A stretch of DNA of 64,000 bases from Amphiscolops sp. MND2022 (lineage: Eukaryota): NCBI GenBank assembly GCA_964187785.1, contig OZ076409.1, positions 37,884,001 through 37,948,000 of the forward strand, written 5' to 3'. The first letter of the stretch is position 1, and each line of letters opens with the position of its first letter. The notes below the pieces were generated by a model. It worked only from the letters and a program-made list of their open reading frames with translations, was not told where the DNA came from and did no database searches. The position numbers and the translations under genes are program-made. Shown one piece after another: positions 1-64,000 of this stretch.

Positions 1-1731
1 GCCATTTTGTTATTCAATACATATTATGTTTGTTAATGTTGCTAGCCTTAATATATACTTGTACATGTAAAATTAGTCTGTTAAAAGTTACATTTGAAGG
101 TCCAAATAATGTAATTGTGGCTTTAAAGGTTGAAAGGTGCTTTGCAACTATAAAAGTAATACGTGGCAATATAGCTGTACAACGTAAAGGAAACGAGTTC
201 AAGTGAGCGAAACTCTTATTCCGGAGACGTCACTTGAACTCAACATATTAGCCAATCACATCACTTCCCTTTGCTATATTAGTACTGCTTTGATTGTATA
301 GTGGCCGAGTATGGCCAACTGACTCAATATATACACTGCACTACGCGCTTTGGTCAAATGGCCCGTTCCGGCCACATAGATGAAATGAACTGTATACTCA
401 TGTAATTAACCATACTAATCGGAAACTGCTGTAAATGTACCCTTAAGGATGAATGAAAGCTTCCATACCAATCAGTGCACCTAATAGACCTAGTGTTAAA
501 TTAAAGGCCAAATAAGGCTTTTGCCCTCCCTTATTATGATGCTAGATTAATAAACCGGATTTGTCCATTTTCGGCCTTGGTAAAAGGCGTGTTACTTTGA
601 TAGTGTAGTATTGTTTTAAACAAGCCGAACATGTAATATTTGATCTTGTTTCAATCTATGTTAAATGATGAACACGGGCAACGCGTGTCAAAAGGGATGC
701 CTTTTGCATTCCTTCAGTGAGTATTGATATTTGTTGACAAAGTAATAGTGATGATGTTTTCATAAAACAATACTTAAAGGTGCGGCTTGTATACTTATCG
801 ATGCGTTATTTATTTGATGTTGAATTCCTTGGAATTACCTGAATGTCAGGAATTTACCCGGTTGAGGCTTCAAACAAATATGTGCTTTGAAGTGTTGGTT
901 ACTTTACTAGTAATAATGATGATGTTTATCCCGTGACCTGTTACGGCCACGATCATGTAATATTTGTCTTGATCAAAGAATCCGTGGAATGTGACTGTCA
1001 CGTTTCGAGAGTATATATACCCATGTGTCGAGAGGAAAGGTCATGATTTCCACATCCTTGCTTTGATAAAGATTGAATTGACATAGCGATTCCTAACTAG
1101 TTTTCTGGTTTAAATAATTGAATTATTTGACCCAGTCCTGTCTTATTGCCTACTACAAGAAAACAAAAGCAAGCGAGAAAATCGAGAGGAATAGAGATGC
1201 TCTCAGATATAGAAAACTTAGATATTATGCTTGGCAAAAACCACTATGACAGAAATGAAAAGGAAGAAAGCATCATTAGTAATCATGCTAGGAGACCGAG
1301 AAGTCTCTCAAGAGACGAGTTTGAAAACAATGACGAGAATAATTACTTAGAAACGGGTAGTTTGGCTCCCAGTACAAGTGCCAATCATGGCCAAAACTCG
1401 TCAGGAGGCAATTCAAGTGCTGAGATCAATAGATTGTCCAGTGAGTTGAATTCGAGGCTATCTAGAGAACTTGATGATATGATGAGTAGTGTTAATACCC
1501 AGATCCAGAGAGCAATCAACGACGCGATCAGTGGTCAAATTATACCACAAATCCAATCTGCCTTAAGTGCCGGATCTGGACAGTCGACACTAAATAAATG
1601 GAACATTCCGTCCGAGAGACCTGAAGCGAATTCCGAAGAAACCTATAGTGAGAAAGCCAAGAAGAGCAATAGAAGTGAGCAACGCTTTGATTGCCAAAAC
1701 GGCAGTCAGCCTAACTTGCGTGCTTACGACA
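1..1731 (+). repeat. 5' LTR of the Gypsy element (partial, cut by the window start)
   Basis: Matches 14315-16046 at roughly 98% by eye. Ends in CA immediately before TGGTGACAGG. Confidence 0.88.
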
Positions 1732-2864
1732 TGGTGACAGGAGACAACGAATCTCCAATCGAGGCTCCTGAGTTTCTCACGGGACGAATGCCACCAAGAA
1801 ACCATCTTCACAGTTCCCATGACAACTTCGATCCACTACTAGACACGACGATCCCAGCACAAGAAAGAAATGCTCAGACCCCTGAACTAGACCCCATAAA
1901 CCGACTGGCTGATGTCCTGACAAGCATGCAAAATCGTCCTTCAGCCCAACAGCTCACTATCCGCCCAGTCAACTCAAACACAATGACTTTCGATGGCAAA
2001 AGTGAGAAATTTGAGCTGTTTGAGGATCTGTTCCACACGATGATCAAGATGCAGCCTGAAATGTCTGAACAGATGAAAATTAACCATTTTCATTCGCTGC
2101 TAAGGAAAAACGCCTTACAAACATTCCGAAACATTAGCACAGCCAATCGACAGACCCTTGAAGACGTATTAGTCATATTTCGACGAAAATACGTCAAACC
2201 TGAATCTCAAGCAACTGCCAAACACAAATGGCACCGTCTGGTGTTTGATCCAAACACAACAAAACTACCAGACTTCCTTGAAGAATTGAACCAAGGTGCA
2301 GAAAAAGCGTTTGGAGACAACGCCCAAAAGATGATTGACAGCCTCCTATACGCAAAACTGCCACCGAAACTAAAAAGATCAGTTAATATGGCTAGATTAG
2401 AAAATGGCTCATATGATGAGATAGTTGCTCATTTGGAGAGAGAATTGGAGCTTAACGCCCTCGAGGAGTCAGACGACCTACCAATGGCGACAATGACTTC
2501 CTCATCCGCCAAGCCTAAAACTCCTCTGTCCACTACGCAAATGTCAGACATCACTTGCAATAACTGCAAGGAAAAGGGCCACATGGTCAAGGACTGCGAA
2601 AAATTGAAAAAGAAAAAAGAGAAAGATGCCCAACAAGGCAAGTCGACCCAGAAGAAAACATATCCGGAGTGTGGCACTTGTGGCAAAAAGAACCACCCGG
2701 AAGAAAGATGTTGGCAAGGTGCCGGTGCACATCTTAAACCCAAACGCACTAGGCCCGAAGACTCAACTGACAATAAGCCCAACCCAAAAGCTCAGAAACC
2801 TCAGCACAAGCAAACTTCATCAAGCTCCCAATCCTCATCTTCCAATGATGAGCCAAAAAACTAA
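1146..2864 (+). CDS. gag: Gag polyprotein with two CCHC zinc knuckles; ORF opens inside the LTR
   Basis: 572-aa ORF. Retrotransposon capsid-like TFDGKSEKFELF segment; knuckles CNNCKEKGHMVKDC and CGTCGKKNHPEERC. True start is uncertain (TTG 1146, ATG 1197 or ATG 1731). Confidence 0.88.
   Translation: MPTTRKQKQARKSRGIEMLSDIENLDIMLGKNHYDRNEKEESIISNHARRPRSLSRDEFENNDENNYLETGSLAPSTSANHGQNSSGGNSSAEINRLSSELNSRLSRELDDMMSSVNTQIQRAINDAISGQIIPQIQSALSAGSGQSTLNKWNIPSERPEANSEETYSEKAKKSNRSEQRFDCQNGSQPNLRAYDMVTGDNESPIEAPEFLTGRMPPRNHLHSSHDNFDPLLDTTIPAQERNAQTPELDPINRLADVLTSMQNRPSAQQLTIRPVNSNTMTFDGKSEKFELFEDLFHTMIKMQPEMSEQMKINHFHSLLRKNALQTFRNISTANRQTLEDVLVIFRRKYVKPESQATAKHKWHRLVFDPNTTKLPDFLEELNQGAEKAFGDNAQKMIDSLLYAKLPPKLKRSVNMARLENGSYDEIVAHLERELELNALEESDDLPMATMTSSSAKPKTPLSTTQMSDITCNNCKEKGHMVKDCEKLKKKKEKDAQQGKSTQKKTYPECGTCGKKNHPEERCWQGAGAHLKPKRTRPEDSTDNKPNPKAQKPQHKQTSSSSQSSSSNDEPKN
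1732..1745 (+). promoter_or_regulatory. Putative primer-binding site of the Gypsy element
   Basis: TGGTGACAGGAGAC directly follows the terminal CA of the LTR and is absent after the second LTR copy. Cognate tRNA not identified. Confidence 0.7.
2855..2861 (+). promoter_or_regulatory. Putative -1 ribosomal frameshift slippery heptamer A_AAA_AAC at the gag/pol junction
   Basis: The X XXY YYZ heptamer sits right before the gag TAA. The -1 frame is open from here into the 2960 ORF. Confidence 0.7.
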
Positions 2865-5800
2865 CTTCGCCACGACTCCAATACAACGAACTAATATCTG
2901 TCCGACAATACATCAGATCGGACCCTCCAACGCAAACTTTTCATCAATACAATCAGCAATTGATGGGCTATCCCTCTGTTGTCTGGCAGCAGCAGATGGA
3001 AAAAGCTACCATCATCACCTACAATAACACCCATTTGTTCCAAAAACCAATTCCTGTTTGGGACCCTGACTATACAACCACCTTCAATACCCGATTCAGG
3101 CCCATTCCCCTGATCGATGATTACAATCCAACATACATCGATCCAGATTACGGCAGAGATCCCTACTGGGACACCGAGCTTTACAACCAAGATCTACTGC
3201 AATTTCAATATGTCCTAGACGATATTGACCACTATAACAGAACAGTCCACGAGAACCCTCCAATCACCCATAACAAGAAAACTCGAGCACTAATTGAAAA
3301 CTGGCAAATGAACGATGGTACAAACCACCCAGTGTTCCCAAACCCCTTGGGGACCGAGAATCCTGAAACCACTGCCGGACCCATACCACAATCACTATTA
3401 GACGAGAAACAATTCCAGAATGTACTCATCACCAAAGACGGTGAGCCAGACTGTATACCTCTGTCAACCAACATTAACCTCAAATGCAAGAAACGCATGC
3501 TTTATTCCCAATGGACTTTGGGGAATTGACCATTGATGGATTAATAGACACTGGGGCACTGTCCAGTGCAATCCCTGAAATGGACCTGCGGAAAATCCGC
3601 CTCCTATCTCCACAATCTGTTATCCGAGAAGGTCCGCCTCCGAACTTCCAAATCATGGTCGCTAATGGGCAACTGGAAACTCCTAAGAGTACCATAGAGC
3701 TCAAATTCGAAGTTGGTGACATTGAGTTCCATGAAATCTTTATAGTAATGGAACATTTGACAGGACCGATCATTGGACTAATGTTCCTTCAGAGAAATCA
3801 TACAGTCTTGGACATGAGACAAGGAATCCTGAATTTCCCGTTCTTTTCAATGCAGCTTAAAACAGCTGATGACAAATACTCCAATGTTCTAGAACCAATT
3901 CTCAACCCCTCTGAGATAACTATTCCGCCCAACGATAGAGTCCTAATTAGGACCAACTCCTTATTGTACCCTGAGAATGCGGTTGCTGGGATTTTGCAAC
4001 CGAGCGACCTTCTACAAGAAGAAGGCGACATCACATTTTGCCCAGCATTGGTCACTCTGAATGATGGCAAAATAATGATACCAGTGAACAACTTCACAGA
4101 CCACCCTTACAAACTCAAAAAGGGACTTCATATTGCCAATTTCTCAGTCATGACGCCAGAACAGATGAAATATGTCAAACCGGTAGATCCGGCATCCACC
4201 TGGCATCTTTTACAAAATGACCAAGAACAGGCAGCCCACTATTTCAGCAGTCTCATCAAGACAAACAGAAATACTCAAAATTCTGAAAATTACTGGTTCC
4301 CAACTCCAGAAAATCCTGGAAACCCCGAGGAACACACTCCAATACAGAAACGAATCCTATGAGAATTACAGGCCTTACAGGACCTGGAGACGCTCGACCC
4401 CACCAAAGATGAAGAATCTCGCGCAAAATTCCTAGAAAACTTTGATTGGAAAGACTCCACCCTTACTCCTGAAGAAAAGGAGAAAATTGAGGAATTACTA
4501 GTGGAATTCCATGATATATTCGCACGGCACAGATTCGACATAGGCATGAACGAGGAATTTAAGGTGAAATTGACACCTAAAGACGATTCCCCAGCCTATA
4601 GTCAAAGCCTCCCAGCCCCTATCAACCTGAAGGAGGACATCTTAGTCGAACTGGCCATGTTACACAAGTATGGCATCATCACCACCCTGCCGTTCTCCAA
4701 ATATGCGAGTCCAATATTCGCACAAAAGAAACTGAATGGAAAACTCAGACTCTTGGTTGACTTGAGAAAAATTAACAACCTCATATCCGATGACTATATA
4801 AACAATAATCACCCTGTCAGTACCTTGGTTGATGCCGCCCAACACTTGGCGGTCAAGAAACTGTTCTGTAAATTAGATTAATCGCAGGCATACCACTGCC
4901 TGCCGATGGCTGACCAACGATCGATCGAAATGTTGGCTTTCAACTTTGTCAGTCGCACATTTGCTTATAGACGTCTGGCACAAGGCCTTAGCCGGGCCCT
5001 CTCCGCATTTTCGAGCTTTATGAGGGAATAGCTTGACAAAGTTATTAAAGCGGATCAATGTGCCCAGTACGTGGACGATATCGGCATCGCAGCTAATGAT
5101 GCTGACCACCTTATAACTAACCTGAGAGCAACCTTCAAATGCATTCAGGAAGCAGGCCTTAAATTAACAATGCATAAATATCACTTCGGTGCAAAATAAA
5201 TTGATTTTCTCGGACGGACAATTACCCCACAAGGCGTCAAACCCCAGAAACAGAATGTACAAAACTTTCTCGAAAAAACCAAATTCCCAAAGTCGAAAAA
5301 GGCTTTGCAGCGCTACTTGGGATTCTTTAATTACTACAAAAATTACGTCCCAAGACTTTCAGAACGCCTTGCTCTATTCTACAAGATGCTGAAAAGTGAC
5401 GAAAAGGTCCTAGTATCGAAGGAATTGGTCCAACAATTTGAGGAAATCAACAAAGCACTCGACAAATGTTGCGACTTGGCCTTACAGCAACCCATTCCGA
5501 ACAAGCAAATCGCACTAATGACTGATGCAAGTTTTGGTGCAGCAGGATACGCGGTCTTAATCGAAGATGACCCAAACCAGAAATTTACGTCACTCAGGAA
5601 ATCGTATGCACCGGTCGCGTATGGATCAAAAACCTTCACCCCAGCACAGATCAAAATGTCAATCTATGCTAAAGAATTTCTCGCAATTTATTTTGCATTC
5701 AAAGACTTCGGACATATCTTCTGGGGTGCGCCGAAACCGGTCATCATCCTTACGGACAACAAAGCTGTCACGAGATTTTTCCAAACGAAAATAATACCCC

Positions 5801-8064
5801 CAGCCCTGTGGAACGCGTGTGATTATGTCATTCAGTTCAATTTTGTCATAGCGCACATCCCGGGGGCACAAAATACAGCCGCCGATTACTTGTCCCGATT
5901 GGAAACAGATCCGAAGGACAAATTAGTAATGAAAATTCGCGAAGATGTACAAACACTACCAATCGAAATCAATGTCCAATCTGCAGGGGTGTCACAAGAA
6001 GAACAAATCTTCTACACCAATGATGACGATGAGACAGAAGAACAGTATTGGGCAAGGAAAGAAGCAATCAGGAAAAATCCAGCAACTGATGAGCCCACAG
6101 TTACTATACGAACTCTGTCAACAAATCTGGTCAAGCAACACCCCGATATACAAGTCCGACTGAGGAAAACGAACCAGATCATTATCGTGCAATCCAAAGA
6201 TGCGGTACTACAACAATTGAAAGCAAAACTGCTTCATGAAGAGTCTTCAGAAAATCTACTGCACCAGGATGCCCGATATAGACATTACGCAAACAATCTG
6301 GAACGAATTGTACTTAAGGACAAAGTCCTGACAAGGCAATACTTTGATGAAACAGGGAACGTTAAATACCATCAAATTCTGCTCCCGCATCATTTACTCC
6401 AGGAATTGCTTCAGTCTCTTCATGGGACAGCACACAAACACCCTGGTATCTCAAAAATGTTGCAGGAAATCCGACAAAGGTATTACTACCCTAACATGGC
6501 TAAACACGTCAAAAAATGGGTAGAGGGGTGTGAAGAATGCGCAAGAGACAAGCGAGTCCCTAACGCAACAATTACACCTGAACTACTCAACTTGCTCGAA
6601 TGGGACCTTGGACCTGAAGACGCCATGCAGATCGACCTATGGCCGAATCTTCCCCCAAGCGGTGGGTATGAAAACGTCTTAACAGCAATCGATGTATTTT
6701 CCAGATATCTGTTCGCCTACCCCCTTACGGACTCATCAGCGATCAATGTAGCAAAAGCGATCATTGACATCATGACCAAACATGCATATCTGCCAACGAC
6801 TCTCATTACTGATAAGGGTACTGCATTCACTTCCACAATCATTGCGGAGGTTACGCAAATTTTGGGCATAACACTCAAATGTGCAACAACAAAACACCCG
6901 CAGACAATTGGGAAATTGGAGCGAACCCATGCCTCATTGAAAACAAATCTCAAAATGGCATGTGGCGAATATCGCCGACAATCGCACAAATACTTGCCAT
7001 TAGCAGTACTGAATCATAATACTAGTTATCACGCCAGAATCGGTTGTGAACCGACAAGAGTATTCCACGGAAGAATTCCATTTAATATCTTGGATCACAA
7101 GCTTGGAAATAATCCAAACGAGCAGATCAATCCCACAACCGAATTTGCTGAAGAAATCCAAAACCGGACAAAAATCCTGATTGACGAAACAAAACAGAAC
7201 ATTATGCAGTCGTATATCAAGTACAAAGAATATTACGACCGCAAAGCAAAAGCTGCTCCATTAAAGGAGAATGATTACTGTTTCGTCTTACAGCCGAAAG
7301 CGGATCATCAGGGATCAAAAATCCCATTCCGCGATTATCGTTGGGTTGGACCATTTGTATTCCCAAGGGTCCTTCCTAATGAAAATTATATCGTACGACG
7401 GATTAATACAAACAAAACTCAAATATTGCACCGAATTCGCCTTAAAAAGTTTGTCCCTAACCAACCGCTTGAGGACAATTTCCGAGAACAGCGGTTACAG
7501 CCTGATGAAGAGATCGTCATTCCGCAAGACGACTTATATATCATAACGTGGGAAACAGATTTTAGCGAGCAGCTAATTACACGAGGACACAATCCTATTC
7601 CGACTAGCATGCCGAACGGCGAACGGCCGAATGCGGCAGAACCGAGTCACAGTGACGTAGACGAGAACGAAGCGGATTACATAATCACGCGAGAAGCATT
7701 GAATAACGACAATGCGACGCACAGCCAGAACGATCGCTTAAGTAATGACGTCACTAAAAGAAATGGAACTACTACAGTGACAGAAAATGAAGAATATGAT
7801 TGGCCGAATCCGGCCGTTTCCCCAAAGAACCAAGAAAACTCCTTGCCGAATACGGCAGATAGACCGGAAAACGATGAAAATTTTTCAGTGGTAAACTTGA
7901 CGAATGAAAACGATACACAAAATTCTCCAAACAGGGGGGATGATATTATCGTGCCCGAAATATCTGAAAACGATGCTAGAAATGAAAGTCTGAGTCCTAG
8001 AGGAGGGAAATATAATCTCAGGCCTAACCCTAACCCAAACTACTCAGAAGACTTCAGATACTAG
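2861..8064 (+). pseudogene. pol: Gypsy pol (protease, RT, RNase H, integrase), disabled
   Basis: Protease LIDTGA; RT ASPIF..KLRLLVDLRKIN and YVDD near 5068; RNase H LMTDAS..KEFLA..LTDNK; integrase HHCC and D,D,E core. Frameshift near 3505 and in-frame stops at about 4360, 4879, 5029 and 5197. Confidence 0.93.
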
Positions 8065-8353
8065 AAAAGACTGAATTCAGATCAGGAAAACAAGCCCTGA
8101 ATCTTCTACTTTTCTTTTATCTTTTAGCATGTTTTTTTCTCCTCTCTCAGTCCCATGCGAGAAAGTATTTTGAATAAATAATGGGACGTATGAAAGATCC
8201 CTTACAAAGAAAATAATTCGGGATCAAGAAATCAAAAGAAAGAAATGCATATAAATGAAGGCAACAAAATAGAAAATCAACAAAGTTTACAGTTTGGAAG
8301 TACATAAATACATATGTACATTTATTCTTTAGAAGTGCCAACAGGAGATTCTT

Positions 8354-11300
8354 CTACGACAGAGGAAGCCCTAGACCTCGAACTACTCTTTCCATTCGTC
8401 TCCGTTTACGGTCACTAGGAGGCACGACTGCGGGCCTTTCCCCGACACTGTAGGACCCTGTATCATCAAGGCTCCCAGTCCCTTCGCCCACCCCGGAGAG
8501 GGCAGAACGGTATGAAGCAACCAGAGTCTTGTAGATCTTGTTCCTACCAAATTCGTCGACAAAAGTCCAAGGATCATATGAAGCAGATGAGGCAGACTGA
8601 CTGAAAGAAGCAGAAAGAAGAGAGAAATTGGCCAAACTGGAATCACTAGTACAGAAGGCAATGGAATCTGGAACCCCAGACAGATAACTCTGGGCAGGCA
8701 AAACCACGTCCACGAGCCGGTTTTGGCAATTTGAAGTACTAATAGATCCGATACTCACAGCAGGGCATTGAGGGCTCTCGGAGGTGATGCACAAACAACT
8801 CAGTTTGAACAAGTACATTAGATGGCTATGCTCTTGCATGGAGTCAAGGTTAACAAGGAAGTCGATGAGGTCTGGGGACCCTTGACTGACATCAAATGAA
8901 GGCAAAGAAGAAGCTTTAAGTTGGTCCAATAGCTCCACATACTCGTCCCGGCAGGATGATTCATTCGCAGAGCTGACCCAAGACCTTAACTGGAAGGTCC
9001 GGTATAACAGGTCGAAGTGACGAAGAGCCACCTCGGTGGGCCTTTTCACCATTATGCATGGATCGAAAGCGGCAAGACCCCTGATAAGATTGGAGCAGAG
9101 GCCAGCTTGGCGAAGGATACCCCCAATCAGGAATTGAAGATAATTCTGGCAGTCTTGGACAAAGTCATTTTTGACGGACACAGCAGTCTTCTGGACAGTG
9201 CTTTTGTCAGCCTTCTTACCAGTAAGCACGCCCTCGGATCTCTGCTTACTGGCCTTGGTGACCTTGTTTTTCATATTCAGTCTAGTGAGGAATTCGTCAA
9301 CTGGTAAAAATGTCCCTTCGCTGGTTTGGAAATTCAAAAGTAGAAACCATGAATTCTCAAGTGGGATGGTATCCGAAGTGTAACAACGAAAGCAGAGTTT
9401 GTAGATATAACGGGCGACTTCCCCGCAAAGATAGAAGGATGAATCTCTTCTCTTTTGCAAGTTAGTGGTGAAGCTTGAGTTATCTAAACATAGGACACTA
9501 ACGCATATCAGTTCGAAAGGAATAACCCTGGCTTATCCTAATATACTAACAATCACTGATGAGGTGATAGAAGAATTCGAGCTTCACGGGGAAAAACTCA
9601 TCACAGATGAGCGACCACTCAAAACTCTGAACCTGGAACAAATAGGAGTATTGACGGACCTATGATATTCTCCCCTTTGACAGAAGGAACTGGACCGAGA
9701 TGGGATTACTTACTCTTGTCCTGACTCCCTGGCCCTGCTGCTTGGCAGAGTGCAAAGTGAGGAAGGAAACCACAAACTTCCACTCGTCCATAAATTCCTT
9801 GCACAAGATAGGCAGTGTGAAGAGCTCCAGATCACTCTTAGAAATCGCCTAAAAGAAACACGAAACGATCAAACGACAAGGCTTGAAAACTCTGACTGAT
9901 ATAAACATGTCTGACGCCAAGACAATAGTAATCACTTACTTTAGCTAGAACGGGGCTGCGCTGTACCCAGTCCTCATTTGCTGATCCGCCCAAGGAAATG
10001 ACCAGGCCACGGAGTACCGAAAAGAAGTCTATGTGCCCGAAGACACTGTAGCTACTTTTGTGCATTAATTTCGACAAATTGAGCTGAGAGAACCTGAAGC
10101 AACTCTGGACAGCTCGCACGGAAGTAGGGACCTCGTCAATGGTCCGGATTAGCTCAGACGGGCATCCGGAACAAGCCACTATATCTGCTTTTGTAGATAT
10201 GGACGATAACAGGCGCGCCAAGGAGCCTAGTTCCCCAGTGAGATTAGCGGTGGGTAGACCACTACAGCAAACGATGACTTTGCATTGGTACTGGCCTTTC
10301 CAGAACCTCACCGACATGAAACGGTTGGGTCCCTGGTCCTCGAGTTCCAAAGCGAAGCACTGCAGGGTAGTAATCTGATCAGCGATGTCGCTCATAGCAC
10401 AGTTGAAGAGATGTTGGAATATGGCCTAGAGGAAAAACCCAAGAGCATAACCACTTAGGGAAAGGAGATAAACTCGAGGAAGAGGAAAGCAAAAGATACT
10501 TACAGTCATTCTACCTTCTCCCCAGTCAAAGTCACAGAGGGAAGCTTGGTGGTCGGTGAATGAGCTGATTTTAGCCCACATGCTTCGGAGGATTGCAATA
10601 TCTCCATGGCTCTGGATGAAATCAGCTACCATGCTTAGCTGGGTTCGCGCGCGAGACTTGGGGGCTATTAAAGGGGTAGTCCTGCCCCGGACGAAATCCT
10701 CGTAAAAAGGGAGACGTTCCCCGATGTCAACCAACTCCACGTTTATAAACTTGGGGAGTTCCTTAGCTAGCTCCATCTTGCTCAAAATCTTTCCGTTCCT
10801 GCCTCGGACGCGGTGTTGAGTTTTGAGTGTGACGGGATCGGTACTTTTCAAATGTTCGTACCGCCACCTCTGGTCTCGTATAAGATGCTTTTCAGTCCGA
10901 TGGTGCCTGAGAATTTCCATTGTCCCCTTACTCCGAATGGAAAAGTTTTTCTTGCAGACATGGCACCAGACCATATATGGATTGTGGATTGGATCTGCCG
11001 GGCCTGAAATGAAAGACCGAGTCCACCCGATTATAGCGAAGAACTCCTCTCGCATTGGGACTCCCCGTTGGGACTGTCTCCTAGCTTTTGGTGTCTTCTT
11101 GGGCTGAGGTTTACTTTTGGTCTTTAGTGTCTGTTCCTTCACCTCGGACAAGGTAATATCCTGGCTGCTCCGATCAGTTTCTTGGCTGCTGCCCTGTTGT
11201 AAGACGTCAGACTGCGCTGTGTCGAAACGATCTGGATTGGGGCCTTGAAGGTGGCAGAAATTAGGGCCATTTCACCAGCGCTATCACTCTCTCCAAATGA

Positions 11301-12434
11301 GGAGGTATCGCCTAAGCCTCCATAGTCAGTGTTGGTCTGGACTTCTGAGTCGATGGAGGGCGAATCGCCTGTTTCGGCGTCACTCGAGTCACTGTCTACA
11401 CACCTAAAGGGAGTCTGCGCTCGTGACTTAAAATGATTGGTTCGCGAGGGAGCAATTGTTGGCCTACCTCGGACAGCGTCCAAAATCATCCGTTCCATTG
11501 TGCTATGGGACATTCGGAGTGTTTCATCGGTCAGGACACGCAATAGATGGTACACTTGGGACTCCGTGAAGGTAACTGCTGTTTGTCCTGATGGGATACG
11601 GAAGGCATTTGTCTCATCGAAATAAGTTTTCAAAATAGCCCGTGCTCGACAAGAAAGTTCAGGAAGCTGTGAATCGGAACCTCGAGAAGTGGATGCAACC
11701 ATTTCAGGCTGTTGTCGCTGACTGGGGATGGTTATGTCAGGATGGCCACTAGTTTCAGCTCCGGATTCGGATATCCCAGGGATACCTCCGTATAGGGAAG
11801 GGCAACCGCCACTGCTTGTCTCCTCGGCTGTCTTCTCTTCCTCACTGAAATCGGCCAGGAATCGCACCTTGTGCTCATGCGTAGGCAACATGGGAGCTTC
11901 ATATACGGAAGACTCACAATCTTCATCGTCAACCAACTCTCCAATCTTTAAAACGGCAGCCTCAACTTGTACGGCAGGAAGAAGCTCAGTTAACTGGGAT
12001 TCGGGCTTATTGACAACCCTTAACCCTGATTCCAAAGCATTTAGGCTAGTGTGTGACACTCCTGCTGTATCAATCAGTATTGGGGTACTGGACCGGACTG
12101 GGACTAGAGACAGAGGAGCTTGGTCTCCAGTAGGAGTTTCAGTACTGGGCGTGGCCATGGTAGGATCCACAGAAGTTGGCTGTTCTCGTGACTGAGGTCT
12201 TTCAGCCTCCATTTCGCGCACCTTGGCCTCTGCATAGATGTTCACATCCTCACTTTCAACGCTTGGAGGGGAAGTCTCATATCTGACGACGCTTGTTGTA
12301 CTTGGAACAACACCTTCTTCAGGAACTGTCTGAAGTAATCCGGAGGGGTTTGATGTAGTCCCAGTTTCAGAAGTCTGATTATCTAAATAGAAAGAGATAA
12401 AATTGAGCGGTATGCTTCCTCGAAAAGAATCCAT
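8354..12434 (-). pseudogene. Antisense spliced gene of about 1250 aa with a BED-like C2H2 finger and hAT-transposase-like features; one frameshift near 11200-11240
   Basis: Exons 12434-10504, 10425-9940, 9848-9714, 9632-9551 and 9483-8354 join in frame across four GT..AG introns. Finger motif WCHVCKKNFSIRSKGTMEILRHHRTEKH. Confidence 0.75.
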
Positions 12435-13499
12435 TTTACCGCGTTAGAAATCTTCCGGAAGTGATTTGAAAATTGAATGAAGCGTGCTTTCACGTGTTTA
12501 TTTGTTGGAAACAGGAAGCGTTATGTGAACGATGTTTGGCCCTGATCAAGCTAAACTTGTTCAAAAAATGAGGAAATCAGACCAACCTGGATTAGAAGAC
12601 ATGTTTTGTGGTGATGTCCGTACGGCAACAGTCCAACGTGGGATGATAGAAGCGTAGGAAGTTGGTCGAACTCGGCTAGAGATGAAGGGAAGTTGGAGAG
12701 GATCCGACGGGAGATGGCTACTGATGGCAGTGAAAGCAGGAGCGATAGTATATCGTTATCGAAGACTCGGATGGAAGGATAATACAAATATAACAATTAC
12801 GAGAGTAAAAGGAATTGGAATATGTTAATAACCAAGGAGATTGAAAATTGGAGTTCGTGGCTGAAGAAGATTACCAGACTAATATTATATGATTATCTAC
12901 ATATTTAAATTGTACATGGGGTCTGCCAGCGAAATGTACAGAAAACATTCATTATTTACAGCTTGCTTAGTTAGAGGCCGATCATGGCCGTTTGCTTTAT
13001 TTTGTTTTACCGGTTTGTTCCTTCTTCCCAGTTATTTTTATTTAGAACTTACGCCATTTTGAGTTACTTTAGTTATTATTTTCGCCATTTTTATTTGTTC
13101 ATTTTTCATTTTATCAATGGATAACTCTGATTGGCTGAAGCCATTTTGGAGAGACTCAGTAACGTAAGCCGTTAATCACCGGCAAACAACCCGTTAATTA
13201 CCCACTTGAAGTGAAGTTGTTTGTTGATAACAACTTGAAGATGCTTCTCTCACAAACTTGAGAAATGATATTAAGGGGGCTTACCACCTACAACTCAAAG
13301 AAGCGATGCAGCTAAAAAATTCCATTCAGAAAAGTTTACGACGACTCGGGACGATTAACCTGAGGATCTACCGCCGAGTAGAAAACCCGGGAAAATGTCC
13401 TAACTCGGCATATGACGGAATTTAGGTAGATTCACTCTGTCTTAAATTATTCAGCAATCAGTCGCCTTACCAGCTTCGAAAATCGCCAAAAAACTCATA

Positions 13500-14282
13500 A
13501 TGAGCAAGTTTAACCTCTCAAGAAAATTGTTTGACTTTGAAGAGTACGATTCTGATAACTCTGATAAATCAGTAATCTACATATCCAGTAGTGAAGATGA
13601 GTCCTTGGACTGGGAAACCGATTGTTCGACAGACACCGAGCAACTGATAGCCCGGATTGAAAGAGAAGTAACTTCCAGCCCGATGCTAATCGGGGGCAGG
13701 GTAATGACCATGGATGAACCCGAAGACGAGGCGAGAGCTGTGCCAAGTACGTCTCAAATGGAAGAAGGGGTGACACCGAAACTAGGCCTTAAATACTTCG
13801 ATAGAGAATTGTGCTATGCCCCGCCAAGGAAATTTGAGAAGAAGCGCATAGAGCTCTGTAACACGATAATGCACGTCTTGGAATCACCTATGTCCCCCCC
13901 AGAGCACGAAAGGGGCCCAAGTGTAGACACCCCCCTTCTCCAGCCAACTTCGAGTAACTTTCATGCGTCCTACCATGTGCAGAATTCAGTACCCTACCAA
14001 AATGTCAGCGAGGTACGTTAAACTGGATGCATGGTTTGCGGCCGCTCGGTGGACTCGATCAAGGACGAAAGGGTGAAATGGTATATGCAACGATCAACAC
14101 CGAGAGACGAACCTGGATATATCACGAGACTCAGAAAGGAAGCATATGAAAACGGACTTAATGCTGGCTGTTTTCTTTTTATCACACCCGCAGAGTCGCA
14201 GGCTGCCGCCTGTGACGGTACGACAGTGACTACATCGGCAAACGGGCAGGAGTTTGTACCCGGAACACTACCTATCTATTGA
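13500..14282 (+). pseudogene. Extra sense ORF of the Gypsy element (about 260 codons, one in-frame TAA at 14019-14021), unknown function
   Basis: ORFs 13500-14021 and 14031-14282 share a frame. Acidic N-terminus; CMVC motif just after the stop. Confidence 0.5.
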
Positions 14283-14314
14283 TCAGGTTAAAATACAGAG
14301 CTTAAAACTTTCAC

Positions 14315-16046
14315 GCCATTTTGTTATTCAATACATATTATGTTTGGTAATGTTGCTAGCCTTAATATATACTTGTACATGTAAAATTAGTCTGTTAAAA
14401 GTTACATTTGAAGGTCCAAATAATGTAATTGTGGCTTTAAAGGTTGAAAGGTGCTTTGCAACTATAAAAGTAATACGTGGCAATATAGCTGTACAACATA
14501 AAGGAAACGAGTTCAAGTGAGCGAAACTCTTAATCCGGAGACGTCACTTGAACTCAACACATTAGCCAATCACATCACTTCCCTTTGCTATATTAGTACT
14601 GCTTTGATTGTATAGTGGCCGAGTATGGCCAACTGACTCAATATATACACTGCCCTACGCGCTTTGGTCAAATGGCCGGTTCCGGCCACATAGATGAAAT
14701 GAATTGTATACTCATGTAATTAACCATACTAATCGGAAACTGCTGTAAATGTACCCTTAAGGATGAATGAAAGCTTCCATACCAATCAGTGCACCTAATA
14801 TACCTAGTGTTAAATTAAAGGCCAAATAAGGCTTTTGCCCTCCCTTATTATGATGCTAGATTTATAAATCGGATTTGTCCATTTTCGGCCTTGGTAAAAG
14901 GCGTGTTACTTTGATAGTGTAGTATTGTTTTAAACAAGCCGAACATGTAATATTTGATCTTGTTTCAATCTATGTTAAATGATGAACACGTGGCAACGCG
15001 TGTCAAAAGGGATGCCTTTTGCATTCCTTCAGTGAGTATTGATGTTTGTTGACAAAATAATAGTGATGATGTTTTCATAAAACAATACTTAAAGGTTCAG
15101 CTTGTATACTTATCGATGCGTTATTTATTTGATGTTGAATTCCTTGGAATTACCTGAATGTCAGGAATTTACCCGGTTGAGGCTTCAAACAAATATGTGC
15201 TTTGAAGTGTTGGTTACTTTACTAGTAATAATGATGATGTTTATCCCGTGACCTGTTAAGGCCACGATCATGTAATATTTGTCTTGATCAAAGAATCCGT
15301 GGAATGTGACTGTCACCTTTCGAGAGTATATATACCCATGTGTCGAGAGGAAAGGTCATAATTTCCACATCCTTGCTTTGATAAAGATTGAATTGACATA
15401 GCGATTCCTAACTAGTTTTCTGGTTTAAATAATTGAATTATTTGACCCAGTCCTGTCTTATTGCCTACTACAAGAAAACAAAAGAAAGCGAGGAAATCTA
15501 GAGGAATAGAGATGCTCTCAGATATTGAAAACTTAGATATTATGCTTGGCGAAAACCACTATGACAGAAATGAAAAGGAAGAAAACATCATTAGTAATCA
15601 GGCTAGGAGACCGAGAAGTCTCTCAAGAGACGAGTTTGAAAACAATGACGAGAATAATTACTTAGAAACGGGTAGTTTGGGTCCCAGTACAAGTGCCAAT
15701 CATGGCCAAAACTCGTCAGGAGGCAATTCAAGTGCTGAGATCAATAGATTGTCCAGTGAGTTGAATTCGAGGCTATCTAGAGAACTTGATGATATGATGA
15801 GTAGTGTTAATACCCAGATCCAGAGAGCAATCAACGACGCGATCAGCGGTCAAATTATACCACAAATCCAATCTGCCTTAAGTGCCGGATCTGGACAGTC
15901 GACACTAAATAAATGGAACATTCCGTCCGAGAGACCTGAAGCGAATTCCGAAGAAACCTATAGTAAGAAAGCCAAGAAGAGCAATAGAAGTGAACAACGC
16001 TTTGATTGCCAAAACGGCAGTCAGCCTAACTTGCGTGCTTACGACA
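14315..16046 (+). repeat. 3' LTR of the Gypsy element (minimum extent; true start is further left and not determined)
   Basis: Copy of 1-1731 ending ACGACA, then unrelated flank GTTTTG. Contains the truncated gag N-terminal ORF 15461-16096. Confidence 0.88.
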
Positions 16047-16829
16047 GTTTTGTTCAAATGCTGTTGCTTTTCTCAGCACTGGTATTTCTGTATTGAGCAA
16101 AAAAATCTCATTTGTAAGACCCATGGTAAGTTCACTGGTTGTAGGAAGTTGGAAGTCTATTTTTTCGGGTAGTTCGTTACCTGGAGTAATTTTCTAAACC
16201 TGGAGTTGCTGGGACCTTTTGGGATTTTTCAACATCCATTCTGTCCATTTCAAATATCAAAAAATTGAAGGGGGACCTTTTGGTGAAAACTTTTTCCGAA
16301 AAAAAGTCTCACAGAGCCTAAAATACTCTAAGGGAGTACTCTTTGGCCCCGTTGAGTTTCTTAGATGATGTAAAAATACTACTTCCTAAGCTAAGGAGGA
16401 ATCGTAGAAAATTTTAAGATTGTAAGAATTGTAAGAAAAGTGGACCATTCAGAGTGAGATTGTAGGCTGAAAAAGAAAACAAGACGGGAACGTCCCTAGT
16501 CGGCGCCAAATCTAAGGCCCAAAAATATTCAAGGAACAACTATTGGAAACATTTGGAAAAAAATATTTTTTTTTCAAAAAAAAGTTTTTGGAAAAAATTA
16601 ATTTTCTTTCAAAAAAAGTATTTTCTAGAAAAAGTCACACAATGCCTAAAAACTCAAAAAGAGGCCATGCAGGCTCATTAAACGTTTTTACAAACCGAAA
16701 ACTTCAAAAAATGCAAGGGGGTACCCTTTGATAGAATTCGAAATTATTTCGAAAAAAAGTCGCATAGTGCCGAAAAAACCCAAGGGGGGCTTTGGTTTCG
16801 CTCCTACTTTTGGAAGCATAAAAAATTTG

Positions 16830-16872
16830 TGGTTCAGTGCGAGAATCGAACCCACGATCTCCTGCTTCTCAG
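16830..16872 (-). other. tRNA-like 3' half (T-arm/B-box remnant), probably part of an interspersed repeat
   Basis: Minus strand GTGGGTTCGATTCTCGCACTGAACCA forms a T-stem/loop and ends in CCA. No 5' half is visible. Confidence 0.4.
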
Positions 16873-17027
16873 AAAATTAGTTGAACAAATGAACAAAAGA
16901 TTGTAAAAAAGTGGACCATTCAGAGTGAGATTGTCAGCTGAAAAAAAATTACCCACTGTAATAGTCGGGCTTTTATCCTTAAGGGAAAAGACGCCGACTA
17001 AAAAAAATTCCAATACTAGTGTGGCCC

Positions 17028-17277
17028 TGTTCAATGTCATTTGAACTAAATTGAATCTAAAAAAAAACTTGTTCATGCATCTCAAAGTTGCTAAGTCTCA
17101 AATAATTTGTTCTGAACTATTCTGCCGCCGTTTTAATGTTTGTTCACAAGTTGGTCTGAATTAATCTTTGAAACACGTTCTAGTTGAAGTTTGACTTCCA
17201 CCCAAGCTTTGAGCTATCTAGCTATAGCACAAGTTAACAATTTAGCAGAGCTGTCTCGCCACAGCATACTACAAACA
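17028..17277 (+). repeat. BEL 5' LTR
   Basis: TGTTCAATG...CTACAAACA; I count 4 mismatches against 23227-23476. Confidence 0.95.
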
Positions 17278-17279
17278 TT

Positions 17280-17290
17280 TGGTGACCCGA
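17280..17290 (+). promoter_or_regulatory. BEL primer-binding site
   Basis: TGGTGACCCGA starts 2 nt after the LTR. The first 9 nt match the complement of a tRNA-Trp-type 3' end (tentative). Confidence 0.7.
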
Positions 17291-17327
17291 AAGGACATTT
17301 TTCATCAAAACTGGTTAGATCGTTTCC

Positions 17328-17918
17328 ATGGTACGAAAAAACATCTACCTGGACAACCATTCTGAAAACCTTATCTTGTCAGATTCGTTATTGAAAGAAT
17401 TTAAAACTCAATCATTTGACATTTTATCAGTACCTGGCGCACGACCGGAGGATTTCTACTCGTTTTTACCTCCGTTTTCGAGATTTACTCGCATTGTACT
17501 TTTTGTTGGCGGTAACACTTTAGAGGATTTTACTACCAAAGGTGGTCTTTTCCGCCCTCGAAAAGATCCCATTGTTGTTGCACTTGAAATAGTTGACTTA
17601 GCCTACACCCTCTCGTTACGATCAGACAGTGTTTTCGTTGTAGGCATTCCCCCACGTGGTTATAGTTGTTTACAATCGAAAGTATTTTCATTGAATCGAT
17701 ATTTATCGCACTTTTTAGCAAATACAAGTATTACTTTTGTTGGTATTTCTCATTACCTTTATGATTTGAGTTACATTTCTGCCGATTTGTGTCATTTTCT
17801 CCCCAGAGCGTTTGCGAAAATCCATAAACTCTTGAACAGAAAAGTTTTGAAAGAAAAGTTTCACCCATCGAAAGCAAAGAAAGGCAAGATTATTAAATCT
17901 TGCAGCTATCCCTTTTAA
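17328..17918 (+). CDS. SGNH/GDSL hydrolase (esterase)-like accessory ORF upstream of BEL gag
   Basis: Intact 196-aa ATG ORF with SGNH blocks in order: LILSDSLL (I), VPGA (II), VLFVGGNT (III), GIPPR, and ADLCH (V, DxxH). Confidence 0.78.
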   Translation: MVRKNIYLDNHSENLILSDSLLKEFKTQSFDILSVPGARPEDFYSFLPPFSRFTRIVLFVGGNTLEDFTTKGGLFRPRKDPIVVALEIVDLAYTLSLRSDSVFVVGIPPRGYSCLQSKVFSLNRYLSHFLANTSITFVGISHYLYDLSYISADLCHFLPRAFAKIHKLLNRKVLKEKFHPSKAKKGKIIKSCSYPF

Positions 17919-17945
17919 AGTTAGTTTCTTATTCGCCTACGCCTG

Positions 17946-18037
17946 CCTGCCTGAAAGGGGCTGTGCAGCAATCTTTTGCGGTAACCTGCCTGAAAGGGGC
18001 TGTGTTGCTGTTTTATTTGCCTGCCTGAAAGGGGCTG
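17946..18037 (+). repeat. Three exact copies of CCTGCCTGAAAGGGGCTG in the BEL leader
   Basis: Copies at 17946, 17985 and 18020. Confidence 0.9.
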
Positions 18038-18069
18038 AGCAATTTCAACAAATACTCGAATAGTGAGAC

Positions 18070-21000
18070 ATGACAGACACCGAGAGTGTTGAAAAACTAA
18101 AACGAGCTAAAGCCTCGCGAAAGGTTCATGTTGCGATAATTACTCGCAAACAAGCCACTTTTGAGCAAAGTGCTTGCAAGACAACCCTGGAATTAACAGA
18201 CGAGGATCGAAACACATCTGAAACTCTTCTAGCGTCCCTCTCCGATAAAAACAAAGTTGTTGATAGCCTTAATCTTGAAATCCTCGATTTAACTGAAAAT
18301 ACAGATGACCAAATGGAAGCTGAAATTGTTCACCAAGACGAAATAGACATGAAATTGAAAAGTCTCATTCGTAAAATTGAATCGTGGTTGAGTGCCAAAT
18401 TTACAGTACAAGAGAGTCCTCCTGAAGACTCGCTGTCGTCAGTCTCCTCTCATCGTGAGAAGAATATACGTCTTCCCCGGATAGAATTGCCAACTTTCGA
18501 TGGTGCCTACAAGGATTGGTTACCATTTTATGACATGTTCAAGGGCACCGTTGACAATCATGCATCACTACCTGCAGTGCAAAAGCTATATTACTTGAAA
18601 GGAGCCTTACGTGGAGAGGCCAAGAACTTACTAGCACATCTTCCCACAACTGACGCTAACTATTCAGTGGCATTGAATCTCCTCCAAGGACGTTACGAGA
18701 ATCAGTCTATGATAACTAAAGCTCATTTGAACAATATATTTAAGATTGGAGCTGTCAAACCTGATCACCCTGAAAGCCTTAGAAAACTGCTAAATTCGTT
18801 TACCGAGAACGAGATGGCGCTGAAGGCACTTGGCCTCGGCTCGACAGAATGTGATTTTCTGTGGATTCATATTTTATCGGAAAAATTGGATACAGTGTCA
18901 GCGCGTGAACGGCAATTGAGTTACAAAGTTGGCAAAGTGAAGACTTTACAGGAATTTCGCCAATTTATTGATCAACGTGCAACCGCCCTCGAAGCGGTTC
19001 AGAAGCTGCAATCTACAAGCGTTTCCCCGAAAGAAAGACCAAAAGAGACCAGCAACGGACAGAGTTATGCAACTACTTCAAAAGAATGTCCTGTTTGCAA
19101 GCAATCTCATCGCATCTACCTTTGTCCTAAGTTCACTTCCTCTGAGGTCTCTGTCCGGCGTGAAACAGCCAAAGAATTGCGCCTTTGCTTCAATTGCCTC
19201 CGCCACGGTCACGCAATCCGGAATTGTTCATCGAAAACAGTCTGCCGCACATGTGGTCAGAAACATCACACACTATTACATGACTCGAGTTTGAAAATAC
19301 CTCGTCGCAGTGATACTTCAGAGTTTGCTGGTCATCAGAAAGACACCACCAAGCACACCCCATGCACCATGCTTTCGACAGCTATGTTATCCATTAGAGA
19401 TAGTTTCGGCAAGCTTGTTTCATGTCGCGCCTTACTCGATAGTGACTCGCAGATGAGTTTCATAACACATACAATGGTTGAGAAGTTGAAGTTAAACAAA
19501 GAGAGAACCCAATTGAGTCTCAGTGGAGTTGGTGGCATAACCACAAATAAATGTACATCCCGCACAACACTGGACCTTGCCACGGATCAGAGGACCATCG
19601 AGGTCAAAGCCTATGTCCTGAAAACAATAACAGGTTGCATTCCTAGTAGACCATTAGATATTTCGAGATTACCCTCCTTGAAGCAATACTACTTGGCTGA
19701 TCCGAATTTCAATACTTCTGCTCCTGTCGATCTCTTACTTGGTGCTGACATCTTCGAAAAATTGATTATGAATCAACGGGAGGAGATAACCCCGGGTCTT
19801 TTCCTGCGCAAAACTATTTTCGGCTCAGTCTTTGTTGGCCAACAAGAGTCGCAGACATCGACGGTGGTCGTGAATTGTCATTTGTCGTTAGAAGAATCTG
19901 TCAGAAAATTCTGGGAGATTGAAAACTTTTCATCGCAAACGTTTCAAACCAAAGAAGAAATCGAATGTGAGGTTCATTTCCAAGAAACTACTAGAATTGA
20001 AAATGATCGTTTTGTTGTAAAATTACCCTTCAAAAAGCATTCTTCTCTTGGTGAAAGCCTGCCTCAAGCCAAGCGACGCTTCGAATCACTTGAGCGGCGT
20101 TTAGACCAAAATCCTGAATTGAAAGAAAGGTACACAAGTTTCATTGATGAACTTCTTTGCCTTAAACATATGGAAGAAGTACCGGAAAATGAAATTGTGA
20201 AATCATCATCAGAATGTATTATCTACCGCATCACTGTGTACTCAAGGAAAGTTCAACAACTACCAAACTTCGTGTTGTCTTCGACGGTTCAGCAAAAACC
20301 AGCAATGGATGCTCGTTAAACGACAACCTGCTGGTTGGTCCTGTTGTTCAAGATAATTTAATAGCCATCTTGACACGCTTTCGGTTCAATGTTGTTGCAT
20401 TATCAGCAGACATAGCTAAAATGTATCGACAAGTAGTTCTAGATAATCCGGAGAAAGACTTCCATAGAATTCTCTGGCGTGAAAGTAAAGATGGACCACT
20501 TCGCCACTTGCGAATGAAACGCGTGACATACGGAATAGCCTCTTCGGCTTTTCATTCTACCCGATGTTTAAAAGAGATAGCGAACCGCACAGAAAACTCA
20601 ATTGTTAGAGATTGTTTGAATAGATGCTTCTACGTCGACGATTTTCTTGGCGGAGCTCCAACAATTGATGAAGCGAAATCTTTGTTAGACAATCTTGTTA
20701 AAAAACTTCGACGTTATGGCTTCGATTTGAGAAAATGGGCGTCAAGTCATACTGAACTAATCTCTGAGCTGCCTGTCGAAATGAGAGAAAATGCTGACTC
20801 ACTGGAACTGTTTTCGGATGAATACAGAATCAAAGCTCTCGGTATTTCCTGGCATCCCAATACGGATATGTTTTTTTTCAAAGTAGATCTGGAGGAAATC
20901 ACGGAACCAACAAAACGAGCTCTTTTGTCAGACTCGTCAAAAATATTCGATCCTATGGGTTGGGTATCGCCTGTAATCATTCTTTTCAAAAGTCTTGTTC

Positions 21001-23170
21001 AGCGCACATGGGTGCAAGATTTGTCATGGGATGACAAACTTCCCGATGACCTGGTTGAGCAGTGGTACAGAATACGTAAGGAACTGGAGTATCTTAACCC
21101 GATAAAAATTCCTCGTTGCGTTCGGCCTCCAAAAACAACCGCACTTGAGCTCCATGTCTTCTGTGATGCCTCAGAGATGGCTTATGCGTCAGTGGTCTAC
21201 ATAAGAGCTCGGGGTCCAACAGGTTTTTCTTGTAAACTTTTGACTTCTAAGACCAAGGTTGCCCCTGTGAAAGCTTTGCCCATGCCTCGTCTTGAGTTGT
21301 GCGCTGCGACTCTGGGAGCCAATCTTACAAATTCTCTTCGTCAAACACTTGAAGTGTCTTTAGTAACTGCTTGGACCGACCCTACAATCGTTCTTAATTG
21401 GCTTTCCAAGCTTCCCCGCACTTGGAATACGTTTGTTGCAAACAGAGTTGCAACTGTGCAGGAAGAAATTCCACGCAATCAGTGGAAGTACGTTCCAAGC
21501 AAGGATAATCCTGCTGACATGGCTTCACGTGGATTATTAGCCTCCGAGATCTTGAAAATGCGCTTTGGTGGAATGGACCGGAGTGGTTGTCAGCTGATGA
21601 CGCTGAATGGCCTCTGACGCCCTCGACTGAAGAGACACTTCTAGAGAAACGATTGAATAAAAGCATATGCACCGTTGTTACACATATTCTGCCGTTGAAT
21701 ATTGAAAAATTCTCTTCTTTGCAGAAATTATTTCGAGTTTTCAGCTACGTTCTAAGGTTCATTGCGCAAGTGAAAGTGCGGTGCGGTTTTTAAATTCAAT
21801 CTTCCGGACAAGTATCAGATAGCTTAACTGCTATTGAACTTAGAGAAGCCTCTTATCGATTAGTGTCTTATGAACAACAAAAGCTATTGAATGAAGAATT
21901 TTCGTTACTTCAGCAGGGAGGCGAGCTTCCCAAAAACAGTCCCTACATCAGCCTATGTCCATTCTTTGACAAAGACTTCAATGTGATTCGAGTAGGTGGT
22001 CGCCTAGCGAACTCTGATAACGACTCTTTGAAAAAATTTCCTCTTCTCTTACCGAAAACCTCCTCTCTGGTTCCGCTAATCATTAGATATTTTCATGAAG
22101 CAACGCTTCATGGCGGTGATAGTATGACTCTTGCGGCTCTCCGAGAAACATATTGGATCATAGGAGTCAGAATAATGATCAGAAAAATCATCAAAAATTG
22201 TATCAAATGCTGTCGTTTTTCCCTGAAGTCAACAACGCAACAGATGGCCGATCTGCCACTTGAGCGGATAACACCATCCCGACCATTTTCGCAAAGTGGG
22301 TTAGATTTCGCAGGACCTTTGAAAGTCAAATGTTCCGGAAAAGTTTATATCGCTATTTTTGTTTGTTTGTCAACTAAAGCCGTGCATATGGAACTTGTCG
22401 GTAACTTATCAAAGGACGCTTGTATTCTTGCCTTGAAGCGTTTCTTTGCCCGAAAAGGCACACCGTCAAAAATTCTCAGTGATAATGGGACTAACTTCAT
22501 TGGGGCAAGGAATGATCTTCTCAAGTTGAAAGAAGTATTTGAATCAAAAAACAAAGATTCTGTTGTTTCCTTCGCTGAACAACGCGGACCGGAATGGGTA
22601 ACAATTCCAGCAAGAGCTCCTCATTTTGGCGGTATATGGGAAGCAGCAGTGAAAAGTATGAAACATCATCTTCGTCGTGTGGTCGGTACACAAATTCTCC
22701 ACTATGAAGAGCTTTCTACTATCTTATGTCAAATCGAAGCAGTCTTGAACTCCAGACCCTTAGTCCCGCTTTCTAGTGACCCAAATGACTTGCAAGTGAT
22801 TACACCGAATCATTTTTTAATTGGGGGATCGCCAAACGAACCCGATAGGCAAGAATCAAAAATTCCACTCAACTGCCGCTACAGACTTCTCCAGCAGATC
22901 CAAAAGGACTTCTGGAAAATGTGGAAGAAAGATTATCTGGGCTCACTTCAGATAAGGAAAAAATGGGCACAGAGTTCCGCAAATCTCAAAATTGGAGACC
23001 TAGTTCTACTGGCAGACGATGATTGTCGTGCAATGCAATGGAAAATTGGTCGAATTAAAGAAGTATATACCGGAAATGATGGACTTGTACGAGTTGTTAA
23101 AGTGAAAACTCAGCAATGTGATTTAATCCGGCCAATAGTAAAACTTCGAAAACTCCCAATCTCTTGTTGA
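18070..23170 (+). pseudogene. BEL/Pao gag-pol polyprotein, disabled by frameshifts
   Basis: Gag IRLPRIELPTFDG; three Cys/His knuckles; protease ALLDSDSQ; RT YYLPHH..KLRVVFD..YVDD; RNase H FCDAS; integrase DFAGP, SDNGTNF, WEAAVK. Frameshifts near 20215, 21555 and 21790. Confidence 0.93.
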
Positions 23171-23212
23171 CTTTAACGCGCCCTCACTTATAATTTTCTT
23201 AATCATACTGAT

Positions 23213-23226
23213 CAAGGGGTGCGGTA
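23213..23226 (+). promoter_or_regulatory. BEL polypurine tract (imperfect)
   Basis: CAAGGGGTGCGGTA immediately precedes the 3' LTR. Confidence 0.6.
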
Positions 23227-23476
23227 TGTTGAATGTCATTTGAACTAAATTGAATCTAAAAAAAAACTTGTTCATGCATCTCAAAGTTGCTAAGTCTCAA
23301 ATAATTCGTTCTAAACTATTCTGCCGCCGTTTTAATGTTTGTTCATAAGTTGGTCTGAATTAATCTTTGAAACACGTTCTAGTTGAAGTTTGACTTCCAC
23401 CCAAGCTTTGAGCTATCTAGCTATAGCACAAGTTAACAATTTAGCAGAGCTGTCTCGCCACAGCATACTACAAACA
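23227..23476 (+). repeat. BEL 3' LTR
   Basis: TGTTGAATG...CTACAAACA followed by GCCC. Confidence 0.95.
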
Positions 23477-23587
23477 GCCCAGTGGGTAATCTGACCCTAT
23501 TGTTGTTTAAAAAAGTGGGAAATGATCTCGCTCGATTGTACGATGGACCTCAGTCCAAGAATTTGTTAGAACTGGAAGGCTGAGTGA

Positions 23588-24631
23588 CCCACTGGTGGCA
23601 AAGGTACCAATTACCAGGGGCCGAACGGTACTATCTGTTCTCAATTCATGTAAAACTTGTTCCACTTTGGTGTCACTGATGTGAATTTTTGCCGATGCAC
23701 ATCGCAACGACGTACATAATCATGTCGAAGAAAACTAAACAGTGACTGCCTTCGGTCGTAAAAAGTATCTACGGCCTTTCTTCCGGGTCACCGTTGTTCC
23801 TGCGTGCTGCTGTGCATCCCTCGGAACACCGGTGACAAATAAAACTACGTTTTAAAATCCTGCTACTTATGCATTTGTCTCAACCCTGACTATTTTTCAA
23901 ATACTTATTGAAACTGGTATATCAAGCTGTTGAAAGCGGTCAATATTAAAAATAAACCCATTTTGACGCCGTTGACGCGATAAATAATGTGATTTTTGAA
24001 TTCCTGGTATAAAAATACAATGGAAACTGAAAAAATTTTTTTTTGAAAAAATTCGCAATTTTTAGAATTTTTGTAGAACTTTTGTAGAACTTTTTTATTT
24101 TTTATTTTTTATCCTGACCACGCAATGTTGAAAACACATCGAACGTACCAATACCGCTTAAGGAAACACCATCTCATCCAAAGTTCGGAAATTATGACGC
24201 GATGACGGGAAAATTCACGTTTTTAGGTTACTTCTCTCACTTCTATCTCCCAGCCTAGTATCACGAGCCTAATCATTTTTAGCATGCAAACACCTGACAT
24301 CATTTATGCCTCGCATGCAAAGTATCAGCCAATTGTATCCGCATGCTGCAGATATCGCAGCGAAAAAATACCGAAAATGGGTGAAAAACCCGATCATTTG
24401 CTCATAACATCCCGCCAAGTAATAGGATCATGTTTGACCAGCAGAACATCAGTCATACATCGGCGAGATAAGTACACATGCAAAGTTTCATAAAGATCCT
24501 ACGGTTCAATTCGAAAATCGCTGTTTTTTGCACGGGGTGAATATGGTAGTATTTAAAATATGTAAATTGAGCTCGGCAACGGGACCCTCCCCGGCCTCGC
24601 AAAACTATTGTGGGGTATATTCCCCTGACCA
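23588..24631. mobile_element. Array unit U0, short class (1044 bp)
   Basis: Starts CCCACTGGTGGCAAAGGTAC, similar to the U11 start. Right half is homologous to U11. Left boundary inferred from U11. Confidence 0.65.
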
Positions 24632-25700
24632 CCTAGCGATGGAGCGATTTAGAGCACTGCTAGTAAAAGGCCTAAACTTAACAGCGCAACCTTTGCTAAT
24701 GGAGTATGAAAAAGAAATATTGAGGCTAGCAATTTTTTGTAAGTTATTCTGGGATTGAACGATAAATATCATCACCCTGACGAGTGAATGTCCATGGTGA
24801 CTGCCGTCAACTTAACTCAAGGGATTTTGTGGTTTTTGCTTTCTAAGCAAGCACCGTTGTTCCTGCGAGATGCTGCGCAACTCTCGGAACACCGGTGACA
24901 ATAAATTTTGCTGATCGATTTGCAATAACCTAATCATCACTTTGAGGCATTTTTTGGCACAACTTATGCCCTAGGGCTGTTTTGCTCGATACAGAGGGTA
25001 AACCCCAGCCCCATAATCAGTTTCAAGTTTGCTGCAGCTGCTTCCTGTGCTGCATCATATCCAACTGAAAGTGATACAATTATTTCTCATCCAATCACTC
25101 ATAATGACATATACCCCAAAAAATCAACTTTTTTCTGATGTCTCCTACAGGTGAACGAATTACATTTTTGAAACCCCCATTGGATGCTGACAATTTTTGA
25201 CCTTATTGTCCGAGACCGTGCGGACCGTTCCGACTGCTCAAATCATCAATTTGATCAAAGTGATTCAGTCAAAAAAAATATTTTGGCACTTTTCGGCACT
25301 TTGGTTTCCCCCGGGGGAAATTTTTTCGGACCGTTCGAAAGACCGTTGACCGTTGATGAATTTCACAAAAGTGCACTTTGCCGCTACGGGCTTTCCTTCA
25401 TGGTGAAAATGGCCTTTGATTCGGTCATTGATTAATCAAAGATGAAAAAAGATGAAAAAAAACCAAAAAAACGCAAAAAAACCCTACAAAATGAATTTTC
25501 CTGGAAAAACGTCAGCAGAAAAAAATTCCTAAATTTTTGAGATAAAGCCACATGCAAAGTTTCAGACAAATCCTACGGGTGAATTTCGAGATCGGTTAAA
25601 ATACTTCGCAATCCTGAAGGTAGGAATTGATAGAATGTGCTCGGCTCTCGGGACCCTCCCCGGCCTCGCAATATTTTCTGATGGGCATCCCCCTTGACCA
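24632..25700. mobile_element. Array unit U1, short class (1069 bp)
   Basis: Near-identical to U9; right part shared with U7 and U8. Confidence 0.75.
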
Positions 25701-28700
25701 CCCAGTGGAGGTAATTAGAGCACGACTAGAGGGGCGGGGGAAGCCTAAGCAAATGGAAGAAGGACGTTTGATACTAAAGATTGAAATACTTTGTTGTACT
25801 TCCTGCTACCTGTTTTAGTATGCCATGGGAACAAAGATAAACTTCATCATCACTATGATACAGAATTGACAATGGTGAAGGCCGTTAAAACAAAAATAGG
25901 GTATCCCGAGAAGTCCCTTACAACCAGGCACCGTTCATCCTGAGAGATGCTGCGAACCTCGATCCACCTCTGACAATGACATAAGTGACAATGAAAATTT
26001 TCTACAAATGAATTTGTCGCAATTACTGAAGGATTTGCTGAAATCCTTAGTAATATTAGAATAGAATGTGGTGGTGGTGGTGGTGGTGGTGAATGAGGTT
26101 ACTATTGTTTTAAAAGACTCTACTCAAATCCGGATCATATGCGAGAAGACGTGAGATGTTGACTCACCATTTGAGTTTACATTGCAATCGGGAAAAAATG
26201 AAAAATTTTTACATTGTAACAATTTTTGAAAACGGTTTGTGTTATGCGGAGCTACTTTTTGATGGAACTATTATTAAACGTGAAAACTTTTTACCACGAT
26301 ACTTCGCTGACTTTAAATGAATTTTAATGAACACTCCATTCGAGTTTTATAGCGCTTTCAACCCACGAAAGAAAGCTTTCAATACAAGATGTAACAAATT
26401 GACAAATCGAGGAGATACGGGCTTCCCTGAAGCTGATGAAGAAGACAAATGTTAAATTGAGTGGACATTCTACATACAATTCACAAATTTTGCCCAAATT
26501 GTTTCAGGTATTTTTCGAAAGACACAAAGAAAAAATGTGGTCTCTGAATTCTAAGGTGATGAACATATACGAAAAGAACATGTCAGCTAATTACATGTTA
26601 TCAACTCCAGAAATCATGGATGGTTGGACAATATTGTCTACAGCTAAATTAGAAGACAAGGGTGTCTTGTTTTTTGTTTTTTGTAGTGATAGCCTTGCCA
26701 AGTTGACACAAGGCCAACTTGGAAGGCTATCACAAGATTCAGGTAAAAGCTGTTTCCTGAATTGGTTTAATGTGAATCGTATAATAAGCAAACGCGATAA
26801 ATGTGAGTAGGTTGTCAAATCTATAGAGTCCGTAAAGTGCAAGTAGTGAGAGACGTATTGGGAATTTGGTTAGCTACTATAAAATTGATTCAGTCTTTGC
26901 TAATTTATCTTTTAATGAACATTGCTTGTTAAACATATAACTCTTTTCAGCCGTAACAAAGAAGTTTGGAACAACGGGAAGATAAGAGACTTTGAAACAT
27001 GTCCACAGTTGTATAACCCTAGTGAATGAACTGCTGATTGATGTTTACAGTATCAACGTTTTAATAAAAAGTGCAAAAAATCTAGTGAAAAATTTTCAGT
27101 ACTCTAGAAAGTTTGGTGTTACACAATGCTTTATGCACCGCAGTTTTCACATAGACCACTCTATAGACCTCATCTTCACAACACTGATACTATGTTATTA
27201 GTAAGTGGCGGAAAATAGGTTAGTTTTTATGTATTCTGTTTTTATTGTTAAAATGTGTCTTCGAAATTTTCACCGGAAAGTTGAATTTTTCTTTGCAAAA
27301 CGTGTTATCGTAGCTCACAAGCCACTGAAGCATTTGACACCAGTCATATACCTATTTTTGATTATTTTGGAGGCCACAGGTTACGGCAGACACAATAATG
27401 TTGTTCAAAACACGAAAATTCAATTTTCGACCTGACAAAAATTGGGTTTTTGGGGTAAAAAAAATTTCATTTTGAGAACGAATGGGATAAAAAATGTGTC
27501 AAGACCAAGCGTGGTAGTGTTTTTTATACTTTTTATAAGTGTAAACAAGTCGTCTGCTGCCGGTGAGCTTGTGTTGAGCGTTAATACCATAACCAACAAA
27601 CACCGATTAAAAAAGGTCCCATGGAATGTTGCAAATAACCGGAACTTTCGGGCATAATCTCCTCTAGTGACTACTATTGACATGTCGAAATTCCTTGCAT
27701 TGTTGTTACAAGTCTGGTATGCACTTTAGTTGATCCTCGGGTATAGTGTTAGACAAAAAACAGTCTTAGTGTGACCGCCGATACCAAGAAACTGGTGATA
27801 CATCCGGAAAAATGCTGAAGTTGAAGTCATGCGTCTGTACAGTATGATATTTTTAGGTATCCCAGACTCTGAAAAATGACCTTGAAACTTCTATAAACAT
27901 CGTTTTCCTAAATTACAGTGCCTGTTGGTTGCTCTAGAATTCAATAGTTGCTGATAAAGCTCCATTTTGTCAATTCGACTCCACCAAAAATATGATGTTG
28001 TATCAATTTTTGACGAATTTCATTGTTGAAAAGGAAATATTGTTGCCCATGACTACTCGACTTATAGTGTATGTGCCTTGTCAAAGCCCAGTTGTGTTTT
28101 TAACATGCCAATGGACTAACAGAGGTGGATAGTTGATGTTTGTGGGCAAAAATTGGTAGTCCTATACGTCAAAAAATACTTTGGAAACAAATTTTATCTT
28201 GAAATTTTGTTCCTCAACGGGGCTTTTGCCACTCAAAATTGCAATATAACCATTCTGGAAGGTCAAATTGTGTTCCACGTCAGCTGTACACTTGGTTGTG
28301 ACCAAAACAGTGTCTTGATTGAGTAAAAAAGCACATTAGCTAATTTTCATTCAACCCATATATCGATATGTGAGGTATCATTTTCTGATGTGTAACGTCT
28401 AACGGCAACTGATTTTTTAAAAATGAATCCAAAATCACTGTGGGCACTTTCCTCATGCTACTCACGTGCCATATTATGCAAAACAACATTTTATGTGACT
28501 ATTGTGATTTAAAAATTGAATTTGGGCACTGAAAAACATGTTTTTTGGGTGAAAAATTGTTTTTCAAAACCCAAAATCTCACGTTGTGAGCACGAAAATT
28601 CCAAATTTTTACAGAAGCATGCTAAAGCTAAACTGATGGGTTTTTAGGCGTCACCATAGCTCACAAAAATTTTTTGACCTTATGGACGGAGACCGTACAG

Positions 28701-30593
28701 ACCGTTGTTCGCGAGCAAATGACCTTTTTGTAAGTCCGAGTCGCCTAAAAAAATGCTATGTAACCCATGTAAGCACTTTTATCACTCCCTGTAGCAACTG
28801 GTGAAAACTTTTTATCACCATTCGGTAGGCCAGTGGCCCACGTTTACTTTCCAAAAGATGACCCATGTTGCTATCTGTACTCTGTCAGGAGATATACATA
28901 CCCGAAATGTAGTTACGATGTGACAACATAACTCTCTATAACTCTCGGACTCAACTAAAAAATCGAAATTTTTTCAGACGCACTCTACAAGTCTACTGTT
29001 AGGTTTTTGGGCGTCACCATAGCACACTGACACTTTTTGACCGTATGGTCGAAGACCGTACGGACCGTTGGTGGAGCAGAAATGGTCTTTTTGTGGGTCC
29101 GAGTCGTGCAAAAAAATGCTAAATAACCTATCTTGGCATATTATTCACGCCATGCGGCACTTATTGAAAACTTTTTGTAACCATTCGATAGACCAGTGGC
29201 CCACGTTCATTTTCGAAAAGATGACCCATTATGCTATCTATACTCTGGCAGGAGATATGCATACCCGAAATGTTGTTACGATGTGACACCATAACTCTCG
29301 GACCCACGTAAAAATTCGAAATTTGTTCAGAAGCTTCCTACAAGTGTTCTGATAGGTTTTTGAGTGCCACCATGTTACACTGACATTTTTTGACCTTATG
29401 GTCCGAGACCGTGCAGACCGTTCCTGTGGAGCAAATCACCATTTTGTAACTCCGAGTCAACTTAAAAAATTCAAAATACCACTTCTGAGAATTTTTTTCT
29501 TTCGCAACGGCAACTAGGCTATGTTTTTTGCACTCAATCGTTAGACCGCTGCCCAATGTTCATTTTGATAAAGATGACCCACGGTGCTATCTGCGCTCGG
29601 TCATGAGAAACATCATCATGAAAAGTTCATACAACGTATGAGATTAACTCGGACCGTCACTCAAAAAAATTAATTTTTTTCAGAGGTCCCCCAGAGGTTC
29701 ACCAATGTCATTTTCGGTGTCGCCATAGCTCAGTGACATTTTTTGATCCTTATGTCGGAGACCGTGCGGACCGTTGTTGGCGAGGAATTCACATGTTTGC
29801 AAAAATGAGCTGATTTTCAAAAACTCATTCCTCACTATAAGGCATTTTTTGGCACCACCATTGCCCCAGGCCTACTTTTCGATAGTACCGTGGGTAGACC
29901 CCAGCCCGCTGATCTTTTTCATATATATGACCTCCGCTGCTACTGGTGCTGCGTGGTGAGTAATTGAACGAATAGTACATAATAAAAAATTTCATCCTAG
30001 CTCATCATGCCATACACCCCAAAAAATCGACTTTTTTATTATGTTCCCCCCAGGTGTAAAAATTATATTTTTGAATCCCTCATATAAAGCTGACAACTTT
30101 TGACTCTATGGTCCGAGACCGTTCGGACCCTTTAACGTGCTCAAATCGACTTATAAGTAAAGGTGATACTGGTGATACTTCACATTTTGGCATTTTTTGG
30201 CACTTTGAGTGCCCCGATTGGCACTTTTTTGGCACCATCATTTGACGCGCCACAATTCACAACTTTTTGTTAGTATGCATCATTGGGCTAGCGTGCACCG
30301 TGTAAAAGTTATTAAAGAAAAACGTTATATCCGAACAAAAATTCGTTATATCCGAACTTTTGTCAAAAAAACCATGAAGATGAATTTTGCGGGAAAAACG
30401 TCAGCAGGAAAAAGTTCTTAGAATTGCTCGAAGATTACATGTGCAAATTTTCATCCAATTCTAACGGCTCAGTTCCAAAATCGGCCTCCCACGTGTACGA
30501 TTTCTGGTAGATGACGTCGATACTTTATAAAATGAGCTCGGTCCCGGGTCCCTCCCCGGCCTCGCACAATTTTGTGGGCTAAGGCCGTGACCA
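25701..30593. mobile_element. Array unit U2, long class (4893 bp)
   Basis: Highly similar to U6 and to the left 3 kb of U4. Confidence 0.75.
28600..30200. repeat. About 355-bp internal tandem subrepeats of the long units (example in U2)
   Basis: The motif TTTTGACCTTATGGTCCGAGACCGTGCGGACCGTT or a variant recurs near 28675, 29037, 29391, 29742 and 30101, with the same pattern in the other long units. Confidence 0.85.
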
Positions 30594-33500
30594 CCTAGCG
30601 CTGGAGGCTAAACAAACCACGAGGATTAAGCAGTTGTCACAAGGATGGACAAGGATCGTGTGATTCCTCACGTATTTAGAAAAGGGTAGTTGTTAACCGG
30701 TGAACATGTAAACATGTTGTTCCGTTTGACCAAATCGATATTGAGCTTCAGACCAAATCAAAAATTAGCACCATCGGCGGTTGCCATTCTTTGTATCTCA
30801 GCAGGAATGTTTAGTAAACAGGAAAAAAACTGATCATTTTGTTTTGTGTGTTGCTGTGAAAAAAAGATTTGGCCGCGGAACTTACACTTCAGATATTACA
30901 TTGTTTTCACAGAGAAGGAGATGAAATAAACTTATGTGTTTCAAATTGTTGGATTCAAAAAAATGATCAACAGAAAAAGAAGTCAAGTAAACTAAGTTCC
31001 GAACAAACAATACCTGAATTTGAGGCACAAGAGAACTGAGAATTTAAAAGTTGCTATATGGTAAGTGAAAAAAAGTTATTGTTTAATTTACAAATTGAAT
31101 TTATTATACAATCGCAAAAAAAAGTAACTTGGAAAAATTAGGGGTTGTACCAATTTTCAATTGAATTTTGTGTTATGTGATTTACAAAACAATGTGTATT
31201 TTCATTAAGTATTTTAACTTGTGCATAATTTTTAACCAAAATTCGCTAATTTTAAATAATATTAAATGCATACTCTCCATCCGATTTTTTTTGTACTATG
31301 ACGCTACTAATCGAAGCCTTCAACAAAACATATGACTTATTGTAAGGTGGAGGAGATAGGGGATTTTGTGGAGTGGACAAAGGAGAACAGAGTTCAATAG
31401 ACGTTCCATAAACATTCTACATAAATATTATCACTTTGGAGTTGGTATTTTAGGAAACATTTGCACAGACAAAAAGAAAAAATACAGTCTTTGAAATTAT
31501 TGGTAGTCATCAAATACTGATGAGAACGTCAGCTGAGTACATGTTATAAAACAAAGGGACAAAGGAATAATTAGCAAGGTTGCCAACAGCCACATGGGAA
31601 GATGAAGAAGTCCTGTTTTTTGTTTTGTGCAGTGATAGCCTTGGCAAGTTGACACAAGGTCAACTTCAAAGGCTATCACAAGATTCAGTTATCAATTGTT
31701 TCCAAAGAAAACATAGTTGAATCATAATCTTCTAATGAACAAACGTCATGGCTGTGAGTAGGGTTTCAGGGCTTTTAAAATTTGGTTAGCTTACGTTAAG
31801 GCAATTCTGTCTTCGTAATTTCATGTAATACTGAACTTTGACATGTACAACTTGTGACATGTTTGAACGGAAACAAGGGATTTTTAAAAATAGTGAAAGA
31901 ATAATCACTGTGACAGATATTTAGTGTTTAATTTGCTTATTGAATGGAATTGCTGAACGATGTTTACAGCATCAGATTGTAGAGATAAAGTGCAAAAAGT
32001 ATAGTGAAAACATATGAGTACTTTGAGAAATTTTGTGTTGCACAATGCTTTATGCGCCACAGTTGTCCCATACATCCCTCTATAGACCTCAAATTCGCAA
32101 CACTGATACTGCATCAATAGTAATTGAGGGGAAATAGGTAGGTTTTCTATGTATTCAGTTTTTATTGTGAAAATGTATCTTCGAAAATTTCACTGGAAAG
32201 TTGATATTTTCTTTGCAAAACGTGTTATCGCGACTCACATGTCACTGAAGCATTTGAAACCAGTAACACTTTCGTTTTTGAGTATTTTGAGGGCCACAGG
32301 TTATGTTAGACACAATATTGTTGCTCAAAAGACAAAAATTCAATTTTCGCCCATGCAAAAATTGGGTTTTTGGGAACAAATTTATTCATGTTGAGAACGA
32401 ATGGGTTGAAAAATCTGTCAAGAACAAGCATGGTAGTTTTATAAACACTTTCTATAACTGTAAACAAGTTGTTTGTTGTCAGTATGCTCGTTGCTGAGCG
32501 TTAATACCATAACCGACAAGCAGCGATTAAAAAAAGGTGGAATTAAATATGACACAAAACATGAATTTTTGAGAAATATCTGTTCTGATCACTACTTATG
32601 ACATGTCGAAATGCCTTGCATTGTTTTTAAAAGTCTGGTCACCATCTTGGTTGATCCTCAGGTTTAATGTTAGACAAAAAACAGTGTTAGTAGGACCGCC
32701 GATACCAAATAAGTGGTGACTGATCCGGAAAAATTCTGAATTAGAAATCATGCGTCTATTCAGTATGATATTTTTAGGTACCTCACACTCTGAATATGAC
32801 CTTGAAACTTCTGTAAACATCATTTTCCTAAGTTACAGTGCCAGTGGGTTGCTCTAGAAAGCAAATGTTGCTGATAAAATTCCATTTTCTTAATTCGACT
32901 CCACCAAAAATTGGATGTTTTATCAATTTTTGAAGACTTTCACTGTTGAATAGTAAACATTGTTGTTCATGACTACTATAAGTAAAGTGTATGTGCCTTG
33001 TCAAGGCCCAGTTGTCTTTTTCACATGCCACTGGACTAACAAAAGTGGATAGTTGATGTTTGTGGGCAAAAATTGGTGGTCCTATACGTCAAAAAACGAT
33101 TTGGAAATAAATTTTATCTCGAATTTTTGTTGGTCAACGGCGTTTTTGGCACTCAAATTCGCAATGTAACCATTGTCAAAGGTCATTATGTGTTCCATGT
33201 CAGCTGTACACTTAGTTATGACCAAAACAGAGTCTTGATTGAGTGAAAAAGCACTTTAGATGATTTTCACTCAACACATATATCGATATGTAAGCTACGA
33301 TTTTCTGTAATGTAACGTCTAATGGCAGCTGATTTTTCCGATATGACTCCAAATCTACAGTGAGCACTTTCTTTACGTTATTCACATCCCATGTTATGCA
33401 AAAGAACATTTTAGGTGGCTACTGGGCTTTAAAAAATTTTTTTGGGCACTCAAAAACATGATTTTGTTGAGCAAAAAACACGGTTCCCAATGTAATATGT

Positions 33501-35529
33501 AACACAGTCTGCAGGAAAACACTAAATTTTTACAGAATGATCCCACAAGTAAACTGATGGGTTTTTGGGCGTCACCAAAGCCCACGAAAAATTTTTGACC
33601 TTATGGATGGAGACCGTACAGACCGTTGTTGGCGAGCAAATGACCTTCTTGTAAGTCCGAGTCGCCTGAGAAAATGCTAAGTAACCCTTGTAAGCATTTT
33701 CATCACTCCCTGTAGCAACTGGTGGAAACTTTTTATCACCATTTGGTAGGCCAGTGGCCAACGTTTACTTTCCAAAAGATGACCCATGTTGCTATCTGTA
33801 CTCTGTCAGGAGATATACATAGCCGAAATGTAGTTACGATGTGACAACATAACTCTCTATTACTCTCGGACTCACCTAAAAATTCCAAATTTTTTCAGAA
33901 GCACTCTAGAAGTGAACTGATGGGTTTGTGGGCGTCACCATAGCACAGTGACACTTTTTGATCTTATGGTCGAAGACCGTACGGACCGTTGGTGGAGCAG
34001 AAATGGGCCTTTTGTAGGTCCGAGTCGTGCAAAAAATTGCTAAATACCACATCTTGTCATATTGTTCACACCGTGCAGCAGTAATTGAAAACTTTTTGTA
34101 ACCAATCGATAGACCAGTGGCCCACGTTCTTTTTCGAAAAGGTGACCCATGATGCTATCTGTACTCTGTCAGGAGATATACATACCCGAAATGTACTTAC
34201 TATGTGACAACATAACTCTCTAAAACTCTCGGACTAACCTAAAAATTCCAAAATTTTTCAGAAGCACTATACAAGTGTTCTGATGGGTTTTTGGGCGTCA
34301 CCATGGCACACTGACACTTTTAGACCTTATGGTCGAAGACCGTACGGACCGTTGGTGGAGCAGAAATGGGCCTTTTGTAGGTCCGAGTCGTGCAAAAAAA
34401 TGCTAAATACCACATCTTGGCATGTTATTCACGCCGTGCAGCAGTAATTAAAAACTTTTTATAACCAATCGATAGACCAGTGGCCCACGTTCTTTTTCGA
34501 AAAGGTGACCCATGATGCTATCTGTACTCTGTGAGGAGATATGCATACCCGAAATGTAGTTACGATGTGACACTATAACTCTCGGACCCACGTAAAAATT
34601 CGAAATTTGTTCAGAAGCTTCCTACCACTGTTCTGATGTGTTTTTAGGCGCCACCATGTCACACTGACAAATTTTGATCTTATGATCCGAGACCGTTCGG
34701 ACCGTTCCTGAACAGAAAATCACAATTTTGTAACTGCGAGTCGACATCAAAAATTGAAAACAACACTTCTGGATAATTTTCTCTTTCACTATGGCAACTA
34801 AGGTATATTTTTTGCACCCAATCGTTAGACCGCTGCCCAACGTTCATTTTGATAAAGATGACCCACGGTGCTATCTGTACTCGGGTATGAGTTACAAGAT
34901 TATGAAATGTTCATACAACGCAACAGATCAACTCGGACCGTGACTCAAAAAAATCAAATTTTTCCAGAGGCCTCTTAGAGGTCAACCGATGTCATTTTGG
35001 TCGTCACCATAACTCACTGACAATTTTTGACTTTATGGTCCGAGACCGTGCGGACCGTTCCTCCTGTTCAAATCATCAGTTTTGTTGAAGTGATACTGTC
35101 CGAAAAATTTTTTTGGCACTTTTTGGCACTATAGTTGCTCCCTGGGGGAAATTTTTTTGGACCGTTGAATAGACCGTTGACCGTTGATGATTTTCATAAA
35201 AGTGTTTTGTGTCGCTATCTGTAATGCTTCACAGTGAAAATGGCCTTTAAACCTGTGAGTGATAAATCACGAATTGAAAAAACCAAAAAAAAACGCAAAA
35301 AAACCTATGATGGACATTTTTTTCGAAAAAGTGTCAGCAAGAAAAAGTTCTTAGAATTTGCTCTTCTATCTGTGTGCAAAGTTTCATCCAATTCTAACGG
35401 TTCATTTCGAAAATCGCTGTTTTGAGGCCGTGTTTTTGTATGTAGCTAGAGCGTCAAAGGCGAAAGGTGCGGCCGGCGGGTCCCGTCTCCCGCGGCCGCA
35501 AATTTAAACAGGGAATATCGCCCCGACCA
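30594..35529. mobile_element. Array unit U3, long class (4936 bp), divergent left arm and divergent terminal motif
   Basis: Starts CCTAGCGCTGGAGG; shares body, central hairpin and 355-bp subrepeats with the other long units. Confidence 0.75.
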
Positions 35530-38500
35530 CCCAGCGGAGGTAATTAGAGCACGACTAGAGGGGCGGGGGAATCCTAAGCAAATGGAAGAAGGACGTTTGA
35601 TACTAAAGATTGAAATACTTTGTTGTACTTCCTGCTACCTGTTTTAGTATGCCATGGGAACAAAGATAAACTTCATCATCACTATGTTACAGAATTGACA
35701 ATGGTGAAGGCCGTTAAAACAAAAATAGGGTATCCCGAGAAGTCCCTTACAACCAGGCACCGTTCATCCTGAGAGATGCTGCGAACCTCGATCCACCGCT
35801 GACAATGACATAAGTGACAATGAAAATTTTCTACAAATGAATTTGTCGCAATTACTGAAGGATTTGCTGAAATCCTTAGTAATATTAGAATAGAATGTGG
35901 TGGTGGCGGTGGTGGTGGTGAATGAGGTTACTAGTGTTTTAAAAGACTCTACTTAAATCCGGATCATATGCGAGAAGACGTGAGATATTGACTCACCATT
36001 TGAGTTTACATTGCAATCGGGAAAAAATGAAAAAATTTATACATTGTAACAAATTTTGAAAACGATTTGTGTTATGCGGAGCTACTTTTTTGATGGAACT
36101 ATTATTAAACGTGAAAACTTTTTACCACGATACTTCGCGGACTTTAAACGAATTTTAATGAACACTCCATTCGAGTTTTATAGCGCTTTCAACCCACGAA
36201 AGAAAGCTTTCAATACAAGATGTAACAAATTGACAAATCGAGGAGATACGGGCTTTCCTGAAGCTGATAAAGAAGCCAAATGTTAAATTGAGTGGACATT
36301 CTACATACAATTCACAAATTTTGACCAAATTGTTTCAGGTATTTTTCAAAAGACACAAAGAGAAAATGTTGTCTCTGAATTCTAAGGTGATGAATATATA
36401 CGAAAAAAACATGTCAGCTAATTACATGTTATCAACTCCAGAAATCATGGATGGTTGGACAATATTGTCTACAGCTAAATTAGAAGACAAGGGTGTCTTG
36501 TTTTTTGTTTTTTGTAGTGATAGCCTTGCCAAGTTGACACAAGGCCAACTTGGAAGGCTATCACAAGATTCAGGTAAAAGCTGTTTCCTGAATTGGTTTA
36601 ATGTGAATCGTATAATAAGCAAACGCGATAAATGTGAGTAGGTTGTCAAATCTATAGAGTCCGTAAAGTGCAAGTAGTGAGAGACGTATTGGGAATTTGG
36701 TTAGCTACTATAAAATTGATTCAGTCTTTGCTAATTTATCTTTTAATGAACATTGCTTGTTAAACATATAACTCTTTTCAGCCGTAACAAAGAAGTTTGG
36801 AACAACGGGAAGATAAGAGACTTTGAAACATGTCCACAGTTGTATAACCCTAGTGAATGAACTGCTGATTGATGTTTACAGTATCAACGTTTTGATAAAA
36901 AGTGCAAAAAATCTAGTGAAAAATTTTCAGTACTCTAGTAAGTTTGGTGTTACACAATGCTTTATGCACCGCAGTTTTCACATAGACCACTCTATAGACC
37001 TCATCTTCACAACACTGATACTATGTTATTAGTAAGTGACGGAAAACAGGTTAGTTTTTATGTATTCTGTTTTTATTGTTAAAATGTGTCTTCGAAATTT
37101 TCACCGGAAAGTTGAATTTTTCTTTGCAAAACGTGTTATCGTAGCTCACAAGCCACTGAAGCATTTGACACCAGTCATATACCTATTTTTGATTATTTTG
37201 GAGGCCACAGGTTACGGCAGACACAATAATGTTGTTCAAAACACGAAAATTCAATTTTCGACCTGACAAAAATTGGGTTCTCGGGGAAAAAAATTTCATT
37301 TTGAGAACGAATGGGATAAAAAATGTGTCAAGACCAAGCGTGGTAGTGTTTGTTATACTTTTTATAAGTGTAAACAAGTCGTATGCTGCCGGTGAGGTTG
37401 TTGTTGAGCGTTAATACCATAACCAACAAACACCGATTAAAGAAGGTCCCATGGAATGTTGCAAATAACCGGAACTTTCGGGCATAATCTCCTCTAGTGA
37501 CTACTATTGACATGTCGAAATTCCTTGCATTGTTGTTACAAGTCTGGTATGCACCTTAGTTGATCCTCGGGTATAGTGTTAGACAAAAAACAGTCTTAGT
37601 GTGACCGCCGATACCAAGAAACTGGTGATACATCCGGAAAAATGCTGAAGTTGAAGTCATGCGTCTGTACAGTATGATATTTTTAGGTATCCCAGACTCT
37701 GAAAAATGACCTTGAAACTTCTATAAACATCGTTTTCCTAAATTACAGTGCCTGTTGGTTGCTCTAGAATTCAATAGTTGCTGATAAAGCTCCATTTTGT
37801 CAATTCGACTCCACCAAAAATATGATGTTGTATCAATTTTTGACGAATTTCATTGTTGAAAAGGAAATATTGTTGCCCATGACTACTCGACTTATAGTGT
37901 ATGTGCCTTGTCAAAACCCAGTTGTGTTTTTAACATGCCAATGGACTAACAGAGGTGGATAGTTGATGTTTGTGGGCAAAAATTGGTAGTCCTATACGTC
38001 AAAAAATAGTTTGGAAACAAATTTTATCTTGAATTTTTGTTCCTCAACGGGTCTTTTGCCACTCAAACTTGCAATATAACCATTCTGGAAGGTCAAATTG
38101 TGTTCCACGTCAGCTGTACACTTGGTTGTGACCAAAACAGTGTCTCGATTGAGTAAAAAAGCACATTAGCTGATTTTCATTCAACCCATATATCGATATG
38201 TGAGGTATCATTTTCTGATGTGTAACGTCTAGTGGCAGCTGATTTTTTAAAAATGAATCCAAAATCACTGTGGGCACTTTCCTCATGCTACTCACGTGCC
38301 ATGTTATGCAAAACAACATTTTATGTGACTATTGTGATTTAAAAATTGATTTTGGGCACTGAAAAACATGTTTTTTGGGTGAAAAATTGTTTTTCAAAAC
38401 CCAAAATCTCACGTTGTGAGCACGAAAATTCCAAATTTTTACAGAAGCATGCTAAAGCTAAGCTGATGGGTTTTTGGGCGTCACCATAGCTCACGAAAAT

Positions 38501-40421
38501 TTTTCGACCTCATGGACAGAGACCGTACAGACCGTTGTTCGCGAGCAAACGACCTTTTTGTAAGTCCGAGTCGCCTGAAAAAATGCTATGTAACCCATGT
38601 AAGCACTTTTATCACTACCTGTAGCAACTGGTGAAAACTTTTTATCACCATTCGGTAGGCCAGTGGGCCACGTTTACTTTCCAAAAGATGACCCATGATG
38701 CTATCTGTACTCTGCCAGGAGATATACATACCCGAAATGTAGTTACGATGTGACAACATAACTCTCAAAACCTCTCGGACTCACCTAAAAATACCAAATT
38801 TTTTCAGAAGCACTCTACAAGTATACTGATGGGTTTTTGGACGTCACCATAGGACACTGTCACTTTTTGACCTTATGGTTGAAGGCCGTGGGGACCGTTG
38901 GTGGAGCACAAATGAGCTTTTTGTAAGTCCGAGTCGTGCAAATAAATGCTAAATACAACATCTTGGTATATTTTTCACGCCATGCTGCTCTTATTGAAAA
39001 CTTTTTACAACCACTCGATAGACCAGTGGCCCACGTTCATTTTCAAAAAGGTGACCCATGATGGTATCTGTACTCTGGCAGGAGATATGCATACCCGAAA
39101 TGTTGTTACGATGTGACACCATAACTCTCTGACCCACGTGAAAATTCGAAATTTGTTCAGAAGCTACCTACACGTGTTCTGCTGGGTTTTTGGACGCCAC
39201 CATGTTACACTGACGAAATTTGACCTTGGTCTGAGACCGTGCAGACCGTTCCTGTGGAGCAAATCACCATTTTGTGACTCCGAGTCGACATAAAAAATTG
39301 AAAATACCACTTCTTGGAATTTTTTTCTTTCACAATGGCAACTAGGCAATGTTTTTTGCACTCAATCGTTAGACCACTGGCCAATGTTCATTTTCATAAA
39401 GATGACCTACGCTGCTATGTGTACTCGGTTATGAGTAATATGATTATGAAATGTTCATACGACGTATACCATCAACTCGGACCGCGACTCAAAAAATTAA
39501 TTTTTTTTCAGAGGCCCCCCAGAGTTTATTCAATGTCATTTTTCATGTCACCTTAGCTCACTGACAATTTTTGGTTATATTGTTGGAGACCGTGCGGACC
39601 GTTGTTGACGAGGAATTCACATGTTTCGAAACATGAGCTGATTTTCAAAAAATCATTCCTCACTATAAGGCATTTTTTGGCACAATCATTGCTCCAGACA
39701 TACTTTGCGGTAGTACCGTGGAGAGACCCCAGCCCCCTGATCTTTTTCATATAAATGACTTACGCTGCTACTGGTGCTGCGTGTTGAGCAATTGAATGAA
39801 AAGTACTGTATAAAAAATTTCATCATTGCTCATCATGCCATACACCCCAAAAAATCGACTTTTTTATTACGACCCCTACAGGTGTAAAAATTATGTTTTT
39901 GAAACCCTCATTGAATGCTGACAATTTGTGGTCTTATAGTCCGAGACCGTTCGGACCGTTTAACATGCTTAAAATGACCTATAAGTACAGGTGATATTGG
40001 TGATACTTCACATTTCGGCATTTTTTGGCACTTTAAGTGCCTCCAGCGGCACTTTTTTGGCACCATCATTTGCATCGTCGCATTTCACAACTTTTTGTTA
40101 GTATGCATCATTGGGCTAGCGTGCACCGTGTAAAAGTTAATAAAGAAAAACGTTATATCCGAACAAAAATTCGTTATATCCGAACTTTTGTCAAAAACAC
40201 CATGAAGGACAAGTTTGCGGGAAAAACGTCAGCAGAAAAAAGTTCTTAGAATTGGGAGAAATGGCCATATGCAAATTTTCAAGGACTTCTCACGGCTCAT
40301 TTAAGAAATAACCTTCCCACACGTAGGTGTCGGGTAGTATATAGAGATCCTTATATAACGCGCTCGGTCCCGGGTCCCTCCCCGGCCTCGCACATTATTG
40401 CAGTGGGACAACACGTGACCA
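35530..40421. mobile_element. Array unit U4, long class (4892 bp)
   Basis: Left 3 kb near-identical to U2 and U6; right end diverged. Confidence 0.75.
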
Positions 40422-43400
40422 CCCAGTGGAGGTAATTAGAGCACGACTAGAGGGAGGGGGTAGGAGGCCTGAACAAATGGAAGAAGGACGTTTGTTACTA
40501 GAGATTGAAATATTTTGTTGTACTTCCTGCTACCTGTTTTGGTTAAGTTTGCCATGGAAAAAAAAGATAAACTTCATCACCACTATGATACAGAATTGAC
40601 AACGGTGATGCTGTTTAATCAAAAATAGGGTATGCCGAAATTTCCCTTTCAACCAGGCACCGTTTATCCTGAGAGATGCAGCGAACCTCGAGGCACCACT
40701 GATAATGACATAAGTGACAATGAAATTTTTCGAAAAATGACTTTGTCACAATTACTGAAGGATTTGCGGAAATCCCTAGTAATAATAGGATCGAATGCGG
40801 CGGTGAATGAGTTTAGTTTTGTTTTAAAAAAATCTATTCAAATCCAGATGATATGCGAGAAGACGTGAGATGTTGACTCACTTTTTGTGTTTACCTTGCA
40901 ATCGAAAATAAAATGAAAAAATTTTTGCATTGTAATAATTTTTAAAAAATTTTCGTGTTATACGGAACTAATTTTTTGTTGGAACAATTTTTAAACGCAC
41001 AAAACGTTTACCACGTTAATTCAATGACTTTAAAGACTTTAAACAATTTTTTATTGACACTCCATTCGAGTTTATTAGCGCTATCATCCCACGAAAGGAA
41101 GCTTTCAACACAAGATGTAACAAATTGTCATATGAAGGAGATACGGGGTTTGCTGAGGATGATAAAGAAGCCAAAAGTTAAATTGAGTAGACATTCTGTA
41201 TACAATTAACAATTTTAGACTAAATTGTTTTAGGTCTTTTTCGAAAGACACAAAGAAAAAATGTTGTATCTGAACTGTATGTTGATAAACACATACGAAA
41301 AGATCATCTCAGGTAAATACATGTTATCAACTACAGAGACCATGGATGGTTGGACAATATTGTCTACAGCTAAACTGGAAGACGAGGCAGTCTTGTTTTT
41401 TGTTTTTTGTAGTGATAGCCTTGCCAAGTTGACACAAGGCCAACTTGAAAGGCTATCACATAATTCAGGTATCACCTGTTTCCTAAAAAAAACTTGGTTC
41501 AATATGAATCGTATAATACGCAAACGTCATCAATGTGGGTGGGTTGTCACCTCTATAGAGTCTGCAAAGTGCAAGTAGTGAGATACGTTTCCGGAATTTA
41601 TTGTAGCTACTTTAAAAATGATTCAATCTTTGCTAATTTATCTTTTGAAGAACATTGCTTGTAAAACATATGACTCTTTTCAGCAGTAACAAAGGAGTTT
41701 GGAACAACGGGAAGATCGAAGACTTTGAAACCTATCAAAAATTGCCTAACCCTCCCGAATTGAACTGCTGATTGATGTTTACAGTATCAACTTTTTGATA
41801 AAAAGTGCAAAAAATTCTAGTGAAAAAATTTTAGTACTATGGTAAGTTTTGTGTTACACAATGCTTTATGCACCACAGTTTTCATAAAGAGCCCTCTATA
41901 GACCTTATATTCGCAACACTGATACTGTGTTAATAGTCAATGACGGGAAATAGGTTATTTTTCACATATTCTGTTTTTATTGTTAAAATGTGTCTTCGAA
42001 ATTTTCACTGGGAAGTTGAATTTTCCTTTGCAAAACGTGTCATCGTAGCTCACAAGTCACTGAAGCATTTGACAGCAGTCATATACCTATTTTTGAGTTA
42101 TTTGGAGCCCACAGGTTACGTCAGACACAGTTACGTTGTTGAAAACATGAAAATTCAATTTTCGACCTGACAAAAATTGGGTTTTTGGGAACAACATTTT
42201 TCACCTTGAGAACGAATGGGATAAAAAATCTGTCAGGACCAAGCGTGGTAGTAAAATTTATAGTTTTAATAACTGTAAACAAGTCGTCTGCTGCCAGTGA
42301 GCTCGCTGTTGAGCGTTAATACCATAACTAACAAACACCAAATAAAAATAGTCCAGTGGAATGTGGCAAAAAACTGGAACTTTTGGAAAATATCTCCTCT
42401 AGTGACTACTATTGACATGTCGAAATTCCTGGCATTGTTGTTACAAGTCTGGTATCCATCTTGGTTGATCCTCGGGTATAGTGTTAGACGAAAATTAGTC
42501 TAAGTGGGACCGCCAATACCGAAAACTGGTGACACATCTGGAAAAATGCTGAAGTTGGAGTCATGCATCTGTAAAGTATGATATCTTTAGGTATCCCAGA
42601 CTCTGAAAAATGACCTTGAAACTTCTGTAAACATCGTTTTCCTAATTTACAGTGCTAGTGGGTTGCTGTAGAATTCAATAGTTGTTAGTAAAGCTCCATT
42701 TTGTCAATTTGACTCCACCAAAAATGTGATGTTGTATCAATCTTTAACGAATTTCATTGTTGAAAAGTAAATTTTGTTGCCCATGACTACTCGAATTATA
42801 GTGTATGTGCCTTGTCAAGTCCCACTTGTCTTTTCCACATGCCAATGGACTAAGAGAAGTGGATAGTTGATGTTTGTGGGCAACAATTGGTAGTCCTATA
42901 CGTCAAAAAATAATTTGGAAATGAATTTTATCCTAAATTTTTGTTCCTCAACGGGGCTTTTGCCACTCAAAATTGCAATATAACCATTCTGGAAGGTCAA
43001 ATTGTGTTCCACGTCAGCTGTACACTTAGTTGTGAACAAAACCGAGTCTTGATTGACTGAAAAAGCACATTAGCTAATTTTCACTCAACCCAAATATCGA
43101 TATGTAAAGTATCATTTCCTCTTGTGTAACGTCTAATGGCAGCTGATTTTTTTTTAAATGACTGCAAAACCACAGTGGGCACTTTCGTCATGCTATTCAC
43201 GTGCCATGTTATGCAAAACAACATTTTATGTGACTATTGTGATTTAAAAATTAATTTTGGGCACCGAAAAACCTGTTTTTTTTGTGGAAAATTGTTTTTC
43301 AAAACCCAAAATCTCACTTTGTGAGCACGAAAATTCCAAATTTTTATAGAAGCATGCTAGAGCTAAACTGATGGGTTTTTGGGCGTCAACATAGCTCACG

Positions 43401-45331
43401 AAAAAGTTTTGACCTTATGGTCGGAGACCGTGCAGACCGTTGTTGGCGAGCAAATGACCTTTTTGTAAGTCCGAGTCGCCTGAAAAAATGCTAAGTAACC
43501 CATGTAAGCACTTTTATCACTCCCTACAGCAACTGCTGAAAATTTTTTATCACCATTCGGTAGGCCAGTGGCCCACGTTCACTGTCCTAAAGATGACCCA
43601 TATTGCTATCTGTACTCTGTCAGGGGATATACATACCCGAAATGTAGTTACGATGTAACATCATAACTCTCTATATCTCTCGGACTCGCCTAAAAATACC
43701 AAATTTTTTCAGAAGCACATTACAAGTGTACTGATGAGTTTTTGGGCGTCACCATAGCACACTGACACTTTTTGACCATATTGTCGAAGACCGTGCGGAC
43801 CGTTCTTGGAGCAGAAATGGGCTTTTTGTAGGTCCGAGTCGTACAAAAAAACGCTAAATACCCCAACTTGGCATATTATTCACGCCATGCAGCACCTATT
43901 GAAAACTTTTTATATCCATTCGATAGACCAGTGGTCCACGTTCATTTTCAAAAAGATGACCTACAATGCTATCTGTACTGTGGCAGAAGATATGCATACC
44001 CGAAATGTTGTTACGATGAGACACCATAACTCTCGGACCCACGTAAAAAATCGATATTCGTTCAGAAGCTTCCTACAAGTGATCTGATAGGTTTTTGGTT
44101 GCCACCATGTTACACTGACAATTTTTGACCTTATGGTCCGAGACCGTGCAGACCGTTCCTGTGGAGAAATTCACCATTTTGTGACTCCGAGTCGACATAA
44201 AACATTGAAAATACCACTTCTCGGAATTTTTTTCTTTAACAGTGGCAACTAGGCTATGTTTTTTGTACTCAATCGTTAGACCGCTGCCCAATGTTCATTT
44301 TCATAAAAATAACCCACCGTGCTATCTTCACTCCGTCATGAGAAACATCATCATGAAAAGTTCATTCAACGTATGAGATCAACTCGGACCGTCACTCAAA
44401 AAAATTAAATTTTTTCAGAGGTCCCCCAGAAGTTCACCAATGTCATTTTTGGTGTCGCCATAGCTCACTGACATTTTTTGACCCTATTGTCGGAGACCGT
44501 GCGGACCGTTGTTGGCGAGGAATTCACATGTTTGCAAAAATGAGCTGATTTGCAAAAACTCATTCCTCACTATAAGGCATTTTTTGGCACAATCATTGCC
44601 CCAGGCCTACTCTGCAATAGTACCGTGGGTACACCCCAGCCCCCTAATCATTTTCATATTTATGACCTCCGCTGCTACTGGTGCTGCGTGGGGAGTAATT
44701 GAACGAAATGTACATAATAAAAAGTTTCATCCCAGCTCATCATGGCATACACCCCAAAAAATCGACTTTTTTATTATGTTTCCCCCAGGTGTAAAAATTA
44801 TATTTTTGGGTCCCTCATTGAATGCTGACAATTTTTGACCTTATGGTCCGAGACCGTTCGGACCGTTTAACATGCTCAAATCGACTTATAAGTAAAGGTG
44901 ATACTGGTGATACTTCACATTTTGGCATTTTTTGGCATTTTGAGTGCCCCGAGCGGCACTTTTTTGGCACTATCAATTGACGCGCCACATTTCACAACTT
45001 TTTGTTAGTATGCACCATTGGGCTAGCGTGCACCGTGTAAAAGTTATTAAAGAAAAACGTTATATCCGAACAAAAATTCGTTATATCCGAACTTTTGTCA
45101 AAAAAACCATGAAGATGAATTTTCCGGGAAAAGTGTCAGAAGGAAAAAGTTCTTAGAATTGCTCGGGGAAGATGTGTGCAAATTTTCAGCGAAATCTCAC
45201 GGCTCATTTAAAAGATAGCTTTCCCAGTGGCAAATCCCGGGTTGTTGAAAAAGATACCTTATATATTAAGCTCGGTTACCGGGTCCCTCCCCGGACCTCG
45301 CATAATATTGTGGGCTAAGCAGCCGTGACCA
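40422..45331. mobile_element. Array unit U5, long class (4910 bp)
   Basis: Diverged relative of U2, colinear throughout. Confidence 0.75.
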
Positions 45332-48300
45332 CCCAGTGGAGGTAATTAGAGCACGACTAGAGGGGCGGGGGAAGCCTAAGCAAATGGAAGAAGGACGTTT
45401 GATACTAAAGATTGAAATACTTTGTTGTACTTCCTGCTACCTGTTTTAGTATGCCATGGGAACAAAGATAAACTTCATCATCACTATGATACAGAATTGA
45501 CAATAGTGAAGGCCGTTAAAACAAAAATAGGGTATCCCGAGAAGTCCCTTACAACCAGGCACCGTTCATCCTGAGAGATGCTGCGAACCTCGATCCACCG
45601 CTGACAATGACATAAGTGACAATGAAAATTTTCTACAAATGAATTTGTCGCAATTACTGAAGGATTTGCTGAAATCCTTAGTAATATTAGAATAGAATGT
45701 GGTGGTGGTGGTGAATGAGGTTACTATTGTTTTAAAAGACTCTACTCAAATCCGGATCATATGCGAGAAGACGTGAGATGTTGACTCACCATTTGAGTTT
45801 ACATTGCAATCGGGAAAAAATGAAAAAATTTTTACATTGTAACAATTTTTGAAAACGGTTTGTGTTATGCGGAGCTACTTTTTTGATGGAACTATTATTA
45901 AACGTGAAAACTTTTTACCACGACACTTCGCGGACTTTAAACGAATTTTAATGAACACTCCATTCGAGTTTTATAGCGCTTTCAACCCACGAAAGAAAGC
46001 TTTCAATACAAGATGTAACAAATTGACAAATCGAGGAGATACGGGCTTTCCTGAAGCTGATAAAGAAGCCAAATGTTAAATTGAGTGGACATTCTACAGA
46101 CAATTCACAAATTTTGACCAAATTGTTTCAGGTATTTTTCGAAAGACACAAAGAAAAAATGTTGTCTCTGAATTCTAAGGTGATGAACATATACGAAAAG
46201 AACATGTCAGCTAATTACATGTTATCAACTCCAGAAATCATGGATGGTTGGACAATATTGTCTACAGCTAAATTAGAAGACAAGGGTGTCTTGTTTTTTG
46301 TTTTTTGTAGTGATAGCCTTGCCAAGTTGACACAAGGCCAACTTGGAAGGCTATCACAAGATTCAGGTAAAAGCTGTTTCCTGAATTGGTTTAATGTGAA
46401 TCGTATAATAAGCAAACGCGATAAATGTGAGTAGGTTGTCAAATCTATAGACTCCGTAAAGTGCAAAGAGTGAGAGACGTATTGGGAATTTGGTTAGCTA
46501 CTATAAAATTGATTCAGTCTTTGCTAATTTATCTTTTAATGAACATTGCTTGTTAAACATATAACTCTTTTCAGCCGTAACAAAGAAGTTTGGAACAACG
46601 GGAAGATAAGAGACTTTGAAAAATGTCCACAGTTGTATAACCCTAGTGAATGAACTGCTGATTGATGTTTACAGTATCAACGTTTTGATAAAAAGTGCAA
46701 AAAATCTAGTGAAAAATTTTCAGTGCTCTAGTAAGTTTGGTGTTACACAATGCTTTATGCACCGCAGTTTTCACATAGACCACTCTGTAGACCTCATCTT
46801 CACAACACTGATACTATGTTATTAGTAAGTGACGGAAAATAGGTTAGTTTTTATGTATTCTGTTTTTATTGTTAAAATGTGTCTTCGAAATTTTCACCGG
46901 AAAGTTGAATTTTTCTTTGCAAAACGTGTTATCGTAGCTCACAAGCCACTGAAGCATTTGACACCAGTCATATACCTATTTTTGATTATTTTGGAGGCCA
47001 CAGGTTACGGCAGACACAATAATGTTGTTCAAAACACGAAAATTCAATTTTCGACCTGACAAAAATTGGGTTTTCGCGGAAAAAAATTTCATTTTGAGAA
47101 CGAATGGGATAAAAAATGTGTCAAGACCAAGCGTGGAAGTGTTTTTTATACTTTTTATAAGTGTAAACAAGTCGTCTGCTGCCGGTGAGCTTGTTGTTGA
47201 GCGTTAATACCATAACCAACAAACACCGATTAAAAAAGGTCCCATGGAATGTTGCAAATAACCGGAAGTTCCGGGCATAATCTCCTCTAGTGACTACTAT
47301 TGACATGTCGAAATTCCTTGCATTGTTGTTACAAGTCTGGTATGCACCTTAGTTGATCCTCGGGTATATTGTTAGACAAAAAACAGTCTTAGTGTGACCG
47401 CCGATACCAAGAAACTGGTGATACATCCGGAAAAATGCTGAAGTTGAAGTCATGCGTCTGTACAGTATGATATTTTTAGGTATCCCAGACTCTGATAAAT
47501 GACCTTGAAACTTCTATAAACATCGTTTCCCTGAATTACAGTGCCTGTTGGTTGCTCTAGAATTCAATAGTTGCTGATAAAGCTCCATTTTGTCAATTCG
47601 ACTCCACCAAAAATATGATGTTGTATCAATTTTTGACGAATTTCATTGTTGAAAAGGAAATATTGTTGCCCATGACTACTCGACTTATAGTGTATGTGCC
47701 TTGTCAAAGCCCAGTTGTGTTTTTAACATGCCAATGGACTAACAGAAGTGGATAGTTGATGTTTGTGGGCAAAAATTGGTAGTCCTATACGTCAAAAAAT
47801 AGTTTGGAAACAAATTTTATCTTGAATTTTTGTTCCTCAACGGGGCTTTTGCCACTCAAAATTGCAATATAACCATTCTGGAAGGTCAAATTGTGTTCCA
47901 CGTCAGCTGTACACTTGGTTGTGACCAAAACAGTGTCTTGATTGAGTAAAAAAGCACATTAGCTGATTTTCATTCAACCCATATATCGATATGTGAGGTA
48001 TCATTTTCTGATGTGTAACGTCTAATGGCAGCTGATTTTTTAAAAATGAATCCAAAATCACTGTGGGCACTTTCCTCATGCTACTCACGTGCCATGTTAT
48101 GCAAAACAACATTTTATGTGACTATTGTGATTTAAAAATTGATTTTGGGCACTGAAAAACATGTTTTTTGGGTGAAAAATTGTTTTTCAAAACCCAAAAT
48201 CTCACGTTGTGAGCACGAAAATTCCGAATTTTTACAGAAGCATGCTAAAGCTAAACTGATGGGTTTTTAGCCGTCACCATAGCTCACAAAAATTTTTTGA

Positions 48301-50216
48301 CCTTATGGACGGAGACCGTACAGACCGTTGTTCGCGAGCAAATGACCGTTTTGTAAGTCCGAGTCGCTTAAAAAAATGCTATGTAACCCATGTAAGCACT
48401 TTTATCACTCCCTGTAGCAACTGGTGAAAACTTTTTATCACCATTCGGTAGGCCAGTGGCCCACGTTTACTTTCCAAAAGATGACCTATGTTGCTATCTG
48501 TACTCTGTCAGGAGATATACATACCCGAAATGTAGTTACGATGTGACCACATAACTCTCAAAACCTCTCGGACTAACCTAAAAATTCGAAATTTTTTCAG
48601 AAGCACTCTACAAGTGTACTGATGGGTTTTTGGGCGTCACCATAGCACACTGACACTTTTTGATCTAATGGTCTAAGACGGTGCGGACCGTTGTTGGAGC
48701 AGAAATGGGCCTTTTGTGGGTCCGAGTCGTGCAAAAAAATGCTAAATACAACATCTTGGCATTTTATTCACGCCATGCACCACTTATTGAAAACTTTTCT
48801 AGACCATTCGATAGACCAGTGGCCCACGTTCATTTTCGAAAAGATGACCCATTTTGCTATCTGTACTCTGGCAGGAGATATGCATACCCGAAATGTTGTT
48901 ACGATGTGACACCATAACTCTCGGACCCACGTAAAAATTCGAAATTTGTTCAGAAGCTTCCTACAAGTGTTCTGATAGGTTTTTGGGTGCCACCATGTTA
49001 CACTGACATTTTTTGACCTTATGGTCCGAGACCGTGCAGACCGTTCCTGTGGAGCAAATCACCATTTTGTAACTCCGAGTCAACTTAAAAAATTCAAAAT
49101 ACCACTTCTGAGAATTTTTTTCTTTCGCAACGGCAACTAGGCTATGTTTTTTGCACTCAATCGTTAGACCGCTGCCCAATGTTCATTTTGCTAAAGATGA
49201 CCCACGGTGCTATCTGTACTCGGTCATGAGTAACATCATCATGAAAAGTTCATTCAACGTATGAGATCAACTCGGACCGTCACTCAAAAAAATTAATTTT
49301 TTTCAGAGGTCCCCCAGAGGTTCACCAATGTCATTTTCGGTGTCGCCATAGCTCACTGACATTTTTTGACCCTGATGTCGGAGACCGTGCGGACCGTTGT
49401 TGGCGAGGAATTCACATGTTTGCAAAAATGAGCTGATTTGCAAAAACTCATCTCTCACTATAAGGCATTTTTTGGCACCACCATTGCCCCAGGCCTACTT
49501 TGCGATAGTACCGTGGGTACACCCCAGCCCCCTGATATTTTTCATATATATGACCTTTGCTGCTACTGGTGCTGCGTGGTGAGTAATTGAACGATTTGTA
49601 CATAATAAAAAATTTCATCCCAGCTCATCATGCCATACACCCCAAAAAATCGACTTTTTTATTATGTTCCCCCCAGGTGTAAAAATTATATTTTTGAATC
49701 CCTCATATAAAGCTGACAATTTTTGACTTTATGGTCCGAAACCGTTCGGACCGTTTAATGTGCTCAAATCGACTTATAAGTAAGAGTGATACTGGTGATA
49801 CTTCACATTTTGGCATTTTTTGGCACTTTGAGTGCCCCGATTGGCACTTTTTTGGCACCATCATTTGACGCGCCACAATTCACAACTTTTTGATAGTATG
49901 CATCATTGGGCTAGCGTGCACCGTGTAAAAGTTATTAAAGAAAAACGTTATATCCGAACAAAAATTCGTTATATCCGAACTTTTGTCAAAAAAACCATGA
50001 AGATGAATTTTGCGGGAAAAACGTCAGCAGGAAAAAGTTCTTAGAATTGCTCGAAGATTACATGTGCAAATTTTCATCCAATTCTAACGGCTCAGTTTCA
50101 AAATCGGCCTCCCGCGTGTACGATTTCTGGTAGATGACGACGATACCTTATAAAATGAGCTCGGTCCCGGGTCCCTCCCCGGCCTCGCACATTTTTGTGG
50201 GCTGAGGCCGTGACCA
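45332..50216. mobile_element. Array unit U6, long class (4885 bp)
   Basis: Highly similar to U2, including the right end. Confidence 0.75.
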
Positions 50217-53200
50217 CCTAGCGATGGAGCGATTTAGAGCACTGCTAGGTAGAGGCCTAAACAAAACGGTTGAAAGTTTGTTACTGAAGTATGACACAAA
50301 CAAATATCCCACGCTAAATCTTTTGTGTATGTTGTTCACAATTCAACATTAAAAATATCATCACACTGCCGAAAAAGGCCAATGGTGACCTCCGTCACGT
50401 CACCAAAGAGGTATGTTGGGTTTTGCGTTCGAAACAAGCACCGTTGTTCCCGCGAGATGCTGCGCAACTCACGGAACACCGGTGACAATGAATTTTGCTA
50501 GCCGATTTGCAACAACTTAATTAGCACTTTGAGGCACTTTTTGGCATACCTTTTGCCCAAGGGATATTTTGCTTGTTACAGATAGTAAACCCCAGCCCCT
50601 AAGCAATTTCAAGTTCGCTACAGCTGCTTCGTGTGCTGCATCAAATGCAACTCAACGTGATGCAATGATTTATCACCCGATCAGTCATAATGCCAAAACT
50701 CCAAAAAATCAACTTTTTTCTGATGTCTCCTACAGGTGAACGAATTACATTTTTGAAACCCCCATTGGATGCTGACAATTTTTGACCTTATTGTCCGAGA
50801 CCGTGCGGACCGTTCCGGCTGCTCAAATCATCAATTTGATCAAAGTGATTCAGTCAAAAAAAATATTTTGGCACTTTTCGGCACTTTGGTTTCCCCCGGG
50901 GGAAATTTTTTCGGACCGTTCGAAAGACCGTTGACCGTTGATGAATTTCACAAAAGTGCACTTTGCCGCTACGGGCTTTCCTTCATGGTGAAAATGGCCT
51001 TTGATTCGGTCATTGATTAATCAAAGATGAAAAAAGATGAAAAAAAACCAAAAAAACGCAAAAAAACCCTACAAAATGAATTTTCCTGGAAAAACGTCAG
51101 CAGAAAAAAATTCCTAAATTTTTGAGATAAAGCCACATGCAAAGTTTCAGACAAATCCTACGGGTGAATTTCGAGATCGGTTAAAATACTTCGCAATCCT
51201 GAAGGTAGGAATTGATAGAATGTGCTCGGCTCTCGGGACCCTCCCCGGCCTCGCAATATTTTCTGATGGGCATCCCCCTTGACCACCTAGCGATGGAGCG
51301 ATTTAGAGCACTGCTAGGTAGAGGCCTAAACAAAACGGTTGAAAGTTTGTTACTGAAGTATGACACAAACAAATATCCCACGCTAAATCTTTTGTGTATG
51401 TTGTTCACAATTCAACATTAAAAATATCATCACACTGCCGAAAAAGGCCAATGGTGACCTCCGTCACGTCACCAAAGAGGTATGTTGGGTTTTGCGTTCG
51501 AAACAAGCACCGTTGTTCCCGCGAGATGCTGCGCAACTCACGGAACACCGGTGACAATGAATTTTGCTAGCCGATTTGCAACAACTTAATTAGCACTTTG
51601 AGGCACTTTTTGGCATACCTTTTGCCCAAGGGATATTTTGCTTGTTACAGATAGTAAACCCCAGCCCCTAAGCAATTTCAAGTTCGCTACAGCTGCTTCG
51701 TGTGCTGCATCAAATGCAACTCAACGTGATGCAATGATTTATCACCCGATCAGTCATAATGCCAAAACTCCAAAAAATCAACTTTTTTCTGATGTCTCCT
51801 ACAGGTGAACGAATTACATTTTTGGAACCTCCATTGGATGCTGACAATTTTTGACCTTATTGTCCGAGACCGTGCGGACCGTTCCGGCTGCTCAAATCAT
51901 CAATTTGATCAAAGTGATTCAGTCAAAAAAATAATTTTGGCACTTTTCGGCACTTTGGTTTCCCCCGGGGGGAAATTTTTTCGGACCGTTCGAAAGACCG
52001 TTGACCGTTGATGATTTTCATAAAAGTGCACTTTGCCGCTACGGGCTTTCCTTCATGGTGAAAATGGCCTTTGATTTGGTCATTGATTAATCAAAGATGA
52101 AAAAAGATGAAAAAAACCAAAAAAACGCAAAAAAACCCTACAAAATGAATTTTCCTGGAAAAACGTCAGCAGAAAAAAGTTCTTAAATTTTTGAGATAAA
52201 GCCACATGCAAAGTTTCAGACAAATCCTACGGGTGAATTTCGAGATCGGTTAAAATACTTCGCAATCCTGAAGGTAGGAATTGATAGAATGTGCTCGGCT
52301 CTCGGGACCCTCCCCGGCCTCGCAATATTTTCTGATGGGCATCCCCCTTGACCACCTAGCGATGGAGCGATTTAGAGCACTGCTAGTAAAAGGCCTAAAC
52401 TTAACAGCGCAACCTTTGCTAATGGAGTATGAAAAAGAAATATTGAGGCTAGCAATTTTTTGTAAGTTATTCTGGGATTGAACGATAAATATCATCACCC
52501 TGACGAGTGAATGTCTATGGTGACTGCCGTCAACTTAACTCAAGGGATTTTGTGGTTTTTTGCTTTCTAAGCAAGCACCGTTGTTCCTGCGAGATGCTGC
52601 GCAACTCTCGGAACACCGGTGACAATAAATTTTGCTGAACGATTTGCAATAACCTAATCATCACTTTGAGGCATTTTTTGGCACAACTTATGCCCTAGGG
52701 CTGTTTTGCTCGATACAGAGGGTAAACCCCAGCCCCATAATCAGTTTCAAGTTTGCTGCAGCTGCTTCCTGTGCTGCATCATATCCAACTGAAAGTGATA
52801 CAATTATTTCTCATCCAATCACTCATAATGACATATACCCCAAAAAATCAACTTTTTTCTGATGTCTCCTACAGGTGAACGAATTACATTTTTGGAACCC
52901 CCATTGGATGCTGACAATTTTTGACCTTATTGTCCGAGACCGTGCGGACCGTTCCGGCTGCTCAAATCATCAATTTGATCAAAGTGATTCAGTCAAAAAA
53001 ACAATTTTGGCACTTTTCGGCACTTTGGTTTCCCCCGGGGGGAAATTTTTTCGGACCGTTCGAAAGACCGTTGACCGTTGATGATTTTCATAAAAGTGCA
53101 CTTTGCCGCTACGGGCTTTCCTTCATGGTGAAAATGGCCTTTGATTCGGTCATTGATTAATCAAAGATGAAAAAAGATGAAAAAAACCAAAAAAACCCAA

Positions 53201-53424
53201 AAAAACCCTACAAAATGAATTTTCCTGGAAAAACGTCAGCAGAAAAAAATTCTTAATTTTTTGAGATAAAGCCACATGCAAAGTTTCAGACAAATCCTAC
53301 GGGTGAATTTCGAGATCGGTTAAAATACTTCGCAATCCTGAAGGTAGGAATTGATAGAATGTGCTCGGCTCTCGGGACCCTCCCCGGCCTCGCAATATTT
53401 TCTGATGGGCATCCCCCTTGACCA
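50217..53424. mobile_element. Array units U7 (50217-51285), U8 (51286-52354) and U9 (52355-53424), short class (1069, 1069, 1070 bp)
   Basis: U7 and U8 are near-identical; U9 is of the U1 type. All share the right part. Confidence 0.78.
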
Positions 53425-56400
53425 CCCAGTGGAGGCGAGGTTGTTGCAGTTACACTGCCGAGAAGCGAGGAAAATGTGTATAGAAAGATAAGAATTTTCA
53501 GCAATAAAATTTTCGTTTTCCGTTCTGTTGACAAAAGTAGTCTTTGTTGTGTTCAACGTATTTCATATTTGGCATCTCCACGACACGTGGTGCCTTACAA
53601 TGCTACTTGTCACTTATCCATCAATCTGCAAGCCAACGCGACGTTCCTGCTGAATAAAAGCGATGTTCTACTTTAACAATTTACAAAGAAAAGTGGAAGA
53701 GTTTCAACATTAGAAGTAATAGTTCATTACAGTGATTAATGCCTTATAATCTCCAATAACACTCCAAATAGTGAACGTAACTGCCTCGTTATGTGGAAAT
53801 GGGTGGAGAGAATTGTAAAAAAAGAAAGCTCTGTTGTGACCGAGGTGAGATGCGAAGATGACGGGACTGGCGAATTCCAAATATTGAAATTATTCACAAT
53901 CGGACAGAAAAATTTTTGTGGAAGGAATTGACTGCTGGAAATTTTTGAAGTATTTTTGTGTGCCATGTGTTTGCCCAAATAATTTTCAGATAGGATAGAT
54001 TTATTCCGTAGTTTTGAACCTTTCCTATCACAAGTGGCTGACTTAAATGCATTAGAAATACATACACTCCAACTCCATTTCCTTTTTTTGCCCTATGTCA
54101 CCACTGTGGAAGACATCAACGTATGATGTAACGTACTGTCTGGTGGAGGTATAGAGGATTTCGTGGAACCAATAGGGGTAGCCACTCATTGGTTAGATAA
54201 ATGTACGTTCCACATACAATTCATATGTTTCAAGTTAGTTTTTATGGTATTTTTAAGCGTCACAAGGAAAGATTTATTTATTGAACACAATGGTGGTCAT
54301 CGTATAGCGAATAGAAATGCTCATGTCCTGAATTTATCAATTAATGTGAGAAAGGAAAGTTCAATGAAAGTGTCCCCGCCTATTTTGAGAGTAGAGGAAC
54401 TCCTGGTTTTTGGTGTTTGTAGTGTTAGCCTTCCAAGTTGGCCGAAGGCCAACTTGGAAGGCTATCACGAAAATTTTTTATAAGCTCTTTATAAAAATGC
54501 AAGTTTCAGTTATAAAGTCTTTATAAAAATGCAAATGAAATCTATATAGTCTGCGAAATCCAAGTACTGAAAAACGTATTGAGAATTTGATTACCTGCTG
54601 TGAAGTTGATTCGGTCTTTGCTAATGTATCTTTTAATGAACATTGCGTTGTAAAACATATGACACTTTTCAGCCCTAACAAAGGAGTTTGGAACAACAGA
54701 AAGATTGTGCACTTTGAAAAAGATACACAGTTGATAAACCGTACTAAATTGAACTGCTCATTGATGTTTACACTATCAAATTTTTGAGTTAGAGTGCAAA
54801 AAAACCGTGACAAATTCTTAGTACTTTGGTAAACTTTGTGTTACACAATGCTTTATGCGCCATATTTTTCCCATACACCCCTGTATGGACCTCATATTCG
54901 CAACAATGATACTATATTAATAGTAATTGACGGGAATTAGCTTAGATTGTTATATATTCTGTTTCTATTGTGAAAATGTGTCTTCGAAATTTTCAGTTGA
55001 AAGTTGAATTTTTCTTTGCAAAACGTGTTATCGTGGCTCACATGTCACTAAAGCATTTGATACCAGTCATGTATCTCTTTTTCAGTATTTTGGAGGCCAC
55101 AGGTTACGTCAAACACAATAATGTTGTTCAAAACACGAGAAATCAGGTTTCGACCTGACAAAAATTGGGTTATTGGGGAAAAAATTTTTATTGTTACGAA
55201 CGAATGGGATAAAAAATGTGTCCAGACCAAGCATGGTTGTATTATAAACACTTTTAATGACTATAAACGAGTTGTTTGTTGTCAGTGAGGTCGTTGTTGA
55301 GCGTTAATACCATAACCGACAAGCACCGATTAAAAAACGTGGAATGGAATATGACACATACCATGATTTTTTGAGAAGTTTCTCTTCTTATCAGTACTTT
55401 TGACATGTCGAAAGTCCTTGCATTGATTTTACAAGTCTCATATACATCTTGGTTGAGCCTCGGGTTTAGTTTTAGACCAAAAACAGTGTTGGTAGGACCG
55501 CTGATACCAAAAAAGTGGTGACACAACCGGAAAAATTCCAATGTTTAAGTCATATGTCTATTCAGTATGATATTTTTATGTACCTCAGATTCTGAAAAAG
55601 TAGCATGAAACTACTGTAGACCGTATTTTCCTAAGTAACAGTGCCACTGAGTTGCACTAAAAGCCTTTAGTTGCTGCAGAAGCTCCAATTTGTCATTTCG
55701 AGTCCACCAAAAATGTGACGTTGTATCAATTTTCAACAAAATTTGCTATCGATTAGCGAATATTGTGGCACATGACTACTCGAAGTAAGGTCCTTGTGCC
55801 TTGTCAATGCCCAGTTGTATTTTTCACAAGCCACTGGGCCAAGAGAAGTGGATATTTGATGGTTGTCGGCTAAAAATGGCGTTCCTATACTTCAAAAAAT
55901 GATTTGGAAAGCAATTTCATCTTGGAATTTTGTTTGTCAACGAGGCTTTTGTACCTCAAAATTGCACTATAACCATTGTGGAAGGTCAAAATAGGTTCCA
56001 CGTCAGCAGTACACTTGGTTGTGAACAAAAAAGAGTCTTGATTGACTGAAAAAGAACTTTAGCTGTTTTTGACTCAACCCATGAATCGATATGTAAGGTA
56101 CGATTTTCTGTAATGTAACGTCTAATGGCAGCTGATTTTTTCGACATAACTCCAAATCCACAGTGAGCACTTTCTTCACGTTATTCACACCCCGTGTTAT
56201 GCAAAAGTACATTTTAGATGGCTACTGGGCTTTAAAAACAGTTTTTGGGCACTCAAAAACATGATTTTGGAGAGAAAAAAACACGGTTCCCAATGTAATA
56301 TGTAACATAGTCTGCACGAAAACACTAAATTTTTACAGAATCATCCCACAAGTAAACTGATGGGTTTTTGAGCGTCACCATGGCCCACAAAAAATTTTCG

Positions 56401-58316
56401 ACCCATTGAGTGGAGACCGTACAGACCGTTGTTCGCGAGCAAATGAGCTTTTTGTAAGTCCGAGTCGCCTGAAAAAATGCTATGTAACCCATGTAAGCAC
56501 TTTTATCACTCCCTGTAGCAACTGGTGAAAACTTTTTATCACCATTTGGTAGGCCAGTGGCCGACGTTCACTTTCCAAAAGATGACCCATGTTGGTATCT
56601 GTACTGTGTCAGGAGATATACGTTCCCGAAATGTAGTTACGATGTGACAACATAACTCTCTATAACTCTCGGACTCACCTAAAAATTCCAAAATTTTTCG
56701 GAAGCACTCTACAAGTGTACTGGTGGGTTTTTGGGCGTCACCATAGCACACTGACACTTTTTGACCTTATGGTCGACGACCGTACAAACCGTTGGTGCAG
56801 CAGAAATGGGCCTTTTGTAGGTCCGAGTCGTGCAAAAAAATGCTAAATACCCCATATTGGCATATTATTCACGCCGTGCAGCAGTGACTGAAAACTTTTT
56901 ATAACCAATCGATAGACCAGTGGCCCACGTTCTTTTTCGAAAAGGTGACCCATGATGCTATCTGTACTCTGTGAGGAGATATGCAGACCCGAAATGTAGT
57001 TACGATGTGACACTATAACTCTCGGACCCACGTGAAAATTCGAAAATCTTTCAGAGGCTTCCTACCAGTGTTCTGATGTGTTTTTGGGCGCCACCATGTC
57101 ACACTGACAAATTTTTATCTTATGGTACCAGACCGTTCGGACCGTTGCTGAAGAGAAAATCACATTTTTGTAACTGCGAGTCGACATGAAAAATTGAAAA
57201 CAACACTTCTGAAAATTTTTTTCTTTCACTATGGCAGCTAAGGTATATTTTTTGCACTCAATCGTTAGACCGCTGCCCAACGTTCATTTTGATAAAGATG
57301 ACCCACGGTGCTATCTGCACTCGGTTATGAGTAACATGATTATGAAATGTTGATACAACGTAACAGATCAACTCGGACCGTGACTCAAAAAAATCAAATT
57401 TTTCCAGAGGCCTTTTAGAGGTCAACCGATGTCATTTTGGTCGTCATCATAACTCACTGACACTTTTTTACCTTATGGTCCGAGACCGTGCGGACCGTTC
57501 CTCCTGGTCAAATCATCAATTTTGTAATGGTGATACTGTTGGAAAAAACCTTTTGCCACTTTTGACCACTTTGATTGGGCCCGAGGGGAAAATTTTTTTG
57601 GACCGTTCGGTAGACCGTTGGCCGTTGATGATTTTGCAATATGTGCACATTGGCAGTATCAGCATTGCTTCATGCTGAAAATGGACTTTGAATATGTGAG
57701 TGATAAATCACATTGAATCAAAAAACCCGAAATATTGCAAATATAGGTTGAAGATGCAATTTTTCGGAAAAACGTCAGAAGTAAAAAGTTCTTAGAATTT
57801 GTTGTACTACCTGTGTGCCAAGTTTCCACGCAATCCACGGACTTTTTGATTTTTCTCATTTTTGAAACAAATTTTGGCCAAATATGTGCAAATTTTCGTA
57901 TTCGGTAAATTTTCCGCCAATATTATCCGCCATATCTCCACTCCTGTTGCGAATTGAGAAATAATTTTTGGCATGTGTAAACATGACATCATTTATGCCT
58001 CGCACGCAAAAAATGGGCCAAATGCATAGCGTAAAGTGTGGAGCTGCTGCGTGAAAAATGCGAAAAATGGCCAAAAAACACGATCATTTGCACATAACTT
58101 TCCAACAAATGTTTCAATCATGATACGTCAGGAGAAAAAAGTTCTTAGAATTTAATTCTATGTATGTGTGCAAAGTTTCATGGAAATCTAACGGTTAGTT
58201 TGGAAAATCGCTTGTTTTTCTCCCGATCTCACATAGATGCATTTTGTATTTAGCGCTCGGCTCCGGGACCCTCCCCAGGCCTCGCAATAGTTCATGTGGG
58301 GGACCACCCCGGACCA
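53425..58316. mobile_element. Array unit U10, long class (4892 bp), third left-arm type
   Basis: Starts CCCAGTGGAGGCGAGG; colinear with U12. Confidence 0.75.
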
Positions 58317-59352
58317 CCCAGTGGAGGCAAAGGTACAATCACGAGAAAGGCCGTAATGACATTGTAGAGGTAAGCAATGAGGCGGAACTCACAGGATAAC
58401 GACCATCAATTGTTATGCATTGTACAAAACTTGCTCAAAACGGCTTTCTTTCATCTGCAATAATTCATCCTATAACGCACGCGCGAACCATCACAGGTGA
58501 TGTACAGGCAATGTAGTTTGTCTTCACCGTTCTTCCTCCGAACTGCTTCGCGGTCCTCCGGAGAACGGTGATGTTGTTACTTACAATTGAACAAAAATAC
58601 ACTTACACATTCAGTTCCAACAACTGAAGCAACAGTTCAGTATTGTCTCAATTACCTTTTCTGACCTCTGAAACCCCTTTAATTGTCACCGTAAGTGCAG
58701 AGTCACTTCTTTTTTGCGTTCAAAATGTGAAAAAGCATCGAAAAATGAGAAAATCTTTTTTTTGAAAAAATTCTAAATTTTTAGAATTTTGGTAGAACTT
58801 TTGTAGAACTTTTTATTTTTTATTTTTTTTATCCTGACCACGCGATGTTGAAACCACCTCGAGTGTACTGCTACCGCTCCATTAAACACCATCTCATACA
58901 AAGTTCGGAAGTTATGACGCGATGACCGGAGAATTCACAATTTTCCACTACTTTTTCTACTACTATCTCCCAGCCTAGTGTCACCAGCCTAATGATTTTT
59001 GGCATGCAAACACCTGACATCATTTATGCCTCGCATGCAAAGTATCAGCCAATTGTATCCACATGCTGCAGATATCGCAGCGAAAAAGTACCGAAACAGG
59101 GTGAAAAAACCGATCATTTGCTCATAACTTCCCGCCAAGTAATAGGATCATGTTTGACCAGCAGAACATCATTTGTACATCGGCAAGATAAGTACACATG
59201 CAAAGTTTAAAGAAGTTTTATCGGTTCAATTCGAAAATCGCCGTTTTTTGACTGGTATGCTAAAGGATATAGTACGACACGCGAAAATTAAGCTCGGCAT
59301 CGGGACCCTCCCCGGCCTCGCACTAAATAATGTGGGGAACTACCCCGGACCA
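58317..59352. mobile_element. Array unit U11, short class (1036 bp)
   Basis: Right half is homologous to U0. Confidence 0.72.
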
Positions 59353-62300
59353 CCCAGTGGAGGCGAGGTTGTTGCAGTTACACTGCCGAGAAGCGAGGAA
59401 AATGTGTAGAGAAAGAAAAGAATTCTCAACAATAAAATTTTCGTTTTCCGTTCTGTTGACAAAAGTAGTCTTTGTTGTGTTCAACGTATTTCATATTTGG
59501 CATCTCCACGACACGTGGTGCCTTACAATCCTACTTGTCACTTATTCTCCATCAATCTGCAAGCCAGCGCGACGTTCCTGCTGAATAACAGCGATGTTCT
59601 ACTTTAACAATGTACAAAGAAAAGTGGAAGAGTTTCAACATTAGAAGTAAATGTTCATTATATTGATTAATGCCTTATAATCTCCAATAACACTCCAAAT
59701 AGTGAACGTAACTGCCTCGTTATGTGGAAATGGGTGGAGAGACTTGTCGAAAAGAAAGCTCTGTTGTGACCGAGCTGAGATGCGAAGATGACGGGACTGG
59801 CGGATTCCAAATTTTGAAAATATTCACTATCGGACAGAAAAATTTTTGTGGAAGGATTTGACTGCTGAAAATTTTTGAAGTATTTTCGTGTGCCATGTGT
59901 TTGCCCAAATAATTTTCAGCTGAAATAGATTTATTTCGTAGTAGTGAACCTTTCCTACCACAAGTGGCTGACTTAAATGCATTAGAAATACATACACTCC
60001 AACTCCATTTCCTTTTTTTTGCCGTATGTCACCAGTGTGGAAGACATCAACGTATATTGTAACGTACCGTCTGGTGGAGGGGTAGAGGATTTCGTGGAAC
60101 CAATAGGGGTAGCCACTCATTGGTTAGATGAATGTACGTTCCACATACAATTCATAAGTTTCAAGTTAGTTTTTACGGTATTTTTAAGCGTCACAATGAA
60201 AGATGTATTTATTGAACACTATGGTGGTCATCGTATAGCGAATAGAAATGCTCATGTCCTGAATTTATCAATTAACGTGAGAAAAGAAAGTTGAATGAAA
60301 GTTTCTCCGCCTATTTTGAGATTAAAGGAACTCCTGGTTTTTGGTATTTGGAGTGCTAGCCTTCCAAGTTGGCCGAAGGCCAACTTGGAAGGCTATCACG
60401 AAATTTTTTTATAAGTTCTTTATAAAAATGCAAGATTCAGTTATAATGTCTTTATAAAAATGCAAATCAGATCTATATAGTCTGCAAAATCCAAGCACTG
60501 AAAGACGTATTGAGAAGTTTGTTAGCTTTTGTAAAATTGATTCAGTCTTTGCTAATTTATCTTTTAATGAACATTGCGTTGTAAAACATATGAATCTTTT
60601 CAGCCGTAACAAAGGATTTTGGAACAACAGAAAGATCGTGCACTTTGAAACATATGCACAGTTGAATAATCGTACTAAATTGAACTGCTCATTGATGTTT
60701 ACACTATCAAATTTTTGTCATAGAGTCCAAAAAGTACAGTGAAAAATGCGCAGTACTTTGGAAAGTTTTGTGTTACACAATGCTTTATGCGCCACATTTT
60801 TCCCATACACCGCTGTATAGACCTCATATTAGCAACACTGATAGTATATCAATAGTATTTGACGGGAAATAAGTTACTTTTTATGAATTTTGTTTTTATT
60901 ATGAAAATATGTCTTCAAAATTTTAACTTAAAAGTTGAATTTTTCTTTGCAAAACGTGTTATCGTGGCTCACATGTCAATGAAGCATTTGATACCAGTCA
61001 TGTATCTGTTTTTCAGTATTTTGGAGGCCACAGGTTACGTCAGACACAATAATGTTGTTCAAAACACGGGAAATCAATTTTCGACCTGACAAAAATTGGA
61101 TTTTTGGGGAAAAAAATTTGCTTGTTAACAACGAATGGGATGAAAAACCTGTCCAGACCGAGCATGGTTGTATTATAAATACTTTTTATAACTATAAACG
61201 AGTTGTTTCTTGTCAGTGAGGTTGTTGTTGAGCGTTAATACCATAACCGACAAGGACCGATTAAAAAAGGCACAATGGAACGTGACAAATAACTGGAATT
61301 TTTGGGAAATATCTCCTGTCATCACTACTTTTGACATGTCGAAATTCCTTGCAATGATTTTTCAAGTCTGGTATCCACCTTGGTTGATCCTAAGGTTTAG
61401 TGTCAGACCAAAAACAGTATTGGTGGGACCGCCGATACCAAAAAAGTGCTGACACATCGGGAAAAATACTGAAGTTGAAGTCATGCGTCTCTTCAGTATG
61501 ATATTTTTAGCTACCTCAGACTCTGAAATATAACCTTAAAAGTTCGGTAAACACCCTTTTCCTATATTACAGGCCCAGTGGGTTGCTGTGAAAGCCAAAA
61601 GTTGCTGATAAACCTCCATTTTGCTAGTTTGATTCCAACAAAAGTGTGATGTGTTATCAATTTTAGACAAATTTCACTACTGATTTGTAAATATTGTTGC
61701 CCATGACTACTCGATTTTTAGTGTATGTGGATTGTCAATGCCTAGTTGTGTTTTTCACATGCCACTGGACTAAGAGAAGTGGATAATTGATGTGTGTGGG
61801 CAGAAATTGGCGGTTGTATACGTCAAACAATGATTTGGAAACAAACTTTATCTTGGAATTTTGTTTGTCAACGGGGCTTTTGTCACTCAAAATCGTAATG
61901 TAACCATTGCGGAAGATCAATATGCGTTCAACGTCAGCTGTACACGTGGTTGTGAACAAAAAAGGGTCTTGATTGACTGAAAAATCATTTAAGCTATTTT
62001 TCACTCAACCCATATATTGATATGTGAGGTATGATTTTCTGTTGTGTAACGTCCAATGGCAGCTGATTTTTTCAAAATGACCCCAAACCCACAGTGGGCA
62101 CTTTTTTCATGTTATTCACATCCCATGTTGTGCAAAACAACATTTTATGTGGCTATTGTGCTTTAAAAACTAATTTCGGGCACTCAAAAACATAATTTTG
62201 TTGGAAAAATAACACGGTTCGCCATGTAATATCTAACATAGTGAACTGGAAAAAAACAAATTTTTTCAGAATCATCCTACAGGTAAACTGATGGGTTCTT

Positions 62301-64000
62301 GGGCGTCACCATAGCTCACAAAACTTTTTTGACCTTATGGTCGGAGACCGTAGAGACCGTTGTTGGCGAGCAAATAAGCTTTTTGTAAGTCCGAGTCGCC
62401 TAAAAAAATGGTAAGTAACACATGTAAGCACTTTTATCATTCCCTGTAGCAACTAGTGAAAACTTTTTATCACCATTCGGTAGGCCAGTGGGCCACCTTT
62501 ACTTTCCAAAAGATGACCCATGTTGCTATCTGTACTCTGTCAGGAGATATACATACCCGAAAAGTAGTTACGATGTGACAACATAACTCTCTATAACTCT
62601 CGGACTCACCTAAAAATTCCAAAATTTTTCAGAAGCACTCTACAAGTGTACTGATGGGTTTTTGGGCGTCACCATAGCACACTGACACTTTTTGACCTTA
62701 TGGTTCAAGACCGTACGGACCGTTGGTGGAGCAGAAATGGGACTTTTGTAGGTCCGAGTCGTGCAAAAAAATGCTAAATACCCCATATTGGCATATTGTG
62801 CACGCCGTGCAGCAGTGACTGAAAACTTTTTATGACCAATCGATAGACCAGTGGCCCACGTTCTTTTTCGAAAAGGTGACCCATGATGCTATCTGTAGTC
62901 TGTAAGGAGATATGCATACCCGAAATGTAGTTACGATGTGACACTATAACTCTCGGACCCACGTAAAATTTCGAAATTTGTTCAGAAGCTTCCTACCACT
63001 GTTCTAATGTGTTTTTGGGCGCCACCATGTCACACTGACAAATTTTGATCTTATTGACCGAGACCGTTCGGACCGTTCCTGAAGAGAAAATCACATTTTT
63101 GTAACTCCGAGTCGACATGAAAAATTGAAAACAACACTTCTGAAAATTTTTTTCTTTCACTATGGCAGCTAAGGTATATTTTTGGCACTCAATCGTTAGA
63201 CCGCTGCCCAACGTTCATTTTGTTAAAGATGACCCACGGTGCTATCTGTACTCGGTTATGAGTAACATGATTATGAAATGTTCATACAACGTAACAGATC
63301 AACTCGGACCGTGACTCAAAAAAATCAAATTTTTCCAGAGGCCTCTTAGAGGTCAACCAATGTCATTTTGGTCGTCACCATAACTCACTGACACTTTTTC
63401 ACCTTATGGTCCGAGACCGTGCGGACCGTTGCTCCTGGTCAAATCATCAATTTTGTAATGGTGATACTGTTGGAATATACATTTTGGCACTTTTGGCCAC
63501 TTTGATTGAGCCCGAGGGGAAAATTTTTTTGGACCGTTCGGTAGACCGTTGGCCGTTGATGATTTTGCAATATGTGCACATTGCCGGTATCTGCGTTGCT
63601 TCATGCTGAATTTGGACTTTGAATATGTGAGTGATAAATCACCTTGAATCAAAAAACCCGAAATATTGCAAATATAGGTTGAAGATGCAATTTTTCGGAA
63701 AAACGTCAGGAGAAAAAAGTTATTAAAATTTGTTCCACTACCTGTGTGCCAAGTTTCAACGCAATCCAAGGACTTTTCAGTTTTTGTCATTTTTCAAACA
63801 AATGTTGGCCAAATGTGTGCAAATTTTCGTATTCGTTAAATTTTCCGCCAATATTATCCGCCATATCTCCACTCCTGTTGCGAATTAAGAAATAATTTTT
63901 GGCATGTGTAAGCATGACATCATTTATGCCTCGCACGCAAAAAATGGGCCAAATGCATAGCGTAAAGTGTGGAGCTACTACGTGAAAAATGCGAAAAATG
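59353..64000. mobile_element. Array unit U12, long class, cut by the window end
   Basis: Colinear with U10 up to U10 position about 58069. Confidence 0.72.

Follow-up and report, generated by a model that had tools for sequence, protein, structure and literature searches.

A mixed array of non-coding cassettes of two sizes, joined at one short junction, in Amphiscolops sp. MND2022

We analyzed a window of 64,000 nucleotides of contig OZ076409.1 of Amphiscolops sp. MND2022 and found an array of 13 non-coding units arranged head to tail and joined at GACCA|CCYAG. The units fall into two size classes, about 1.05 kb and 4.9 kb, and are shuffled exactly at the junction. Our preferred reading, to which we assign a probability of about 0.45, is that they are non-autonomous cassettes whose joining is site-specific, with a soft size preference that is probably linked to chromatin. 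The size constancy is mostly plain inheritance via colinear descent with small indels, whereas a few internal rearrangements that cancel in length hint that size itself may matter.

Array layout and unit junctions

Gypsy and BEL retroelements adjoin the array, in which three long and two short architectures occur together; the copies are 80–99% alike and mixed, not homogenised. The units and the left flank are as follows.

17028..23476, +, BEL/Pao LTR retrotransposon, flanking and outside the array (LTRs 17028–17277 and 23227–23476)
23477..23587, no strand, stub of ~110 bp separating the BEL LTR and U0
23588..24631, +, U0, short, H type, 1044 bp
24632..25700, +, U1, short, G type, 1069 bp (left ~275 bp, post-D, G and terminal block)
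25701..30593, +, U2, long, modules A B C D E, 4893 bp
30594..35529, +, U3, long, modules A B B′ C D/G, 4936 bp
35530..40421, +, U4, long, U2 type, 4892 bp
40422..45331, +, U5, long, U2 type, 4910 bp
45332..50216, +, U6, long, U2 type, 4885 bp
50217..53424, +, U7, U8 and U9, three short G-type units, 1069, 1069 and 1070 bp
53425..58316, +, U10, long, modules A B C D/G H, 4892 bp
58317..59352, +, U11, short, H type, 1036 bp
59353..64000, +, U12, long, U10 type, truncated by the window end (4895 bp predicted)
25640..25711, +, example junction U1|U2 (25700|25701), GACCA|CCYAG

The true left boundary of the array is obscured by the stub. All 12 unit lengths given in the initial annotation reproduce exactly; they are not independent data points, because the six complete long units represent three architectures and the six short units two. 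By alignment, the window ends within U12 at the equivalent of U10 +4645, with 247 bp left, and the earlier placement of the next junction 247 bp beyond the window thus reproduces as a predicted figure.

Twelve GACCA|CC junctions lie within the window, and the complete units (12/12) run from CC to GACCA without tail or truncation. At U1|U2, a GC-rich block begins at about −62 and a small hairpin lies near the end. Where right ends were at least 90% alike over 200 nt (7/7 pairs), the next 100 nt were only 43–71% alike and continued past the junction without a mismatch for 2, 2, 11, 7, 32, 2 and 2 nt, and where left ends were alike (6/6 pairs), the exact run before the junction was 5–6 nt. Units are full length at one exact site and differ in their left ends after identical right ends; joining is therefore site-specific, and the exact, reusable junction points to a site-specific enzyme. 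Some hairpins are class-specific.

24852..24897, +, hairpin of the short units at +200 (also 23789–23834, 50439–50484, 58525–58570, and 1607–1655 of L004, a metagenome contig from another collection)
26686..26734, no strand, ~50-bp palindrome of the long units at about +990–1075 (also near 31632–31680, 54422–54468 and 60353–60399)

The +200 hairpin is decayed in U2/U5 and was not found in U3/U10. The long-unit palindrome gave z values of −8.7 to −9.9 (0/200 shuffles in 3/3 tested). The right-end stem is weak (3–4 bp of varying letters, −1 to −5 kcal/mol), and no hairpin is common to the first 60 nt of the units. An end-to-end inverted match was absent among the minus-strand self matches and the longest inverted repeats listed; by eye, the unit ends are inverted exactly over 5 bp (GGAGG/CCTCC). 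An ACC-ACC direct repeat spans the junctions; at the array borders, the left is hidden by the stub and the right lies beyond the window.

Inherited length and compensating changes

The initial annotation described strict length conservation despite different sequence content; the lengths and the 247-bp prediction stand, and the difference in content was overstated. Its "three different left arms" are non-alignable only at +30–300 (z 0.2–1.8) and become colinear homologues from about +300–450. Divergent homology extends over the final ~650 bp of the arms, with z 3.6–5.0 at +300–600 and z 13.6–17.4 at +600–960, where identity is 59–63%. The 1.7-kb core shows 0–9 indels per pair, all of 1–2 bp, in pairs with up to 21% substitution. 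Colinear descent with few indels, which the annotation had named as the observation that would speak against selection, holds between +300 and +2890, about 55–60% of the long unit, and explains the small length spread. A neutral small-indel simulation gives the observed spread (P 0.27–0.77). The low indel rate was rejected as proof of selection because a flank duplication used as a control is as low (28 mismatches to 1 gap).

The long units contain modules of 353–363 bp.

28592..30357, +, five ~355-bp modules of U2 (core-to-core 363, 353, 353 and 357)
33875..34586, +, duplicated modules B and B′ of U3
34944..35271, +, D/G chimeric module of U3, common to U10 (57384–57726) and U12
57766..58119, +, H slot of U10 (353 bp), flanked on either side by a copy of the terminal-block start motif

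In-register exchange of sequence between units is shown by mosaic identities, such as those of U10/U12 (93–97%, then 77–88%, then 93–97%), and ~355-bp modules have been gained and lost. The D/G chimera has its crossover within the conserved core. U3, U10 and U12 have lost the same 357-bp module; because this loss is offset by a 363-bp duplication of B in U3 and by the ~350-bp H slot in U10/U12, every long unit has five slots (6/6 complete long units, with U12 tracking U10 as far as read). Modules B and B′ of U3 are 92% alike, B′ matches B of U10/U12 at 94–95%, and B′ is nearer to B of U10 (95%) than B of U3 is (90%). The H slot is unmatched by the A–G profile and is related to L004 and, as the annotation had noted, to U0/U11, with 67% identity to U0/U11 over 336–366 bp. 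A profile search revealed no decayed modules inside the core. The duplicated module B of U3 and its D/G chimera, as in U10/U12, had escaped the initial annotation.

The two short types look like separate deletion products with differing breakpoints, both of 1.04–1.07 kb. U1 diverges from the long left arm near +275, rejoining about 790 bp from the right end, whereas U0/U11 follow the long left arm to about +500 and resume in H. U0/U11 resemble the left arm only weakly, in A/T-rich sequence: two of eight local alignments stood at 0/200 shuffles and the remaining six gave p 0.025–0.4, and the U0/U11 profile matches the left arms of U2 and U5, not those of U3, U10 or U12. The middles of U0/U11 and U1 are non-alignable, as previously reported (global z 0.3 and 1.1 at +260–850). 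A rough estimate of the probability that the two short types agree in size by chance is 1.7–2.7%.

Explanations for the constant sizes

Selection on length, as proposed earlier, is partly supported: colinear descent with few indels speaks against it, but such descent leaves unexplained the five slots reached through two different compensating changes and the convergence in size of two apparently independent short deletion types. The compensating events are few and were found after the fact. Among the mechanisms originally offered, chromatin or bending has some direct support from AA/TT phasing and the module size, and capsid packaging has none in this analysis.

27300..28590, no strand, core region with 10.25–10.5-bp AA/TT periodicity (U2; also U3 and U10)

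The core period gave z 7.0, 3.7 and 8.6 (0/60 shuffles each); among 18 flank windows, the highest z was 2.4. Phasing is absent from +300–1600 and weak in the modules (z 1.6–1.8), U1 and U11. Nucleosome-scale lags of 170–183 bp reached p ≤ 0.05 in 3/5 related copies, and control lags of 240–256 bp in 1/5.

In the preferred reading, the cassettes would be non-autonomous mobile DNA moved in trans by a putative end-specific enzyme. They may move as excised circles or rolling-circle products, through an enzyme of the tyrosine recombinase or HUH type, and insert at an existing GACCA|CC junction, which would build mixed arrays at many loci. No circle, empty site or enzyme was seen for the cassettes. 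Length would mainly be inherited through colinear descent with small indels, and a soft preference would hold long units at five slots and keep the short deletion products close to 1.05 kb. Such a preference would most likely stem from the geometry that chromatin or bending imposes on the intermediate, because the modules are about two nucleosomes long and A-tracts are phased. To our knowledge, a fixed length is not generally regarded as a constraint on non-autonomous DNA transposons. A family regaining exactly one module after a loss would offer a natural test of a chromatin-geometry or packaging limit on a mobile DNA intermediate.

It is also a real possibility that the array consists of mobile cassettes whose length is neutral, shaped by colinear descent, rare small indels, in-register recombination and gene conversion offset by one module. 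The homologous left arms, the few 1–2-bp core indels, the fit of the simulation and the mosaic identities are as expected from it. One offset conversion tract, with both ends shifted by one ~355-bp period and the slot number kept, can delete D and gain B in one event without selection, and the greater closeness of U3 B′ than of B to U10 B is what a shifted tract predicts. Single unequal crossovers, however, should also leave four- or six-slot units, and 0/6 complete long units are such. The two short types would agree in size by chance or very old common descent, and their different breakpoints are unexplained. If neutrality holds, the array would be a clear example of offset conversion mimicking length selection.

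We consider it unlikely that the units represent an undescribed eukaryotic cassette class with integron-like integration at a short junction and hard selection for two quantised sizes, with the ~355-bp modules as interchangeable stuffer. The two sizes would correspond to about 6 and 28 nucleosomes, or to particle capacities.

A host-functional higher-order satellite, centromeric or otherwise heterochromatic, with its period held by host chromatin and not by mobility, would suit the 353–363-bp modules, the phased A-tracts and the retroelement-rich flank; it is improbable given that units are shuffled at one exact junction, that the mixed copies have not been homogenised beyond 80–99%, and that the core is spread over many contigs.

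Small DNA viruses have capsid size limits, and satellites of a helper virus or virus-like element, size-selected by a capsid that takes 4.9 kb as a headful and the 1.05-kb class in small particles or by co-packaging, with the modules as stuffer, would account for module gain after module loss and for the class-specific hairpins; this is very improbable, as the array and its flanks showed no viral gene, viral_contigs yielded no true relative (the match L005 was rejected as chance), long terminal hairpins are lacking and the two sizes are in no simple ratio (about 4.6).

Known mobile elements and searches for relatives

HINE/DINE-1 elements (non-autonomous Helentrons), as far as the available text of PMC4067079 describes them, resemble the units in being non-coding, with conserved ends, central tandem repeats and deletion derivatives, and in having a conserved block about 40–60 bp from the 3′ end and a 3′ stem-loop. 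The weak 3–4-bp stem and the ~355-bp modules are counterparts here, although the stem lies nearer the end than the 8–35 bp described. In contrast to their 12–15-bp subterminal inverted repeats, T-rich boundaries and TT target (PMC4067079), the units have only the 5-bp GGAGG/CCTCC and GACCA|CC at 12/12 junctions. Monomer number in Helitron central arrays varies widely, up to ~90 (PMC10048060), whereas module number here stays at five. Canonical Helitrons have a 5′ TC, a 3′ CTRR and a 16–20-nt palindrome ~11 bp from the 3′ end (PMC4067079). On the minus strand, CTRG stands at the unit end in 12/12 junctions (the free end of U0 reads GTGG) and, as in canonical Helitrons, no target duplication is visible; however, the next unit starts GTGGTC, no conserved hairpin precedes CTRG, and neither an A|T target nor RepHel was seen in the array units.

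Cryptons likewise lack terminal inverted repeats, have non-autonomous derivatives that keep both ends and are proposed to form a circular intermediate (PMC3212892). They carry terminal 4–6-bp direct repeats (PMC3212892); the junctions here show ACC-ACC. No tyrosine recombinase was found in the window ORFs or unit frames scanned, and mixed arrays are not described for Cryptons in the available part of that account. Replitrons, known from plants, algae and protists, include a long element of 3.6 kb paired with a short one of ~0.91 kb, alike only in the ~50 bp at either end, and have a right-end hairpin (PMC10288648). The pairing and hairpin are similar here; their Y1 Rep gene has no counterpart in the long units, which show no coding signal or family match, and their 6-bp terminal direct repeat (PMC10288648) is absent, with only ACC-ACC across the junction. 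Tandems formed by target-site preference share the head-to-tail arrays and repeated insertion at a preferred site (available text of PMC5932611), unlike which the present array mixes five end-sharing subtypes of two sizes, all full length. An array of LTR or non-LTR retroelements was rejected, the units having no LTRs, poly(A) tail or 5′ truncation.

Pfam and PHROG gave nothing credible in the unit frames scanned, and a START-domain lead for a U2 frame (Atlas; 0.92, 143–148 shared features, below 170) had no Pfam support. A coding remnant was rejected, synonymous and non-synonymous change being neutral in six frames; the left arms show no codon-position bias. The best coding score was 1.5, in a test of low power because a 20%-mutated control scores 3.8 ± 4.6. 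No longer or intact homologues were found, which is weak evidence.

Rfam gave 0 matches at the gathering score and only chance matches in 23400–36000 (E 1.7–4.4), and ARAGORN found 0 tRNA, which leaves an array of structured RNA genes (tRNA, snRNA, ribozyme) without a match and gives no support to an HDV-like ribozyme or a tRNA-like end. The consensus fold had double changes in 0/13 pairs. A rod-like RNA was also rejected: U1 folds no better than 8 shuffles, and U0 and U11 only modestly better.

The genome_contigs collection yielded no matches to the units. Chance reading frames of the core are called on contigs of 25 distinct sizes, one possibly the window's own, and a profile search returned only nine short frames (54–162 aa), all mapping back to the same repeat; P0199, an unrelated enzyme in one cluster, was dropped. 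Of four matches in metagenome_contigs, only L004 aligns to the units, and L001–L003 (47–67% GC, non-matching) were rejected. L004 has the same junction and +200 hairpin as the window units. The unit upstream of its junction contains no junction in 1406 bp and no A–G modules; other sizes or contents therefore exist.

Array layout and flanking retroelements

The array comprises 13 units (U0–U12) arranged head-to-tail from 23588 to the window end, which cuts U12. U2–U6, U10 and U12 are long (~4.9 kb), and U0, U1, U7–U9 and U11 are short (~1.05 kb). Consecutive units meet at the junction GACCA|CCYAG; positions are given below from unit start (+) or unit end (−). The + strand of the window has 15 copies of GACCACC: 12 at junctions, two in the flank and one ten bases before a junction. 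The window was scanned for Rfam families and tRNAs, and none were found. The window has a eukaryotic character, and its flank contains:

1–23.5 kb: ORFs of Gypsy-type and BEL/Pao LTR retrotransposons
17028–17277 and 23227–23476: BEL LTRs

The Gypsy 5' region with the start of gag is duplicated (1–1731 vs 14315–16046, 98.3% identical). The gag may resemble gags of acoel worms. Four minus-strand ORFs in the retroelement zone (8354–12443; 195–434 aa) gave no significant Pfam match; one has, by eye, a CxxC...H zinc-finger-like motif, and together they are possibly another DNA transposon. The stretch upstream of the BEL 5' LTR (16200–17027) is A/T-tract-rich with short internal repeats and no clear unit match, and includes a tRNA-box-like stretch. 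The stub left of U0 is spanned by a 9-bp inverted pair (23478–23596), CCAGTGGGT ... ACCCACTGG, that overlaps the first bases of U0. The pair's left copy looks like a unit start; it opens at the site of BEL insertion, where there is an apparent 4-bp duplication (GCCC).

Inheritance of unit length

Re-measurement reproduced exactly all twelve unit lengths in the initial annotation, and the recomputed end of U12 again lies 247 bp past the window end, for a predicted length of 4895 bp. The long units represent only three architectures (U2/4/5/6; U3; U10/12) and the short units only two (U1/7/8/9; U0/11), so the twelve lengths are not independent data.

The constancy of unit length is mostly inherited. 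The long units had been credited with three different left arms; these are not unrelated, being alignable in all three pairs over +300–960. Global alignment of the three pairs gave z 0.2–1.8 over +30–300, 3.6–5.0 over +300–600 and 13.6–17.4, with 59–63% identity, over +600–960. Across the core (+1200–2890), substitutions reached 21% among the 21 pairs, with 0–9 indels per pair, each of 1–2 bp. In a neutral random walk using the 39 observed gap sizes (1–35 bp) and an indel-to-substitution ratio of 0.03–0.12, two units stayed within 35 bp with P 0.27–0.77. A duplicated flank segment, used as a control, was similarly gap-poor (28 mismatches to 1 gap), so the scarcity of indels may be characteristic of this genome. 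In-register exchange between units was visible in sliding identities. Simple colinear descent, which had been named as the explanation that would remove the need for selection on length, holds for more than half of the long unit and does not explain the module arrangements or the agreement of the short types. The length conservation is real, but was partly over-read.

In short units, a hairpin of 46 bp lies at +202 to +223; both sides of one of its stem pairs are changed, by eye, in U11 and in a related metagenome contig, L004. In long units, a palindrome of ~50 bp (z about −9) sits near +1000, roughly the length of a short unit in from the left end. The hairpins at 24852–24897 (short) and 26686–26734 (long) lie at a similar fraction of the unit (~0.21–0.23); this likeness between classes and the placing of the palindrome may be coincidence. 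The array units examined yielded no coding signal or protein family. A + frame in the left arm of U10 (53716–54480) runs for 255 codons with only 4 stops, and had no detected Pfam match, homologue or codon-position bias.

Slot number and a possible size constraint

The right 1.8 kb of the long units is composed of ~355-bp modules, occupying five slots in 6/6 complete long units through three arrangements:

U2/4/5/6: A B C D E
U3: A B B' C G
U10/12: A B C G H

Trees built separately from the stretches on either side of each module core, the conserved part inside the module, showed that G of U3, U10 and U12 is a chimera, whose pre-core part clusters with D and whose post-core part clusters with U1's G, sister to E. 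One 357-bp core-to-core segment was therefore lost in common. The extra segment of U3 is a 363-bp B; that of U10 and U12 is slot H (353 bp), with a copy of the terminal-block start motif on either side. The A–G profile does not match H, which is 67% like U0/U11, bearing out the relationship first proposed for this U10 module.

U1 retains ~275 bp from the left end and ~790 bp from the right (post-D, G and terminal block), and U0/U11 track the long left arm to ~+500, followed by H and the terminal block. Behind this left-arm homology are profile matches (U0 387–498, E 4e-5 to 2e-4); the U0/U11 profile matched the left arms of U2 and U5 (E 5e-7 and 2e-6) and gave no match on those of U3, U10 and U12. 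Two of eight local alignments of U0/U11 with left arms stood at 0/200 shuffles, and U1, the control, was negative in 4/4. The rough chance that two deletions with different breakpoints end within 35 bp is 1.7–2.7% (post hoc).

A gene-conversion tract with both ends shifted by one module could in a single step have gained B and lost D, and U10 could have come from another offset tract onto an H-type unit; slot number would therefore be kept without selection. As fits an offset tract, U10 B is matched at 95% by U3 B' and at 90% by U3 B. Such conversion leaves unexplained the absence of four- and six-slot units, in the one array sampled, and does not account for the agreement of the two short types in size. 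A few compensating rearrangements leave room for a genuine constraint on size, at roughly even odds; it would more likely be chromatin-linked than capsid-linked. That the units form a new size-selected class is unlikely. AA/TT phasing of 10.25–10.5 bp was found over +1600–2890 (U2, z 7.0; U3, z 3.7; U10, z 8.6) and of ~9.75 bp in U0 (z 3.2); these make up the 4/11 array segments at 0/60 shuffles, vs 0/18 flank windows. At nucleosome-scale lags in the core (170–183 bp), 3/5 related copies reached p ≤ 0.05, vs 1/5 at control lags of 240–256 bp.

Junctions, known systems and relatives

Near-identical right ends are followed by different units in 7/7 pairs (43–71% over the first 100 nt), with identity ending 2–32 nt beyond the junction (2 nt in four). 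Between near-identical left ends, identity ends 5–6 nt ahead of the junction in 6/6 pairs. Since the shared sequence is too short for ordinary homologous crossover, the junction is probably a reused, site-specific joint. Target-primed retrotransposition is argued against by the complete units, all of which are full length. Before GACCA, the right end forms a small weak hairpin of varying letters; a GC-rich block runs from ~−62, and a motif lies at −148 to −155. The right end of U3 (35460–35529) is the most changed, with a much stronger hairpin (−19 kcal/mol); by eye it pairs at 8/9 with its own left end, better than common right with common left ends.

In mode of action, the units would come closest to non-autonomous elements that are moved by rolling circle or by a recombinase and form tandems via target preference. 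They lack several of the hallmarks by which PMC4067079 defines canonical Helitrons and HINEs, and the Rep gene that PMC10288648 ascribes to Replitrons. Cryptons (PMC3212892), Helitron central arrays (PMC10048060) and TE tandems (PMC5932611) were also compared. Titles and abstract openings described no size-held mixed array, most subscription papers and repeat databases lying outside this coverage.

Among four metagenome matches, one, L004, with 1670 bp and 39% GC, is genuinely related: it has 70% identity to U10 +4483–4787, the same right end and junction, and, at +201 in the unit that follows, the short-unit hairpin. The unit upstream of that junction contains neither a junction nor an A–G module in 1406 bp; lacking a junction over this length, it is not of the 1.05-kb type. 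The interior of that unit (L004 1–780) shows no kinship to any window unit, which suggests further subtypes with different cargo. A profile built from a single stop-poor core frame retrieved nine short called frames. The ENA members of their clusters have 25 distinct longest-contig sizes, several repeated, and map to U2, U3, U5, U10 and U12 types at 59–100%, one being identical to the window's own frame; the unit family thus extends across many contigs, some of which hold several types.
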